Part shown: one piece after another, positions 1 to 64,000 of the stretch
How positions within the stretch are numbered: position 1 is the first letter of the stretch
Layout of the letters: each line of letters opens with the position of its first letter
IMG/VR virus record: IMGVR_UViG_3300030114_000522
From: a virus
Direction: 5' to 3' (one strand)
Length of the DNA: 64,000 nucleotides
Made by a program: the position numbers and the translations under genes
The notes under the pieces: generated by a model
The model's database searches: none
What the model was told of the DNA's origin: nothing
What the model saw: only the letters and a program-made list of their open reading frames with translations

Positions 1-2
1 TT

Positions 3-2597
3 TGAACATACCTTTTCTAATTCATTTTTAAATATAGTATAAATAGTAAGGGTTTCCTGTTCGAAATCAGCATTATATTTATTCTTTGAACCACTATATT
101 TAATACTATTTAATTCTGATAATTGTTTTCTGAAGTCTTGATATATAACTACTACACTATCATATGTATCTTGATTTATTAGGTCATTATATCTCATTAA
201 TAAATTATGTGTATCTTCTTCAACTGTATGTATTTTATTCTTTATATCAAAGTCTACACTTTCAATATATTTGCATATATTATTCATTACACTATCAGTA
301 TCTACAACTGGCATATAAATATTATAATCTTTAGTGAATTTTAATTCATTTTTGTTTTTATTATCTTTCTCTAATAATTCTTTTAGTGAAATTCCAAACT
401 TATGTCTACAAGCTAAATCATTTTTTTCTATGTATTTTTTATATTTTCTTTTTGTATCTGAATATAAATGTATAAAGAAATATGGATGTCTATCTAACAT
501 TATAGATTTTAAAAAGTCTTTTTCTTCACCTGATATTTCTAATTGATTTATATATTTCCTATCTGTCCATATTTTAGGGATACCTTTTACCTCCCTACCT
601 ATTTTAGCTTTATCTATCTGGGCTGATTGTAATTTTGTACACATCTTTAATCTATCAAGAGTAACTTTATATTCTCTACTTCTTTTACCTTTAGTTTCTT
701 CTAGATATTTTAATAAGGCAGTTCCAGTTGTACTCTTATTAGTTATAGCACCGATAATTGAACCAAAAGAGAATAAATCAGATTTATATAAGTCCTCATT
801 AGTAATAACAATCTTTTTAGGGGTGGGTGGTTCGTATACTACTGGATTCTCATTTTTATAAACTGAATTAATTATGATTTCGTTTGAGGTACTAGCTAAT
901 ATATCGAAATCAAAGTCGCTTCCTGCAAAGTTATCTGTCTCATGTCCATGAATATTTAGTATTATTCCACCATAGCAATATTTAAACCATTTTCTTTGTT
1001 CTTCTGTATTTTCTACATTCATAACTACATGTTCACTTCTGTATGTTAATGGGGCTCTCATACAATCAATTTTATTAACATTCCTATCATTCCAATATTG
1101 AGAATAACAACTTCCTTTACTAATTAACCCATGTACTTCTAGTCCACATATAGATTCCATTAGTCCATAGGGGTCGGATACGATAACTTCATAGTTTCCG
1201 TCCAAATTTATAGTACCTAAACATCCTTTATCTATTTTTTTCTTTATCAAATTGTATATTTTTTGCTTTATGTATTTATCATTTAATAATTGATGATTAA
1301 CTATTAATGATTTTATCCACCAATTTGAACTATTTTCTAAATATTTTTTAATTGATGATTGAGTTATATTTGTACCCATTAAGAACAATAATGTATACCA
1401 TATATCATCTGAATTAACTCCTTTAATCCATTTTATAAAACTTTCACATAACTCTGGTATTTTGTCTTTAGGTATATCGGTAACTTGTAAGAACTGATAA
1501 TTCATTCTTAAAACATTACTCAATTCCTTATCAACATATAAAGATACTCCCCATGATAAATCATTTTTTATACAATTTTGTTTGTATTGTTCTAAACTTA
1601 TAAATGAGTTCCATAACTTAAATTGTCCCTCAGTCAATATTACGTCAATTTCTCTTAAATCTACTTGAATAGGTTGTCCATTATCATCTTTATATATTGT
1701 ATTTATTATGTAATTACCATTATTTTTCTCTTTACAAAATTCTTCGGTTTCAAATACATTTAACATCCCTTTAATAAAACTTTCTCTCACGCAAAATTGA
1801 CAAGGTATATAATCTAAGCCTAATTCATTACCCCATATTTCAGCCATTTTAGGAGTTATTAAACCCATACCATCAGACCTATTAAATTCTTTAGTAATAG
1901 TTTTTTGTTCAATTTTATCATCTTCATCATTTGGTGTTTCTGTAACCCAATTCACATCAAAGGTATCACTTATAAAATAATCAGGCACTACACAAAATCT
2001 AGGAGTAGTTACTACTTGTGTCTTAGATTCATATAAACCCTTATAAGCATTAAATTTAGAAGGTGAAAATTTCTTAGTTTTATCTCTTCCATTATCTAAT
2101 ATTTTATCAACACTTTGTAATATATCACTTGAACAAAAAGTAACTGTACTAGAACGCCCCTTTCCTGCCGAAGTAGATATTCTAAAATAAGTTTTATCAT
2201 TAATTATCAATCCATTATTATATAAATATTCATAATGCTTATCATGTTCCATTATTATAGTTATATATTCTGGAATATAGCACATATCTATTATCTTTTG
2301 TTTTTCTTCTTTTAATTTGTTTTTGTTTTCTTCACTATTTTTTTCTTTCTTTATTTTTTCTATATTTATATAAAATTCTTCAAGTACATTTTTATCTAAT
2401 ATTCTATTTTTAATATCACTATTATCTTTATATATGTCTGTCACTACTTTTCTAATAGTTCTTAGCATTTGATTATCTGACAAGGCTATTATTTCTCCAT
2501 TAGATAATGCTTCTTGATAATCAATAGTTATATTATAATCAAATTTTTTCAATCTAGAAGATTTAAATTTCATAGTATATAATTGCCTGTTTTTCAC
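3..2597 (-). CDS. YonO-like single-subunit DNA-dependent RNA polymerase (cellular RdRP-like fold), 3' end outside window
   Basis: Not in ORF track. GTG start at 2597 after AGTGGGTG; translated by hand at several points, all in one frame. N-terminus MKNRQLYTMKFKSSRLKKFDYNI; motifs RSDGMG, MRAPL and FAGSDFDFD (DFDFD at 903-917). Confidence 0.85.
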   Translation of the reverse strand, partial: MKNRQLYTMKFKSSRLKKFDYNITIDYQEALSNGEIIALSDNQMLRTIRKVVTDIYKDNSDIKNRILDKNVLEEFYINIEKIKKEKNSEENKNKLKEEKQKIIDMCYIPEYITIIMEHDKHYEYLYNNGLIINDKTYFRISTSAGKGRSSTVTFCSSDILQSVDKILDNGRDKTKKFSPSKFNAYKGLYESKTQVVTTPRFCVVPDYFISDTFDVNWVTETPNDEDDKIEQKTITKEFNRSDGMGLITPKMAEIWGNELGLDYIPCQFCVRESFIKGMLNVFETEEFCKEKNNGNYIINTIYKDDNGQPIQVDLREIDVILTEGQFKLWNSFISLEQYKQNCIKNDLSWGVSLYVDKELSNVLRMNYQFLQVTDIPKDKIPELCESFIKWIKGVNSDDIWYTLLFLMGTNITQSSIKKYLENSSNWWIKSLIVNHQLLNDKYIKQKIYNLIKKKIDKGCLGTINLDGNYEVIVSDPYGLMESICGLEVHGLISKGSCYSQYWNDRNVNKIDCMRAPLTYRSEHVVMNVENTEEQRKWFKYCYGGIILNIHGHETDNFAGSDFDFDILASTSNEIIINSVYKNENPVVYEPPTPKKIVITNEDLYKSDLFSFGSIIGAITNKSTTGTALLKYLEETKGKRSREYKVTLDRLKMCTKLQSAQIDKAKIGREVKGIPKIWTDRKYINQLEISGEEKDFLKSIMLDRHPYFFIHLYSDTKRKYKKYIEKNDLACRHKFGISLKELLEKDNKNKNELKFTKDYNIYMPVVDTDSVMNNICKYIESVDFDIKNKIHTVEEDTHNLLMRYNDLINQDTYDSVVVIYQDFRKQLSELNSIKYSGSKNKYNADFEQETLTIYTIFKNELEKVCS

Positions 2598-2635
2598 TCT
2601 GTCACCCACTTATATCAATATTTTGTTTTAATTTA

Positions 2636-3802
2636 TTACATTGCTTGTTTAAATTCTAAATATGTATTAAGTTCTTCCTTGCTATGAAATTGTAATCTTT
2701 TCATTTTAGCTTCTTCTCTTTTATGTATTATAATATCTGTTGCTTCTTGTTCGGTTTTAACTGTTTTTCTAAATTTTTCACCTAATAATGTAATGCTAAT
2801 ATTATAACTTCCATTTTTATAGCTATAACCTTTTTCTACTTTCTTAGATAAACCATTTCCAACTGAATCGGTAATAATCAAATTATTCATTCTATCATCT
2901 AATTCATCATGGTTTAATCTTGCTACAAACCAATTTTTATATTTTTTATCAATCAAACCAAATAAATATCTATGTAATTTAACTGTTTTTCTGCAACCAT
3001 TTTCAATTATAAATCCATGAATAGAAATACTTTTATTTGAAACATCTTCAGCTACATGCCATATTCCATTTTCTATTAGTGATTTGCTTTCTAAACTTAT
3101 TTTAAAAGTTTTATTATTTACATCATAAACATTATAATATGTACCGTCCTCAGATATTTCAAATCTATTATTTGAACATATCTTATCATCTCTAGTTTTA
3201 TTTAGTTGTCTTTCTATATTAGAAATAACTTCTTTTATTCTTAATTCTAATATATTATCTAACATATAATATAAATTTTCATTGTGTCTGAATCCATAAT
3301 GTTTTTGAATAATTAATAAATCAATGAGAGCTTCATCTTTGTCTTTATATTTTGTATAGACACTAATGTCATTTATTTTTATATTACCAACCCAACTATT
3401 TCTTCTTTTTAACAGTCCTACTATTCCACTATATTTATTACCACTCCCAACCTTCTTTTCTTTTGAATTATCTAATGAATCAGATATAGATAACTTCTCT
3501 TTTCTATTATCCCACCTACGTCCACCTAAATGATTAACGAATATATTTGTTTCTGTTACTCCCATAACTATTCTATGTAATTTATCTCCTTTGCGGTTTT
3601 GGATGTATCCATAACTAATTGTCCTCCAAGTGTAAGATTTTATATATTCTATAGTTTTATCATCACCATCGAACCAAAATTCATCTCCTCTTTGAGTTAT
3701 TCCAATCCAATAAGTTCCATCTTCTGATAATTTAAATATATTTTTAGATGGGCACATTTTATTTTCCATATTTATTTCTAATACCATATTATTATCTATC
3801 AT
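2636..3802 (-). CDS. Tandem degenerate HNH/AP2-like endonuclease-domain protein
   Basis: Two units: LHRIVMG...VNHLGGRRWDNRKEKL and LHRYLFG...RLNHDELDDRMNNL, each followed by an AP2-like segment. Confidence 0.65.
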   Translation of the reverse strand: MIDNNMVLEINMENKMCPSKNIFKLSEDGTYWIGITQRGDEFWFDGDDKTIEYIKSYTWRTISYGYIQNRKGDKLHRIVMGVTETNIFVNHLGGRRWDNRKEKLSISDSLDNSKEKKVGSGNKYSGIVGLLKRRNSWVGNIKINDISVYTKYKDKDEALIDLLIIQKHYGFRHNENLYYMLDNILELRIKEVISNIERQLNKTRDDKICSNNRFEISEDGTYYNVYDVNNKTFKISLESKSLIENGIWHVAEDVSNKSISIHGFIIENGCRKTVKLHRYLFGLIDKKYKNWFVARLNHDELDDRMNNLIITDSVGNGLSKKVEKGYSYKNGSYNISITLLGEKFRKTVKTEQEATDIIIHKREEAKMKRLQFHSKEELNTYLEFKQAM

Positions 3803-4119
3803 TCCTTTCTGTTTTTCTATTACTTTAATATATTATTATATTTATTATCATATTTTATCTTTACCAAATTCAAACCTTACTCACATTACTTAACTAAAAA
3901 CCTATTATCCGACTTTCTACGCTCTCCTACACAATTTTAGGAACAACTTATCACCTTAACTAAACAATCCAAAATACGCCCTTATTTTTAACTTTCTGTA
4001 ATACAATTCCACTCTTTACTTAAAACGCATTTAAACTCCTTATTTCAATTTAAAAACTTAACATGACAACTTGTTCGTTATTCACTCTAAAACCTCGTAG
4101 TGAATTTGTAATCAACTTT

Positions 4120-4596
4120 CTATTCGAGAATCTGTTCTGACTTGTCCTTATTTATATAACTTGCAAACCTTTCTCTATAGACTTCTTTTTCTTCTTCGGA
4201 TAATTCCTTATAATATCCAATATCTAGATAATGTTGTTTATTATCCTTGAACCATTTTAATTTCCTTAAATTTTTAATACTACTTGGTTTTATATCTGCA
4301 CCATTTGTGCTAGCATTAACTTCTTCAGCAACTATATCTAAACTATCTTCACTAAAATAAATTAATACATCACCATCTGAGCTTGCATTTTTAACATCTT
4401 TAACTCCCATATCTATTAACTTATTAGTAAATTGTTCTGAATTACCCCTTCTGGGTTTGTAATATGCCAAAATATTTTTTGAATATCTGTATATTTGACC
4501 ATTCCCACCACACACTATAAACGTATCATTTAGTGCTTCCAAATTGTTCCTATCAAATTCACTTGAAACTCTCCATTTTCCTATGTAACTATTCAT
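4120..4596 (-). CDS. hypothetical phage protein
   Basis: 158 aa ORF with AAGGAG RBS. Confidence 0.75.
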   Translation of the reverse strand: MNSYIGKWRVSSEFDRNNLEALNDTFIVCGGNGQIYRYSKNILAYYKPRRGNSEQFTNKLIDMGVKDVKNASSDGDVLIYFSEDSLDIVAEEVNASTNGADIKPSSIKNLRKLKWFKDNKQHYLDIGYYKELSEEEKEVYRERFASYINKDKSEQILE

Positions 4597-4643
4597 TCTT
4601 GTCTCTCCTTTATTATTTAGTATTACTTTAATATATTATTAAA

Positions 4644-4871
4644 TCAATTATCTTTCACCATATCCACTCTATATCTTTTTAACTTCCCTTTGTCATATCC
4701 ACTTAAATATCCATCCGAAACGTCAATCCCGATTAAAAAAGCTTCAGTTGTAGTATCTACTAACCCATAATGCTCGTCCATATCATATGTATCATAAAAA
4801 CAATTTATATATTCCGCAAATTCTTTGTCAAATTCCTTTTTCTCTTTTGTACAACCATAATTATCTTTCAT
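4644..4871 (-). CDS. hypothetical protein
   Basis: RBS; overlaps upstream gene end. Confidence 0.65.
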   Translation of the reverse strand: MKDNYGCTKEKKEFDKEFAEYINCFYDTYDMDEHYGLVDTTTEAFLIGIDVSDGYLSGYDKGKLKRYRVDMVKDN

Positions 4872-5469
4872 TGTCTCCTACCTTCATCTTTCTGCTTATT
4901 AGTTCCTCATTTAATTTGTTATCACTTATTGTAATCCCTATTGTTTTAATCATATTATATAATTCCTCCCAATTTGTTGCTCTTAGCATATTAATATTAC
5001 GATTCCAGTCATATAAACCATAAAGTATCTTATAATCAGCATTTACACTTTCTAAAGCTTCCAATTTATCGTCGACAATTAAAGTTACATGACCTACTAT
5101 GCTTTTATCAAATGTATCAGTAAAAATTAAATCTACATTAGGGAATGTTTCCTGTACCCACTTAGATGTAATGCTACGCCTTATAATGTCATGTTTTGAA
5201 CAAATTATCACTTTATTATTCTTAGACAACTCATTTATAATATTTATAGCACCATCTAATACCACTAATGTTTCATTATTATAAAATTCTTCATGGTCAA
5301 ATAACTTAAATAATTCACTTAGTTCTTCTTTTGTCTTAACCATGGGATAGAAATTCCACGAATAATTATCGGTATAGATAATTTGTTTATCATTTAATTT
5401 ATTATGTAAATTTATTATACAACGACAGGTATCAATTATCGTTGAGTCTAGGTCAATTACCAAAACCAT
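4861..5469 (-). CDS. HAD-family 5'(3')-deoxyribonucleotidase (NT5C-like)
   Basis: HAD motif I DLDSTIID, conserved K, motif IV IVDD. Confidence 0.8.
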   Translation of the reverse strand: MVLVIDLDSTIIDTCRCIINLHNKLNDKQIIYTDNYSWNFYPMVKTKEELSELFKLFDHEEFYNNETLVVLDGAINIINELSKNNKVIICSKHDIIRRSITSKWVQETFPNVDLIFTDTFDKSIVGHVTLIVDDKLEALESVNADYKILYGLYDWNRNINMLRATNWEELYNMIKTIGITISDNKLNEELISRKMKVGDNER

Positions 5470-5528
5470 TAATTCACTTCCTTTTATATTTAATATTAAT
5501 TTAATATATTATCAACTTCTTTATTATC

Positions 5529-5672
5529 TCATTTATGTAATCTTAACCATTGTTCAGCTTTCTCAAATTTTTCTCTTTCATTCCCTTCAAAGCTATCTTG
5601 AAAATTCTTAACTTTAAGACTATCAAATGTATTTTGGTATTTATCTCTTAATGAACTAAACTCTATAACCAT
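5529..5672 (-). CDS. small hypothetical protein (start revised to ATG 5672)
   Basis: GGAGGTG RBS and TTGACA-17-TAAGAT promoter upstream of ATG 5672. Confidence 0.6.
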   Translation of the reverse strand: MVIEFSSLRDKYQNTFDSLKVKNFQDSFEGNEREKFEKAEQWLRLHK

Positions 5673-5766
5673 ATTTTCACCTCCCTTTATGTATTTCTTT
5701 CTTACAAGTATTATCTTAACATATTTTAATTTGCTTGTCAACTATTATTCTAATATGTTATATAGT

Positions 5767-6690
5767 TTATGCCATTCCATACATTTTATAATTATTTCTA
5801 TGATGTTGTTCTATACCCTCATTTAAATATTCCTGTATTTGTATACATTTATTTTCAATATCCTCAATATCTGATTTAATTATATCAATATTATTACAAT
5901 CATACTCAGAAGTCGTCATATCATTAATTATTTTTTCAATACTATCTTTATTTTTAATAAGCGATTCTATTTTCTTATTTCTTATTATATTTCCTAAATA
6001 AACATCCAATCTCATAAGTTTTCCATCAACTAAAGCTAAACTATCTGTATTAAATTTTTTAAACATGCAATCTAATTTATCTAAATTAATATATACTTCT
6101 TCTAGATAATATTCATTTATATAATACGAACCCCATAAATATCCAACTGAACTAGCTATTTTCCCAATATCCTCAAGTATTCCATATGTAGTTCTATTTC
6201 TTTTTAAATAAACAATACAATCAATTTTATAATTTTTAAATTCATATTTGTAATATTTATTATAATCTAATGCATATTTTGATACTTTTACTTCATTTTT
6301 TACTTTATTAATGTGTGGTACTGGACTATATTTAATAGGTTCTTTATGCTGAAATTTTACTATCTTATTTAATATTAAATTTATATCATCTATTGAAAAC
6401 CATTCATTTTGATGGTTATATTCTTTTAACTCTTTATGTAAAAATTGTTCTAATTCTATACTATGAGTATATTCAATAAAACATTCAACTTTTAAATTTG
6501 GAGGAGTTCCACAAAATTTAAAACTACTCTTTATATCACTCAATCTTCTTGTTAAATCATTAGTTTTTCCTATTTTTAATTTATTATTTTCTAAATTTCT
6601 TATTAAATATACTCCTTCGATTTTCAATTTATCTAAGTTATCATAATGTATTTTATATTCTATTTCTTTCATTTTATCATATCCTTTCAT
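5767..6690 (-). CDS. T5orf172/MUG113 (GIY-YIG-like) domain protein
   Basis: GVYLI...LKIGKTNDLTRRL...LEQFLH...EWF signature. Confidence 0.75.
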   Translation of the reverse strand: MKGYDKMKEIEYKIHYDNLDKLKIEGVYLIRNLENNKLKIGKTNDLTRRLSDIKSSFKFCGTPPNLKVECFIEYTHSIELEQFLHKELKEYNHQNEWFSIDDINLILNKIVKFQHKEPIKYSPVPHINKVKNEVKVSKYALDYNKYYKYEFKNYKIDCIVYLKRNRTTYGILEDIGKIASSVGYLWGSYYINEYYLEEVYINLDKLDCMFKKFNTDSLALVDGKLMRLDVYLGNIIRNKKIESLIKNKDSIEKIINDMTTSEYDCNNIDIIKSDIEDIENKCIQIQEYLNEGIEQHHRNNYKMYGMA

Positions 6691-6773
6691 ATTTGGTCAT
6701 TTAATCATTTTATGTAGCTAATACATATTATTATCTCTTGTTTACTTAATATTCCTAGCTAAAATACTATTTT

Positions 6774-6836
6774 GTATGTAAAAATACACTATTAATTTAG
6801 GTATACCCTTAAATTTTCGTATGTATAAACACACTA
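6774..6836. repeat. Two 18-bp direct repeats GTATGTA(A/T)AAA(T/C)ACACTA
   Basis: Copies at 6774-6791 and 6819-6836, 16/18 identical, just 3' of the 6919..7914 gene. Confidence 0.6.
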
Positions 6837-6918
6837 CAATGGAGGTGTAATAAGAGAGAATAAATATATAATAAGAGATAATAAGAAATCTCCTGTCCGT
6901 CTAAAAGCCGACCAGAAT

Positions 6919-7914
6919 TTATTTTCCTTTTTTCTTATTTAGTTTGTTTTGGTATTTTAATTTGTATTCTTCTATATTGGTATTTAATAATTCTAGTTCT
7001 TCTACTTCTTTTACTGTTATAGTTTTATTATTTAATTTCTTAGTTAAAAATCCTTTTCTGCCATATATAGATTTCATGTTAATTCTATTATCATCTAATA
7101 TTATATATCCTTTGCCCTCATAGTAATTATGTTGTTGCTTTAATCCTTCTTTTAATTCTAGTTCTATAAAGTCTCCTTTGACTATATTTGTTATGATGTA
7201 TATATTGGCACAATCAGTTATTGTTTTGTTCATATCATTTTCAAGATATTTTTTACCTAAGTTTTTATATTCTATCATTCCTAAATTTTTAAGTTTAGTT
7301 ATATATTCTACTATGTGACTTTCACTTGTATATGTATATTCTGCTATATTTTTATAACTTGGATATGCAACCTGAGCTTTTCCTCCATCTTTTTGTATAT
7401 TTCCACCATTAATTTTCTTTCTTTTATTTGATTTACATTTTAAGTATAAATATACTTTTAATAAGTTTATATTCTCTTTATTGCTTGTACTACTTGATAT
7501 TATTTTATTCAATTCACTTTGTTCTAAGGAAACATATTTATCAATATCAATTAATTTTACAGTGTTAAATGTTATCAAATCATTATGCTTTGATTTATTT
7601 ATATTATCTTTAGTATTTATATATTTTAATTTGCATAAGTCGTTTAATATGTTTTTAAATTCAGTTTTAGTTCTATCATTATTATAATATCCACATCTGT
7701 TTATTAATTTGCTAATGGATATATCACATTCCACTGTATAATTTGTCCTGATATATAACTGATATAGTATTAATATTACTTTACTGTCCTTTATATTTGT
7801 TAAAATACTATTATCTTTTACACATTTATTCTTTTCTATGAACTCATCTTCTATAGTTTCATAGAATAATATAGTTGGTATTTTAGCAAATAATTTTTTA
7901 TTATATTCTTCCAA
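6919..7914 (-). CDS. HTH-containing replication-initiator-like protein (paralog of 22937..23848)
   Basis: AYPSYKNIAEYTYTSESHIVEYITKLKNLGMI wHTH motif typical of phage initiators. Confidence 0.55.
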   Translation of the reverse strand: MEEYNKKLFAKIPTILFYETIEDEFIEKNKCVKDNSILTNIKDSKVILILYQLYIRTNYTVECDISISKLINRCGYYNNDRTKTEFKNILNDLCKLKYINTKDNINKSKHNDLITFNTVKLIDIDKYVSLEQSELNKIISSSTSNKENINLLKVYLYLKCKSNKRKKINGGNIQKDGGKAQVAYPSYKNIAEYTYTSESHIVEYITKLKNLGMIEYKNLGKKYLENDMNKTITDCANIYIITNIVKGDFIELELKEGLKQQHNYYEGKGYIILDDNRINMKSIYGRKGFLTKKLNNKTITVKEVEELELLNTNIEEYKLKYQNKLNKKKGK

Positions 7915-8188
7915 TTCTCTTCCCTTCTTCCCTATTTTAATTCTTAGTCACATACTACCACATATAAAAATATAAGTCAACTATTACTCTAATTTATTAT
8001 ATAGTTTCTAAAATACCACATTTGTAAAAAACATTTCTATCCATCACAATAAAAAAAGAAGTAATATTACACTACTTCTTGCATATAATATTATGTTAGG
8101 GTTAAATGCCATTATAAGGCTCAAATTAGCGTTCTAGTTTTAAGACGACAACTTATACCTTTTATGTTCTATCTCGTCTAATTAGGGC

Positions 8189-9103
8189 TTACTTTTGGGT
8201 TTCTTTAAGTAAATTTGATACAAAGCTATTATCAGCTTCAATATCAATAGCTATTTCTTCTTTAGAATCACTTTTATCCCAACCAAGTAATTTTTCTTCT
8301 ACTAATTTCATATGTTTTTCATCCTTTGATTCAGGTCTACCTTCAAAATTATTAAAGGTGTTTTGTTTACTCTTTTTACTATCATTTTGTAGTCGAATAA
8401 TACTTTCATTTTTTTTCTCTATATAAAATTTAATCCCTACTGCTTTAGTTCCTAATTTAAGAACTTCATAATCTACATTTAAATCAGTTTTTAAGTTAAT
8501 TTCATCTATAGACGGAATCAATATTCTACTAGTAATATTATTAAATCTATCATAAGATTTTTGATTCAATTTTAATATTTTTTTAAATTCTTCTAGTGTA
8601 TAAGCTACTTCATGTTTGAATGAACTACTTTTTGATAGTTGATATATCCTTATAGAATATTTAGAAGTTAAATCTAGAATATTTGCTAGTTTAAAACTAG
8701 TAAATAAATCTTCCAGTTGAACTAAATATGGTTCTAATTCCTCGTTAATTTTCATCATTACAGAACCTTCTTTTTTCTTATGTTTTGCATAAGTAACTAT
8801 ATTAAACATTTCCCAATCACCATTAGGTTGTTTTATTTCAATAATTTTCTTCATTAAACTCCTACAAGCTTTTGGTAAATCTCGATATAATGGCTCTACA
8901 CTTATATTCATTAAATCAGCTATGTCACGTATTCTAAATGTAGTCCTATATGTTTTTATGTCACCTTTTTTAATTGTAGATATCAATATCATTAACAATT
9001 TTTGTTCTAATGATGTCATCTCATAACTAGCATGAACAAACATATTATCCTGCACAACTAAATTATTATCTTTTAAATTTAATTCCAATTGTTCATATCC
9101 CAC
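8189..9103 (-). CDS. repB: Plasmid replication initiator, Rep_3 (RepB) family
   Basis: VVQDN...MTSLEQKLL, LTSKYSIRIYQL, RILIPSIDEIN motifs; iterons directly upstream. Confidence 0.9.
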   Translation of the reverse strand: MGYEQLELNLKDNNLVVQDNMFVHASYEMTSLEQKLLMILISTIKKGDIKTYRTTFRIRDIADLMNISVEPLYRDLPKACRSLMKKIIEIKQPNGDWEMFNIVTYAKHKKKEGSVMMKINEELEPYLVQLEDLFTSFKLANILDLTSKYSIRIYQLSKSSSFKHEVAYTLEEFKKILKLNQKSYDRFNNITSRILIPSIDEINLKTDLNVDYEVLKLGTKAVGIKFYIEKKNESIIRLQNDSKKSKQNTFNNFEGRPESKDEKHMKLVEEKLLGWDKSDSKEEIAIDIEADNSFVSNLLKETQK

Positions 9104-9122
9104 ACTTAAATCCTCCTAAAGT

Positions 9123-9380
9123 TACTATCAATTTGTAGTTTAATACTATCAATATGTAGTCTACACACCTACATATCTTTAGTCAACATACTATCAATTT
9201 GTAGTCATTATATATCATTCTGTAGTTCATTACTATCAATTTGTAGTTTAAAGGCTTTCTAATCCTTTGATTTTACTACTATAAGGCACTCTCTTAATAG
9301 TATTAAATAGAGATTTAAAATAAATAAAACACATACTATCATTTTGTAGTTCACTAATAATTTCACTATCATTTTGTAGT
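9123..9380. repeat. Iteron array / plasmid origin, 17-bp TACTATCAATTTGTAGT
   Basis: Copies at 9123, 9144, 9189, 9210, 9231 (about 21-bp period) and 9334, 9364, with an AT-rich stretch between the groups. Confidence 0.88.
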
Positions 9381-9529
9381 TGATTGTTTTAGTCCACTTA
9401 TTCGCTTTATACAGACTAAAAGTTTGGAGATGACAACTATTACTCTTTTAGTTCTATCTCAATTCATACGTCCTGTCTGATATCATACAATAGTTTCTAA
9501 TGCGACAAGATTATTTTTATGTTGAGTTG

Positions 9530-10258
9530 TTACTTCTTGAAGTGCAAGAATTTGCTAAATAGTGATTTAGACTTTTCAAGTTCAAGTTCCTTTTTAAGAG
9601 TTTCTATTTCTTCTTGTTTTTTATCAATCTTATTTCTCATTGCAGTAGTTTCTTTGGAATACAGTCTTTCTAATTCCTTATCCTTATTTTGATTACTCTG
9701 TTCTAAGGACTGCATTTTATCTGTCAGTATCTCTATATTATTAAGCATTATATCTTTAGTTTGATTCATAGCATCTAAGGATACTTGTGCTATTTTCATA
9801 GCTTCTTCTTTAAAAGAACCAGTAATATCATTAGTTAGTTGAGTCTTAATTTGATTAACTATTTTGTCAGTTTCTTTTTTTATTTCTATAGTTACATTTT
9901 TAGCAATTACTTGTGAGTCTATCTTAGTTAAATTTTCTTTAATTATTCCAGTTTCTCTATCTATTAACCCATGAGAATTATTCTTAAAATAATTTACAAC
10001 TTCATCATAAGGCATTTCATCTTTTATTAAATCTACAGCTAGTTCTAACTTTTCAAAATCATTTTGAGAAATCATATCGGTTTTTTCAAAAAAATTATTA
10101 TCAGCACTGGCTTTATTTAATTTAAAAATCAAATGGTTTACTTTAGTGGTGCTTATATTAAGTTTTTTAGCTACTTCTTCAATAGTGTAATTTATAATTT
10201 CAGACGTTTCTACTTCCTGAAAGTTTGTATCTATAATCTTGTTAGTATTAGTAGTCAT
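9530..10258 (-). CDS. tubY: TubY-like partition regulator (MerR-like HTH, coiled coil, amphipathic C-tail)
   Basis: YTIEEVAKKLNIS HTH, C-terminal coiled coil, KSLFSKFLHFKK tail; adjacent to tubRZ. Confidence 0.65.
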   Translation of the reverse strand: MTTNTNKIIDTNFQEVETSEIINYTIEEVAKKLNISTTKVNHLIFKLNKASADNNFFEKTDMISQNDFEKLELAVDLIKDEMPYDEVVNYFKNNSHGLIDRETGIIKENLTKIDSQVIAKNVTIEIKKETDKIVNQIKTQLTNDITGSFKEEAMKIAQVSLDAMNQTKDIMLNNIEILTDKMQSLEQSNQNKDKELERLYSKETTAMRNKIDKKQEEIETLKKELELEKSKSLFSKFLHFKK

Positions 10259-10490
10259 AAATTATATTACCTCCAAATAATTTATTATTTATATAATTAT
10301 AGCATAAAATTAATATAATGCAAATATAATATTAAAGTAATGCTATCTTAATATTATATTAAGGTTTATTTAATACTATAATAACGTTAAAATAATATGA
10401 ACTAAATATTAGGATAATATAATACAAATATTATTAAAACATTTCATTGACATTCATTAAATATAATGATATATTAATAGTAATTTGCAA
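10259..10490. promoter_or_regulatory. Divergent tubY/tubRZ promoter region, probable centromere (tubC/tubS)
   Basis: Extremely AT-rich with loose TAATAT(A/T)AT repeats and a TTGACA -35 at 10447; position matches type III partition loci. Confidence 0.4.
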
Positions 10491-10502
10491 GGAGGGATAT
10501 AT

Positions 10503-10808
10503 GTGAACTTAACTAAAAATGATTATTATATAATGGATACACTATATGATAAAGGATGTTTTTCTAAAATGTGTTCATTTACTTTACAAAAGTTAGCTGA
10601 TTCAACAAGCTTATCTATATATAAAATAAGAGATTCTATGAGAATGTTTATAAATCTTGATTTAGTTTGCGAGGGTGCTAGGGATGTAAGAGCAAAGACT
10701 TATTTTTTATCAGATAAGGGAATAGCCTTAGTGAAAGAAAATAAAGTAGTACCTAAAGAACTTAAAGACAGATTCAGTAAAATGCAAAATGAAAAGGGGG
10801 ATAATTAG
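10503..10808 (+). CDS. tubR: TubR-like winged-helix centromere-binding protein (start revised to GTG 10503)
   Basis: Small wHTH-like ORF after GGAGGG RBS, coupled to tubZ. Confidence 0.65.
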   Translation: MNLTKNDYYIMDTLYDKGCFSKMCSFTLQKLADSTSLSIYKIRDSMRMFINLDLVCEGARDVRAKTYFLSDKGIALVKENKVVPKELKDRFSKMQNEKGDN

Positions 10809-11896
10809 TGATGCTAAAGGACGATTTTTGTGCAGTAGGTATCGGTCAAGGTGGAAGCAAGCTAGCTTATGGATTTTATAAAAATAAATATAGGGGATTT
10901 TTTATTAATACTAGTTATGATGATTTATCACAATTAAAAATAGATAATCACGATTTTATATATCAGCCACCAGCTTCCAAAGGTTGTGCAAAGCAAAGAA
11001 AAGTGGCACAACAGTATGCAAAAGATTATTATGAAGTAATGATTAAAAAGCTATTAGATGCTCATACAACTTGTAAAGTTTATATCGTACACTATACATT
11101 GGGAGGAGGAACAGGAGGAGGACTATCTAATATATTTGTAGCTCTATTAAGAAAGAAGTTAATAGAATTAGGAAGAAAAGATATAATTATAATAGCAGTT
11201 GTAGCAAAACCAAAACACTATGAATCATGGCAACTACAAAATAATTCACAAGAAAGTTTAGATGAATTGTATGCTATGGCTGATAAGGGAATTATAAATC
11301 AATATTATGTTATAAATAATGATTCTAGAGAAAGTTTAGATGAGATAAACGAAGAACATGTAATTTTATTTGATAGATGGATAGAAGGAGAGACAGCTAA
11401 TAATCAAAGCAATGCTGACGAATCTGAAAGAATGGATTTATTTAAATATAAAGGTCATGCGATGATGTTTGAATTTGATGGAAATAGTGATGATAAGTTT
11501 GAGAAGAATTTAAAGAAAGCTTATGATAATTCAATATATTGCAAACCATTAAAGAATCCTAAAGCTATGGGACTTGCACTTAATGTTGGAATTAAAGAAG
11601 AAAAGGCTATTCCAATTATAGAAAATATTATAGGAGTATTTCCTAATGACCATGTAACTCCTACACAAGTAAGTAATATGATTATGATAGCTGGACTCAA
11701 CGAAAATAAAGCTATAAAAAATAGTATAATAAAAATAGCTAACGCAAAAGCAGAGAAAATTAATCAAGAAGAATCAGTTGAAGAAGAAATTGTAAGTATA
11801 TCAAATATTAAAAATAAGACTGATATAAAGGAAACTGATATAGATAAAGATATGGAAACTATGAGTATAAAAGATATATGGAGTATGTTTAAATAA
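10808..11896 (+). CDS. tubZ: TubZ tubulin/FtsZ-family partition GTPase
   Basis: GIGQGG and GGGTGGG tubulin signature; NADESE T7-loop-like motif. Confidence 0.88.
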   Translation: MMLKDDFCAVGIGQGGSKLAYGFYKNKYRGFFINTSYDDLSQLKIDNHDFIYQPPASKGCAKQRKVAQQYAKDYYEVMIKKLLDAHTTCKVYIVHYTLGGGTGGGLSNIFVALLRKKLIELGRKDIIIIAVVAKPKHYESWQLQNNSQESLDELYAMADKGIINQYYVINNDSRESLDEINEEHVILFDRWIEGETANNQSNADESERMDLFKYKGHAMMFEFDGNSDDKFEKNLKKAYDNSIYCKPLKNPKAMGLALNVGIKEEKAIPIIENIIGVFPNDHVTPTQVSNMIMIAGLNENKAIKNSIIKIANAKAEKINQEESVEEEIVSISNIKNKTDIKETDIDKDMETMSIKDIWSMFK

Positions 11897-12051
11897 TAAA
11901 ATCTCAAGCACTTGCTTTATTTAATTAAATAGTAGGTGCTATTTTTTATGTTGTTTTTTAGTGGAAAACTATTAAAAACTACCAAAAAGAAGGCTAAAAT
12001 GTATAATTTTTATACAAAATAGCCTTAAAATGATTAAAAATTAACTTATTG

Positions 12052-12492
12052 TTATTTGTTTGTAATTGCAGATATATTAATCCAATTAGAATCAACTGTT
12101 TTATCTATGGTATTAATTAGAGTTTGTACCATGTTAAAATCCTTAACTCTTAATGATTTAGATTTCATTAATGAATATATCACATGAGCATCATTTTTAA
12201 AATTTTTATTCTTATATTCAAACTTATCTACATGCAATTCTAGATATTTTCTAATTGCTAATATTCTGTCTCTTGTTAATTCTTTATTCTGAAGTCTATC
12301 ATGGAATAATTTTTGAGTATAACAGTAGGATATTTCAACTTTAGCAGACCTTATCTTGTGTTTATTAATATCCTCAATAACCATCTCAGCAGTTATCATA
12401 GTTTTAGGAATTAAACTTAATCTCCAAAATCCTAAACGTGTGAATAATTTTATTAATAATGGTAATGCTAATATTACAATGATAGTTTTCAT
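12052..12492 (-). CDS. hypothetical protein with N-terminal membrane anchor
   Basis: GAAAGGA RBS; hydrophobic N-terminus. Confidence 0.7.
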   Translation of the reverse strand: MKTIIVILALPLLIKLFTRLGFWRLSLIPKTMITAEMVIEDINKHKIRSAKVEISYCYTQKLFHDRLQNKELTRDRILAIRKYLELHVDKFEYKNKNFKNDAHVIYSLMKSKSLRVKDFNMVQTLINTIDKTVDSNWINISAITNK

Positions 12493-12784
12493 ATGTAATC
12501 CATCCTTTCAATCTCGTAAATTGTTTTTTTGGAATTACATTAATGATTAACTAGAATCAATCAACATAACTATTTTCTCCTTTCTTTGTTTTGCATATTG
12601 CTTAGTCTTGTGTTTTGTATAATGGGTTTTCCTAAGTAATATGTATCAAATGTAGGATTTAATATTGTGTTGAGTATTGGATATAGAGTAGGGGAATATA
12701 TTTTCTCCCTACAATCCAATATAATATAAGTATTGGTATACCTACATTTTAAAAGGTCAGTATAATGAGGAGTATGCAGTAATA

Positions 12785-13369
12785 TTAAGAGAGAAATAAA
12801 AAGTAATTAAGGTTATTATAAGTTAAGTCTGTATACACAAGTTCAAAGTGGGACGAGTTGTATCTAATGTCACTAAGGCTAGGACGAGATATTATTACAA
12901 TAGGAAAGTTTCCATAACATTTATCTTGAAGTTGTCCACTTTTAAATAACTTCTCATATAATTGCATTTTTAGGTTACTTGTATAATGAGTATAATCAAC
13001 TTCTAGTAAAGTGAAATAAACATTATTATTATATTTAAATGTTATAAATGCGTCTGGTCTTATTAATCCTGTTAGATAACGTGGTTGCAATTTAAAATCT
13101 ATTATTTCTCCGTTATGTTTCTTTATTTGTTTAAGAAAGTCATATACTAATAAATCATGGTCTCTAAGCTTCTTATCATAGTAATATATTTTTTCTCTTG
13201 TGAGTTGACTTATATAACTTTTCAATAATTCCATATCTTCTAATTGTTTTAATCTTCTTCTACAACCTTCATAATTTTTATTAAAGAATAGTTCAGTACA
13301 TTGTGGTACACTAATTGCTTTATAATCTTCTATCCATTTTAAAACTTCTTTGTCTCTTTCTGTGAGCAT
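12785..13369 (-). CDS. Replication-relaxation (Replic_Relax) family protein
   Basis: MLTERD start, HDL, IRPDA, LEVD motifs; follows FtsK. Confidence 0.8.
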   Translation of the reverse strand: MLTERDKEVLKWIEDYKAISVPQCTELFFNKNYEGCRRRLKQLEDMELLKSYISQLTREKIYYYDKKLRDHDLLVYDFLKQIKKHNGEIIDFKLQPRYLTGLIRPDAFITFKYNNNVYFTLLEVDYTHYTSNLKMQLYEKLFKSGQLQDKCYGNFPIVIISRPSLSDIRYNSSHFELVYTDLTYNNLNYFLFLS

Positions 13370-14673
13370 CTTTTAAATTCCTCCATACTCATTACTCCTG
13401 TTTTAAATTTAGATTTAATATTGCTTTTTGACTTTGTTTCTTTCTTTATGTCCTTTGAATCAATATCTATAATAGTATGTTCTTCTAAAGTTAGCATTTG
13501 ATTAGTCTCATTATTTATATTTATTATTTCTATGGGACTAGGATTACTTGTATCAGAATTATTGGATTCTGTAGTAGGAGAGTTAGGTATTTTAATTTCA
13601 GGTACATACTTATGAAGTAGTGTAAAATCTTCATCTATGAATGGAACTTTTACAAGTGTAATATCCGAATTACCATCTACAATACATTCTCTTTCTTTTA
13701 ACTTACAAGCATCTGTTGTATTAATTATATTTATAGAATCTATAGCTGATTTTTGTCTAAATGTTATTCTTGTCATTTGAGATTTTAAGTCACTAGGGAG
13801 ATTCGTTACTGTAGACCTTTGTATAGTAGAAATTAGATGAATACCCACAGAACGACCTGCTTTAGCTATCTTCAATATTAATTCCCAAATAATAGGTTCA
13901 TCTATAAAGAAACTTAATTCTTCTAAGACATATACAATTCTCTTCATACGTCTTGATTTAAAATGATTATTCCATTGAGTTATATTTCTAATGCCATTGT
14001 CCATAAATAGCTTTGACCTATCATCTAATATTTTACAAACTCTATTTAAACTTATCATTACTTCTTGAATATCATAAGCTACAAATTTAATCGGAGTACA
14101 ACTAGCAAAGCATCCTATGTCACCTTTTACAATTTGAGATAAGTATATTTCTATATCTTTGGGATAATTATATATAAGATTAGTTAGTATACAAGCTAAT
14201 AAAAACGATTTACCTGTACCAGTAGTTCCTCCAATAAGCAAATGTGGGTCTTTATTTAAATCTATTAAGTAATTCTTTCCTGTGAAGTCTTTACCAATTG
14301 GCAACATATTACTTGGACATTTAACTGGTTCATAAGGGAACTTAGCAATATCTTTATCAACTATTCTCATTTTTATATTTGATTTAAATTTATACTTATC
14401 TAAATCTATAATTCCATTTAAGTTGTCTTCTAGGATATTTAGTTTTGAATTTAAGTGTTCCGTAGATAGTCCTTTAGGTATATTAATATAAGTTATATAT
14501 CCGTATGAAGTAGGTTTTATTTTATATATTGTAAATGTTTGTTCTTCTTTATTTTGTATTCCTATACCTTTCATTATTGAATTGAAGTTCTGTTTTAGTT
14601 TTCTCTCAGATATTGTATTTAAATAATTATAGGAATATACAGTTGCAATTGATAAGGCTAATTCTATAATCAT
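13339..14673 (-). CDS. FtsK/SpoIIIE-domain ATPase
   Basis: PHLLIGGTTGTGKS Walker A, AKAGRSVGIHLI..QR. Confidence 0.88.
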   Translation of the reverse strand: MIIELALSIATVYSYNYLNTISERKLKQNFNSIMKGIGIQNKEEQTFTIYKIKPTSYGYITYINIPKGLSTEHLNSKLNILEDNLNGIIDLDKYKFKSNIKMRIVDKDIAKFPYEPVKCPSNMLPIGKDFTGKNYLIDLNKDPHLLIGGTTGTGKSFLLACILTNLIYNYPKDIEIYLSQIVKGDIGCFASCTPIKFVAYDIQEVMISLNRVCKILDDRSKLFMDNGIRNITQWNNHFKSRRMKRIVYVLEELSFFIDEPIIWELILKIAKAGRSVGIHLISTIQRSTVTNLPSDLKSQMTRITFRQKSAIDSINIINTTDACKLKERECIVDGNSDITLVKVPFIDEDFTLLHKYVPEIKIPNSPTTESNNSDTSNPSPIEIININNETNQMLTLEEHTIIDIDSKDIKKETKSKSNIKSKFKTGVMSMEEFKRCSQKETKKF

Positions 14674-14858
14674 AGTTTATTACGCTTAGGTTTGATTACT
14701 GATTTATTAGGTAGGGTACAAGATATTATATAGCCAATAGTTGAAATGTAAATTATAGCCCCGTCTATTGGAGTCAAATAGAACATGTTGCCGATAGTTT
14801 TAAATTGATTTAGAAAGTAGTTTATTATTTGAATGTCTAGATTTGAAAGAATATTCAT
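14670..14858 (-). CDS. small membrane protein, first gene of FtsK operon
   Basis: AAGGAG RBS, hydrophobic segment, overlap with the FtsK start. Confidence 0.65.
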   Translation of the reverse strand: MNILSNLDIQIINYFLNQFKTIGNMFYLTPIDGAIIYISTIGYIISCTLPNKSVIKPKRNKL

Positions 14859-14944
14859 TTAGATACTCCTTTTAAATTGATTAATTCATGGTTAGGTTTG
14901 TTTTATGAAGTGTTGTTTTTAATGTTGGGTTAGTTTTATATTAT

Positions 14945-14975
14945 ATAGATATGATAGGAGAGTGGGAATTATGAT
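14945..14975 (-). promoter_or_regulatory. Putative sporulation sigmaE-type promoter
   Basis: TCATA, then 16 nt, then CATATCTAT on the minus strand upstream of the FtsK operon. Confidence 0.4.
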
Positions 14976-15071
14976 TAGTTTTTTTAATATTTTTAATGTT
15001 TATTTTATTGGAGTTATTATTTGTTGCTATTTTATATAACGGTAGGGTAGTTATATAGAGTTTTATGTTGA

Positions 15072-15260
15072 GATTGTAAAATATACCCCGTTACTAAAAA
15101 CTTATAAGAAGTTATAAATTTTATAATTTCCATGTTTTATTCCTTATTCATAGTGTTCTTTTTCATATTATTGCTAATACTAATCAAGTGGTCAAAACAC
15201 TCCAAAGGCTTAAATTCCCCAATAACGATTGGGTACATATCAATAATTGCTTTTAAGATG
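15072..15260 (-). ncRNA. TnpB omega RNA (right-end scaffold plus flank-derived guide)
   Basis: GTACCCAATCGTTATTGGGGAATTTAAGCCTTTGGAGTG...CACTATGAATAAGGAA...TAACGG downstream of tnpB, typical IS607 right end. Confidence 0.7.
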
Positions 15261-16437
15261 CTAATATCATTGATTGACCATATTTCATTATATTTATACT
15301 TGCGTTATAATCTCTGTCAATTATACAACCACATTCAAGACAAACATATTCTCTATCAGATAATTTTAAATCTTTTTTAATACTTCCACATTCTGAACAT
15401 GTTTTACTTGATGGATACCATCTATCTACATCTATTACCTTTATATTATTCCACAAACTTTTATATACAATTTGTCTTCTGAATTCATATAAACATTGTT
15501 CTTGAACAGCTTTAGATAAATGTTTGTTCTTCATCATTCCACTAATATTTAAATCTTCAATTGCAATAAACATTGGTTCTCTGTTTATTATTTCAGTTGT
15601 AGTTTGATGAATATAATTACTTCTTATATTTGTTAATTTATGATTTAGTTTTAAGATTCTTTTTTCTAATTTGATAATATTATTAGTCTTTTTATAAATC
15701 TTTCCAATTCTGTTATCTTCATATTTTCTACTTACTTTACGTTGTAATCTTTTCTTAGTTTTCTTTAATTTCTTAACTCTTTTGGTTTTATTAATGTTTT
15801 TATAAGTATTCCCATCAGAACAAATAGCTAAATCTTTAATACCAACATCAATACCTATTCCTTTATTAGTAGGTAATTCATAATTATCTCTAATTTCTAT
15901 TCCAATACTAATAAACCAATTAATACCATCAAAACTTACTCTAGGATTTATATACTTTATATCTTGTCCAAAAGGAATTCTATTCTTTTCAGCTAATTTA
16001 ACCCAATTTAATTTTCTTTTATTTTGTTTCTTACTATCTGTTAGTCCTTCAAATTTAACATGTGTGCCATTAAACTTAATCTTAATATTATCTTGATAGA
16101 ACTTTGGTTTATCATGTTTTCTACTTTTAAATTTAGGATATTTAGCTTGACCTTTAAAAAATCTCTTAAAAGATAAACAACAATCTTTAATTGCTTGTTT
16201 TGTTACATTATTACTAATATTATTTAACCAATTATATTCTTCTATTTTCTTTAATTGTGTAAATTCTTTTCTTAAATCATTATCAGATATAAATTTACCA
16301 TAGTTTTTATAATTTTCTTGTTCTCTAGCCAATGCCCAATTGTAAGCAAATCTTTTAGCACCTGCAAATTGAAACATTTTAGTATTTTGTTTATTATTGG
16401 GTATTAACATTACTTTTATTCCCTTTATCATCTTCAA
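15253..16437 (-). CDS. tnpB: TnpB RNA-guided endonuclease
   Basis: RuvC D (GIDVG), E (IEDL), D (DRDYNA) and zinc finger CSEC/CLEC intact. Confidence 0.95.
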   Translation of the reverse strand: MKMIKGIKVMLIPNNKQNTKMFQFAGAKRFAYNWALAREQENYKNYGKFISDNDLRKEFTQLKKIEEYNWLNNISNNVTKQAIKDCCLSFKRFFKGQAKYPKFKSRKHDKPKFYQDNIKIKFNGTHVKFEGLTDSKKQNKRKLNWVKLAEKNRIPFGQDIKYINPRVSFDGINWFISIGIEIRDNYELPTNKGIGIDVGIKDLAICSDGNTYKNINKTKRVKKLKKTKKRLQRKVSRKYEDNRIGKIYKKTNNIIKLEKRILKLNHKLTNIRSNYIHQTTTEIINREPMFIAIEDLNISGMMKNKHLSKAVQEQCLYEFRRQIVYKSLWNNIKVIDVDRWYPSSKTCSECGSIKKDLKLSDREYVCLECGCIIDRDYNASINIMKYGQSMILAS

Positions 16438-17050
16438 TCACCTCCATTTCAATTAATTCACTTATCATTTTTCTAGTTATATTTGCTATTTTCCCTTGTA
16501 GCCTATAACTGAATACAGTAATTATTTGTATTAAATCTTCAACTAATTCTTCTTGTTGTGTTTTTTCTGTACTGTCTAGTATTTCTATTTCACATCCATT
16601 AAGATTAGCCATATATTCAACTAACTCAAATCCAAATCTTAATAACCTATCTTTATATAATATAACAATCTTTTCTACCTCTTTGTTATTTATTTTCTTT
16701 AGTAAATCTCTAATACCTTTTTTCTTATAGTTCATTCCACTTCCTATATCTTGAATTATCTCATAAGGTTTATTTAAAGAATCCAAATATTTTTTCATGT
16801 TTTCAATTTGTCTTTGTAAATCATCTTTTTGTTTATTAGAGAAAACTCTACAATATCCTATAATTATTTTTTCTTTAACATTATCATCTTTAATATTTAA
16901 TACTTGCTTTAGTTGGTCGTGTGAATAATATCTATATCCATTTGCTCCAGTATTACTTGGAATTAATTTACCACTTTTATCCCAGTTCCTTAAAGTTTGA
17001 GGAGTTCTTCCTATTAACTTTGAAAATTCATGTATACTATAATATTTCAT
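16394..17050 (-). CDS. tnpA: IS607 TnpA serine recombinase (catalytic Ser apparently changed to Phe)
   Basis: MerR HTH plus resolvase domain; GYCRVFSN instead of YxRVSS; DRLLRFG. Confidence 0.9.
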   Translation of the reverse strand: MKYYSIHEFSKLIGRTPQTLRNWDKSGKLIPSNTGANGYRYYSHDQLKQVLNIKDDNVKEKIIIGYCRVFSNKQKDDLQRQIENMKKYLDSLNKPYEIIQDIGSGMNYKKKGIRDLLKKINNKEVEKIVILYKDRLLRFGFELVEYMANLNGCEIEILDSTEKTQQEELVEDLIQIITVFSYRLQGKIANITRKMISELIEMEVIEDDKGNKSNVNTQ

Positions 17051-17199
17051 TTATTTTCACCTCTTAGTATAATTGTAACATACTGAATTATAAAGTCAAT
17101 AGGTAAATTTATAACTTTTTATAACTTTTTATATTAATTTATAATTAATTATATATTAGTAGGTTTACAATATAGATATTGAACTAATATATGATATAA

Positions 17200-19350
17200 T
17201 TTAATTGTGAAAAGTATTTTGGTTTTATGTTTATCTCTATATTACTTTTTATGTTTTTAATATTCTACTAATTAGAGATTGTTTTGAGTTTTTAACTTGA
17301 AGTGGTCTCTTTTTTATTTTGTGGATTATTTATGAATTGTGTATTTAGTGTTTGAAATTTTATATTTTAATTTTATGAATTATTAGTTAACGATAGGTGT
17401 TTGTCGTGAGTGGTTTTGAAATGGTATATATTTGTAGTGGATTAGAGCGATTTTAAGTAGGGTTTATAAGCGTTTAGGTAGTATATGAGGTATTGATTTG
17501 GAGTGGTGTTAGAGGGTAGGAGAAGTGGATTGTAGTTGATGTGTCGGTTAGAGTGCGGTGTTTAGGTAGTTTGAGTGGGATTTGATTGAGATTGAGTGGA
17601 AGTTATTTGATTTTAATAAGGGGATAGGTGTTGGTGTTAGTGGGGTTGACGAGTGAGTTGACGATAGGATTTGGGTTTATTTTGTTATTTATAGGTCGTT
17701 GTAATCTGAAATTGGTTGATGGATAGAACACATAGGTTCATATCTTGAACACAACATCTCCTAATAAATGTAAATACACCGCCCCACTAGGTATACTATG
17801 TTATAAACCACAATCCAACATCAACCAATCAAAGCAGTACTAACAACCCATATTTAACCCAATACCACAATTAACTAACTACAAACTCTACAAGCAAGTG
17901 ATACCAACGCTTACAAGCGAACACAATTAAATATACATTTAACACAATTGAAGTAGTTATCTATTGATAATTATTATTTATATAATAGGAATGATTTTGC
18001 ATATAATATAACAGTATAATAACGCTATAACGTAGTATTAACAACCATTTATGATAGTTTAAAATGTTGATTTTTATCTAGTGTTAGTGACTACTTAATA
18101 CCTATATTGATTACTATATAAGCGTTCTTTTTAAGATGTAGTTGTGACAAATGTTGCGGTTTAAAATCTCGAAAATAAGTTGTGTCTGTTGAACGAACTC
18201 TTATACTTCACTACACTAAAGCGTTAAACTGATAACGTATTAAAACAACACAGCAATAAACTTATAAAGTATCACAGTATCACATTGATAAATAAATACA
18301 GTAGTAAATAACTAACACATTAAACTAACACAGAACTAACGTTATATAGTAATAGCTCATTACACTTATACAACAGTATTATAATATCTAACTAACTTAT
18401 CAACTCAACAATTTCAAACACTAATTATCAAACTCTATAAATAAATATAAACACTATTGTAATTACAATAAACTATATATCATAGTAACAATAACTACTT
18501 AATACAATACTAATACATCATAACATCAACAAATTAACCACATTAAATAATATCATATACTACATATATATTGTACTAACAAACTAATACAATTCAATTT
18601 ATATAATCCATGATATCACAAATAGGGAACACTTACAATAATCAACTCATCACAAATACACGAACAACAAACATCTAATCATATCAATTCTAACACAAAA
18701 ACAAATTCAAGAAATACATATCAATGCACAATTACTCACTATTCTTTTAAAGTTAATTGATAACAGACGACACAATCGATGTGCCTAAACCATTTAAATA
18801 CCACATTATCAACGATTATCAATTAACAAATTATATTAACTGATACTTTAAATGATAATAGCCATACGCTAATTGAGAATACCATCTAAAAACCTTATTA
18901 TTTTAATATATTATCTAATCTAATGGAATCATATCAAATACAGTAACAATTCAATATCTAATAACACGAATAATAAAACAAATACAAATCTAATATACGT
19001 ATTTAATACAACTACAAATGTACACGCTACAAACACACAAATTTATAAATATATCTGCAATAATCTACTAAAATAGAACAACTAAAATCAATTTGTCAAA
19101 CATATATTGAATACAACTAATCAACTAAAATCAATTACAATCAACTCTACATAACCCATATAAGACACACTAAGCATAGGTCAGTTAATATCCACACTTT
19201 CCAAACGTCTTAAATGACCTATTAACGTTACTGTAGACGATTTTCATTTAATGAACAGACTAATATTTAACTATATTTGTACACAACATAAATACATATG
19301 TATCTGATATAAAGACATATTGACTATAATTAGCTATATAAATAATACCA
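17200..19350. other. Long non-coding region with sharp GT-rich to AC-rich switch near 17770
   Basis: No ORF >=60 aa; visible compositional flip; gene orientation diverges here. Confidence 0.7.
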
Positions 19351-19357
19351 ATTATAA

Positions 19358-19693
19358 TTAACAAAAAAGAGCTACTATAAACTCAATTATAATAACTCTT
19401 ATATCTTTTAACAATTCACTTCTAGTCATTTTAATTCTTAATAAATAACTTTTGATTTCTTCCTCATCTTCTTTGCTGATATCCTTCTTGATTGTTTTTT
19501 TAAGTAGTTCATAAGCTTCTAAAGTTTCACTGGATAAACTATACTTATTCCAATTCCTTTCTTTTCTTGATGGAGTAAATCTCCCATATTTTACTCTTGC
19601 ACTATTTTTATTTGCATTATACCAATTTTTATTGGCAAAGTTACTTGTTATCATTTCTAAATTTTTTATATTATTTTCAGTAATCATATTCAA
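19358..19693 (-). CDS. hypothetical protein
   Basis: GAGGTG RBS. Confidence 0.7.
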   Translation of the reverse strand: MNMITENNIKNLEMITSNFANKNWYNANKNSARVKYGRFTPSRKERNWNKYSLSSETLEAYELLKKTIKKDISKEDEEEIKSYLLRIKMTRSELLKDIRVIIIEFIVALFC

Positions 19694-19751
19694 TACACCT
19701 CATTTTATTATTTACAGTTTTTAAAAGGAACTGAAAAACCTTCTAACAATC

Positions 19752-19937
19752 TTATAATCCTAAACTATCACATAGAGTTGAATAGATACTGTATGAATAA
19801 ACATTCTTACATTTAGTTGCTACTAATTTTCTGCTATAATTTAATACACTTATCTTATCCATTTTACTCAAGTCTTCATTGATATCTATTGTAATATAAT
19901 TATCATTCTTATCCCAAACTTTGATATTTTTAATCAT
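19752..19937 (-). CDS. hypothetical protein
   Basis: RBS and upstream promoter. Confidence 0.6.
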   Translation of the reverse strand: MIKNIKVWDKNDNYITIDINEDLSKMDKISVLNYSRKLVATKCKNVYSYSIYSTLCDSLGL

Positions 19938-20155
19938 TTTAACGCACTTCCTTTTAATTTATTATTTATATGTAATTTAATCTATAATTGATTATCTCAT
20001 ACAATAAAGACAATTACAAGTATTATTTTAACATGTTATTAAGTTTTTTAAAACTAACATAAACAACAAATATAAATCATATAATATACAAAGGGAACAA
20101 ATTCTAAACCACTAAAAATAAACTTATAAATATATTAAAATAATACTAAAAATAC

Positions 20156-20184
20156 TTGCAATTATATTATTTATTTGCTATAAT
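20156..20184 (+). promoter_or_regulatory. sigmaA promoter, first of an early-promoter series
   Basis: TTGCAA-17-TATAAT; similar promoters at 26240, 27062, 27797, 29245, 29679, 32898, 34020, 34918, 35491, 37737, 43427, 48193, 57948, 59016. Confidence 0.75.
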
Positions 20185-20222
20185 TAGGTATACCCACAAT
20201 ACATAAACAAATTAATTAAGGA

Positions 20223-20570
20223 GTGATTAAAATGATAGATACAATAATAACCTTAGATTATAAACTTGAAAGAATAGGAAATAGATGTCTTGATGAAATG
20301 GGTTGTGATTATTTATATCAAATAGAAAGCTCAAAACTAATAAACGATATAATGTCTTGTAAACCTTGGTTAAAAAATATAACTATTGCTGACATTAAAA
20401 AATATTTAGAATATTTTCAAAATAGCACAAAAAAGGAAATAATAAGATATTATAAAAAATATAAAGAAACTAATAAGAATGATTGGAAAATTAAAGCTGA
20501 AAGTAAATATAAAGAATATACAGATAATTTAGGTGGAACAATGACAATTGAAGAAATTATTAATAAGTAA
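20223..20570 (+). CDS. hypothetical early protein
   Basis: Promoter and AAGGAG RBS. Confidence 0.7.
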   Translation: MIKMIDTIITLDYKLERIGNRCLDEMGCDYLYQIESSKLINDIMSCKPWLKNITIADIKKYLEYFQNSTKKEIIRYYKKYKETNKNDWKIKAESKYKEYTDNLGGTMTIEEIINK

Positions 20571-20615
20571 GTATTTATCCTTATTAAAATAAAATAATGA
20601 AAGAGGTAAATTTGT

Positions 20616-20942
20616 ATGAAATATGTTGATAGTAAAATATTTGGAATATGTAATATATTAGCAAAGAAAGATATTAATGAAAATTTTTGTGAATGTGAAG
20701 ATAATAAAAATGCAAAATATGAATATTACCTCAATACAGAAACAAATGAATATTTTGCATTAAAGAAAGATGGAATAAAAATAACATTTGATGTTTTAGT
20801 ATCAAAATTTAAATTTACAGGTAAAATTTTAGAATATAAACAAGGTATAGGATATTATATAAACGGTGAATTTATAACAACCGCAAAAGAACAAATTGAA
20901 GAGTATTATAGTAATTTATTTGAAAGAGATTGCGATATATAA
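20616..20942 (+). CDS. hypothetical protein
   Basis: GAGGT RBS. Confidence 0.7.
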   Translation: MKYVDSKIFGICNILAKKDINENFCECEDNKNAKYEYYLNTETNEYFALKKDGIKITFDVLVSKFKFTGKILEYKQGIGYYINGEFITTAKEQIEEYYSNLFERDCDI

Positions 20943-21125
20943 AAAATACTGTATCAAATAAAAATAGAAAAAAGCTATAGTCTATTTTTATATAAATACA
21001 AAACATCTATCCACTAAAATATAAACTTCATAACAAATTAAAATAAAACTGTACAAACAATTAATAAAATGATATACTAATACTTGTAGGAGGAAAACCA
21101 ACAACCAAGAAAAATGGAGGAGGAA

Positions 21126-21239
21126 ATGAGAAAGAGAATTGAAAGGAATAGACAAAGACAACAAGACAAAAATGACTTAATAAAAACAATTATTTCAATA
21201 ATTTCAATGGTTCTCACACTACTTAAATTATTCTTATAA
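21126..21239 (+). CDS. 37-aa basic/hydrophobic peptide, type I toxin-like
   Basis: MRKRIERNRQRQQDKNDLIKTIISIISMVLTLLKLFL after GGAGG RBS; below ORF-track cutoff. Confidence 0.6.
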   Translation: MRKRIERNRQRQQDKNDLIKTIISIISMVLTLLKLFL

Positions 21240-21310
21240 TTATATATTAAGTCATAACACACAAAAGGGGATACAATAAAAGTATTTCCCTTTCCTTTAA
21301 ATTCTCTTTA

Positions 21311-21339
21311 ATTATATAATAGATATAAAAGGAGGTCAA
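21311..21339 (-). promoter_or_regulatory. Antisense sigmaA promoter
   Basis: TTGACC-17-TATAAT on the minus strand, overlapping the RBS of the second peptide. Confidence 0.7.
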
Positions 21340-21342
21340 GAG

Positions 21343-21429
21343 ATGAAAAATGCAACAGTGCGTCTAATAGGTACAATAACAAGTATAATAACGCTAATAG
21401 GACTAGTATTAATACTAATATTTAAATAG
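21343..21429 (+). CDS. 28-aa single-TM peptide
   Basis: MKNATVRLIGTITSIITLIGLVLILIFK after AAGGAGG RBS. Confidence 0.6.
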   Translation: MKNATVRLIGTITSIITLIGLVLILIFK

Positions 21430-21463
21430 ATATAAATTTATTCATAAATCAAATAATCCCAAA

Positions 21464-22015
21464 TTGAAAGGAAGTAATAAAATGAAAAACATAAAATCAA
21501 TATTAAAATCAATAATCCTAACTGGAACAATTACAATATTAATATCAATTCCAGTATTAGCAGATTCTAACGACCCAAATATATTAAATCATTATACTAA
21601 TTTTAAAGGTGACGTGGTAACAGTATATAAAGATAATACAACTTACATCAATAGTGACGTTAAAATCCAATCAATAGACAAAACTACTAATACAGTAACA
21701 ATTAACAAACAAGGTGAATTATACTCATTCTACGTAGACTCTACAGACAACTATTACTTAAACGAACAAATCAATATCACAATGAATCAAGATAACGAAA
21801 TAATAGACTCAATAGTAGAAACACAACCAATTGTATATACAACTCAAATATCCTCACTAGACAACGATATAGCGACTATAAATATAAACGGCAACAAATA
21901 CACCTTTGACAACTTAGAAGGTCAAGACGGATGGCTAACAGGGGATAAATGCAAGGTTATAATACAAGATGGAAAACTTTTAGAAGTTCGACCAATTCCA
22001 TTGAATGAGAGATAA
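21464..22015 (+). CDS. secreted hypothetical protein with internal repeat
   Basis: Signal peptide ending PVLA; two similar beta-rich units. Confidence 0.7.
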   Translation: MKGSNKMKNIKSILKSIILTGTITILISIPVLADSNDPNILNHYTNFKGDVVTVYKDNTTYINSDVKIQSIDKTTNTVTINKQGELYSFYVDSTDNYYLNEQINITMNQDNEIIDSIVETQPIVYTTQISSLDNDIATININGNKYTFDNLEGQDGWLTGDKCKVIIQDGKLLEVRPIPLNER

Positions 22016-22062
22016 ATAAATACTAGATTAAAATAATTCAAATATGAAAGGATGTTATTAAA

Positions 22063-22464
22063 ATGTTAAAAATATTAAATAGAATGGTAAAATGTAAAAT
22101 TGAGGAAAGCGACAAAACAGAAAAAGAGTTTATTAAAGATGGTTGGAAATCACTAGCAACATTTAATAGAGATAACGGATATAAAGAATTTCATCTGTCA
22201 AAAAATATTCATATAGATGAAGATAGCCATGAAGTTAAAATATATTTCAATTCAGGACATGTAGACAATATAAATTTAGAAGAATCAGAAGTTAATAAAC
22301 TAATATCAAATAAAAGCAATTATATTAATTACTGGAAAGTTGAAAAATTAGTTGATAATGATTATAAAACCATATTTGAAGAATTAGCACCTAAAGAGTG
22401 GAAAGATATAGGTTGGGATTTAGCTATGAAAAACGTAGGTAAACAAGTTCTAACATTTAGTTAA
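22063..22464 (+). CDS. hypothetical protein
   Basis: RBS; downstream hairpin. Confidence 0.7.
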   Translation: MLKILNRMVKCKIEESDKTEKEFIKDGWKSLATFNRDNGYKEFHLSKNIHIDEDSHEVKIYFNSGHVDNINLEESEVNKLISNKSNYINYWKVEKLVDNDYKTIFEELAPKEWKDIGWDLAMKNVGKQVLTFS

Positions 22465-22713
22465 TATAGATGCAAATAGACTAGCTTAAGAAATGATTGA
22501 ATAGCTAGTCTTAAACTGTATAATAAATTAAACAATTTTGACATTAATTATAAAAGGAAGTATATTATTAATATGGAGTAATTTCATAAATGGTAACAAT
22601 AAACTTATAATGTAGTAACTAATTAAAATAATAGAAAGGTTGTGATAAGATGCTGAGGATATAAAACAAAACAACTATAAACAAAATCAAATAAGTAAAG
22701 GAATGATTTAACT

Positions 22714-22905
22714 ATGATGAACAATTATTATTGTTACAATCCAGTAAAGAAAGACTTTATCTGTAACATGGGACAAGTATACTTTGATAATGGAACACAT
22801 TATATAACTAATAAAGAATTTTGGATATTTAAGAGAGGTGATAAACTTGATAATATATTAAAGAAATGGAGAGTATTTCAAAATATGAGGTTTGATGAAA
22901 ATTAA
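22714..22905 (+). CDS. small hypothetical protein
   Basis: RBS; precedes the initiator-like gene. Confidence 0.65.
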   Translation: MMNNYYCYNPVKKDFICNMGQVYFDNGTHYITNKEFWIFKRGDKLDNILKKWRVFQNMRFDEN

Positions 22906-22936
22906 TAATATACAATAAGAGAGGATATAATAATAT

Positions 22937-23848
22937 ATGGAAATAAGAGATAATGACACGTTTATAATGATTGACAATAAATACATAAGAAATAATGAGG
23001 ACATACTGACAAGTGAACAACTAACAATATTAGTTTTAATAACTATGAATTTAAGTTGTAAAGGTGCCTATATATTTTCTATTACGTGGTTACTTGATAT
23101 ATTAAATTATTCAAGAAGCAATGACAGAAAGATAAAAGATATTAAAGAAATACTGCAACAATTTATTAATGATAACATAATGATTTTTTATACCAATATA
23201 TTGACCGATGATAACATTCTAACAGATATATTAAATATAGATAAAAATGATTTATTATATTGCTATATAGAAGATGCAACAAACTTTACTTTAATATATG
23301 ATAGAGAAATTATAGAACTAACAGACATAGCAAATAAACATAAATTAAATACATATTCATTGATTCACTTAATAATATACATATATTCATTTATAGACAA
23401 TAATGAACAAGATGAAGACTATAAGCTATGTTATCCATCATATAGCAAGATTAACGAAGATATAGAACTGAGTGAATCTACAATTACAAAGTATCTTGAT
23501 ATATTACAACAATATAAAATAATAGCATGTGACTATGCAGGATTTAAAGAAACTACAAAAGGACAAATTAAGAATAGTAAAATGTTTTATTGTAGATATC
23601 AGGACAAAGAATTATTAATCACTAGGATAAATAACTATAGAGCAAAAGAAGGATTTATAAAACAAAACAAACTAAGTAAAAATAAATCTAATCTTAAAAG
23701 AAGTCTAAAGCAAATAATAAATAATCTAAAGGAAAAAGAAAATAAGAACTTAATTACAACTATAGAAAAGGAAAGACTAAAACTATTGCAAGAAGAATAT
23801 AAAAATATAGAACAACAAAAAGAAGAAAAAGAAAAACCAAATCAATAG
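22937..23848 (+). CDS. HTH-containing replication-initiator-like protein (paralog of 6919..7914)
   Basis: CYPSYSKINEDIELSESTITKYLDILQQYKII wHTH motif. Confidence 0.55.
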   Translation: MEIRDNDTFIMIDNKYIRNNEDILTSEQLTILVLITMNLSCKGAYIFSITWLLDILNYSRSNDRKIKDIKEILQQFINDNIMIFYTNILTDDNILTDILNIDKNDLLYCYIEDATNFTLIYDREIIELTDIANKHKLNTYSLIHLIIYIYSFIDNNEQDEDYKLCYPSYSKINEDIELSESTITKYLDILQQYKIIACDYAGFKETTKGQIKNSKMFYCRYQDKELLITRINNYRAKEGFIKQNKLSKNKSNLKRSLKQIINNLKEKENKNLITTIEKERLKLLQEEYKNIEQQKEEKEKPNQ

Positions 23849-23985
23849 CTTGCTATTATAGATTCTATACTTGATATTAGTTTCTTTAGATTTAAATTTA
23901 TATTATTTATTAGTATATATTGATATTGGTTCTCTATTGATACACTTCAATGTTAATCAATATATGCTCACTAGGGTTTTGCCAG

Positions 23986-24100
23986 TGTATGTGGTCAAGA
24001 CAAAAAATATAAATTCTTGTATGTGGTGAACACTGTTTTTTTGAAAAAGTAGTCTTGGACACATACAAGAAAATAGAAAAAAGTGGTTGGACACATACAA
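23986..24100. repeat. Four 13-bp iteron-like repeats, two direct and two inverted
   Basis: TGTATGTGGT(C/G)AA at 23986 and 24018; TTGGACACATACAA at 24055 and 24087; 32-bp spacing within each pair. Confidence 0.75.
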
Positions 24101-24159
24101 ATGAATTTAGAGTTGAAATAGGTAGCAAATTAAAGCATAAGAGAGGAAGAGAAAGATAA

Positions 24160-25773
24160 ATGAAGTTAAGAGAGTACCAAAAAGAAAGTATTAGTAAAAT
24201 AAAAGGCTTGAAAATGGGAGAAAAGGGAATAATATCCTTACCGACAGGAACAGGAAAAACAATTGTGATGAGTGGACTTGCTAAAGAGGAAATAACAGAA
24301 AGAATATTGATAGTAGTTATGAGTACAGAACTAAGAGAACAAACCATTGATAAGCTAAAATTTGTATGCGGTGATAATGTCGATGTAGGAAGTGTACAAG
24401 GTAAGTTGAATGAATGTGACAATAATATAATAGTAGCAACTAGACAAAGTTTAACACACGTAAAGAGTAATAGATTAAAGGAGATAACTAACAACGGTGA
24501 TTTTAAATATATTATATTTGATGAATGTCATGTTGCGGTTGAACAAATAAAGAAAATTACTGATATAATTGGTAAAAATTCAATTGTTATTGGAGTTACT
24601 GCAACACCTTTTAATCCTAAGATGGTTGAAGTATTTGATAAGATAATATATGAAATGACTTTATTAGAAGCTATTAAAAGTAATTATTTAGTAGAACCAA
24701 AAGCAAGAAAAGTATATACAAATACAGATATATCAAATGTCAAAACTATTGGAGGAGAATTTATTCAAAAGCACCTAGAAGAAGCTATCAATAATGATGA
24801 TAGAAATAATATAATTGTAAAATCTTATTTAGATTATGCAACAGATAGAAATCACACTATAATATTTGCAAGTGGAATTGACCACGCTAATGCGATAACT
24901 AAATGTTTTCAGGATAATGGTATAGATGCAAGGTCAATTGATAGCACACTTGACTCTATACAAAGAAAGAATACATTAGAAGATTTTAAAAACGGTAAGT
25001 TTAAAGTATTAGTAAATATTAGTATATTAACAACTGGCTTTGATTTTCCTGCTTTAGATTGCGTTATAATGGCACGTAGTACTAAATCAAGGATATTATA
25101 TATGCAATGTTTAGGAAGGGTTTTAAGGCTATCAGAAGGAAAAGAGAACGCACTTATAATAGATATAGATGATATAGTAAATAAGTTTTCATTGATTAAT
25201 ATTGATAGTATATTTAATATAACTTTTCACGATGACGAAACATTAACAGAAGCTGAGGAACGAATTAAAATAGCAGATAAAGAAGAAAAAGAACGTTTAA
25301 TACTAGAACAGGAAGAAAGAGAAAGACAAAAATTAGAACAATTAAAACTTGAATCAGAAGAAATAGACTTATTCAATTCTAATATTAAGAATGTTTATGA
25401 ATATTCTAGCCTTGATTGGTTTGAATGGTATTATAATAAAAACATATATTATATATTAAGTTTGAATGATAAAATTGATATTATATTAACTAAGATTGAT
25501 GATGAATTTATTTCTTATAGGTATGAAAATAAACTATTAGAAGAATATGAAAGAAATGAGAATTTAAAAGAACTGGTTGATAATATTGATAATATGGCAT
25601 ATACATATGGAAGTAGCTTTATAGACAAGAATGCCAAATGGAAGAAAGACAAGCCAACTGATAAGCAAATAGCGTGTATTAAAGGTAACTGGAAAGTATA
25701 TACAAAGTTTGATTGTCATAAATATTTTAAAAGCAGAGCTTTATTTTTTACATTTAAGGATATGAATAATTAA
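24160..25773 (+). CDS. SF2 DEAD/DEAH-box helicase (ResIII/IRC3-like)
   Basis: LREYQ, PTGTGKT, DECH, TATP, TTGFD, QCLGRVLR. Confidence 0.92.
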   Translation: MKLREYQKESISKIKGLKMGEKGIISLPTGTGKTIVMSGLAKEEITERILIVVMSTELREQTIDKLKFVCGDNVDVGSVQGKLNECDNNIIVATRQSLTHVKSNRLKEITNNGDFKYIIFDECHVAVEQIKKITDIIGKNSIVIGVTATPFNPKMVEVFDKIIYEMTLLEAIKSNYLVEPKARKVYTNTDISNVKTIGGEFIQKHLEEAINNDDRNNIIVKSYLDYATDRNHTIIFASGIDHANAITKCFQDNGIDARSIDSTLDSIQRKNTLEDFKNGKFKVLVNISILTTGFDFPALDCVIMARSTKSRILYMQCLGRVLRLSEGKENALIIDIDDIVNKFSLINIDSIFNITFHDDETLTEAEERIKIADKEEKERLILEQEERERQKLEQLKLESEEIDLFNSNIKNVYEYSSLDWFEWYYNKNIYYILSLNDKIDIILTKIDDEFISYRYENKLLEEYERNENLKELVDNIDNMAYTYGSSFIDKNAKWKKDKPTDKQIACIKGNWKVYTKFDCHKYFKSRALFFTFKDMNN

Positions 25774-25853
25774 ATAAGTTTAAAGGATATATTAATTTAT
25801 ATCCTTTTCTTTTTATACAGTTTTAATTATAGTCAACTTTTATCCACACAACG

Positions 25854-26009
25854 AAAAAGAGACTGCCTAGGCTATTCCTAAGTAATCTCTAACTTCATTT
25901 CTGATACTCTATCATAAGAGCTATCCTAGTTCGTCTATTTCTATTTAAAGCTTTATAAGTCCTAATTTAAGTTGCTTTGTCTTAGGTTGTTATGTTGTGT
26001 TCTTTTGTT
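25854..26009 (-). ncRNA. Putative ~155-nt small RNA
   Basis: Extended -10 at 26016-26024 and intrinsic terminator at 25854-25890, with no substantial ORF between. Confidence 0.45.
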
Positions 26010-26115
26010 AATCTAAATATACCATCATATCAATTATTATTAAAACGTCAAAAATAACTAAATAACGTATTAAACTAATAGTTGTCTTTAATTATCTCTA
26101 GTTTACTCTGTTTTT
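26010..26115 (-). promoter_or_regulatory. Conserved atypical promoter element, copy A
   Basis: GAGTAAA block, inverted operator, TTGACG-24-TATATT. Confidence 0.65.
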
Positions 26116-26306
26116 CGTAGTATTTCACTTTATTTATATTTTAATATGTTACTAGATTTATTAATTATCTGCAAAGGATTGTTATTTAAATTACAATAAG
26201 GTACATAAAATTAAACTATATAACTAATTAAAATAATACTTGCAATTATCTAAAACTTCTATATAATAAGTATTATAGTAATTAAATAAATAATAAATTT
26301 ATAGGA

Positions 26307-26984
26307 GTGATAATAATGAATATATTAACAAAGGAATCTTTACAAACTCAATTTTTTACATATGAAGGAATAATGGAATATAATAACTTTAGAATAATTG
26401 CAGGATATGAAGATAGAATCAATTATGAAGGTAAGGAAGTCCATCAAGCAATGCATGCAATAATATACAATACAACAACTAAAGAGATAATATATAATAG
26501 TGGTAATAATTTGTTTTTAGAAAATGGTTTTTTACTTGTATATGCAGATACATTATTGAAATTAGTAGAAAAATATATAAATGATAGCTGGAACTTAAAC
26601 AAGTTATTAGATTCATTCTTTTATGATTTTAGTTTTTTTAAATTTGATAGAATTAAAAAGCAATTTGAAAATGAAGAAATAGAAGCTAAAAAACAAATAG
26701 AACAAACTGCAATTGAAAATGAAAATACAGAACTTGAAAATGAATTAAAAGGTATATGCATCAACAATGAATTAAAATTAATCAAAAGTTTTACACGAAT
26801 GTATATAGTAAAGTTTAAAGACAAGAGATGTAATAAAACAATAAGTACTACAGATACATTAATCAAAATAATAAATGATGAAAGTTATAAAAATGAATAT
26901 AAGATTATATATAGTAATAATAATACATGTGATTGTAAAGATTATAATATAGCACTAAAAGAAGCAATAAAAATATGTAGCTAA
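26307..26984 (+). CDS. hypothetical early protein
   Basis: Own promoter, RBS and terminator. Confidence 0.75.
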   Translation: MIIMNILTKESLQTQFFTYEGIMEYNNFRIIAGYEDRINYEGKEVHQAMHAIIYNTTTKEIIYNSGNNLFLENGFLLVYADTLLKLVEKYINDSWNLNKLLDSFFYDFSFFKFDRIKKQFENEEIEAKKQIEQTAIENENTELENELKGICINNELKLIKSFTRMYIVKFKDKRCNKTISTTDTLIKIINDESYKNEYKIIYSNNNTCDCKDYNIALKEAIKICS

Positions 26985-27138
26985 ATATCCATTTAAGAGT
27001 TGTTAATAAATAGCAACTCTTATAAACTTAATAACTAATTAAAATAAATATCAAAAATCTATTGCAATATAAAAACCATAGGAGTAATATAGACTTAACA
27101 ACAAATTACATATAAATTATTTAAGGAGATGTTAAAAA

Positions 27139-27396
27139 ATGTATAACTTTAAATATGGCAGAAAAATGAGACAAAAGTTATTTATAATGGCAACTAAAGG
27201 CAAAATAGAAATATGTATAGAACTAAATGTAATAGAAGAAACAAGCAAAATAAACTGGATTGTAAACAGAACAAACGGTAACGACAACTTTATAAATACT
27301 CTAGGAACTAAACAAGATGCAGAATTAATACAACAAGCTGAGGAATTTGCAAAGGGATTAAAACAATATACAGAGATAATTGAAAAGTATAACTAG
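27139..27396 (+). CDS. hypothetical early protein
   Basis: Own promoter, RBS and terminator. Confidence 0.7.
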   Translation: MYNFKYGRKMRQKLFIMATKGKIEICIELNVIEETSKINWIVNRTNGNDNFINTLGTKQDAELIQQAEEFAKGLKQYTEIIEKYN

Positions 27397-27424
27397 GAAT
27401 TATAGTAATTATAGTTCCTTTTCT
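27395..27424 (+). terminator. Intrinsic terminator of the AGGAAY...AGTTCCT family
   Basis: Stem plus U-tract overlapping the stop codon; relatives at 29537, 30506, 31184, 35358. Confidence 0.75.
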
Positions 27425-27873
27425 TATGTCATTAAATAACGCTCACATAACAAAAAAAACAAACACATTGATAACTAACACTACAATAAACTTAAACACG
27501 CTTAAAACGTCTAATAACGTGATTGTAAAGTAATATAGTATGAGTAATAAACTTTTTATAATCTATAATTAGTAACAGATATCTAAATCAATATAAACTA
27601 AACAATTATATAATATTTATACATTTTAAATTAATAATATACATTTATTATTATCAATTAATAAAAATATACTGTTTAAAACAAGTAAATAACTTATTCA
27701 TATTATCAAGTGAGACAGTCCTAACTTGGAAAATATTCATTTTTTATGCAATATACAATAAATTTAAATAAACTAAGAAGTATATTAAAATATAACTTGA
27801 ACTATATAAAGTATAGATGTATAATACAGAAAAGGTAGTAAATACATAAAGTTATCAAATTTATTATATAGGA

Positions 27874-28584
27874 GTGATTAGAATGCAATGTGCAAAATGT
27901 GGAAGAGAAGTTAAATATCTATTTTATTTTGAGGGTATCGGATATGGTTCAGAATGTTTTAAAACTGTAACAGGAATGACAGTAGAAGAACATGAAAGTA
28001 ATCAAAGAATCAAAAAGGAAAAACAAACTAAAGAAGAATTTATATTAAATAATCCAATTATATATGTTTGCATAGATAAAGATTCTTATAATAAAAAAGA
28101 TAGTTTAAAAGCTAACAAATTTCAATATCATTATAAATGGTGGATAGGATTTAATATAGAAGGATTAGAGGAATTAGAATTTTTACAATTTAGTACAGAA
28201 GAATATTTTCAAGGTTGGGGATATTGTTATAGTTCAAAAACTGCTTATGAGTTTTTAGCATCTTATGAAGAAGATGAAAAAAGTTTATATAGAGAAATAG
28301 AAACAGAATTAAAAAAGAAAGATACTAGCAACTGGATAGGACAAGAAAAAGAAAAGGTACAATTAAAAGTTACACTTAATAAAATAACAGGATATAGCAA
28401 CGATTTTGGATGGACTAATATATACATCTTTAAAGATGAAAATGATAATACATTAACTTGGAAAACTGCAAAAGATATGGAATGGGAAGAAGGACAAGAA
28501 ATAGAAATAAAAGCAACAGTAAAAGCACATGAAGAATATGATTGTAAAAAACAAACTAGCATATTAAGAGTAAAAGAAGTTTAA
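27874..28584 (+). CDS. Zn-ribbon plus C-terminal OB-fold-like phage protein
   Basis: CAKCGR...GSECF N-terminus; KATVKAHEEY...QTSILR C-terminus. Confidence 0.6.
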   Translation: MIRMQCAKCGREVKYLFYFEGIGYGSECFKTVTGMTVEEHESNQRIKKEKQTKEEFILNNPIIYVCIDKDSYNKKDSLKANKFQYHYKWWIGFNIEGLEELEFLQFSTEEYFQGWGYCYSSKTAYEFLASYEEDEKSLYREIETELKKKDTSNWIGQEKEKVQLKVTLNKITGYSNDFGWTNIYIFKDENDNTLTWKTAKDMEWEEGQEIEIKATVKAHEEYDCKKQTSILRVKEV

Positions 28585-28656
28585 CAATTAAAGGTGGTAA
28601 TCAATCCACCTTTTTAAAATAGATGGTATAATAATATAAAAAATGAGGGGGTATAA

Positions 28657-29178
28657 ATGGAAATAGATTTAATTAGAATAAATTTACCTAGGAATTTAAA
28701 ATCTATGTACTCTGATGGAGCTAAAGAAAAAGATAAGGAATTATTACAGGAATACATAGATGCGTTAACAGATGAAGAGATAATAATATTTAATGAGATT
28801 AAGAATGATTTAAAATATAGCAGAATTAAGAATAACATAACTCATAATTCAATACAATTAATGCTAAAAGTATATGATAATACTAGTATAAAAACTTTTC
28901 CATATATTAATAAAATAGCTTGTAAAAATTGGTCAATCGGAGATGGTACTTTTGCTTTTTCTCTTTACTTATTAGATAAAAGTGAACTTAGAGATAGAAT
29001 ATATAGTAGTTTTAGAGTTAAGGATTGTTTATTAAAAAAATATAGTTTTGATGTACAAGAGGTATTTAGTTCAATAAATGATATAGAAATATTTTTAAAA
29101 AGAAAGTATTTAATATACATTACTACAATACGTCCACAATCAATTCTAAAGCACTTTAATAATATAAACGACAACTAA
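28657..29178 (+). CDS. hypothetical protein
   Basis: GAGGGG RBS. Confidence 0.65.
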   Translation: MEIDLIRINLPRNLKSMYSDGAKEKDKELLQEYIDALTDEEIIIFNEIKNDLKYSRIKNNITHNSIQLMLKVYDNTSIKTFPYINKIACKNWSIGDGTFAFSLYLLDKSELRDRIYSSFRVKDCLLKKYSFDVQEVFSSINDIEIFLKRKYLIYITTIRPQSILKHFNNINDN

Positions 29179-29316
29179 TACTACTAAACAATTACAACCT
29201 TTAAAACGTCTAAAATTAAATTAGATAATATGTTAAAGAAACTATTGACATATATAAAACATAAGAGTAATATAATAATTAACAGATACATAAATATTTA
29301 AATTATTAAAAGGGAG

Positions 29317-29538
29317 TTGGAATTTATGAAAATTGAAGAATTAAAAATGAATAAAACAGAATTAAATGATACTTTGGAAGGTGTAATTGATAACTTAAGT
29401 GAGGATAATATAAGAGATTGGTTAAAATGGATGATTAACACACAAAGTAAAGGAACAAAAGAAACTATGTTGAAATATTGGAATAATACAGAAGAATTAA
29501 AAAGAGGTTTAGAATATAGTGGAATTATAGAAAGTTAG
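29317..29538 (+). CDS. hypothetical protein, paralog of the 30592..30963 N-terminus
   Basis: Shared IDNL...D.LKWM.NTQS..TKE.MLKY motif. Confidence 0.7.
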   Translation: MEFMKIEELKMNKTELNDTLEGVIDNLSEDNIRDWLKWMINTQSKGTKETMLKYWNNTEELKRGLEYSGIIES

Positions 29539-29740
29539 GAACTACAAAAAATAGTTCCTTTTCTTTTTAATATAATTATATATAGTATTTAATACCGTAT
29601 TAAAGAGTAGATAAAACTGTAATTTTATACGCTTTAAAAGTAAATTAAGAAATATATTAAATTACTAATATAAATGTATTGACTTGTAATGTCATAGTGG
29701 TATACTAATATTAATAAAAGAATTATATTATATAAAAGGG

Positions 29741-30106
29741 GTGCTGAATATGAAAAATGAATGGACTTTAGTGACTAAAGAAGCTTTTCAAGAATTTAAC
29801 AAAAAGAACTTTTTAGCAATAGTTAATCATAGAAAAGATTTTAAATTTTATGGAAATGCAAGTCATATAGCTTTATCAAAAATGAATATTAAAACTAAAG
29901 AATATTATATAATTAGTAGTAGAATAGAAACTCCAATAAAAGAAGAAAGATTCTTTTATGAAATAGAAGTAGAAAATTTAAAAAATGGTAATATATTTTT
30001 AACTAAAGATGATGCTTATGGAATTAATGAAATAGAAGCATATAAAGTAATGTGTGAAGAAAACTTAAAACTAGATTTTGAAGTATTAAATGCAAAAGTA
30101 ATTTAA
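29741..30106 (+). CDS. hypothetical early protein
   Basis: Promoter, RBS and terminator. Confidence 0.7.
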   Translation: MLNMKNEWTLVTKEAFQEFNKKNFLAIVNHRKDFKFYGNASHIALSKMNIKTKEYYIISSRIETPIKEERFFYEIEVENLKNGNIFLTKDDAYGINEIEAYKVMCEENLKLDFEVLNAKVI

Positions 30107-30184
30107 GGATATATTAAAAGTATATTCTTTTTCTATATTAATTAAATAACATATTAAATCACAAATAAAACGTAATACTAAGAT

Positions 30185-30282
30185 AAACAGAGTAAAACGG
30201 AGTATATTAAAGATAACTATTACTTTAATTGATTATATAGTTAAATTTGCCTGTTTTAAAGTTGTTAGTAGTTTGATATACT
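30185..30282 (+). promoter_or_regulatory. Conserved atypical promoter element, copy B
   Basis: Same upstream block; TTGCCT-24-TATACT. Confidence 0.65.
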
Positions 30283-30345
30283 AAATACATAGAAGAGATA
30301 CATAAAAGCAAAATAAATTAAAAGAAATAAAGGAGTATGATAATT

Positions 30346-30507
30346 ATGAAAATTATAAAAGTTGAAAAGAAAAATGATGATGAATATTTAGTAAGATTTG
30401 AAGGTGGAAATGTAGCCTTTTGGGGAAAAGATTTTATGAAAGATAAAATGAGAAAAGAAGAAGATACAAACAATTGGATAGAAATGTTTAATGCATTCAA
30501 TAGTTAA
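30346..30507 (+). CDS. small hypothetical protein (below ORF cutoff)
   Basis: AAGGAG RBS, 53 aa, followed by terminator. Confidence 0.6.
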   Translation: MKIIKVEKKNDDEYLVRFEGGNVAFWGKDFMKDKMRKEEDTNNWIEMFNAFNS

Positions 30508-30591
30508 GGAATTGTAGAAAACAGTTCCTTTCCTTTAAACTTTCAATAAAATCTTTAATTTATCACAATTTAAAAACATATTAAAAGGAGT

Positions 30592-30963
30592 ATGATAATT
30601 ATGAATAAAGAATTAAACAAGATTATAGATAATTTAGACAAAGAGAGAATGCAGGACTTACTTAAATGGATGGTAAATACACAAAGTGAAGAAACTAAAG
30701 AAAACATGTTAAAATATTTCAAAAATAATGAAAAATCAGATTTAATTTTTATTAAAAACATTTTAGAAATTGATGTTGATGGACTAAAAGGAATTAATCA
30801 TTATACTATAAAAGCAATGTATAATAAAATAGATGGAGAAGGCTACGCAACGCTAGTGCATAAGTTAATTGATGAAGTTGATTATACATGGAATAATATA
30901 GAACGTGACGGAGGAATTGCACAAGTTAATAGAGATTTTAAAGAAACTTATGGATTGGAATAA
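30592..30963 (+). CDS. hypothetical protein, paralog of 29317..29538
   Basis: Shared motif; RBS. Confidence 0.7.
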   Translation: MIIMNKELNKIIDNLDKERMQDLLKWMVNTQSEETKENMLKYFKNNEKSDLIFIKNILEIDVDGLKGINHYTIKAMYNKIDGEGYATLVHKLIDEVDYTWNNIERDGGIAQVNRDFKETYGLE

Positions 30964-30983
30964 ATTAGAAAGGAATTGATATT

Positions 30984-31166
30984 ATGAATATAAGACAAAA
31001 ATTACTTTACAGTTTTGCGAAATGGGATTATAGATATAATAAAAAGTACTTTAATACTAAAAAGACTTTTAAACGTAGCTATTTGTTTACAAAATTGAAT
31101 TATATACATATTAGTGATGAAGAAATAAAAAGTATATTAGAATGTAGAAGAGAAAAATGTTTATAA
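30984..31166 (+). CDS. hypothetical protein
   Basis: RBS; terminator. Confidence 0.6.
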   Translation: MNIRQKLLYSFAKWDYRYNKKYFNTKKTFKRSYLFTKLNYIHISDEEIKSILECRREKCL

Positions 31167-31417
31167 ATATTATTAAACCACATAAGGAGCTTGAAAGAGT
31201 TCCTTTTTAACGTCCATAATCAAAAACCTAGAATAACACTCTAAATCATTTAAAACCTCATACAAGCCATAAGAACGGTATTACATGTTATAATGTAACC
31301 ATCTAATAAAACTATATATAATAAAGTACCTTAACTAGTATACAACAGGGATAAACCCACATCAGAATAACAATATAAAATAAACTATAAAACATATTAA
31401 AATAACAATAAACTAAG

Positions 31418-31517
31418 AAAAGCGGAGCAAATGGAAGGTATTTTAAGCTAGTATTATTATAATATGTTATTATAGCGTTATTTGGTTGTTTTCTAATGTT
31501 GGTATTGATGGTATATT
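31418..31517 (+). promoter_or_regulatory. Conserved atypical promoter element, copy C
   Basis: Same upstream block; TTGGTT-24-TATATT. Confidence 0.6.
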
Positions 31518-31572
31518 TAATACATGGAAGAGATACAAACACAAATAACAAATTAAAAGGAGATGTATTAAT

Positions 31573-31770
31573 ATGACAACATATGTAAGAGATATAATAA
31601 ACGCAATGAGAGAAAACGCAACTAAAGTAATAATGGTAGCAATTAACAAATTATCTGAAATGGATATCGAATTACTAAAAGAATGTGAAAAGTTATATAA
31701 TGCAACAATCAAATATGCAACAGAATACGATTTATTTACAACTGATAATAATGCAGTAGTAATTGCTTAA
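31573..31770 (+). CDS. hypothetical protein
   Basis: RBS. Confidence 0.65.
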   Translation: MTTYVRDIINAMRENATKVIMVAINKLSEMDIELLKECEKLYNATIKYATEYDLFTTDNNAVVIA

Positions 31771-31825
31771 ATATATAATGAATTAGAATAATAGTAAAAA
31801 TATAAATTAAAAGGGGATATGTAAA

Positions 31826-32152
31826 ATGTTAGAAAAATTATTAATGGAAACTTTAAATATTAAAACTAGAAAAGAAATAAACTCAGATAGAATAAGACCA
31901 CTAGACTTAAATTCAGAATGTGACTTAGCTTATATAAGATGTCAATTTAAAAGATTTATAGCTAGAAATAAAACAGTAAATACAATTAAAGCATATTACA
32001 CTTGGGATAATGCTTATACTATTACTAGAGAGTCATTCGTAAAAGGTTGGGAAGGGTTAGAAGGAAGAGAAAATATAATTAAATCTCTAAGAACTGCAAT
32101 AATGGAATCTAAATCAGAAGGAACACCAGTATTTTCAATTAAAATTAGCTAA
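31826..32152 (+). CDS. hypothetical protein
   Basis: RBS. Confidence 0.7.
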   Translation: MLEKLLMETLNIKTRKEINSDRIRPLDLNSECDLAYIRCQFKRFIARNKTVNTIKAYYTWDNAYTITRESFVKGWEGLEGRENIIKSLRTAIMESKSEGTPVFSIKIS

Positions 32153-32236
32153 TATGTAGGCTTGTGAGTGTTATTTCCAGCACTCAAATACAAATATATT
32201 AAGTTAAAAATAAAAGGCTTAAATAAGCCATAAGGA

Positions 32237-32818
32237 GTGTTAAAAATGAAAAAATTAAATTTAAAAATCGGTGAAAAATATACAGTACTAGAAACTATGG
32301 ACTTATTACCAACTAGAATTTATGGAACTCTAAAAGGTTATTATTATAGTGATTATGCACAACATAAAAATGCTTTATATATTTATATACAAAGACCAAG
32401 GTATAAAAAAGTAAACAGAATAGTATTAACAACAGATACGTTTTATATTTTCAAAGGAGAATTTAAAGAGTGTTGGAACAAAGAAGAAAATTTTAATGGT
32501 AATGCAAGAATGACAGAACTAAAAAGATTTACATATGACAATTTAAAAGACAATGAAAATTTAGTATATAGTTTTCAAGGTAGAATAGATACATTTAGCA
32601 TCAATAACGACTTTGAGGGACTAATAGACAATACGGGAGACTTTATATATAACAACGGTATAAAGGTAAAAGAAGCATCTGAGAATGATAGTTATATTGA
32701 TTATATTAGAACTTTATTAACTAGATGCAATGTCAACGACTTATTAAATTATATTAAATTAGAAGGTTATACACTACTAGAAAACAGTATTAATAAGGCA
32801 GTAAAATATAACTGGTAA
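32237..32818 (+). CDS. hypothetical protein
   Basis: RBS; long downstream inverted repeat. Confidence 0.72.
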   Translation: MLKMKKLNLKIGEKYTVLETMDLLPTRIYGTLKGYYYSDYAQHKNALYIYIQRPRYKKVNRIVLTTDTFYIFKGEFKECWNKEENFNGNARMTELKRFTYDNLKDNENLVYSFQGRIDTFSINNDFEGLIDNTGDFIYNNGIKVKEASENDSYIDYIRTLLTRCNVNDLLNYIKLEGYTLLENSINKAVKYNW

Positions 32819-32966
32819 ATAATTTATATTGATATAGTTATCTAAAATAAGGTAGCTATATCAATATAAAAAACTAAAAAATATATTAAATAAACACTTG
32901 ACGGAATTTTAAAATCTATGTTATAATTAGATAACGAATTAAAACAATACTAAATATAAAATAAAG

Positions 32967-33446
32967 GTGGTTTTCAATATGAAAGTAAATGAATTTTTAA
33001 ATAAAATAGTAGAATCTTATAATAAGGAATTTCCAAATAGCAAAATAATTGCTCAACTACATAATAGCAGGGGAAAAAGTATATATATAAAATGTATGTT
33101 AGCAGGTAGTAAAGAAGAATTAAGTAACGGTTATATATATAATGATATGTTTTCAATAGTATTTTGGGGTCATAATTTACCAAATGATATTACATTAGAA
33201 AGTGAAATTCCTGAAAATTTAATACTAGAGTGTAGCGAAAAAAGTTATGTAACAGTTCCAAACGATGTTTATATGTGCTATGGAAGAAGAAAGTTGAATT
33301 ACAGAAAAACAACAGAAAGTGAAAAAATTATAAAATCATTAGATAACTTTTTCAAAAAATTAAAAATACAATTAAATGAGGATTTAGAAGAAAATAAAAT
33401 ACATGATAACTTCAAAGAATTATCAATAAACAAATTAAACAAATAG
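32967..33446 (+). CDS. hypothetical protein
   Basis: Promoter and RBS. Confidence 0.72.
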   Translation: MVFNMKVNEFLNKIVESYNKEFPNSKIIAQLHNSRGKSIYIKCMLAGSKEELSNGYIYNDMFSIVFWGHNLPNDITLESEIPENLILECSEKSYVTVPNDVYMCYGRRKLNYRKTTESEKIIKSLDNFFKKLKIQLNEDLEENKIHDNFKELSINKLNK

Positions 33447-33500
33447 AAAAATAAGGTTTGTGGTAATCCTTAAAACCACTAATAAAAAGGAGTTTTAAAA

Positions 33501-33935
33501 ATGAATAAATATTTAGAATTAAAAGAAAAACATTCAAAAGAGGTAAATATTTTTCCAATGATGTTTGCATTTAGTCAAAAACAATTTGATGAGGGTATGG
33601 AGAAACTTGGATTAAATAAAGATGATACAAAGCAAATAGTTTCAATTGGTGCTGGAGGATTTATTAAAAAAACTGATTCCGAACTACTCGATAAAATGTT
33701 TGAGGAACAAAGCAAAGAAAGAAAAGTAGCTATTGAGAATGATATTGACGGAACTAATTTCGTAAAAGATATGTTTAAATATGAATTAAATAATCACGAA
33801 TATTGCTATACTAGAGGCACTCAAGATACTTTAAATGCTTTAGGCTATACCATAGAGGAAATAAGAGCCGATAAGAAACTATTAAACGGTTTAAATCTAG
33901 CAATACAAGAGTGTAAAAATGAAGATAATGATTAA
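33501..33935 (+). CDS. phage hypothetical protein (FAFS..QF.E / YEL.NHEY motifs)
   Basis: Motifs recalled from Firmicutes phage proteins; RBS. Confidence 0.72.
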   Translation: MNKYLELKEKHSKEVNIFPMMFAFSQKQFDEGMEKLGLNKDDTKQIVSIGAGGFIKKTDSELLDKMFEEQSKERKVAIENDIDGTNFVKDMFKYELNNHEYCYTRGTQDTLNALGYTIEEIRADKKLLNGLNLAIQECKNEDND

Positions 33936-34098
33936 ATTAATTATAGAGATAGCATAAAAAACTATCTCTTTCTTTATCTAAAAAACTATAAAATAAATTA
34001 GAGAAATAGTAAATATATATTGACATTATATCTATAAAATGATAATATTAAATTAATCCAATAACACATTAAAAAATAATTCAAAAGGTGGTAATGAT

Positions 34099-34272
34099 AT
34101 GGATACAATAAAAAATTTAACTGATATAGAATTAGTAAAAAAATATAAATTAGCTAGAGAAAACTTTTTAAATTCAATAGACGGAACACAAGAAGAGAAA
34201 CAAACAGAAAATACATATTCTAAACTATCAGAAGAACTTAATAAAAGAAATTTAGATTTAAGAGATTTTTAA
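34099..34272 (+). CDS. small hypothetical protein (below cutoff)
   Basis: Promoter at 34020 and AAAGGTGG RBS. Confidence 0.6.
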   Translation: MDTIKNLTDIELVKKYKLARENFLNSIDGTQEEKQTENTYSKLSEELNKRNLDLRDF

Positions 34273-34317
34273 TATGTAAATACTATTAGAATTAATAAAA
34301 GGGAGATAATACAATAA

Positions 34318-34518
34318 ATGCAATTATATGCAAATGAGATAGTTCAAACAATTAAAGTTTGTAAAGAAACTACTATAGCAATAATTAAAAGTAGATTAAC
34401 AGATGAAGAAATTAATATGATTGGAATTTTTGCAGTAGAATATAAAAAATCAATAATATTTGGAACTACTCATGATGTTATATTCAATAAAGATAGTAAT
34501 ATACTAGTCATTAAATAG
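34318..34518 (+). CDS. hypothetical protein
   Basis: RBS. Confidence 0.6.
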   Translation: MQLYANEIVQTIKVCKETTIAIIKSRLTDEEINMIGIFAVEYKKSIIFGTTHDVIFNKDSNILVIK

Positions 34519-34668
34519 CCTTAATCCAAGCTTTAAGCATAACAGGATAACTATATTAGATTAACTTTATAAATGCTTAGACGGTCAATTAAAGCTATTT
34601 TATAAGCTAATAACGTATTAAAACATATAGGAATTTAGTAACTAAAATAAAAAATATGAGGTGATTCA

Positions 34669-34869
34669 ATGTTTTTAGGATATCCAATAATAAGTTGGTT
34701 AGGGTTGGGATTGTATGGGATTTTTATATTAATATTATTTACTGGAATATTTGCAGTAAGTTGTAAGGCAGATAATTATTATCAGCATGAGTTAGATAAA
34801 AGAAAAAAATTAAATCAATTCAGGATGCGACAAAAGAAAAAAATTATTGTATATAAAAGTGTATCATGA
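34669..34869 (+). CDS. small membrane protein
   Basis: GAGGTG RBS; TM helix and basic tail. Confidence 0.62.
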   Translation: MFLGYPIISWLGLGLYGIFILILFTGIFAVSCKADNYYQHELDKRKKLNQFRMRQKKKIIVYKSVS

Positions 34870-34997
34870 GTATAAATAAAAAAATTAAATAATAGATTAA
34901 AATATATAAAATATTTCTTGACATTAGATTAATACTTCTATATAATTGTAAATAAGATAAGAAATTACATAAAAGAAAAAATAATATTTGAGGGAGT

Positions 34998-35360
34998 TTG
35001 ATAAATATGAGTAAATTGTATATAGTATTTGAAGATAATGGAGCAGGAAAAATGTGGATAGATGAAGTTGATACAGACACAAATTGGAGTTATCAAGAAG
35101 TTGGAGGTCATCATGCAAATAATGTATTTGAAAGTACTTCCAGAGAAGAGTGTGAATCATATGTTAAGTTAGAAATAAAAGATTCAACCAAATTTGTTAT
35201 ATTTAAAACAAGAGATATAAATGGAGAAGAATGTTATTTTTGGTCTGAAATGAATTGTTGTTCTGGAACTTATCAAGAAATTGGTGGAAGTTATTCCGAC
35301 TTTATAACTGAATTTAAAACAGAAGAAGAAGCAAAAAAATATGTAGAAATTAATAATTAA
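34998..35360 (+). CDS. hypothetical protein made of two tandem ~55-aa repeats
   Basis: YQE(V/I)GG...EE...YV occurs twice. Confidence 0.7.
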   Translation: MINMSKLYIVFEDNGAGKMWIDEVDTDTNWSYQEVGGHHANNVFESTSREECESYVKLEIKDSTKFVIFKTRDINGEECYFWSEMNCCSGTYQEIGGSYSDFITEFKTEEEAKKYVEINN

Positions 35361-35560
35361 GGAACTGGAGAAATCCAGTTTTTTATTACTTAGATATAAG
35401 TTATCAAATACAACATAATGAGTTAAGATAAAAAGTCTATTTTATTTGGAATTTTAAAGAAAAATATTTTAGTATTATTTTAATTTGTTATTGACTTTAA
35501 TTGAAAACAATGATAATATAGTAAATAAGAAGTACATAACGAATTAAAAAAATATGAGGA

Positions 35561-36646
35561 GTGGTTATAATGGAAACTATAAAAGTAAAAAATATATTAG
35601 GATATGGAAATGAATTAAGCGAAATGAGAAAAGCTAAACTTATTAATACTTTAGATAAACAATATAGATATGATGGAATTATATTACATAGATATGAATT
35701 TATAATCAATAGAGTATTAGAAGGATTAAAAACAGAATTAAAAGAAAATTATAGTTACTATAGTAGAAAAATAGATGCAGATACAAAACCAAAAACATTA
35801 TATAAATTAAAATCAGAAGATGATTCTTATTATGAAATAACAAAAGTGGAATATGATTTTGCTACATGGTTAATTGAAAATAATATAATCACAATTGAAA
35901 AAGTAAGAGAATTTGAATTAATAGAATATAATAGAGTAAAAGAGATTGAACGACTAGAAGCAGAAAGAATAGAAAATGAAAGTCAAGAACAATTAAGAAA
36001 AGAAAAAGAAGAACAAGAATTTAAAAACTGGTTAGAATCTGAAATTAATCTATATAATAATATTGATAAATTAGAAATAGCAAAAGCAATATATCAAGAT
36101 AAAATAAACCAATGTAGTATAGATTTATGTAAAAAAGTATTATTTTTAATAGAAAATATTGATAATGAAAAATGTAGAAGAGATTTAATGTCTAGATTGA
36201 GAAATCATAATCCAGCTAGTAGAAAAGTATTTTATCATGTAACTGGAATAAGATTACCTAATACAGATAAAGCAACTATAGAATTATTACAAAATATATC
36301 TAGTAATGATTTTAAAGAATCAATAGAATATAAAATAAAAATTAAAGAAGAACCTAAAGAATTAATTAAATTCTATAGAAAAAATAAAGATGAAATAATA
36401 ATGGCTGAGGGTGAAGAATTAAAAAACAAATACGATATGCAGTTGTATATTTATTTTGATATAGATAAGGACTATTATATAATAGTTGAAGGTAAAACAG
36501 GTATGACTTTAATGAGTGGTGATAGAAACAAGACTACACTATTAAAAACATTTAAGGAAAGAATGACAGATGATTTAATTAAAAGAGTAAAAGAACAAAT
36601 AGAATATTTAGTAAATACTAATGGAGAACTACCAAAAGCAATATAA
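35561..36646 (+). CDS. hypothetical early protein
   Basis: 361 aa; promoter, RBS and terminator. Confidence 0.8.
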   Translation: MVIMETIKVKNILGYGNELSEMRKAKLINTLDKQYRYDGIILHRYEFIINRVLEGLKTELKENYSYYSRKIDADTKPKTLYKLKSEDDSYYEITKVEYDFATWLIENNIITIEKVREFELIEYNRVKEIERLEAERIENESQEQLRKEKEEQEFKNWLESEINLYNNIDKLEIAKAIYQDKINQCSIDLCKKVLFLIENIDNEKCRRDLMSRLRNHNPASRKVFYHVTGIRLPNTDKATIELLQNISSNDFKESIEYKIKIKEEPKELIKFYRKNKDEIIMAEGEELKNKYDMQLYIYFDIDKDYYIIVEGKTGMTLMSGDRNKTTLLKTFKERMTDDLIKRVKEQIEYLVNTNGELPKAI

Positions 36647-36907
36647 ACCATTCAAAGACTAGCAAAAGAAAAAATATATTGCTAGTCTTTCTTTACATCT
36701 ATAAAAACCACAACAAACGTATCAAACGACCTTGTAATCAATTCTATATCTAAACTAATGCAATTCTACCTATAACATAACAAAGCCTTAAATAGCCTAT
36801 ACAAGCATTAAACGTGCTTATAATAAATACAATCTATCAGCACAGGATAAACAATATATAATAAAACTGAATAACTAATTAAATTAAAAATAAATGAAAT
36901 GCTAAGA

Positions 36908-37006
36908 GAAATGGAGTAAACGAGAGACAATTAAAGCTAAGTATTATTTTAATACGTTATATAGTTATATTTGAGAGTATACAAGTATTTTATAATTTGG
37001 TATTAT
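36908..37006 (+). promoter_or_regulatory. Conserved atypical promoter element, copy D
   Basis: Same upstream block; TTGAGA-24-TATTAT. Confidence 0.65.
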
Positions 37007-37076
37007 TAGATTATAGAAAAGGACAGAAAAAATAAATAACAGATTAAAAAAATAAATATTAAAGGAGTAATGTAAA

Positions 37077-37568
37077 ATGTCAAATTATGATAACTTAATT
37101 AATAAGGTAAATGAAATTAAGGAGTTCAAAGAATTTAAAAATAAATACATGTTATTAAAAAATAAAATAGCAGAAATTGAAGCTATAGAAGAAGAATGTG
37201 GAAAAGAAATTTTAAAAAATAATATTTTTAATATAAATGAAGAAGGTTATAAATTAAGATTAAAAAGAAATCCTAATTTAGATAAAAGAATATTAGAATC
37301 TAATGAATCTTATCTTATGAATAAGGAAGATTTAGAAAAATATTTAAAATTACTACATGAAGCAAGAACAGAAAAAGGTATTAAAGCGAAAGATTGGGAA
37401 AATTCATCTACATTTGTATTATTTGAAGAAATGAAAAAATATGAACATGGATTAGTGAATATAACAATTGAATTAGCACCAATAGAGATAAAAGAAAAAA
37501 TAGTTCAATTATTTAATAATTATAAATATAGAGATAAAGCTATAGAAACAATGATTAATGTAAAATAA
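37077..37568 (+). CDS. hypothetical protein
   Basis: AAGGAG RBS. Confidence 0.75.
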   Translation: MSNYDNLINKVNEIKEFKEFKNKYMLLKNKIAEIEAIEEECGKEILKNNIFNINEEGYKLRLKRNPNLDKRILESNESYLMNKEDLEKYLKLLHEARTEKGIKAKDWENSSTFVLFEEMKKYEHGLVNITIELAPIEIKEKIVQLFNNYKYRDKAIETMINVK

Positions 37569-37574
37569 CAATAA

Positions 37575-37631
37575 GTAAGTTTGATAAGGAACGTGAGAGT
37601 CGCCGAAACTGGTGTAATGCCAGTCACTTAC
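37575..37631 (+). ncRNA. Type I hammerhead ribozyme (U3-A8 core variant)
   Basis: Stem I GUAAGU/ACUUAC, core UUGAUAA, imperfect stem II, GAAA, stem III CUGGUG/UGCCAG, GUC cleavage triplet ending at 37625. Confidence 0.75.
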
Positions 37632-37792
37632 GAAATAAAAAATCACCTCAAGACATTCAAGAAAAGCGTAAATGAAATCTAGCGCAACGCTAGAAATTAA
37701 ATTAAAAAAATATATTAAAGAAATAGATGAAAGTTATTGACAGTGTAGGAGTAGAAGAGTAAAATAATAATTAGATAAGGAGTTGAAAAGTT

Positions 37793-37987
37793 ATGGCTAG
37801 AAAAAAATTTATATGTAATGAAATTACAGTACAACTAAGAACTGATTATGAATTATTTATGACAACAGAAAACCATAAATATACTTATCAACTAGCAAAT
37901 ATTTATAATGATAGCACTGTAGAAGTGAATGGAACTACATATGATAATGATAAATTTCATGAAATATTTACTAGAAATATAGTTTAA
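37793..37987 (+). CDS. hypothetical protein
   Basis: Promoter and RBS. Confidence 0.65.
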   Translation: MARKKFICNEITVQLRTDYELFMTTENHKYTYQLANIYNDSTVEVNGTTYDNDKFHEIFTRNIV

Positions 37988-38063
37988 ATAATAGATTAAA
38001 TGAGGGGATATTAAAATAAAAAAAATATTCCCCGAAGAAAAAAATTTTATAGGAGCTGATAAC

Positions 38064-38249
38064 ATGAATTCAAGTATTTTCGTATGTAATTTATCACAAG
38101 ACAAACAAAATAAAATAAAAAAATTAGTTACAAAACATTTGAAAGTAGAAGGACTTGAAGTTGATAAAATAAAAGAAATTGTTGGAAATGTTATGTCTGA
38201 TAGATTAGTAAATATTGAGGAAATTGTGGATATTAGTCAGTTTTTATAA
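38064..38249 (+). CDS. hypothetical protein
   Basis: RBS. Confidence 0.62.
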   Translation: MNSSIFVCNLSQDKQNKIKKLVTKHLKVEGLEVDKIKEIVGNVMSDRLVNIEEIVDISQFL

Positions 38250-38278
38250 AAAATAATTTAATAGGATGGTGTATTGAT

Positions 38279-38629
38279 ATGAGTATGTATAAATTTTTAA
38301 ATAATAAAGAAGAAATGGTAAAGGTAAATTTAAAGTCATTTGATGAAGCAAATAAGTATGCAGAAAAAAATAATTTAGTATCATTGACTATGAAATATGA
38401 TGATTTTATAAAAGCATTTAATAGTAAGATAGAAAAATTTAAGAGCCATGTAAAATATACCGAATTATTAGAACAATCAAAACAAGCCAAGATATATAAT
38501 ACTATGAGTGGTTACAATTCGATTGTAGCTCATGACTTTATAAAAAGAATTATAACTATGCCAGCAAAGTATATTGAAGATTGGTTAGAAGAAAAAAATA
38601 ATTTAGAATGGTTAGCTGAATATAAATAA
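38279..38629 (+). CDS. hypothetical protein
   Basis: RBS. Confidence 0.7.
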   Translation: MSMYKFLNNKEEMVKVNLKSFDEANKYAEKNNLVSLTMKYDDFIKAFNSKIEKFKSHVKYTELLEQSKQAKIYNTMSGYNSIVAHDFIKRIITMPAKYIEDWLEEKNNLEWLAEYK

Positions 38630-38730
38630 TAGATTAAAAAGCATATAAAACATGAATTTCATCACAACATTAATTTTTGATAATTTTCTACTTATAAGAT
38701 ATAATATTAAATGAAACGGAGTGAGTAATA

Positions 38731-38967
38731 ATGACCAATGACACTATTAAAAGAGGTATTAAAAAAGTATTAGAAAAAGAAGAAATTATTATCAATAACG
38801 TATCTTTCTCTAAGGTAAAAAGAATAGACCTTAGAACGTCCATACATCAAATTATATTAAGTTTAGATAGTATAGATGGTGTAGAAATAGACCGTTTAAA
38901 ATCTACGGTAGATAATTATTTATTTGAGAATAATATAGACTATATGGGGTTATTATTAGATATATAA
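38731..38967 (+). CDS. hypothetical protein
   Basis: RBS. Confidence 0.65.
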   Translation: MTNDTIKRGIKKVLEKEEIIINNVSFSKVKRIDLRTSIHQIILSLDSIDGVEIDRLKSTVDNYLFENNIDYMGLLLDI

Positions 38968-38990
38968 TAAATCAAGGAGAAAATATAATT

Positions 38991-39941
38991 ATGGAATTTG
39001 AGATAAAAGAAAAATGTACTATATTAAATATTTATTATCAAAAAGAACATAGATATATTGATATTATAATTGATGCAGAAGATTTAAAAAAAGTAAAAGA
39101 TAAAAAAATTTATATAGCTTTAGAAGATGGTAAATATAAACCTCGAATATATAATGGAACACATTATATGAGATTACAATCATTTCTAACACCAAATTTA
39201 AAAATATCATATTCTAAAAATAGAAATCATTGTGATTGTAGAAAAGATAATATTACTTCTTCACCTTTAGAAGTAATAGGATTAGTTGAAGAAAATTCTA
39301 TAAAAATGAAAGCGTCTTCCCTTAAAATGAGTAAAGAAAAAAGAGAAAATATAACTAGGGGTTCAAGGGAAAACAGATACACAAAAGATTATTCTAACAA
39401 ATTACAGGAAGATAAGTTGGGTGAAAAGAATATAAGTGCATTATTAACATGGGATTTAGTTAATCAAATTAGAAAAATTTCAATAGACGAAAATATATCT
39501 CAATATGAATTGGCAAATATGTTCAATGTAGGAAGGGCAACAATTGCAGATATAATTAATTATAGAACGTGGACAGTTAATCCAAAACTTAAAGAAAGAG
39601 TATATAAAGATGATAATATTAAAGTTATTAAGAAAATAAATGATATTAGTGATGTGCAATTCAGTTATAATGATATGTATTTTGATAATATTTTACTAAT
39701 GTTTGAAGATGAATTTTTATATATAGAAAAATTATCTATACAAGGATTAATTTATATAGAGCAAAGAAACATTGATGGGAAATGTTTAGCATCAGTAGAT
39801 ATTTATATTCCAGTAAACAAAAGTAAGCTTATGAAAAAGTTTTATAGTATTGCTAAAATGAATCCTAGAAGTAAGGGAAGGGAATATTTTTATAAGTTTA
39901 TAGATAAAGCTTTTAATCAATTAACTGATAAGGAAATATAA
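38991..39941 (+). CDS. degenerate HNH-like plus HTH DNA-binding protein
   Basis: NRNHCDCRKDNI HNH-like remnant; SQYELANMFNVGRATIADII HTH. Confidence 0.5.
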   Translation: MEFEIKEKCTILNIYYQKEHRYIDIIIDAEDLKKVKDKKIYIALEDGKYKPRIYNGTHYMRLQSFLTPNLKISYSKNRNHCDCRKDNITSSPLEVIGLVEENSIKMKASSLKMSKEKRENITRGSRENRYTKDYSNKLQEDKLGEKNISALLTWDLVNQIRKISIDENISQYELANMFNVGRATIADIINYRTWTVNPKLKERVYKDDNIKVIKKINDISDVQFSYNDMYFDNILLMFEDEFLYIEKLSIQGLIYIEQRNIDGKCLASVDIYIPVNKSKLMKKFYSIAKMNPRSKGREYFYKFIDKAFNQLTDKEI

Positions 39942-40131
39942 AAATATAATATTCTTTATCAGTTAAGATTAATATAGAAGTCGTTAAAATACTCATTATA
40001 CTTCCAGTGAAAAGAAACTAGATAATTAATTAAAATAATAGTTAAAAAGTATAGACAAGCATAAAATATAAGAGTATACTAAAATTAGATTAAGAAATAG
40101 ATTAAAATAATATAGTAGGAGTTGTTGAGAT

Positions 40132-40473
40132 ATGAAATATAATTATGAAACTCAAAGAAAAAATGCTTTTATAATATGCAATGGTAAACTATATGAAGGA
40201 GATATTCATTTTGATTGCATGTTTAAAGCTTTAGATGAAGTAGTGGGAGAAGATGAATTAGACTATAATTTTGATAAATATTTTAATATGGAAGAAAAAG
40301 AACTTTCTAAATTATTAGGAGATGATATTCCCAAGGGAGAAATAGCAATGGTAGATAATATCAAAATTTTAATATTATACGCAGAAGAAGAATTGAAAAA
40401 AGTTAAAGAATATTATAATAATTTTCCAACATACCTACATTCAATATATGGAGAAATAGAAAAGATAGCATAA
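40132..40473 (+). CDS. hypothetical protein
   Basis: Promoter and RBS. Confidence 0.7.
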   Translation: MKYNYETQRKNAFIICNGKLYEGDIHFDCMFKALDEVVGEDELDYNFDKYFNMEEKELSKLLGDDIPKGEIAMVDNIKILILYAEEELKKVKEYYNNFPTYLHSIYGEIEKIA

Positions 40474-40881
40474 TAAATTAATATTAAGGAGTTGAAAACA
40501 ATGAATATATTTCAAAGTGAAAATGGATTTTTGCAATTAAATGTACAAGATAAAAAAATTACTTTAACATTAGAACAAATAGATGAATTAGAAATTGACA
40601 CTAATTATAAAACTAGTATATGGATTGACCATGATAAATTTATAAAAGCTTATGGATTACCTTTTTAGAAAATAAAAAATTAAATTGAAAACTTATTCCA
40701 TAAGCTGATAATTTGATATAGATTAAGACTAACTTAAAAATAAAAAAATTAAGTTAGTCTATAGTAGCATTTAAAAATAAAAAAAATATTTGAAAGGTCG
40801 TGTATAAGGTGCTGATATAAAATAAAAAAATTAATAATAGATTAGAATAATAAAAAATAATTATATGAAAGAGGTAGAGAG

Positions 40882-41697
40882 ATGAACAATGAAAATACAA
40901 TACAAGAATTTTTTAATGAAAAATTTGGAACAGTTAGAGCAATAAATATTAATGATAAGATTTATTTTGTAGGAAAAGATATTGCAGAAATATTAGGTTA
41001 TGTTAATCCAACTAAAGCAATATCAACACATTGTAAAGGTGTGTCCAAAATGGGAATACCTTCAAAGGGTGGAATACAACAAATGTCTATTATATTAGAA
41101 GGAGATATATTTAGATTAATAGTTAAATCTAAATTGCCATCAGTAGAAAAATTTGAATCTTGGGTAATGGATATAGTATTACCAGCTATAAGGAAAGATG
41201 GTGGATATATTGATAAAGAAGAAAAAGTAATCACTGGCGAAATGTCTGAGGATGAATTAATTTATAAAGCTATGCAAATGATGGATAAGAAAATACATAG
41301 GTTAGAAGAAGAAAAAATATTATTGCAAAATGAAAATGCAGAAATGAAACCCATTGTCAGTTTAGTAGATAAATTTATTAATACAAACGGATGCTATGAT
41401 GTGGGAACTTATGCAAAGATTCTAGAGTCCAAAGAATTAGGTAGAACTAGATTATTTACGTGGTTAAAAGATAATAAAATTCTAATGTCTAATAACGTAC
41501 CTTATCAAACGTATGTTGATTATTTTAAGGTTATTCCAGTAGTAAATCAATATACTCATAGAACAGACTATAAAACGTTAATAAAGCCAAAAGGAATTAC
41601 ATACATATATAAAAGGTTAGTTAAAGACGGAAAAGTATTTAATAAACCTTTAGAACAAATAGTTGAAGAATTAAGTAATCTTAATAAAGTTAGTTAA
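40882..41697 (+). CDS. Bro-N plus ANT/KilAC phage antirepressor
   Basis: FGTVR...YFVGKDIAEILGY, FESWV..IVLPAIRKDGGY, GRTRLFTWLKDNK...PYQ. Confidence 0.9.
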   Translation: MNNENTIQEFFNEKFGTVRAININDKIYFVGKDIAEILGYVNPTKAISTHCKGVSKMGIPSKGGIQQMSIILEGDIFRLIVKSKLPSVEKFESWVMDIVLPAIRKDGGYIDKEEKVITGEMSEDELIYKAMQMMDKKIHRLEEEKILLQNENAEMKPIVSLVDKFINTNGCYDVGTYAKILESKELGRTRLFTWLKDNKILMSNNVPYQTYVDYFKVIPVVNQYTHRTDYKTLIKPKGITYIYKRLVKDGKVFNKPLEQIVEELSNLNKVS

Positions 41698-41783
41698 TAC
41701 TACATAATAAGTTAAAATAAAACTTGCATATCATTATAATATTAATTGTTAACTAAAAAATAAATTCAATAAGGAGTTAAATT

Positions 41784-41981
41784 ATGGAATCATATATAAA
41801 AGCTGAAAGAATATTGCATAAAATGATTAGAGAAGGTAAGGCAACTATAAAAGGACATAACGGTGATGATGAATATTATGATAAAAATGGGCATCAATTA
41901 GCAACTATATATAGTGTAGATGATGAAACATTTTTATCCATTCAAGAAGATTCATTTTTAGAATTAATGGAAGAACAATAA
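41784..41981 (+). CDS. hypothetical protein
   Basis: RBS; terminator. Confidence 0.65.
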   Translation: MESYIKAERILHKMIREGKATIKGHNGDDEYYDKNGHQLATIYSVDDETFLSIQEDSFLELMEEQ

Positions 41982-42481
41982 ATAATGATAAAAACATTTT
42001 AAGGATTATATAGAAATATAGTCCTTTTATCATATCCAATACTACAAAACAGACAAGTCACAAGCTACACTAAACCACCTATAATATAATTAAGGTACAA
42101 TTGCATTACTCTATATAAACACGCTTAGAACGTCTGATAGTGAGTTTAAATAAATTCTAACTGTTGGTAAACTTTTTAAATTATTTTCATAATATGCTTG
42201 ATTATTATTCTAATATATTATATACTTTATGTAAGGTAAGAAATAGAAACACTTCAAGGACATTTAAGTTAGACGGAATATTGTTAGTGCAAAGCTAACG
42301 CACATAGTTTAGACAGTTAATACATAGAAAAAATAATATATTAAAAAAGGAGTTGATAGAAATGACTGCATTAATATTAATTGTAGCAGGAATACTTGCA
42401 TTAGTAACAATTATTGAAATGATTAAATGTGGTATCGGAATTAAAAAAGCAATTGGAGAATTATAAAATAAAAAATTAAAT

Positions 42482-42874
42482 ATGAGGGGTGATAATATTA
42501 TGATAAAGTTAAATGAATTAAAAGAAGATAATACTATATGGAGAATATATGAGGATTCCGATATTGTTAAATATATTAACATTAGATATTTTAATAATTA
42601 TGGTTCAGAAGGCTATTTATCATTTACTTATGGAGATGAAAGCAATTATGATATAGATTATGGTTATCCATATGCTTGTTTATATCAAAGAGATGAAAAA
42701 GATTTATTCTATTCTAAAGATAAAGTATTAGTTGAAATAGAAAATCGTAAAAATAAATTAGCAAATGAATTAAAAGATAAAAATAAATTAATTGAATTTT
42801 TGTATAATAAGTCAAAATCAAAGCTTACTGGTATAGAAATTAAAGTATGTGAAGAATTATTAAAAAGTAAATAA
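42482..42874 (+). CDS. hypothetical protein
   Basis: RBS (start probably 42500). Confidence 0.7.
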   Translation: MRGDNIMIKLNELKEDNTIWRIYEDSDIVKYINIRYFNNYGSEGYLSFTYGDESNYDIDYGYPYACLYQRDEKDLFYSKDKVLVEIENRKNKLANELKDKNKLIEFLYNKSKSKLTGIEIKVCEELLKSK

Positions 42875-42917
42875 GTTAATAAATAGTAAATTTTATTTAA
42901 AGTGGGAGGGTGAGATT

Positions 42918-43187
42918 ATGAGAAAAGAAGAAGAAAGAAAATATAAAACATATGATATTGTTTATTGCTTAAAAGAAGATATAGCAGATGAATTATTTAA
43001 GTTATATAAGAGCAAAGGCTATTTAGTAGGATTATCAAGTGTAGAAATTTATGATGGAGTAAGGGGAAAACATGTTGTTGAAAAGTTAGATATATTAGAA
43101 GAACTCTCAGAAGAAGAATATAAAATAGCTGATGAAGAAGATTTTAAGTTTGAAAAAGAATTGGATGAAATACTAAAAAATAAATAA
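42918..43187 (+). CDS. hypothetical protein
   Basis: GGAGG RBS. Confidence 0.7.
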   Translation: MRKEEERKYKTYDIVYCLKEDIADELFKLYKSKGYLVGLSSVEIYDGVRGKHVVEKLDILEELSEEEYKIADEEDFKFEKELDEILKNK

Positions 43188-43503
43188 TAGGAGGTAACTA
43201 CATAATGAAATATAATTTCTTCAATCTAATAATAGAATACTGTAATAACAATCACATAAACGCTGATTTAAAGTTCATAGGAACTATTAATGATAAGATA
43301 AATGAGTTACTTAAACGTGGTACAGACGAGAACTGGATTGAGAATAATATTAGTTGCTTGTTGTAATTATAGTAGTATTGTATAAAAAATAAATCTAATA
43401 ATATATTAAAATAATATAAAAATGTATTGCAATTAAGGTTGAGTATGATATAATAGATATAAGAAGTAAATTAAGGAAAATAATTCTAAGGAGTGATATT
43501 ATT

Positions 43504-43767
43504 ATGGCAAGTTTAAAAGAATTAAAAGAAAATAAATTATATGAAGCCACTAGTAGGAATAGGTATTATAATATTAATTATGATTCTGCTCCACATTATG
43601 CAAATCCATTAATTTGTAGTAATTGCAAGCATGATTTTAGAACAGTAGATACGACATATAGTAATTTTAATGAGATTATAGATTATGATTATTGTCCAAA
43701 GTGTGGTGAAAAGTTTACTGAATTTATTAATAGAGATGGAAATATAACTTCTAAGAACAAAAAATAA
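43504..43767 (+). CDS. Zn-ribbon protein
   Basis: CSNC...CPKCG. Confidence 0.7.
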   Translation: MASLKELKENKLYEATSRNRYYNINYDSAPHYANPLICSNCKHDFRTVDTTYSNFNEIIDYDYCPKCGEKFTEFINRDGNITSKNKK

Positions 43768-43872
43768 GAATAGAAAGAAAAGATAAAGTTCTTTGATTTA
43801 GCACATAACTATAAAAATATGTGCTAGAGTGAGAGAATTTAAAAAATAATTTATGAAAGATGGTGTAAAATA

Positions 43873-44127
43873 ATGAGTATTAAAACTAGTATAATATTGT
43901 GGAGAGTAGGAAAATTAAATTATGCAAAAAAAGAAGATATAATAGTCGAATTTGAATCTAGAGAAAAATTTGATAAAGAATATATTAGAAGATTGGCAGA
44001 AGAAAAAGTTGGGTTTAAATTATATGATAATAATAATGAAAAACAAAAACAACTTGAAGATTTAAATAATTCGTTTGTTGATAAAACTGATACAGTAGAA
44101 ATTAGATATCATGAAGAAATTAAATAA
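43873..44127 (+). CDS. hypothetical protein
   Basis: RBS. Confidence 0.65.
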   Translation: MSIKTSIILWRVGKLNYAKKEDIIVEFESREKFDKEYIRRLAEEKVGFKLYDNNNEKQKQLEDLNNSFVDKTDTVEIRYHEEIK

Positions 44128-44368
44128 TTTAGAAGAGTATAAGGATGGTGTATTAAATATGAATTATGAAGAAATAATTAAATATGTCCAATCTAGGTGT
44201 AAAGAAAATATTTTTAAAGAAATAGATAATTTCCTAACTAATTTAGATGATACTTGTGACGATACTATAGAACTGGAAAATAATAAGTTCAAGATAAGAA
44301 AAGAGATTATAAAAACTGATTATAATAATGGAATTATAGATTGTAAATATGATGTAATATTACAATAA
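44111..44368 (+). CDS. hypothetical protein
   Basis: Start probably 44159; stop codon is part of the boundary motif. Confidence 0.62.
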   Translation: MKKLNNLEEYKDGVLNMNYEEIIKYVQSRCKENIFKEIDNFLTNLDDTCDDTIELENNKFKIRKEIIKTDYNNGIIDCKYDVILQ

Positions 44369-44408
44369 ATTAGTTCTTTCATTTGGAGATAATTAAAAAT
44401 TAAGGGAG

Positions 44409-44843
44409 ATGAATAAAATAATGAAAGTTAAGTTTAAAAGAGAAGAAGAGTTAACACAATCAACATGGTTAAATGAAAATAATAGAGGTCAAATGATTAC
44501 TATTCGCAAAGATGATACCTTTAAAACTGGAGCATGGGGACATGGTGGCTATGAATCAGTTATTACAGATAAAGGTGAATGGATATGTGATGTTGATTGC
44601 AAAGAGTTTAATGAGTTATTTGAAGTTGTTATAGAAGACATAATAGGTCAAGAAAGATATTGGAAGTCTGATACAAACCATGAGAGATTTAGAGTTATAG
44701 AATTTGAAAAAGAACGTAAAGGACTTAAATATTATACAATAGAATATTTTACAACAAACAATAGAAAACAGTGCCAGGATGAAAAAACAATATTGGAAAA
44801 ATCAATTTTATTAGAATTAGAATTAGAATTAGTTTCTGAATAA
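44409..44843 (+). CDS. hypothetical protein
   Basis: RBS. Confidence 0.7.
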   Translation: MNKIMKVKFKREEELTQSTWLNENNRGQMITIRKDDTFKTGAWGHGGYESVITDKGEWICDVDCKEFNELFEVVIEDIIGQERYWKSDTNHERFRVIEFEKERKGLKYYTIEYFTTNNRKQCQDEKTILEKSILLELELELVSE

Positions 44844-44863
44844 AAATTAAGGAGTGATATTTA

Positions 44864-45250
44864 ATGAATAAAAATGATTATAAAAAATTAGAATTAGTTA
44901 AAGCAGACAATAGGGTTATAAGTCCAGATGATTTAAAAAATAAATCAGATAGAACATTATTATATGGGTATAGTACTTATGCCTATGGAAATCTTACTTG
45001 GCATGTATATATAAAAGATGAAGTAATTCATACTATTTGGTATGACAATACAGAAGAAGAAATAACAATTTGTGAATTACCTAATTATATTAATAATAAA
45101 CAGTATATTCCTAATAAAAGATTATATCCTGAATATTGTGATTTTGAATTTTGTGAACTTTTAAAACAAAGAGGAATACAATTACCATTTTCACAATGGA
45201 CTAATGATAATATGGAAGAAAAACAATATTATGCGTTATTAAACAAATAG
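44864..45250 (+). CDS. hypothetical phage protein
   Basis: RBS. Confidence 0.72.
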   Translation: MNKNDYKKLELVKADNRVISPDDLKNKSDRTLLYGYSTYAYGNLTWHVYIKDEVIHTIWYDNTEEEITICELPNYINNKQYIPNKRLYPEYCDFEFCELLKQRGIQLPFSQWTNDNMEEKQYYALLNK

Positions 45251-45309
45251 ATAACAGACAATAAAACAAGAGTTTCTACGACGGTTACTTAGAAAAAGGA
45301 GAGTATTAA

Positions 45310-45618
45310 ATGAAACATATTGAATTTTTAGAAATGATAAAAATTATGGTTGATACAGGAGAAATTGATTTAGGGAATGATGAAAGAACTGAATGGTTAG
45401 AAAATATAAGAGAAATTAAAAAAACTATTATGGATTATTGGAAAGATTATATAATCAAAGAAATTCAGTATAAGGACTGTTGTCATCCTAGTGATTGTAA
45501 TTATGATAATTGGTTCCAATTCTTTGGTGATACAGATTCGTATGATTTGGAAGGATATATGCGTGAACTTTTTACAGAAGAAGAGTGCGAAAAATTATGG
45601 CAAGATTCACATAAATAA
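45310..45618 (+). CDS. hypothetical protein
   Basis: RBS. Confidence 0.7.
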   Translation: MKHIEFLEMIKIMVDTGEIDLGNDERTEWLENIREIKKTIMDYWKDYIIKEIQYKDCCHPSDCNYDNWFQFFGDTDSYDLEGYMRELFTEEECEKLWQDSHK

Positions 45619-45675
45619 TCTGAACTATAAATATGTTTAAAAGAGTTATTTCATAAAGAATTAGGAGGGAAATAA

Positions 45676-46020
45676 ATGAGTAGTTGGACACATATTATAG
45701 CTACAATTGATGTAGAAACTTTTATAGAAGATATAGAAATAAAAACAAAAGTAGAAGATATATTAAAAGATGCCCCTAAAATTACAGGAAGTGAGGGGAA
45801 TGCAGATATATTTGTGAATATATTAAGTGATTTTAATATATCTAAATGGAATTTTGAAAAAGATAAATTTGACCATTTTCAATCAAGAGTAGTAATAACA
45901 ATTATGGGAGATTTAAGAGATAGAGAAATAAAGAAAACAGGAAAAGAATATTGCAAATTTTATAATTTTATTAAAAATAAATTTTGGATAAGAAATTCTA
46001 CTTATAAAATAATAACTTAA
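45676..46020 (+). CDS. phage hypothetical protein (MS.WTH...TGSEG...GDLRDR motifs)
   Basis: AGGAGG RBS; motifs recalled from phage proteins. Confidence 0.72.
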   Translation: MSSWTHIIATIDVETFIEDIEIKTKVEDILKDAPKITGSEGNADIFVNILSDFNISKWNFEKDKFDHFQSRVVITIMGDLRDREIKKTGKEYCKFYNFIKNKFWIRNSTYKIIT

Positions 46021-46054
46021 ATTCATAATTTCATTGAAAGTGAGGTAAGAAAAA

Positions 46055-46300
46055 ATGTCTAAAACAATTAAATGTAAAAATTGTGAAAAGGATAGTAAAT
46101 ATACAATAAATAATTGTTGTATAAATATAGCTGATGTATATGATAAAACTGATTTTAAATATATAATGAGTGCCGATGGTGGTTCATTATTTCTTTGTAA
46201 TGAATGTTATAACAAAGTTCAAGAATTGGCAAAACAAATATTAGATATAGTTAAAGAAGAAGATATAATGATAGGAGATTTATTATGTGGAGATAAATAA
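46055..46300 (+). CDS. Cys-rich hypothetical protein
   Basis: CKNC...CNEC. Confidence 0.65.
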   Translation: MSKTIKCKNCEKDSKYTINNCCINIADVYDKTDFKYIMSADGGSLFLCNECYNKVQELAKQILDIVKEEDIMIGDLLCGDK

Positions 46301-46726
46301 TATAAGTTAAAGCGACGGAGAGATATAAAATGTTTGAATTAATAGATTATAAAGAAGATGAATTTTCAGATGGATATTCAGGACAAGTTGATTATTATTA
46401 TAAAGTTAAAAATATTAACACTAAAGAAGAAAAATGGGTTGATAGATATGAATATAGCAATATTAAAAGTAATGGATTATTAAAGAAATAAATTAAAGGA
46501 GATATTAATAAGTTATGAATATAGGTGATTCAGTAGTATACAATAATGATATAAGATTGAGAAAATTTGAAGATGGTAGAAAATATGCAATTATACTTGA
46601 TGTATATAGAATAGTATCTTTAGAAGAACATAATGGCTATATAGATGTAATTGATGTGAATACTAAATTGTGATAATACTTTAGAAATAAGTTGGTAATA
46701 ATAAATTAAAAAGGAGATGAATATAA

Positions 46727-47038
46727 ATGGAAAGTAATTATTTAGATAGAGTTAATAAAAATTTTGATAATTTAACTGATGAAGAATTTTTGAAATTAAT
46801 TGAAGAAAATAATGTAGTTGAATTTTGTAAAACATTAAAACCAATTACAGATTGGAGCAAAGTTAAGAAAGGTGATAAGATATTTCATCAAAGTAGCTTA
46901 AATATTAATTATGTAGATACTTTTATAGAAGCAGAAGAATGGAGTGATAATAGACTTATAGTAACAGTAACTTATAAAAACTATAAAGAGGAAGAATGGA
47001 ACGGTAGTGCTGAATATGGATGGTATTATTATAAATAA
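46727..47038 (+). CDS. hypothetical protein
   Basis: RBS. Confidence 0.7.
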   Translation: MESNYLDRVNKNFDNLTDEEFLKLIEENNVVEFCKTLKPITDWSKVKKGDKIFHQSSLNINYVDTFIEAEEWSDNRLIVTVTYKNYKEEEWNGSAEYGWYYYK

Positions 47039-47066
47039 AATAGATTAAAGAAAGGAAGTATAATAA

Positions 47067-47282
47067 ATAAAAAATACAATTATAGAAGTTAAATTTAATA
47101 ATGAACCACCTACAGAATATGATTACAAGCACCTTGATGTCGTTATGAAAACAGGAAAGGTACATACTTTTCATTATCATATTAATAATCCAATACCAAC
47201 AAAAGAAGAGATGATTGGATTAACATGGTTTGAAGTAATTAATCTTGCTAAGAAGATGTTTTATGATTTAGTAAATAATTAA
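47067..47282 (+). pseudogene. 71-aa frame with RBS but ATA in the start position
   Basis: GAAAGGA RBS then ATA AAA AAT ACA..., open to TAA at 47282. Confidence 0.4.
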
Positions 47283-47290
47283 TAAATTAA

Positions 47291-47644
47291 ATGGAGGAAT
47301 GTAAAATGTTAAAAAATATAAAAACAATTAAATGCCCTATATGTGGATGTAAAGATATAATTGAAGAAAGCATAGATACTAATTATGATAGAGCCGAAAT
47401 ATTGCAACATTGTAACGGTACTAGATGGGAACATAGAAAATTTTTATGTGGTTATCATGTGCAATATGAACCAAATTTTTCAAAAGAAGTTGAGAATAAA
47501 TATTCAGAATGTAAAAATAATTTAGAAGTTATTGCTAGAAAAAAGAAAGAAAAACTAGATAAGGAAAATCTTATAAAGTTATTAAATGAAAATAATATTT
47601 CAGAATCAATAATTGAAAAAGTTGAAAGATATTGTTTATATTAA
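47291..47644 (+). CDS. Zn-binding hypothetical protein
   Basis: CPICG...HCNG...CG. Confidence 0.7.
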   Translation: MEECKMLKNIKTIKCPICGCKDIIEESIDTNYDRAEILQHCNGTRWEHRKFLCGYHVQYEPNFSKEVENKYSECKNNLEVIARKKKEKLDKENLIKLLNENNISESIIEKVERYCLY

Positions 47645-47693
47645 AACTATCATTTCATACAGAGTTAAAAATAAATTAAAAGGAGTATAAAAA

Positions 47694-48095
47694 ATGAATA
47701 CGAAAACATTTATAAGTGAAAATGGATTGGATTTGGTTATTAAAAGTAAAAAGTCAGCTATAATTTTTGAAATAGGAGGAGTCAACACAGAAAAGTATAA
47801 ATTTATATTTACATTTAAGCCTCATGTATTTAAATATCTATTTGAATACATAGAATTTGAAGCAAGAGAATGTTGGAGTGGATTAGAATTAAAAGAGGCT
47901 GATAGTCTTAGTTCTGATTATAATGAATATTATGATAAAGAATTTGATAATGAAGGATACTTAAATATTAAAAATAATAGTTTGGAGATAGAAAGACCAA
48001 TACTAGAGAATAATAGATTATATAAATTTGATAAAAAGAAGGTACAATCTTTTCTTTATGATTTTAATAAAAAATTAACTATAGAAAATATATAA
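47694..48095 (+). CDS. hypothetical protein
   Basis: RBS. Confidence 0.7.
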   Translation: MNTKTFISENGLDLVIKSKKSAIIFEIGGVNTEKYKFIFTFKPHVFKYLFEYIEFEARECWSGLELKEADSLSSDYNEYYDKEFDNEGYLNIKNNSLEIERPILENNRLYKFDKKKVQSFLYDFNKKLTIENI

Positions 48096-48278
48096 AGTGT
48101 TTCTTAGCGTAGGCTATCACTTAAAACACTAAGCCTACATTCCATAAGAAAAAAATAATTAATAAAAACTAGATAATATATTAAAGTAACACTTGCATTA
48201 ATTTAGTGTTGTGTTATAATTTAGAAAAGAAGGAAATACATAAACAAAAGTAGAAATAAATATAATAATAAAAAGGAG

Positions 48279-49280
48279 TTGATTACTATGAGTTGTTCAT
48301 TAGTGGTAGAGAATAAAAATTATCCTGAAAGTGTAATTGAATTTACGAATTACTTAGGAACTATAAAAAATAAATCTAAGAATACTATAACTGGATATAA
48401 AAGTGATTTAGGACTATTTTTTAAATTCTTACAAGTACACAAAAATAGTAAAAAGTATTCAAATATTATTGATATAGAAGATATAGATATAACTAATATA
48501 GGGGTTAGATTCATTCAATCTATAGAATTAAAAGATTTATACGCATTTATGAATTATTTAGAGAATGAAAGAAAAAAGAAAAATGGAGAATGTGCTAGAG
48601 CTAGGAAAGTCGCTACATTGAAGTCATATTATAATTATATATTTAAAAAAGCAAAAATTGTAAAAGAAAATATAGCTGAAGAACTTGAAGCACCTAAAAT
48701 AAATAGAAGACAACCAAGTGTATTAGATATAAATGATAGTAAGCATTTATTAGAATCATTAGATAGTGAAGATAAGTTCTATCAACGAGATTATTGTATA
48801 TTAACTTTGTTATTGCATTGTGGAATGAGGCTTGAAGAACTAACAAATATAAAACTTGTAGATATAAAAAATGATGTATTAACAATTATTGGAAAGGGTA
48901 GTAAAGAAAGAAAAATATATCTCAATGATACATGTTTAAAGGTAATAGATAATTATTTACAAATCAGAGACGATTCTAAGTGTGATAAAGAAAATAAAAA
49001 ATTCTTATTTATATCTAGATTAAATAGACATATACACAAGAATTCAATTGAAGCTTTAGTAAAAAAACATTTAGGTAATGCAGGGTTTGATTTAGATAAG
49101 TACCATACACATTCAACAAGAGCCTCGTATGCTACTATGATGTATAATGCAGGAATTGACGTTGAAACACTCGCTTCCAGTATGGGACATAGTGTAAGCA
49201 GTACAACTAGAATATATCTAAATATAAATGAAAATAATTTAAGAAATGTTTCAAAAATAAATCCATTGAATAATTTATAA
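48279..49280 (+). CDS. XerC/D-like tyrosine recombinase, catalytically intact
   Basis: GMRLEEL (R), GKGSKER (K), HSTR (H-x-x-R), MGH, TRIY (Y). Confidence 0.92.
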   Translation: MITMSCSLVVENKNYPESVIEFTNYLGTIKNKSKNTITGYKSDLGLFFKFLQVHKNSKKYSNIIDIEDIDITNIGVRFIQSIELKDLYAFMNYLENERKKKNGECARARKVATLKSYYNYIFKKAKIVKENIAEELEAPKINRRQPSVLDINDSKHLLESLDSEDKFYQRDYCILTLLLHCGMRLEELTNIKLVDIKNDVLTIIGKGSKERKIYLNDTCLKVIDNYLQIRDDSKCDKENKKFLFISRLNRHIHKNSIEALVKKHLGNAGFDLDKYHTHSTRASYATMMYNAGIDVETLASSMGHSVSSTTRIYLNINENNLRNVSKINPLNNL

Positions 49281-49292
49281 AGGAGTATAGAT

Positions 49293-49481
49293 ATGAATAT
49301 TAAAGAAAATGTGGTTCAAGGAAAATTAATGAGATATTGTGCTACAAGTATACATGGTTATGTAGATATATTTGATAGAATAAAGGAAATTTACATGGGA
49401 TATCATTTCGATTATTATGATAAAATTAGAGCAGAAGAAATCAGTTATCAGCTTGAAGAAAAATACAGAGATAGTATATAA
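49293..49481 (+). CDS. hypothetical protein
   Basis: RBS. Confidence 0.62.
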   Translation: MNIKENVVQGKLMRYCATSIHGYVDIFDRIKEIYMGYHFDYYDKIRAEEISYQLEEKYRDSI

Positions 49482-49544
49482 AATAAATCTTTTATTTGGA
49501 AGAGTTTAGAAATTATTAAAATATGATATAATAATTAAATATAA

Positions 49545-49766
49545 ATGGAGGGAATAATAATGAAATTTGTAAATATACCAGCTATTGTTATTAATAAAGA
49601 TTGGGAAAATCCAATATATCAAAATATGAGAGTTATGGTAATTCTAAATAATGGTGAAAAATTTAAAGGTGTCTTTGTAGGTGTTTTTAAAGATGAAATA
49701 ACAATTGAAAAAGAAGATGGTATTCATTATGATTATAAGACAGACGATATTAAAGATATTTATTAG
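49545..49766 (+). CDS. small Sm/SH3-like hypothetical protein
   Basis: RBS; beta-rich pattern. Confidence 0.55.
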   Translation: MEGIIMKFVNIPAIVINKDWENPIYQNMRVMVILNNGEKFKGVFVGVFKDEITIEKEDGIHYDYKTDDIKDIY

Positions 49767-49988
49767 TAAAGAGGAGAATATTGATGAAAGTAAAAGCAAT
49801 ACTTGAATTAGATATGCCAGAAAAATGTATAGAATGTAGTCTTGTGGTTAATGAAAAATTTTCGATTATATGGTGCAAAATTACTACAGAAGACTGTAAA
49901 GCCCCTTTTAAAAATAAGAATGATAATTGTCCATTAAAAATAAAAGAATAAGTAAAATAGGAAATTCAAGTGGTTAAGGAGTAAACAT

Positions 49989-50369
49989 ATGTTTAATGAA
50001 CGTTTAGAGAAATATAGAAATGAACTGCATTTAAATAAAAGACAAATGGCTGACAAATTAAACATAAGTGAAAGTTACTATAGTTTAATAGAAAGTGGTC
50101 ATAGAAAACCTTCTAAGCGTGTTTTAAATAAGTTAGTATCTATTAGTAGTCTATCCGAAGAATACTGGCTATATGGAATCAATAAAGAGGAATATATAAA
50201 TAATGAAATTGACTTTAAAAATCTTAAAAATGTGTTGAATGCTATTATAGATTTGAATGTAATTGATAATTTAGATGAACTTTTTAATGGAATAATTTGT
50301 GCTGATAATTCTATAGAAAAATTATTAATTGAAGCATTAAAGAAAGATATTAAGGAACTTATAAAGTAA
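49989..50369 (+). CDS. XRE-family HTH regulator
   Basis: RLEKYRNELHLNKRQMADKLNISESYYSLIESGHRKPS. Confidence 0.85.
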   Translation: MFNERLEKYRNELHLNKRQMADKLNISESYYSLIESGHRKPSKRVLNKLVSISSLSEEYWLYGINKEEYINNEIDFKNLKNVLNAIIDLNVIDNLDELFNGIICADNSIEKLLIEALKKDIKELIK

Positions 50370-50392
50370 AAGTAAATATAGGAGGACTGAAA

Positions 50393-50605
50393 ATGGATAA
50401 TTTCAAAATAACAATATATGACCTTGAAACAAAAGAATTATTAACAACAGAGATAATGAATTTTATACCAAGATGTGGAGATTATATTAATACTTGGTTT
50501 TATAAAAATGATACATCACATTATTTTAAAATTAAAGCCGTTCTTATAAATGAAGGACTTAGTCAAAATATATATGTAGATATTAATGATGAATTTGAAA
50601 TGTAA
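50393..50605 (+). CDS. hypothetical protein
   Basis: AGGAGG RBS. Confidence 0.65.
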   Translation: MDNFKITIYDLETKELLTTEIMNFIPRCGDYINTWFYKNDTSHYFKIKAVLINEGLSQNIYVDINDEFEM

Positions 50606-50665
50606 TAAAAATCTGATTTTAAAGACTTATTTAAAATAGTTGTTAATTGGTTAATTGAGAAAGGA

Positions 50666-51097
50666 ATGATAATATTGAATAAATATGAAGTTATAAAACC
50701 CATGATGAAAGGAGAACAAATACTTGCAGAAGTAGGTGAAATTCTAACAGTTCGAGATAATGATAATCGTATAGGAGGTATAAAATGGTTAGCAAATAAG
50801 GATAATAAATTTATTTGTGATATAGGTAGTCCCCTTGAAAAAGAATGTTGTAAAATAACAGAAGTTTTTCAAACACCAAATATATTTATAGCATATGTAA
50901 ATGATTTTCAATTAGAAAAAGTTTGGCACAGGTTTAATTCTTATGATGAAGTAATTATATACTTTAATACAATGAGCTTAAAAAGATGTAATTATATTAA
51001 ATTAGAGATATGTGTTATTGACAATATAGAAAGAGAAGATATAAAAACAATATCAGATTTATTGGATTTCGCAAATATAAATAATGAGAATGAATAA
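50666..51097 (+). CDS. hypothetical protein
   Basis: RBS. Confidence 0.7.
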   Translation: MIILNKYEVIKPMMKGEQILAEVGEILTVRDNDNRIGGIKWLANKDNKFICDIGSPLEKECCKITEVFQTPNIFIAYVNDFQLEKVWHRFNSYDEVIIYFNTMSLKRCNYIKLEICVIDNIEREDIKTISDLLDFANINNENE

Positions 51098-51552
51098 ATT
51101 CTTAGTTTTATTGATAGTTATTATCAATTAGAAAGGAGAAAATTATGAATAATTTAGATATAGCAGGACTATTAATTACTTATTCAGAAAAATGTAGAAA
51201 AGCAAGAGACGCAGAACATCTTAAAGAGATTGTAAGAGATTTAAAGAAAGAATTAAATTCAGATGAAATCAAAAAATTAAGAATAATTGGTTCATAGTAT
51301 TTAGAACATAAACTATTATAAATAATAAAATAAAGGAGTGAGATAATTATGACTAAATCAACAGTTAAAAATTTAGCTAATAAATTAGGATATGACCTAG
51401 AAGTAAATTATAGTGCAATATATTTAATTAAAGATGATATGAAAATATTTAGGAAAAGTTATTCTTTAGCTTATAATTATCTTTATAGGTTAGAACATAG
51501 AAGATAAAATATATTAAAGTAACAATAAATATGAGAAAGAAGGAAATAAACA

Positions 51553-51816
51553 ATGAGAACAATACCATTAACAGTAAATAATAGAAACATATTAATACAA
51601 AAGGAAGGAAACAGATATATTAAAGAAATTGAAATAAGAGAAGTTATTGAGGATATAGTTGAGAATAATTTAGAAATTCCAATAGATAAACTTATTAATT
51701 TAAGTGATATATGCGATAAAATGTTTTCTATCATGTATAAAGGAATTATAACTACTATAGAAAAGATAAATGGTTTAGAAACACCGACTAATAATATAGT
51801 ATTTGAGATATGCTAA
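51553..51816 (+). CDS. hypothetical protein
   Basis: RBS. Confidence 0.65.
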   Translation: MRTIPLTVNNRNILIQKEGNRYIKEIEIREVIEDIVENNLEIPIDKLINLSDICDKMFSIMYKGIITTIEKINGLETPTNNIVFEIC

Positions 51817-51978
51817 TTATGATATAATATAGAAAAAAATATTATGAGGTGTAATTTATGGATATATAATCATAACCAAAGGAATAGGATAAATAATATT
51901 TAAAATACTGATTATATTGATAACTACCAAACAACATAAATATATAGTATAATAGTTGTATAAAAGGAGGTTTTACAA

Positions 51979-52131
51979 ATGGGAAGAAAAGCTATTAATA
52001 CAACTATAGATGAAGATTTAATGAAAAAAATTAAATATTTAGCATTAGAAAAAGATTGTAATATTAATGACTTAATAGAAGAAGGATTATATTTTATTAT
52101 TGAAAAATATGAAAATACTCAAGAGAAATAA
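51979..52131 (+). CDS. Ribbon-helix-helix DNA-binding protein (50 aa, below cutoff)
   Basis: MGRKAINTTIDEDLMKKIKILALEKDCNINDLIEEGL; AAGGAGG RBS. Confidence 0.75.
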   Translation: MGRKAINTTIDEDLMKKIKYLALEKDCNINDLIEEGLYFIIEKYENTQEK

Positions 52132-52255
52132 AAACATCTCTTGGGTCTCTCCTATAATATTTTAAAATATTAATATATGTTGTTGACAACATAACAACAT
52201 GGTGATATTATAAAGATATCAACAAAACAACATGAATTAAGAGGAGAGATGTTAA

Positions 52256-52582
52256 ATGTGTAATAAAACAATGAATAATGACCAAGAAGATTATGGATTA
52301 TATGATAGGAACGAAGAATACTTAAACTTTATGGATTTTATCAGTACCAATCAAAATAATGTAGTAGCAATAAATACTGATAGAGAAGAAGATACGAGGG
52401 TATTAGAAGATATTAATGATTTCTTTAAAGTTTATAATATTGACGTTGGAAGAATTGATATGGATTTTATTAGTTGTGTATACATAGATTTTGGTTTGGA
52501 AGATAGAAGTAGAATAAATGTAATTTTTAAGGTGAATGGGATTAATAAGAGATTTACTTTTGAAGTTGTGGAAGAATGCTAA
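52256..52582 (+). CDS. hypothetical protein
   Basis: Promoter and RBS. Confidence 0.7.
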   Translation: MCNKTMNNDQEDYGLYDRNEEYLNFMDFISTNQNNVVAINTDREEDTRVLEDINDFFKVYNIDVGRIDMDFISCVYIDFGLEDRSRINVIFKVNGINKRFTFEVVEEC

Positions 52583-52629
52583 ATTAGATTTAAATTAAAA
52601 AAAACAATGAAAGGAGTTAACAGCTAAAA

Positions 52630-54144
52630 ATGAATAAAGTATTTTTAGATAATTTACCTCAAGATTATAATGAAAAAACTAATAAAAAAGTTATTCATTG
52701 GAGCAAAATAGTAGGGTTATTTATATTTTTTATTTATAACAATATTAAAGGAACAATGGAGATAGTAAAATACAACAAAAAAGGATATTTAACAGTAAAG
52801 TATAACAATAGATTATTTGATATTAGTATAGCTAGTATATATGGATGTAATTTGGGTAAAATATTAGGAACAGTAACATCTGAATTTAAAATAGAAATAG
52901 GAGAAAACATAAAAGACAATAAAAGAGATATTACTATTACTAATAGAAAAATAATACAAAAAGAAAACACAGATAAATTAGGTAGAAAGAGTATTGCAAA
53001 AGAAAAATGGTATCAATATCATTGTAACGAGTGTGGTTTTGAATGTGGGGAATATTATTATCAGCAAGAATATAAAGAAGAATATTGGATAATTGAAAGT
53101 AGTTTATTAAATAATAGTGGTTGTGCTTGTTGCTCTAATCCGTCTAAAATTGTAGTTGTTGGTTACAATGATATTCCTACAACTGCTCCTTGGATGATTA
53201 AATATTTTCAAGGTGGTTATGATGAAGCTAAGAAATATACTAGAAGAAGTAGAGAAGAAATAATCCCTATTTGTCCCGATTGTGGACAAATTAAAGATAA
53301 AAAGATGAGAATTCAAAATATTTATTTACGTAAATCTATTGGTTGTAAAAAATGCAGTGATAATATAAGTTACCCAAGTAAAATAATGTTTAATATATTA
53401 GAACAACTACAAATAGATTTTGAGACAGAATATAATCCAGAATGGTGTAAATATTTATTTAAAGACAAACCAAGACGAGGATTATATGATTTTTATTTTA
53501 AATTAAATGATAAAAAATATATAACCGAGATGGACGGGGCATGGCATACCAACGATAATAATATAAGTGGACAAACTAAAATGGAATCAAAATATATAGA
53601 TGATGAAAAAGACAGATTAGCTATTGAACATAGAATTGAGAAACCTATTAGAATTGATTCAGAAATATCTGATTTAGAATATATTAAACAAAATATACTT
53701 AAATCAAAATTAAATGAATTATTTAATTTGAGTAAAATTGATTGGAAGAAAGTTGAAGAATTTGCATTATCAAATTTAGTAAAAGTAGCTTGTGAATATA
53801 AAAATAATAATACTGATTTAACTACTAGAGATATAGGAAAGACAATGAAACTAAGTATATCTACCATAATAGATTATTTAAAGAAAGGAAGTAGTATTGG
53901 TTGGTGTAATTACAATGTCAAAGAAGAGCGAGTAAAAAGTAGTATTCACAATGGAAAGGCAAATGGTAAGAGTGTGGAAATGTTTAATAAAAATGGAATT
54001 AGCTTAGGTATATTTTCATCTTGTGCCGAATTAGGAAGAAAAAGCTTAGAATTATTTGGAGTTAATTTAAATGCTTCAGGAATAGCTAGGGTGTGTACAG
54101 GTGAAAGAAAACAATATAAAAATTATACATTTTTATATATATAA
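52630..54144 (+). CDS. Zn-ribbon/PD-(D/E)xK (DUF559/Vsr-like) homing-endonuclease-like protein with NUMOD1-like tail
   Basis: Multiple CxxC; YDFYF...ITEMDGAWH; C-terminal IARVCTGERKQYKNYTF. Confidence 0.7.
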   Translation: MNKVFLDNLPQDYNEKTNKKVIHWSKIVGLFIFFIYNNIKGTMEIVKYNKKGYLTVKYNNRLFDISIASIYGCNLGKILGTVTSEFKIEIGENIKDNKRDITITNRKIIQKENTDKLGRKSIAKEKWYQYHCNECGFECGEYYYQQEYKEEYWIIESSLLNNSGCACCSNPSKIVVVGYNDIPTTAPWMIKYFQGGYDEAKKYTRRSREEIIPICPDCGQIKDKKMRIQNIYLRKSIGCKKCSDNISYPSKIMFNILEQLQIDFETEYNPEWCKYLFKDKPRRGLYDFYFKLNDKKYITEMDGAWHTNDNNISGQTKMESKYIDDEKDRLAIEHRIEKPIRIDSEISDLEYIKQNILKSKLNELFNLSKIDWKKVEEFALSNLVKVACEYKNNNTDLTTRDIGKTMKLSISTIIDYLKKGSSIGWCNYNVKEERVKSSIHNGKANGKSVEMFNKNGISLGIFSSCAELGRKSLELFGVNLNASGIARVCTGERKQYKNYTFLYI

Positions 54145-54275
54145 TTATAGTCACCATTATATAGCAAGGACTTCTAATAACACTTAATATCAAGATAAAT
54201 CAAATATTTTATATTAATATTAGAAGATAGTTTATAGACTAGGAATACAAATTTTTCCTAGTCCTTTTAATCCAA

Positions 54276-54572
54276 TTAAATATAATATTGTAAGTTTTCT
54301 TCAGCAACATCTTCATAATTAACTTTATCTTTTTTAGAACATGACTCTCTTATCTCACAATTCATGCACGAGTAAAACAAAATATCCTTCGGACAAATCT
54401 TTAAAGCTAAAGAGATACTTTTTAACAATGCAAGCTGGGGCGAGCGTTTCCTTATAATATTGTCAGCTTCTAATAAAGATATTTGTTGTTGACTGGTACC
54501 TACTAACTCGGCAAGCTCATTTTGCGTGATACGTCGTAATTGCCTATATTTTTTAATATACAATATATACAT
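54276..54572 (-). CDS. XRE-family HTH regulator with Cys-rich tail
   Basis: IKKYRQLRRITQNELAELVGTSQQQISLLE. Confidence 0.85.
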   Translation of the reverse strand: MYILYIKKYRQLRRITQNELAELVGTSQQQISLLEADNIIRKRSPQLALLKSISLALKICPKDILFYSCMNCEIRESCSKKDKVNYEDVAEENLQYYI

Positions 54573-54584
54573 AATACCACCACT

Positions 54585-54635
54585 TTCGACAAACTTTATT
54601 GTTTACAAATAGTATAACATGAAAATATTGTCGAA
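54585..54635. promoter_or_regulatory. Two Spo0A boxes flanking the XRE-gene promoter
   Basis: TTCGACA at 54585-54591 and TGTCGAA at 54629-54635; minus-strand TTGATT-17-TATACT. Confidence 0.55.
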
Positions 54636-54817
54636 TCAATAGGTAATTGTAACCAAATATAAAAAATAAAGATGTTTTTACAACTGGGTGTTGTACCTAT
54701 TAGTTTAAAATGAGTATATAATAAAAATACACCCAAAACACTAATTAATAAATATCATAATAACCGATAAAAATATATTGACTAAGGACACTTTCGGTAG
54801 TAAAATAAATATATGGG

Positions 54818-54829
54818 GAATGTACGTTC
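54818..54829 (+). promoter_or_regulatory. LexA (SOS) box-like site
   Basis: GAAT-GTAC-GTTC (1 mismatch to GAAC-N4-GTTC) just downstream of TTGACT-17-TAAAAT. Confidence 0.4.
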
Positions 54830-54967
54830 GTATAGGGTAATGAAAATAAAATCTAATAAAGGTAAAAATTAACTTGATAATTACTTTAATATGTTATACA
54901 ATAATAAATAAGGACAAACTATTTGTTTAATTTGTTTTTAAATATATAAATATGGGGAGAGATAAAT

Positions 54968-55225
54968 ATGGTAGAAATAACAAAACAAGAAAAAATGGAA
55001 TTAGAATTAGGTTGCTTTGTAGATGATTATAGTAAGGAAATGATGTATGTAGGAATAGTTGGCGAAGACAGTATAGTTTGTTATGGATATGAACTACTAG
55101 ATAAATTAGGAATTAAGACTTTCAATTATAGTGGATTAACATTAGCTGAATACATACAACAGAGTAATGAGGAAAAAATGAATGTTATAGTTGATAATAT
55201 TAAATATGAAATTGGATTATTGTAA
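54968..55225 (+). CDS. hypothetical protein
   Basis: GGGGAG RBS. Confidence 0.68.
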   Translation: MVEITKQEKMELELGCFVDDYSKEMMYVGIVGEDSIVCYGYELLDKLGIKTFNYSGLTLAEYIQQSNEEKMNVIVDNIKYEIGLL

Positions 55226-55348
55226 CCAATATTATTAATTATGAAATATATTAAATTATCAAAATTATTTAATAAAAACTCTTGATTTAATTTATTTTGT
55301 GTATTATAATTAATTAATGAAATAAATTAATGAAGGAGTGTAACTAAT

Positions 55349-56779
55349 ATGGAAAATAATAATAACATTTATATAATGCAAAACTTACCATTGGAATTAA
55401 CATTAGCAATAAAAAATAATGTTTCAGATATGAAATTACAAAGAAGATTAAATGAATTGTTTGCAGAAAAGGGATTAAGCACTAATACAGTTTACGAATT
55501 ATTTAATAATACGTTAGACCCAGAAAAATTAGACAAGATAGAAACAATAGCACTATCGATGGAAATATATAAAGAAACGAATAACGAAAAAATAAATCCT
55601 AATAATTATTATAGTGATTCAGATATTCAAGGTTATAATTCTTATATTCCAAAAGATTATGATAAGATGGATTTATTAAACTTAAAAAATGTAACTAAAA
55701 TTAATGAATATGAATACTCAGTATATATGTCTTGGGAATTATTATCTAAGATAAGAAAAAACAGATTATACACTCATGAAAAAGAAATTCAAAGAGCACC
55801 AAAATATGTAACACTTCCTAATGGAGAAGTAGTTTTAAAAGAAAATTTGAATTTAGAAGGCGTAGAAGATTTAAAACAAAGATTTAAGTCAAGAGATATT
55901 AAAGTAACTACAATAACATTTGCTTTATTACTACAAAAGGGGAAACAAGCAAAATATCAATTTGATGAATACAAACCTAAAGAAGGTATGAAAGTAGATG
56001 AAGTTGAAAAAACAAAAGAACAGTTTGGAATACTAGGTGATATGTTTATAAAACCTGATTTTAACAAAGAATCTCCCAATTATGCTCCGTTCATTATAAG
56101 TGACGGAAATCATAGATTTACTGCTGGGTGTGATGCTTTTGAAGAAAAGAAATTACATGGTCAAAAACTAGAAGGTGGATTAATGGTATCTATTCATATT
56201 AGCGATTCAGTTGAAGAAAAGATTTTCGTCGATGACATTTTTAAACGTAGTGATACTGATATTGAATGGAGACAAAGTATGGTAGAAACAGATTCAAGTA
56301 AATGTGTTGATGAATTAATTAAAAAAATTGATTTATTTAAAGATAATTCAATTGCAAGAATATTTGAAGAAATGAAAATAAATAAATCTTTAACTTATTC
56401 TACGATATTAAAGAAAGCGATTGACGAAACTAATATAAATTTAACTGATAAAGTAGAAGTTAAATTTGATACAGATGCTATGTCATCTATAATCAACGAA
56501 TTAATAAGTCATTTATTAAATAGAAGTAATATGTTCGTTGATTTAAAACACATGAAAGAAAGTAGTTATTTATTAGATAGTGGAATGTTTGCTGGGTATA
56601 TAGCAATAGCATATGCTCTAAAAGATACTTGGGACGTAGACAAAATGATTAACATTGCTATTAAGTTATTAGAATTAAACAAGGGAAACGAAATTAGGAA
56701 AATGAAGTTAGACCAAAAGAGTGTTAATATTAAAAATGTATATGAGTTCTTTAGTAACTTAGTAAAGGAGATGAAGTAA
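55349..56779 (+). CDS. DndB/ParB-like (DGQHR-type) protein, SPbeta YopQ/SroE-like
   Basis: IQR and ISDGNHRF motifs; directly upstream of the MrpR-like gene. Confidence 0.6.
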   Translation: MENNNNIYIMQNLPLELTLAIKNNVSDMKLQRRLNELFAEKGLSTNTVYELFNNTLDPEKLDKIETIALSMEIYKETNNEKINPNNYYSDSDIQGYNSYIPKDYDKMDLLNLKNVTKINEYEYSVYMSWELLSKIRKNRLYTHEKEIQRAPKYVTLPNGEVVLKENLNLEGVEDLKQRFKSRDIKVTTITFALLLQKGKQAKYQFDEYKPKEGMKVDEVEKTKEQFGILGDMFIKPDFNKESPNYAPFIISDGNHRFTAGCDAFEEKKLHGQKLEGGLMVSIHISDSVEEKIFVDDIFKRSDTDIEWRQSMVETDSSKCVDELIKKIDLFKDNSIARIFEEMKINKSLTYSTILKKAIDETNINLTDKVEVKFDTDAMSSIINELISHLLNRSNMFVDLKHMKESSYLLDSGMFAGYIAIAYALKDTWDVDKMINIAIKLLELNKGNEIRKMKLDQKSVNIKNVYEFFSNLVKEMK

Positions 56780-56780
56780 T

Positions 56781-57863
56781 ATGTCTGATATATTTTATGG
56801 AATTTATGAAGACGATAGAAAACACAATCTAATAGATAAATATAAAAAGAATAAGATTACCTTTATAAATGAAAGAGAAGATTTTGCTGAAGCTACTAAA
56901 GATAATTATTTAAAACTATTTAAGAGCTATGTATATTATTTAGAAAATATTAAAAAGAAAGATTTATATGATTTTGATAAAATGGAAATAGTAGAATTAT
57001 TAAAATCAGCACCAACTACAAGTACAAAAACAAAAGCTAGTTTATTCTCAGCTATAAATGGTTATGAAGAATGGGCAATAAAAAGAGGGTTTAGACTTAC
57101 AAGTAATCCATGTGATGGGATAAATTTAAAAGAAACATTAGTAGTTAATAAACAAGCAGTAATACACAATTATTATAAATTACCTGATTTTTGGGAAATA
57201 ATTAAAAAGCTAGAGACCAAAAATGACATAAATAATCTTATAATATTAATACTATTAAGATATGGCATAACTATGAAACTTCAACCAGGTTTAAAATGGG
57301 AAGATATAAATAGAGAAGAAAAGAAACTATATCTATTTGATACAGATAGAGTTCTACTAACTATATTAGATATAGATGATACTTTTATAGAATATATAGA
57401 CAAGACTTATAATTTTAATAACTATTCTTATAAAATGGCAACTAGACCAAAGCTAACAGGGGGAAGAACTGAATGGCAAAAAGAAGTTAACTATCAACTT
57501 GGAGAGTATGTATTAAAGACTACTAATATGCAAGCTGATGATAGCAATATGGTATCAGATTCAGTTATATATAATAGATATAATGCAGTATTCAATAATA
57601 ATAAAATGGATGATGGAGAAGTAATTAAAAGGTTATCTATTTTAGATTTATATAGAAGTAGAAAATTTGATGAACTTTATAAGATTTATAATTTAAAAGG
57701 AGAACTAAGCGTAAAAGATATAAAGGTAGTTAATGATAAAATTAATTTAAATTCTAAACCTTCAATTAATACAGTATTAAGAAAAGATTTTGAATTAATA
57801 TCTGGAATTGAAATAGTAATCGATAGGAACGGTGAAAAAAGAAAATCTAAAAATAAACAATAA
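56781..57863 (+). CDS. MrpR/YopR(SroF)-like master repressor with degenerate tyrosine-recombinase fold
   Basis: Core-binding-like N-terminus ending SNPC; LLRYGI..LKWEDIN and LYRSRKF lack the R/HxxR/H/Y set. Confidence 0.6.
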   Translation: MSDIFYGIYEDDRKHNLIDKYKKNKITFINEREDFAEATKDNYLKLFKSYVYYLENIKKKDLYDFDKMEIVELLKSAPTTSTKTKASLFSAINGYEEWAIKRGFRLTSNPCDGINLKETLVVNKQAVIHNYYKLPDFWEIIKKLETKNDINNLIILILLRYGITMKLQPGLKWEDINREEKKLYLFDTDRVLLTILDIDDTFIEYIDKTYNFNNYSYKMATRPKLTGGRTEWQKEVNYQLGEYVLKTTNMQADDSNMVSDSVIYNRYNAVFNNNKMDDGEVIKRLSILDLYRSRKFDELYKIYNLKGELSVKDIKVVNDKINLNSKPSINTVLRKDFELISGIEIVIDRNGEKRKSKNKQ

Positions 57864-58007
57864 TTAAGTAAAATAGCGAGGTTAGGGGATTAATTTTCTC
57901 TAATCTTATTTAACTTAAAAATATATTAAAATAATTACAAAAAAGTGTTGACATCTATATACTTATAATATATACTATTAATTGTAAGGTAGTTATAGAT
58001 ACTACTT

Positions 58008-58805
58008 ATGGCAATAAACAATAATATATTAAAATATGAGGTGAAGGATATGAATAAAACATTACAAGAACAATTACAAGAGGTAAAAAATACTATGATT
58101 GGGGAAACTAAAGATAATAATAAATATGTTGGGGAACATATTGAAAATAGAGTTTATGATGAATTTGGTAACATATTAGATTTAAAGGATATTAAAAGAG
58201 GAGATAGCTTACTTATTGATTTAGGTAATAATAGTGTTGGTTCTGAACAAGCAGGTACACGTTGGGCTATCTGTATTCAAAATAATGTTGGGAATAAATA
58301 TTCTCCTACTATTATAGTAGCTTTTGCGACAAGTAAATTAACTAAAAGTCAATTACCTACACACACGATAATTAAAGCTGGTCAATTTGGTTTTAAAGAA
58401 GATTCGATTATATTACTAGAACAAGTTAGAACAATAGATAAAAAACGTATTATAGCAAGAAAAGGACATGTAGATAATGCAACAATGCAGTTAATAGATA
58501 ATGCAAAAGATATATCTATGAGTGAATTAAAACCAAAGTCATTACTAGAAAGACTTCAAAAAGATATGAGAGATTATATTATTACTACTTTAAAAGATGT
58601 CAATGAATATGAAATAACTGTTGAAAAAATGAAATATGAGGATATGGAAAAAAGTTCTATATCATTTATGATTAAGAAGAAACTTTTATTATTGGATAAA
58701 TTTATAAAGTATTGTAAACAAAATCAATTAGACTATGAAGCTTTTTATAAATTAAATCACGGGGTTAATAAAGAGGTATTAGAAATGTCAATAGCTTTAG
58801 ATTAG
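58008..58805 (+). CDS. mazF: MazF/PemK (EndoA-like) endoribonuclease with N- and C-terminal extensions, no adjacent MazE
   Basis: KRGD...GSEQAGTR...QNNVGNKYSPT..LPTH..EQVRTIDK; start probably 58050. Confidence 0.88.
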   Translation: MAINNNILKYEVKDMNKTLQEQLQEVKNTMIGETKDNNKYVGEHIENRVYDEFGNILDLKDIKRGDSLLIDLGNNSVGSEQAGTRWAICIQNNVGNKYSPTIIVAFATSKLTKSQLPTHTIIKAGQFGFKEDSIILLEQVRTIDKKRIIARKGHVDNATMQLIDNAKDISMSELKPKSLLERLQKDMRDYIITTLKDVNEYEITVEKMKYEDMEKSSISFMIKKKLLLLDKFIKYCKQNQLDYEAFYKLNHGVNKEVLEMSIALD

Positions 58806-59235
58806 AATAATACTATAACATATTAAATTAAACAACATTAGAGGATAAGACGTAATCGACAGAATAACTTTTGGAGATGATAACGTGATTTGTAAAAATA
58901 AGTATAATAAGCATCAACTAGGTATAGAAGATAATATAGTTGATGCTTATTTGTCATACATAATTATATTTAAAAATAAACTTAATAATTAATTAAAATA
59001 ATACTAAATAAACTATTGACATACATAACCATAAGAGTATAATGGAATTATAAATCAAATAACTAATTAAAATAATAGTGAGGTGAGAATGATGTTAAAT
59101 GTTATATTGAAGAAGTTAAAAGGATTATTACATAGTGATTTATGGGAAACTGAAATGTTAAATGAAATCAACATGGAGTTATATAAATAAGAGTCTGTGT
59201 AAAATTAACAGTTTATTCAAATAATAAATTAGAAA

Positions 59236-59667
59236 ATGGAGGAATTAATAATGAAGAATATTTATATGATTAAAGAAACGTGTCCTATGTGGAATGATGG
59301 AACTGGTGTTGATTATAAGGTAATAAAACCTTATGTATTTTTAAAACAAAAAGAAGCTGAAACTTGTCGGCTAGATTTTGAATGGATATCTGCTGATAGG
59401 GTATTATGTACTGAATATGAACTAATAAATATTGAAGTGGATAATGAAGAAGAATTAAAAGAAATTAATGTTGAAGGTGAATTAATTATAATTAGAAATG
59501 TGATTAATGGAGATTATGAAGAAGAATTTAGATATGATATTCATTCTTGGGAGCAATTAGATTCAGCAGGAAGAATAGGTAATGATTATAGTGATGAAGA
59601 GTTTGAAACAGATGGACTATGTGAAAATATTATATATGAAGCACTATATGATATCGAGGAGGAATAA
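59236..59667 (+). CDS. hypothetical protein
   Basis: RBS. Confidence 0.7.
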   Translation: MEELIMKNIYMIKETCPMWNDGTGVDYKVIKPYVFLKQKEAETCRLDFEWISADRVLCTEYELINIEVDNEEELKEINVEGELIIIRNVINGDYEEEFRYDIHSWEQLDSAGRIGNDYSDEEFETDGLCENIIYEALYDIEEE

Positions 59668-59848
59668 TTAAAATGTGGGGAGAATTTATGGAAAAAGAAA
59701 AGTCATTAGAAGAAATTATTCAAGATTATATAAATGAATATCAAAAAGAATATAATGAAACCTTAAATGATTCAGAAAGGGCATATGCTAATGGAAAAAT
59801 ATATTCTTTAAGAGTATTGTTAAGAAAGTTGATGGAGGGATAATTAAA

Positions 59849-60041
59849 ATGAACTATAAAGAAAGAAATGATTATACTAGAATGATTGACCTATCAATAG
59901 GAACAAAGTTTTATGTTGTAAACGGTGTTTTGGGAAGGTAAAATAATTGAAAAGGATAGTATTAAATATATTAAAAACGAAGTAGGCGATTTTGAAATAG
60001 ATGATAATGATAAACTTATTATTTCTATTTTGAATAAATAG
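59849..60041 (+). pseudogene. Small gene broken by a +1 frameshift
   Basis: ATG 59849 frame stops early, +1 frame continues WEGKIIEK... to TAG 60041; span is 64 codons plus 1 nt. Confidence 0.5.
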
Positions 60042-60053
60042 GAGGACGTTAAA

Positions 60054-60377
60054 ATGTTTAAATTTTTGAAATTAAAAACACCAAAAGAGAAATCGGAATA
60101 TAATAAAGAAAAAATTATTAATAAAAATGTTAAATTGATAAATAAAAGCTATAGTATGGAAATTAAATCCATGATATCTAAGGGTATTATATATACAAAT
60201 CATAAGATGGCTTTGTTACCATTTACATATGGCAATGTTAATTCTTTTAGGGAGGAATCTGTACAGAAAGGTTTAATAAAATTGAGAGATAAATATAAAA
60301 ATAAAGGGATTATATTTGAAATAACATGGACAGGTTGCCAAAATAGTTACATTGGAATAAGTATTGAATTTATATAA
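60054..60377 (+). CDS. hypothetical protein
   Basis: AGGAGG RBS. Confidence 0.7.
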   Translation: MFKFLKLKTPKEKSEYNKEKIINKNVKLINKSYSMEIKSMISKGIIYTNHKMALLPFTYGNVNSFREESVQKGLIKLRDKYKNKGIIFEITWTGCQNSYIGISIEFI

Positions 60378-60396
60378 ATAGGAGGAGAGATTTTAA

Positions 60397-60579
60397 ATGA
60401 AAAATATAATTGAAGGATTATTATTTATAGGTATAGTAATTGCATATGCATTATTCATGGCATTAATATTATTTAAATTTTTTACGTGGGCTATGTTTAT
60501 TGGTTTTTATATTAAGATAGTTATAATAGGAATAATTTTAGTAGTTGTTAGTTATTACATTGGAAAAATATTAGGATAA
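60397..60579 (+). CDS. small two-TM membrane protein
   Basis: Hydrophobic; RBS. Confidence 0.68.
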   Translation: MKNIIEGLLFIGIVIAYALFMALILFKFFTWAMFIGFYIKIVIIGIILVVVSYYIGKILG

Positions 60580-60592
60580 GGAGAAGATTAAA

Positions 60593-60907
60593 ATGGAATT
60601 AATAGATTTTAAAACGGAATTAGAAGATGCTAGAAATAAGGATAAAAACATACATGCAATATTTAATAAAATAGTTGAGGACAATCTAGATAATTTAAAG
60701 CAGTTTTTAGAAGAAGGATATAATGTAAGGATTATAGAAGATGAAGAACATTTTTTAAAAACATTACACTTTTTATCAAGAGAATCAGAAAATTGGAATT
60801 ATGATTTTTCTTTTAGTAACATAGAAAATAAATGTGCGTTTGATGATAAAGAAGCCATAACTAAAATATTAACTGAATTTGTAATTGAATTAATAAGAGA
60901 AAAATAA
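60593..60907 (+). CDS. hypothetical protein
   Basis: RBS. Confidence 0.7.
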   Translation: MELIDFKTELEDARNKDKNIHAIFNKIVEDNLDNLKQFLEEGYNVRIIEDEEHFLKTLHFLSRESENWNYDFSFSNIENKCAFDDKEAITKILTEFVIELIREK

Positions 60908-60936
60908 TAACTTGAAGAAAGTGAGGAATAAAAATA

Positions 60937-61206
60937 ATGAGTAAAGAAATAAACATACCTTTGACATGGGAAGAAATAGACGCAATTACAATATCATTAA
61001 GATTAACTAATCAAGCATTTAAAGGTAATATACGTGATGAATTAGAAGAGAAAATAAGTAATTATAGTATGATTGCAAAACAAGCTAATAATAAACAAAC
61101 AATAAGTTGTAAGGAAGATTGTATTTATTCAGGTAGACCTACATATAAATTTCCATGTGATAAATGCATAAGAGAAAATTTTAAATTTTATAAAAATAAA
61201 GAATAG
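60937..61206 (+). CDS. hypothetical protein
   Basis: RBS. Confidence 0.68.
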   Translation: MSKEINIPLTWEEIDAITISLRLTNQAFKGNIRDELEEKISNYSMIAKQANNKQTISCKEDCIYSGRPTYKFPCDKCIRENFKFYKNKE

Positions 61207-61222
61207 AGGAGAGATAATTAAT

Positions 61223-61909
61223 ATGGGCATGTTTGATGAAATATATGGTGAGGTAAAATGCCCTCATTGCAAGAAAATAATTGGATTTGAAACACAAACA
61301 AAAGAATATGATTGTATGATGGATAGATATACTATTGGTGATTACATGGAAAAAGGAAATGTTACGTCAGCTAGTTTGATTGAAAAAGATTGGTATTGTA
61401 CAGATTGTAAAAATCCATTTGACGTTAGTATAGTTTTTGTAAGAGGACAAATTATTAAATTTATTAATAATAATGAATTTAAAGATATTAATGTAAATAA
61501 GTTAGATAATATTGAAGAAGGTTTAGGGCATAGACTTGAATATGAAGAATTATGTAGACAAGGTGTAGGATATGCAAAAGAAACAGTAGATTTAGAAGAG
61601 CATCCTAAAAATGTAGGTAGTAGAATTAAAGTATTAAATCAAGATTGGTTAATTACAGAAATATATAAAGAAAATTTAGTTACTGATAAAGGTAGTAGAG
61701 TATATTCTTTGCATAAATTATGGTTTGAAAATGGTTTTGTTTATAAAGTTACTAATAAACTAGGAGATAGATTTATTAGGGTAGCTGAACAGATAGGTTT
61801 TAAAGGTGGATATAGCGTATTTTATGATGAAGGAAATTATAAAGAATACGACCATAGGAGTCCTCATAATTTTATAATACAATTTGGTTGTGAATTGGAG
61901 GAAATTTAA
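61223..61909 (+). CDS. Zn-binding phage protein (MGMFD..CPHC..QTK motifs)
   Basis: MGMFDE, CPHC, CTDC. Confidence 0.72.
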   Translation: MGMFDEIYGEVKCPHCKKIIGFETQTKEYDCMMDRYTIGDYMEKGNVTSASLIEKDWYCTDCKNPFDVSIVFVRGQIIKFINNNEFKDINVNKLDNIEEGLGHRLEYEELCRQGVGYAKETVDLEEHPKNVGSRIKVLNQDWLITEIYKENLVTDKGSRVYSLHKLWFENGFVYKVTNKLGDRFIRVAEQIGFKGGYSVFYDEGNYKEYDHRSPHNFIIQFGCELEEI

Positions 61910-62108
61910 AATGACGACACAAGAAAATTTTAATAAAATAGAATCTGAACATGGATGTGGATGTTGGAAATTATGTTGGGAACACGCATGTTCATGTTCT
62001 ATAACTATAGGTAATAAAGGACTAAGAGAAGATATTTACAATGGATTTATAGAAGAAAACAAACAAATTGCTGAAGAATATGATAGGGAGTGTGGCTATT
62101 ATGAATAA
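61884..62108 (+). CDS. Cys-rich hypothetical protein
   Basis: Start probably 61911 after GGAGG. Confidence 0.62.
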   Translation: MVVNWRKFKMTTQENFNKIESEHGCGCWKLCWEHACSCSITIGNKGLREDIYNGFIEENKQIAEEYDRECGYYE

Positions 62109-62406
62109 TTATATAAGTATTGATGTATATAAACCAAGAAGTTCTATTATTTATGGAGATGTTTTTATATTAAATATTCCAGATGAATTACATGATGTAG
62201 GTTACGAAGATGAATGTTGGGAAAGTGATAGTAATTTATTTGAAGAATATGAGGTAGCATTAAAATTACAAGGACTAGAAAAAGGATTATATAGATTAAA
62301 TATAAAACCTTATAATGAAAAGTCTTTAAATACAGTTATAAGACATGCAAGAGAATATAAAAAATATGAGTTTTTTCAAATTATAGATTGTGTTAAATTA
62401 GTATAG
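62068..62406 (+). CDS. hypothetical protein
   Basis: Start probably 62101. Confidence 0.65.
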   Translation: MLKNMIGSVAIMNNYISIDVYKPRSSIIYGDVFILNIPDELHDVGYEDECWESDSNLFEEYEVALKLQGLEKGLYRLNIKPYNEKSLNTVIRHAREYKKYEFFQIIDCVKLV

Positions 62407-62562
62407 CTAAATAGTTATAAAAGTATAGAATTAATTGAAAATATTCAAAATTAAGAATGAGGGTATAACTAGGTTGTAGAGTTTTAAAAAGTGGGTAAAA
62501 CTTAGTTTTTATTGCATTATTGAAAATGATTATCAATTAAAAAAACAAGGAGTAGATGAATA

Positions 62563-62943
62563 ATGTTAAAAATATTATATAAAAATAAAACAGAAGAAGA
62601 ATTAGAAGGAAAGATTAAGTTTTATCAAGGAGACCAACCAGCTACTTGTAATTATAATTTTATTATTAATGGTAAAAATGGAAGTGAGGTTGAAAACTTA
62701 AAATTAGTTTATGACGATAAAACTGATGAAGGTGTTTGTTTCTCATATTATAGTTATTATTTTTACGATGGATATGAAAAATATCAAGAATTATATAAGC
62801 AATCAATTAGAGAATTAAAATTAGAAAAGAAATTTAATAAGCTTATAGAAGAATATGGTGAACATATTAGTTTGGAAGATTTATCTGATTGGTTGGTATT
62901 CAATGAAGACAAAATAAAAGATATCTATAAGGAGAATGAATAA
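62563..62943 (+). CDS. hypothetical protein
   Basis: RBS. Confidence 0.7.
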   Translation: MLKILYKNKTEEELEGKIKFYQGDQPATCNYNFIINGKNGSEVENLKLVYDDKTDEGVCFSYYSYYFYDGYEKYQELYKQSIRELKLEKKFNKLIEEYGEHISLEDLSDWLVFNEDKIKDIYKENE

Positions 62944-63247
62944 AATGGATTTAAGGGCAATATACATACCAGATTTAGCATTTAGCCCAAAGGAAGGTGG
63001 TTTTATATTTGAATATTATATAGATACTAATACCTTTAAAATGATAATAGATGAAGAAATACAATATGATTTAGAATGTGTTATTGAAGATGAAAATTTT
63101 ATGGTATTTACTAGTCAAATAACTTGTGATAGTTGGTATCCATATGATGAAGAACATACCGTAAAAAGTGGAGATGTTGATTTTATTGACAAGAAAGATA
63201 TCTATAAAATAATTGAACAAATTAAGAAAGAAAGAAGTGATATTTAA
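62936..63247 (+). CDS. hypothetical protein
   Basis: Coupled ORF. Confidence 0.7.
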   Translation: MNKMDLRAIYIPDLAFSPKEGGFIFEYYIDTNTFKMIIDEEIQYDLECVIEDENFMVFTSQITCDSWYPYDEEHTVKSGDVDFIDKKDIYKIIEQIKKERSDI

Positions 63248-63646
63248 ATGATTAATGTAGATGAATTTTTATTAAAAAGCAATTTAGAATTAGGTATATA
63301 CGCTTTAGTAACGTATAATAATAGAACAGAAGCAACTTGGTTTTCTAAACATGATTACGAGGGCAAGGACTGGTTTTTAGAATCTCCTTGTGAATTATAT
63401 AGAATAACAGAAGTTGATAAACCAGTAGAAGAATTTGCTAAAGAGTATATAGACGGCTTATTAGAAAATGGTACAAATGAACAAGACTATATTAATAAAT
63501 GGATATTACCTATGATAGTAGATAATGTATTATATGAAATAGAAAATTTTCAATATTCGCCTTATTTACCTAAAGAAGTTGATGATATTAAATTAATAAG
63601 TGAAAGAGAGTGCCTAGAATATATGTTAAAGGAGATGAATAAATAA
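63248..63646 (+). CDS. hypothetical protein
   Basis: Coupled ORF. Confidence 0.7.
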   Translation: MINVDEFLLKSNLELGIYALVTYNNRTEATWFSKHDYEGKDWFLESPCELYRITEVDKPVEEFAKEYIDGLLENGTNEQDYINKWILPMIVDNVLYEIENFQYSPYLPKEVDDIKLISERECLEYMLKEMNK

Positions 63647-64000
63647 ATGGATTTAAGAATGTATATATTAGTTAATAAAGATATTGAAATAGGCAAAGGA
63701 AAAGTAGCAGGACAAGTAGGTCATGCAGTAGCTTCATATTTTTATCATTGCAAGGATAAAGAATTAATTAAGAATTATATGGAGAATCAACAAAAGAAAA
63801 TTATTCTAGCGTGCCCACAAGCTAAATTAGAAGAGTTTGAACAACAAGGATATATTTCTATAAGAGATAATGGATTGACCGAATTAGAACCTAATACACT
63901 AACTTGTGTTACTTTAGGAATAATTGATTGTGATGATGTTAATGAATATGGAGATAATCCAGTTCCTAAATATATTAAAAGATTAAGATTATATAAATAA
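63647..64000 (+). CDS. pth2: Peptidyl-tRNA hydrolase, Pth2 family
   Basis: MYILVNKD...GKGKVAGQVGHA, KKIIL, IRDNGLTE..PNTLT..G. Confidence 0.88.
   Translation: MDLRMYILVNKDIEIGKGKVAGQVGHAVASYFYHCKDKELIKNYMENQQKKIILACPQAKLEEFEQQGYISIRDNGLTELEPNTLTCVTLGIIDCDDVNEYGDNPVPKYIKRLRLYK

Follow-up and report, generated by a model that had tools for sequence, protein, structure and literature searches.

The window, as we call the whole stretch analysed here, comprises 64,000 nucleotides of viral DNA (IMG/VR record IMGVR_UViG_3300030114_000522) in which a 17-bp quasi-palindromic word, TAAAW-N7-TTYAT, recurs at gene junctions, also on both sides of an intact gene for an Xer-like tyrosine recombinase (Table 1). 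An earlier note on this DNA had listed 13 exact and three weak copies, all at gene boundaries, and had suggested that they form an integron-like cassette system. All 13 exact copies were found where it had placed them, and the three weak ones are near-matches, as it had said. Every listed copy lies outside coding sequence or overlaps a stop codon only, and at five sites the first TAA is itself the stop codon of the upstream gene. Exact copies that had been overlooked are two intergenic ones on the + strand and a facing pair. Most of the 17-mers reside inside operons, 20-35 nt upstream of a start codon.

Table 1. Junction sites, weak copies and the recombinase gene in window coordinates (G001, relative with a 141-kb record; L050, third lineage)
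Feature	Coordinates	Strand	Remarks
Two facing exact copies (14873 +, 14905 -)	14873..14921	.	Adjoin an IS607/TnpB element
Junction site	21015..21031	+	Exact, non-coding; no clear counterpart in the relative; missed by the earlier note
Junction site between terminator-like hairpin and promoter region	29612..29628	+	Centre 7/8 vs G001 12530
Junction site after terminator-like hairpin	30547..30563	+	Next start codon 28 nt downstream
Junction site between terminator-like hairpin and promoter region	35429..35445	+	Exact, non-coding
Junction site	38646..38662	+	Centre 8/8 vs L050 2499
Junction site	42880..42896	+	Possible diverged counterpart G001 25138, similarity judged by eye
Junction site, TAA = upstream stop	44366..44382	+	Orthologue G001 27391, centre 8/8, collinear
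Weak copy	45262..45278	+	Right arm does not fit; counterpart not found
Junction site	45638..45654	+	Orthologue G001 28528; 19-nt exact island, unrelated flanks; contig joint 2 nt before
Junction site, TAA = stop	46018..46034	+	Orthologue G001 31581; 16/17 identical, collinear
Junction site, TAA = stop	47642..47658	+	Orthologue G001 32409; 19-nt exact island
Intact Xer-like tyrosine recombinase	48288..49280	+	In the slot bounded by sites 47642 and 49479; candidate enzyme
Junction site, TAA = stop	49479..49495	+	Orthologues G001 33844, L050 10928, L008 1261
Weak copy, right arm degenerate	49953..49969	+	No clear counterpart
Weak copy in window (deviates in last base), complete in relatives	50606..50622	+	Orthologues G001 35381, L050 11880
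Junction site, TAA = stop	51095..51111	+	Orthologue G001 35680, centre 7/8
Junction site	54196..54212	+	Possible counterpart G001 37241, centre 6/8; missed by the earlier note
Junction site	59200..59216	+	Exact, non-coding
Junction site	62496..62512	+	Exact, non-coding

The whole window contains 32 matches to the motif as against 19.2 +/- 4.5 in shuffled sequences, and a count of at least 32 was obtained in 0 of 100 shuffles. On the + strand, 16 of the 19 matches are non-coding or overlap a stop codon only and 3 of 19 are coding; the baseline for this placement is the 24% of the window that is non-coding (or stop-overlapping) DNA. When only non-coding + strand DNA between 20 and 64 kb was considered, TAAAW-N7-TTYAT gave 15 matches and other spacings (0 to 20) gave 0-3 each. 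Shuffle counts, placement and spacing control thus exclude chance, and they confirm that the short repeated word is real and intergenic, each copy having its own centre. The higher density that the earlier note saw at 42-51 kb is true within the window and does not extend to the relative (G001), in which about 60 intergenic copies are spread over the entire 141-kb record, including the junctions between late structural genes. In the relative, too, spacing and position of the motif are specific. Similar sites occur in the Bacillus Spbetaviruses SPR and BUCT082. Given this range, the notion of a system local to the recombinase gene does not hold, and the sites are best read as a gene-junction element common to SPbeta-like phages.

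Alignment of the copies identified a firm core, TAAA-N8-TTYA, within a degenerate dyad of approximately 26 bp whose consensus is near CCAAaTAAAA-N6-TTTTAtTTGG. The two-fold symmetry, which can be read directly from the copies, reaches about +/-13 bp around a centre of approximately 6 bp; the outer positions show depletion of A (-4/+21), enrichment of C/G (-3/+20) and exclusive use of A/T (-5/+22). The inner arm on the right is the stronger one, and the right arm is better kept than the left. The resemblance to a recombinase core proposed previously is borne out in that symmetric arms flank a variable centre, and the arm-centre-arm layout of Xer-type sites (inverted arms, 6-8 bp centre) is seen here also, with the difference that the outer arms are degenerate. 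Within one genome, the fixed bases common to all copies number only about ten, and no centre is used twice (60/60 distinct in the relative). The orientation of the sites follows that of the genes, with seven TTCA variants and no mirrored ones in the window.

The recombinase encoded among the sites carries the R-K-H-R-H-Y residues. The models that fit it best are those of XerC (180 bits) and XerD (176 bits), both scores lying below the model cut-offs, and it is 52% identical to a chromosomal Clostridium XerC. Every clostridial-type lineage examined encodes an intact Xer-like recombinase. Of the Bacillus Spbetaviruses that carry sites, two tyrosine-recombinase genes were checked and neither was similar to the window enzyme by BLASTP, so that the window enzyme cannot be the common factor of the whole family. 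The neighbouring XerC-like enzyme is only a candidate for the protein that acts on the sites.

Comparison with the relative showed that 5 of 17 window sites have a counterpart with an identical centre (8/8), an outcome expected by chance for 0.9% of sites. Together with two pairs that match at 7/8, these five form a run of seven consecutive sites, collinear and without a gap, between 44366 and 51095. Because orthologous pairs were found through the identity of their centres, diverged centres are under-counted; those of 38646, 42880 and 54196 look diverged, and 54196 shares with G001 37241 its position before a minus-strand HTH gene. Identity is limited to 17-19 nt, beyond which the flanks drop at once to a random level, and the proteins flanking shared sites are unrelated (z near 0). 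Of the 35 window genes from 38.6 to 54.2 kb, only 7 are matched by a homologue in the relative. In a third lineage (L050), just 2 of 29 genes are shared, yet four sites with 8/8 centres are present in the same order. Proteins that are shared across lineages are only 42-54% identical. The site at 49479 keeps one centre in four lineages with differing left flanks, and that at 50606 has an 8/8 centre in three; the slot between these two types of site holds three gene sets in three lineages, mutually without BLASTP similarity.

The earlier note had also described the sites as bracketing blocks of genes, and such blocks are replaced between related phages, with homology ending at or inside the sites. 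In contigs of an abundant relative in peat runs, homology was lost or regained at 47658, where a site ends and directly after which the contig diverges, at 51105, within a site, and at 45636, 2 nt short of one. The contig that regains homology from 51105 matches a different site of the relative, at 59311. These edges speak for crossovers at the sites. Against them stands the comparison of SPR with phi3T, in which only one of about 22 homology ends lies exactly on a site. Moreover, homologues of genes 46055 and 51145 occupy different slots in the relative, and a 62-aa gene is inserted beside site 49479 with no site on its far side. Not all turnover is, therefore, from site to site.

Because copies keep their order while the intervening genes change, the sites are probably fixed crossover points for gene-block swaps. 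From sequence comparison we give about even chances to the hypothesis that they are ordered crossover points, each bearing an address, for the exchange of modules between related phages. The address would be the individual centre of each copy, the arms being common to all. When two related genomes reside in one cell, an arm-binding protein, most likely a tyrosine-type recombinase, would act on the sites, and strand exchange would take place only between sites of identical centre. A first exchange would join both genomes, and a second, at the next matching site, would resolve them with the intervening module swapped. Since the centres differ within a genome, its own sites should not recombine with one another and nothing should be deleted. 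The crossovers would lie within the sites and would be made by the neighbouring XerC-like enzyme or another recombinase. More tentatively, and with some doubt, one could envision a natural recombinase-mediated cassette exchange, in which dozens of mutually incompatible sites allow a phage tyrosine recombinase to swap modules in register, without self-deletion, between co-resident relatives. No recombination event was observed in the contigs, whose sole backward joint corresponds to the gene order of the relative and not to a circle. Against a crossover reading, known recombinase sites have arms of 11-13 bp, beside which those of the window sites are short and degenerate, and the element is also found at junctions of late structural genes as well as in Bacillus Spbetaviruses.

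An alternative, put forward in the earlier note, is an integron-like system of interchangeable sites, at which the neighbouring recombinase would excise single-gene cassettes, capture them and shuffle them. The attC sites of integrons span about 57-141 nt, are imperfect palindromes and adopt their fold in single-stranded form. Like attC/attI, the window sites lie at the 3' end of small, mostly promoterless genes preceded by an RBS and often overlap the stop codon; an intact recombinase resides among them, and two small genes have changed slots. However, the enzyme scores only 67 and 56 bits with integron-integrase models whose cut-offs are 265 and 435, its best fits being those to XerC/XerD. 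The sites measure 17-26 bp and form no stable hairpin, let alone an attC-like folded element, and their centres all differ within a genome. Shuffling is not supported by the order of sites, which is fixed in three lineages, and the circular cassette junctions that the earlier note had suggested looking for were not seen in the contigs. The array extends through the genome without an attI-like head, and the recombinase gene, itself inside a slot, has sites to its left and right. IntI, folded attC sites, an attI-Pc head and a reordering of sites were not found here; the array is not an integron, and we regard cassette shuffling of this kind as highly improbable. A role at the level of RNA or transcription, with the sites serving as weak terminators, processing sites or promoters for a YonO-type RNA polymerase, is about as improbable. 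The phage encodes a YonO-like polymerase, for which promoters are undefined (PMC5467207), the sites are oriented with transcription, and they keep a fixed distance ahead of ribosome-binding sites. Nevertheless, their folding energies are only 0 to -4.7 kcal/mol (z-scores -1.4 to +0.9), TTCAT sites remain unpaired, co-variation between A2 and C15 is never seen, and no Rfam family matches the sites; neither the stable hairpin with compensatory changes nor the known RNA family expected of an intrinsic terminator or structured RNA was found. Several sites follow terminator-like hairpins and precede promoters, where little RNA is expected, and a variable centre would be unusual in promoters of a single-subunit polymerase. 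Such a role would also leave conserved centres amid unrelated flanks unexplained.

A rather unlikely but more substantial explanation is that a phage DNA-binding protein docks at the sites as a dimer and serves regulation or architecture at the gene junctions (transcription control, silencing or chromosome organisation). This function would account for their conservation, and since no other islands are conserved between diverged phages, the sites would double as microhomology for general recombination, either phage-encoded or RecA-dependent. This would be in keeping with the two-fold symmetry, with the spread over the 141-kb record of the relative, late region included, and with the sites of Bacillus Spbetaviruses, whose two checked tyrosine recombinases differ from the XerC-like enzyme. 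It would also suit the fixed place between stop codon and RBS, 19-26 nt ahead of many start codons, the location of late-region sites of the relative approximately 12 nt upstream of a recurring box, and that of some window sites upstream of promoters. On the other hand, a site read through its arms gives an uncontacted centre no reason to stay identical across lineages whose proteins are 42-54% identical. Furthermore, a stretch of 17 bp offers little for homologous recombination, and shared genes contain exact matches that are longer; despite this, the DNA to either side of seven consecutive sites is unrelated. Another reading makes the sites operators of the recombinase-fold repressor (MrpR/YopR-like, 56781-57863) and thereby equivalents of SPbeta's SPBRE boxes. 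There is precedent in MrpR, a protein of tyrosine-recombinase fold that binds a repeated 15-bp element at about ten SPbeta promoters (PMC10516654), and the window encodes an MrpR-like protein. In SPR, the sole repeat common to the early promoter regions is ACAAAAAATATGTAT, which adjoins the -35 box and recurs near the RBS. We infer that this repeat is SPBRE, for which the text of PMC10516654 gives no sequence, and it differs from the 17-mer. In the window the corresponding promoter position is held by a ATATATTAAAATAAT box, and boxes of this type flank sigma-A-like promoters as the presumed SPBRE box does in SPR. The 17-mers lie mostly within operons that leave no room for a promoter, SPR has TAAA-N8-TTTA sites besides its promoter box, and two clostridial-type phages with differing promoter boxes have the 17-mers in common. 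SPBRE is likewise a short intergenic element repeated in SPbeta-like phages and bound by a recombinase-fold protein; unlike the window sites, it is a different word, positioned beside promoters and present about ten times per genome. The operator of the repressor is more likely a box other than the 17-mer, and there is very little probability that the 17-mers serve this function.

The debate on phage mosaicism is over how modules are exchanged in register between very diverged relatives, whether by chance illegitimate joins and subsequent selection or through dedicated junction sequences. Large temperate phages related to SPbeta carry ordered junction sites whose centres are kept better than almost all of the surrounding genes. 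If crossover matched by centres is true, it would explain the fast turnover of accessory genes at fixed positions, extend the principle of Xer/dif modules from plasmids to phages, and provide a natural set of mutually orthogonal recombination sites. As similar sites occur in SPR and BUCT082, the idea is directly testable in Bacillus subtilis.

Short conserved intergenic elements that border exchangeable genes in plastic regions have parallels elsewhere, reportedly in the PeSL cassettes of T4-type phages (Arbiol et al. 2010) and in the conserved boundary sequences of lambdoid phages (module theory of Susskind and Botstein). Those elements are longer, near-identical within a genome and used in homologous recombination, whereas here about ten bases are fixed and the centres are locus-specific; long near-identical copies, as in PeSL or linker repeats, were not found within one genome. 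Heterospecific lox and FRT sites (Cre, FLP) are used for engineered recombinase-mediated cassette exchange. They combine shared arms with differing centres, recombine only with their own kind and permit a cassette swap without deletion, as we propose for the junction sites. They were, however, designed in the laboratory, with arms of 13 bp and an enzyme that is known, in contrast to a natural array of dozens of sites for which the enzyme is only a candidate.

The closest known system is that of the Xer/pdif dif modules. In Acinetobacter, XerCD recombines pdif sites having identical 6-bp spacers (PMC13141974), and single modules of the plasmids are replaced where spacers match on each side, through a cointegrate that is then resolved (PMC13141974; PMC6449649). 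The arms of pdif are well-conserved 11-bp XerC and XerD boxes like those of the host dif, in contrast to the short, degenerate arms of the window sites, and a dif core of the B. subtilis type, which may not be that of the host, had no match in the window within 3 mismatches. Whereas pdif sites alternate in orientation (C and D modules), the window copies all point one way; pdif spacers are reused within one plasmid, and both inversions and deletions are documented, while here all centres differ and order is conserved. Host XerC/XerD act on plasmids in the one case, and in the other the carrier is a phage with an Xer-like enzyme of its own, a system known from sequence comparison. Nonetheless, both consist of many short arm-centre-arm sites that flank small gene modules, and both show, as a pattern, the same comparative signature, namely identical centres on either side of unrelated contents.

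The earlier note had listed 13 copies of a 17-nt motif, TAAAW-N7-TTYAT, at gene boundaries. A motif scan recovered every one of them at its coordinates, and also found two sites, at 21015 and 54196, that had been overlooked. The placement at gene boundaries held as well: 16 of the 19 plus-strand matches are non-coding or touch a stop codon only, the remaining three being coding, while DNA that is non-coding or overlaps a stop codon makes up 24% of the window. The TAA does serve as the stop codon of the preceding gene in five sites. Spacing provides the strongest control for the sites: in the non-coding DNA from 20 to 64 kb the half-sites occur 15 times at a spacing of 7 and 0–3 times at each other spacing from 0 to 20.

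Positions 11 and 12 of the motif are conserved too, as A and T. A set of 77 sites, pooled from the window and from a related phage (G001, a 141-kb IMG/VR record, hereafter the relative), gave TAAA-N8-TTYA as the firm core. The sites are two-fold symmetric over about 13 bp on each side of the centre, with avoidance of A at −4/+21, enrichment of C/G at −3/+20 and exclusively A/T at −5/+22. The inner arms are unequal, the right being stronger than the left. Terminator-like hairpins precede three sites (29612, 30547 and 35429), and 29612 and 35429 lie upstream of promoters, an arrangement that favors a role in DNA over one in RNA. The possibility that the sites are themselves hairpins or terminators was rejected because A2 is invariant when position 15 is C and the sites fold no more stably than shuffled sequences; no Rfam family matched at the sites. 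Likewise, the centres were not accepted as a guide or antisense array, since partner copies elsewhere did not exceed the control. A sigma-70 promoter scan of the window (93 found, 94 expected) was uninformative at its G+C content of 24%.

The window was assembled from peat metagenomes and is part of a large temperate phage or phage-plasmid. The stretch was found in 24 peat runs, and an identical recombinase is present on a 198-kb contig; the five contigs with an identical recombinase are identical to the window and so show no variation. The TubZ/PhuZ-type gene together with the replication initiator suggests that the phage could be maintained as a plasmid. The window also encodes FtsK-like and MazF-like proteins, and a DndB-like gene is paired with an MrpR-like one. 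Its YonO-type polymerase has 51% identity to the enzyme of Bacillus phage BUCT082 (Spbetavirus) and 29% to its counterpart in Clostridium phage c-st; promoters recognized by YonO-type single-chain polymerases are undefined. From 20 kb onward almost all genes are small and on the plus strand; genes throughout were defined by our own simple calls. Gene orientation switches in the region 17051–19357, 2.3 kb with scattered short repeats and without any ORF of 50 codons. No close relatives of the window were found in the phage and plasmid collections, and clostridial plasmids matched it only by single genes and the IS607 element. In a related contig, L008, an IS of this type sits beside the recombinase gene. 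Pattern scans of viral and genome contigs for the recombinase, a scan of metagenome contigs with the DndB-like alignment pattern and a tblastn search of phages with the MrpR-like protein gave no match, nor did a search of viral contigs for one exact 30-mer of the window.

Features of the window and junction sites paired with those of the relative by their centres
Feature	Window	Strand	Relative (G001)	Remark
YonO-type single-chain RNA polymerase	3-2609	minus		cut by window edge
Tubulin-like protein (TubZ/PhuZ family)	10808-11896			adjoins replication initiator
RAGATH-18 RNA	15140-15208	minus		50 bits (cut-off 45); end of IS607/TnpB element
IS607/TnpB element	15253-17050			
Candidate recombinase	48288-49280			all six catalytic residues present
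Junction site	44366		27391	
Junction site	45638		28528	
Junction site	46018		31581	
Junction site	47642		32409	
Junction site	49479		33844	
Junction site	50606		35381	
Junction site	51095		35680	

The 8-nt centre is identical in the relative for five of the 17 window sites (chance, 0.9% per site), and two pairs matching at 7/8 complete an unbroken collinear chain of seven sites; as pairs were identified by centre identity, diverged centres are under-counted. We dropped the statement that the centres are better kept than the arms as circular, because the pairs were picked by centre and the arms are set by the motif definition. At the paired sites, identity between the two phages is limited to 17–19 nt, with the 45 nt on each side at random level, and the proteins flanking these sites are unrelated, apart from a faint signal in one pair (z 3.5). 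Of the 35 genes that the window has from 38.6 to 54.2 kb, only 7 are homologous to any gene of the relative, and the interval between the sites at 45638 and 46018 holds one gene in the window and nine in the relative. In a third lineage, L050, the recombinase is 54% identical to that of the window, 2 of 29 genes are in common, and four sites have identical centres in unchanged order. Between the 49479-type and 50606-type sites, three lineages carry three gene sets that are mutually without BLASTP similarity. Additional site matches connect two other contigs, L009 with L050 and L054 with the relative. As judged from these sequences, the sites are conserved far better than the genes between them, and seven of them in a row have unrelated DNA to their left and right, so they appear to be preferred joints of gene replacement. 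Not every gene turnover goes from site to site. In L008 (an 86% relative), the 62-aa gene ahead of 49479 is missing, and the site directly follows the recombinase stop codon. When phages SPR and phi3T were compared, one breakpoint fell exactly on a site and all the others fell off the sites, too few to be weighed.

Outside coding sequence, the longest exact match that the window and the relative have in common is a 40-nt stretch (37571–37610, identical at 13402 of the relative), in which no Rfam family reached the gathering score. The 25-nt leader from site 51095 to the start codon (51118–51142) has an identical copy ahead of an unrelated gene in the relative, at 59334, and a shorter version is located at 62527.

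The relative was reached via a small window protein, and its record was analysed whole. Its non-coding DNA has 55 copies of TAAA-N8-TTTA (60 if TTCA is allowed) against 5–17 at other spacings, and the copies extend from the early genes through the late structural genes. In the Bacillus Spbetaviruses BUCT082 and SPR, similar sites are found in early intergenic regions and, within the late operon, immediately following stop codons. With the element spanning 141 kb of the relative and present in these two phages, the system is not local to the recombinase. An exact search of viral contigs with the 17-mers gave mostly chance hits, one of the 24 being a relative. In its late region (64–138 kb) the relative carries the box AAATTAATAGAA 29 times; the window has none. 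The box, typically placed some 12 nt downstream of a junction site and ahead of the ribosome-binding site, may serve the relative as a promoter or operator word of its own.

When contigs of the abundant relative are aligned to the window, homology ends or resumes at three points: 47658 (final base of a site), 51105 (within a site) and 45636 (2 nt short of a site). A backward joint from 51282 to 45636 was considered as a circle junction and rejected, as it matches the relative's gene order instead; no recombination product was seen in this analysis. In the same peat runs, word depth (regions 46055–46300, 46515–46628 and 51145–51282) was 120–190 for the related 141-kb-type phage and 3–15 for the window's phage. 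Both phages are thus present together, the relative being far more abundant, and might encounter each other in a single host.

The candidate recombinase is matched best by XerC/XerD models, yet lies under their cut-offs, and has 52% identity to chromosomal Clostridium XerC. A version of it is present in every clostridial-type lineage examined. Two tyrosine-recombinase genes checked in motif-bearing Bacillus relatives had no BLASTP similarity to it, and the relative encodes further recombinase-fold proteins. A B. subtilis-type query found no dif-like site in the window. The integron-like cassette system that the earlier note had proposed is very improbable: the recombinase is far under the integron-integrase cut-off, and the proposal founders also on attC and because the sites keep a fixed order.

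We give hardly any credence to the sites being operators of the recombinase-fold, MrpR-like repressor. The early promoter regions of SPR share a different word beside the −35 box, inferred to be SPBRE, the operator box of MrpR of SPbeta; in the window a separate box occupies that promoter position, and the two clostridial-type phages have different promoter boxes but the 17-mers in common. The window's box, ATATATTAAAATAAT, is found at 57917–57935 and 58020–58038, and also in the gaps 39939–40134, 43364–43506, 48093–48290 and 58990–59100. It lies just upstream of the −35 of sigma-A-like promoters and is often repeated near the ribosome-binding site. Its position, like that of the SPR box, makes it the more probable operator for the MrpR-like repressor. 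One could also envision a docking site that incidentally serves as microhomology, which would fit how widely the sites are spread and their constant position ahead of ribosome-binding sites. We consider this possible but rather unlikely, as it offers no reason for uncontacted centres to be identical across lineages whose common proteins are 42–54% identical.

Instead, sequence comparison and analogy lead us to read the sites as putative ordered crossover points bearing an address, where a protein would read the common arms and strand exchange would require matching centres. Common arms combined with a conserved, locus-specific centre are the signature of arm-read, centre-matched exchange sites, as documented in dif modules. 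In Acinetobacter, XerCD recombines pdif sites, which flank plasmid dif modules, having identical 6-bp spacers (PMC13141974), and single dif modules substitute for one another between matching pdif sites (PMC13141974; PMC6449649). The likeness lies in the common arms and the centre-matched exchange, which is documented in the Acinetobacter modules and is represented here by its comparative signature.

Follow-up and report, generated by a model that had tools for sequence, protein, structure and literature searches.

A probable type I hammerhead ribozyme with a U3-A8 core, set in a cassette with an RNA module at a gene end of a phage genome

Hammerhead ribozymes lying between phage genes were described by Perreault et al. 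in 2011 (PMC3088659), who reported cleavage in vitro and natural covariation between C3-G8 and U3-A8. The naturally occurring U3-A8 form was active in vitro, and cleavage during transcription was seen for tandem intergenic hammerheads from C. scindens and others. Many natural hammerheads had no recognised tertiary contact (Perreault et al., PMC3088659). The U3-A8 core also exists in Penelope-like elements (PMC4209133), and in most type I motifs of eukaryotes helix III is short and cleavage takes place in dimers (PMC13725137). What self-cleaving ribozymes are for in phages is still an open question (PMC6765202). A U3-A8 hammerhead between phage genes is thus not new, both features having been published (PMC3088659, PMC4209133). 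Here we analysed such a motif, together with the RNA that follows it, in a viral sequence of 64,000 nt (IMGVR_UViG_3300030114_000522), hereafter called the window.

The motif occupies positions 37575-37631 on the + strand. A first-pass annotation had proposed a type I hammerhead there, and the sequence, the coordinates and the position of every element were as it had claimed. Stem I has 6 bp (5' strand 37575-37580, 3' strand 37626-37631) and opens into the core UUGAUAA (37581-37587), in which U3, G5 and A8 are 37581, 37583 and 37586, the 3:8 pair being 37581:37586. Stem II (37588-37604) is made of 2+2 bp, with an AA bulge at 37590-37591 and a UGAGAGU loop at 37594-37600, and is followed by GAAA (37605-37608). 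Stem III spans 37609-37623 plus the A37608:U37624 pair. GUC occupies 37623-37625, C37625 being C17, and the predicted cut falls between C37625 and A37626. Stem I is open and stems II and III are closed by loops, as in a type I three-way junction. The required core nucleotides (U4, G5, A6, A9, G12, A13, A14, A15.1-U16.1 and H17) are all present, and positions 3 and 8 form a Watson-Crick pair (U3-A8). The R10.1-Y11.1 closure of stem II is G-C in 5/5 cassettes (see below), the next pair being G-C or A-U. We hold it very probable that 37575-37631 is a type I hammerhead with its cut after C37625.

The motif resembles the phage hammerheads of Perreault et al. (PMC3088659) in its open stem I, its GAAA and GUC, its place between small phage genes and the variability of the neighbouring genes, and processing of long transcripts was proposed for them. 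It differs from them by a stem I of 6 bp, against 5 bp in the canonical relatives identified here, an AA-bulged 4-bp stem II, the absence of a consistent loop II pseudoknot and of U1.7, its single rather than tandem copy, and a conserved module on its 3' side. With the minimal U3-A8 hammerheads of Penelope-like elements (PMC4209133), it shares the type I topology and the same core covariation. Those motifs, however, belong to eukaryotic retroelements, whereas the window is phage DNA and its stem III is long enough for a monomer.

We then looked at how specific the motif was. We searched the two strands of the window (128 kb) with a descriptor for type I hammerheads, which required CUGAnGA or UUGAnAA as the core and at least 5, 2 and 4 bp in stems I, II and III. 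It matched only 37575-37631, and none of 60 blockwise dinucleotide shuffles contained a site, whichever of the three stringencies was used. The stability of the whole fold was unremarkable (z = -0.95). The search with hammerhead models that the first-pass annotation had suggested gave a divided answer. Rfam, at the gathering threshold and at E ≤ 10, reported no hammerhead at 37575-37631. At the gathering score, however, it also missed the canonical phage type I hammerheads in the contigs L096, L107 and L182, so its silence says little; it excludes filing the motif under the Rfam model, not under the ribozyme class. In contrast, a covariance model (R1) built from 16 canonical phage type I hammerheads, none of them from the lineage of the window, ranked the motif first in the window, albeit weakly (14.9 bits, E 0.051), and the same model found the orthologous cassettes at E 6e-7 to 2e-3.

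Copies identical to that of the window were present in L005-L010. Pattern-based and protein-guided searches yielded four further cassettes, in L011 (also in L060 and L113), L090, L182 (12111-12173) and L184 (3624-3685), all sharing the 5' UAA and stem I, with stem II nearly unchanged. The core reads UUGAUAA in the window and L011, CUGAAUGA in L090, with one extra A after A6 (rare; 5767-5774), CUGAAGA in L182 and CCGAUGA in L184, where U4 is a C (also rare; 3633-3639). The five orthologues offer a natural set of differing cores on a common scaffold. In an alignment of the five (A5; 16 pairs, that is, 80 pair cells), 80/80 cells held standard pairs, a count drawn from only five mutually related sequences and not to be read as a probability; slid controls paired in only 24-49%. 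Pair 3:8 is C-G in L090, L182 and L184 and U-A in the window and L011, which bears out the compensatory U3-A8 core announced by the first-pass annotation. That annotation had also taken the double change as a sign of selection. The compensation stands, but the cassettes are related sequences, so the swap was probably a single inherited event. Four cassettes have G-C and one has A-U as the second pair of stem II, and one pair of stem III is A-U in three and G-C in two. G-U pairs are included among the covarying pairs, as in RNA-type covariation. Stem III varies in length with its pairing kept, while G5, A6, A9, GAAA and GUC are invariant in 5/5.

Stem II had been called imperfect. It is indeed bulged, yet it is a conserved 4-bp helix with one compensatory change; with two pairs on either side of the AA bulge, a 7-nt loop and covariation, it is therefore not degenerate. 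Its UGAGAGU loop matches the loop of canonical relatives. An alternative register, pairing AC with GU around a 1x2 loop, was rejected as it is broken by a G-to-U change in L182. Stem III of the window follows that of L184 nearly letter for letter and its core equals that of L011, so that the cassette looks mosaic. Searching contigs with the motif returned the L011-type relative plus one short variant with 5 differences, and no convincing cassette member was found in the GTDB genomes searched. Exact patterns (stem III of the window; UAA-core-loop; module) gave mostly chance matches in coding DNA, and neither ribozyme nor module was matched in the related loci L180, L181, L183, L185, L186 and L193-L195. 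Taken together, we are highly confident that 37575-37631 is a true member of the hammerhead class, by descent and by structure.

Many other phage type I hammerheads were found, with a 5-bp stem I and strong covariation. In L107 they are strung serially between small genes, 10 within 6.7 kb (5975-12698), and serial copies also lie between small genes in L096 (1064-2215) and L093; at the gathering score, Rfam reported none of those in L107 or L096. The L092-L107 family shares with the window a 5' UAA that is often the upstream stop, the G10.1-C11.1 pair, a UGAGAGU or UGAGAUU loop and a variable stem III. It departs from the window in that its core is C3-G8, its stem I has 5 bp and a different sequence, and the GCAAH module is missing. 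The L095/L099/L101 branch has the same AA bulge after 2 bp of stem II but otherwise differs in sequence. In an unrelated phage, L076, two type I hammerheads at 2840-2905 and 1168-1233 (-) share stem I, one being U3-A8 and the other C3-G8, which makes an independent case of 3:8 covariation.

In 14 of 31 distinct examples, several of which are kin, stem I is directly abutted by the stop codon of a frame that is open for at least 50 codons. In the lineage of the window, the gene before the ribozyme actually stops at the abutting UAA in L011, in L090 and at both ribozymes of L182. In the window itself, it lies at 37572-37574 as the second in-frame stop of the upstream ORF, and stem I starts at the 7th base past the stop codon of that ORF (37077-37568). 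Where the UAA is the upstream stop, as it very often is, the 5' part of the ribozyme would be covered by a terminating ribosome. In the literature searched, we found no description of an upstream stop codon abutting stem I. Incidentally, we noticed that the gene upstream of the ribozyme in L011 (10197-10541) is apparently split over two frames, a 54-aa ORF being followed by a 60-codon open frame that ends at the cassette UAA.

The window is AT-rich, with long runs of small, co-oriented genes. It encodes Rep3, a tubulin/TubZ-like GTPase, FtsK, an integrase, an MrpR-like protein (56781-57863), a PemK/MazF-family protein, Bro-N/ANT and an IS607-type TnpB with a RAGATH-18 RNA. The latter RNA (15140-15208, - strand) lies downstream of TnpB and a MerR/resolvase gene (ORFs 15253-16437 and 16394-17050, - strand), a locus matching the kind of IS607-type element described in PMC11061315. 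Among annotated sequences, the tubulin matches that of Clostridium phage c-st best, with an identity of 27.5%. We infer that the window derives from a large clostridial-type plasmid-phage, with a distant relation only. Its DNA was found in peat metagenomes, and BLAST against annotated phages and plasmids gave only short chance matches. A family of 32-nt intergenic repeats (30216-30247, 35471-35502, 36940-36971 and 42201-42232) lies near promoter-like sites, and these repeats are possibly operators.

The upstream ORF (37077-37568, +) encodes 163 aa without a Pfam family, and the gene is carried on contigs of up to 198 kb. The predicted cut would make the 3' end of its mRNA. Two homologues of the ORF were found (70% and 57% identity); in L090 and L091 the gene has a plain hairpin directly 3' and no ribozyme, and in L090 a cassette lies upstream of the homologue instead of behind it. 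The earlier proposal that the cut sets the 3' end of the upstream mRNA is plausible: homologues of the gene that lack the ribozyme have a plain hairpin behind them. Further upstream, after a 361-aa gene, a hairpin flanked by A and U runs (36656-36692) is likely a bidirectional intrinsic terminator, which would part the transcript of the 163-aa gene from the genes before it. On the other side, the downstream ORF (37793-37987, +; 64 aa) has only a sub-threshold DUF7638 match, and a search with it returned no homologue. A predicted sigma-A-type consensus promoter at 37737-37765 (+; 11/12) would serve this next gene, which would therefore not need the cut product. The genes flanking the cassette differ in every relative on both sides. 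This fits a movable gene-boundary element, in which the ribozyme would be one way to finish an mRNA.

After an A-rich linker, about 55 nt form a separate conserved element. Its single-stranded part (37640-37677, +) is A-rich, with two UYAAG-type repeats and a GAC/GCG block, and is followed by a hairpin at 37678-37694 (+). The first-pass annotation had located this hairpin correctly, but read it as 7 bp with a CAA triloop. In an alignment of seven module copies (A3; profile model R2), the innermost pair is G-U or G-A in 4/7, so the stem has 6 bp, closed by a GCAAH pentaloop. Two pairs change on both sides and another alternates between C-G and U-G, which favours a hairpin in + strand RNA. Rfam, at the gathering threshold and at E ≤ 10, had no match to the module. 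The module stands behind the ribozyme in the window, L011, L090 and L182, and is missing in L184 and behind the other L182 ribozyme. Ribozyme-free copies exist in the window (42246-42304, +), L011 (7632-7692) and L090 (10707-10766), that of the window being picked up (E 0.0008) with a profile built without it. In the whole records G001 and G002, there are just two module copies each. In the window, the ribozyme-free copy precedes a hydrophobic 34-aa ORF (42362-42466, +) resembling a small membrane peptide.

A short RNA ending at the hairpin, as first proposed, gains no support from the sequence. The hairpin at 37678-37694 is followed by A-rich sequence on the + strand, where there is no U-tract 3' of the stem, and it looks like a terminator on the - strand only; moreover, the module also sits in promoter-proximal leaders. 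The distance from hairpin to next start codon varies from about 50 to 125 nt (49 nt in L011), and the module is therefore tied to the RNA 5' end, not to the translation start. Indeed, all three ribozyme-free copies are preceded by promoter-like sites, scoring 9, 10 and 11 of 12, whose -10 ends lie 59-62 nt before the hairpin; the 9/12 site is that of the window, where the -10 ends at 42226 and the predicted start falls near 42233. Sites of at least 10/12 at that distance exist at only ~1.4% of intergenic positions, and none of the four ribozyme copies has a promoter-like site at the equivalent distance. Counted from the assumed +1, the hairpin starts after 53-56 nt in the promoter copies (n=3, predicted), and counted from the predicted cut, after 50-55 nt in the ribozyme copies (n=4). 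Thus, the distance is kept in 7/7, although the first ~15 nt differ between ribozyme and promoter copies. L011 has a 10-mer common to its promoter copy and to the ribozyme core and start of stem II, in those two places only, and the promoter copy there may have arisen through ribozyme loss. Two things go beyond the first-pass annotation: the AA-bulged lineage with its set of differing cores, and an uncatalogued module apparently started by either a promoter or the ribozyme.

Whether the motif cleaves well is a separate matter. RNAfold placed a shifted hairpin ~2.4 kcal/mol below the active stem II of the window motif, and the G10.1-C11.1 pair had a probability of 0.12 in the window; the other bulged cassettes gave 0-0.11, the unbulged L182 paralogue 0.99. 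Such a weak stem II suggests slow cleavage. Fast hammerheads are described as having a tertiary contact formed by U1.7, a U1.7-A Hoogsteen pair (PMC11875169), and position 1.7 of the window motif is a G, so this contact is absent. Taking the U of the 5' UAA for it was wrong, since U1.7 lies on the 3' strand (PMC11875169). A pseudoknot between loop II and the 3' tail was also discarded; it has only 3-5 bp in a shifting register, is absent in L184, and its pairing UCA is kept in ribozyme-free copies too. The conservation of loop II suggests some other contact with stem I. The core is non-standard in 4/5 cassettes (U3-A8 twice, the extra A after A6, U4C), which could reflect relaxed selection. 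On the other hand, natural hammerheads can be active with a stem II of 1-2 bp (PMC3088659), and some slow natural hammerheads still function in vivo (PMC13725137). We consider it likely that the window motif cleaves usefully in vivo, though probably slowly.

The reading that we favour, with reasonable though not strong confidence, is that of a genuine, probably slow type I hammerhead in a portable cassette, whose cut would expose a putative leader module, set at a constant distance from the new 5' end. The cassette would sit at gene ends within the small-gene region of a large clostridial-type plasmid-phage. On RNA reading through from the 163-aa gene, stems I-III would fold once the ribosome clears the stop codon, and the RNA would then, by homology with known hammerheads, cut itself after C37625. 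The 5' product would be the upstream mRNA. Its new end, a 2',3'-cyclic phosphate preceded by the hairpins of stems II and III, would do the same job as the plain 3' hairpin of the same gene in relatives. The 3' product would start with a 5'-OH at A37626 and carry the ~55-nt module at the distance from the 5' end seen in the promoter copies. There, the module would most likely act as a 5'-end-proximal, protein-bound leader, stabilising what follows or blocking nucleases. Alternatively, the 3' product could itself be a small RNA; it may rather be a leader-capped mRNA. As the next gene has a strong promoter of its own, the released piece may matter for the sake of the module.

Two known systems offer partial parallels. 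In lambdoid phages, nut sites consist of boxA plus a boxB pentaloop hairpin. The likeness lies in a promoter-proximal single-stranded motif followed by a short GNRA-like pentaloop hairpin, and concerns layout only; antitermination would not need a fixed RNA 5' end. The glmS ribozyme of Gram-positive bacteria likewise produces a 5'-OH downstream RNA by self-cleavage, and in B. subtilis this RNA is degraded by RNase J1 (PMC8346122). RNase J1, which a 5'-OH end attracts in Firmicutes, could attack the 3' product in the same way, and the module may protect or mark it. Yet glmS has another fold, depends on a ligand and lies in a 5' UTR, whereas the window motif implies no ligand and is followed by the module. 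A bolder version of our reading, which we put forward only tentatively, makes the hammerhead a promoter substitute. Its purpose would be to provide the 5' end for ~70-nt phage RNA modules of a new class, with UYAAG repeats and the GCAAH hairpin, which would need a fixed 5' length to function, be it as small RNA or as protein-bound leader. The same RNA would be made via promoter or via self-cleavage of the transcript of the upstream gene, with the bulged stem II and the variant cores tuning its release.

Other explanations were weighed against the favoured one. An active ribozyme might do nothing but split or end mRNAs, the module being an independent leader or terminator that travels along by recombination, at a spacing that is coincidental. 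Intergenic phage hammerheads without the module are indeed common, L184 and the second L182 ribozyme among them, the terminator-like face of the module hairpin on the minus strand would suit this idea, and the 10-mer of L011 hints at derivation by deletion, which could explain the spacing there. However, a chance spacing fits poorly with a distance conserved in all seven copies despite divergent first ~15 nt, and the U-G/C-G variation points to a hairpin on the + strand; we hold this explanation to be rather unlikely, while still giving it some weight.

We also considered that an active ancestor has decayed into a hammerhead too slow to matter, kept as a structured 3' hairpin. The weak, misfolding stem II, the missing U1.7 and the non-standard cores in 4/5 cassettes would all agree with this, as would the low activity that Perreault et al. 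(PMC3088659) found for an insertion after A6, as in L090. But decay would rarely restore pair 3:8 by a double change or compensate stem II, G5, A6, A9, GAAA and GUC would hardly have stayed invariant in 5/5, and the AA bulge recurs at the same place in a separate family of other sequence (L095, L099, L101); short natural stems II, moreover, can be active. Such decay therefore seems improbable to us. Finally, a chance look-alike, a DNA-level element or a hidden antisense ORF could be imagined from the Rfam blank, the whole-fold z-score and a 45-codon minus-strand ORF overlapping the motif. As seen above, Rfam misses canonical relatives as well, the shuffles gave no match and the covariation, including G-U pairs, is of RNA type, while the minus-strand frame is closed by stops in relatives. 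These results largely refute this explanation, to which we give very little credence.

Taken alone, the ribozyme is one more example, with good within-lineage covariation, of a kind known since 2011. What the locus adds is two natural comparisons: within one genome, the module comes after a promoter as well as after a ribozyme, and among relatives, one and the same upstream gene is followed by a ribozyme or by a plain hairpin. Through both, the question of what the cut is for becomes testable with a few reporter constructs.
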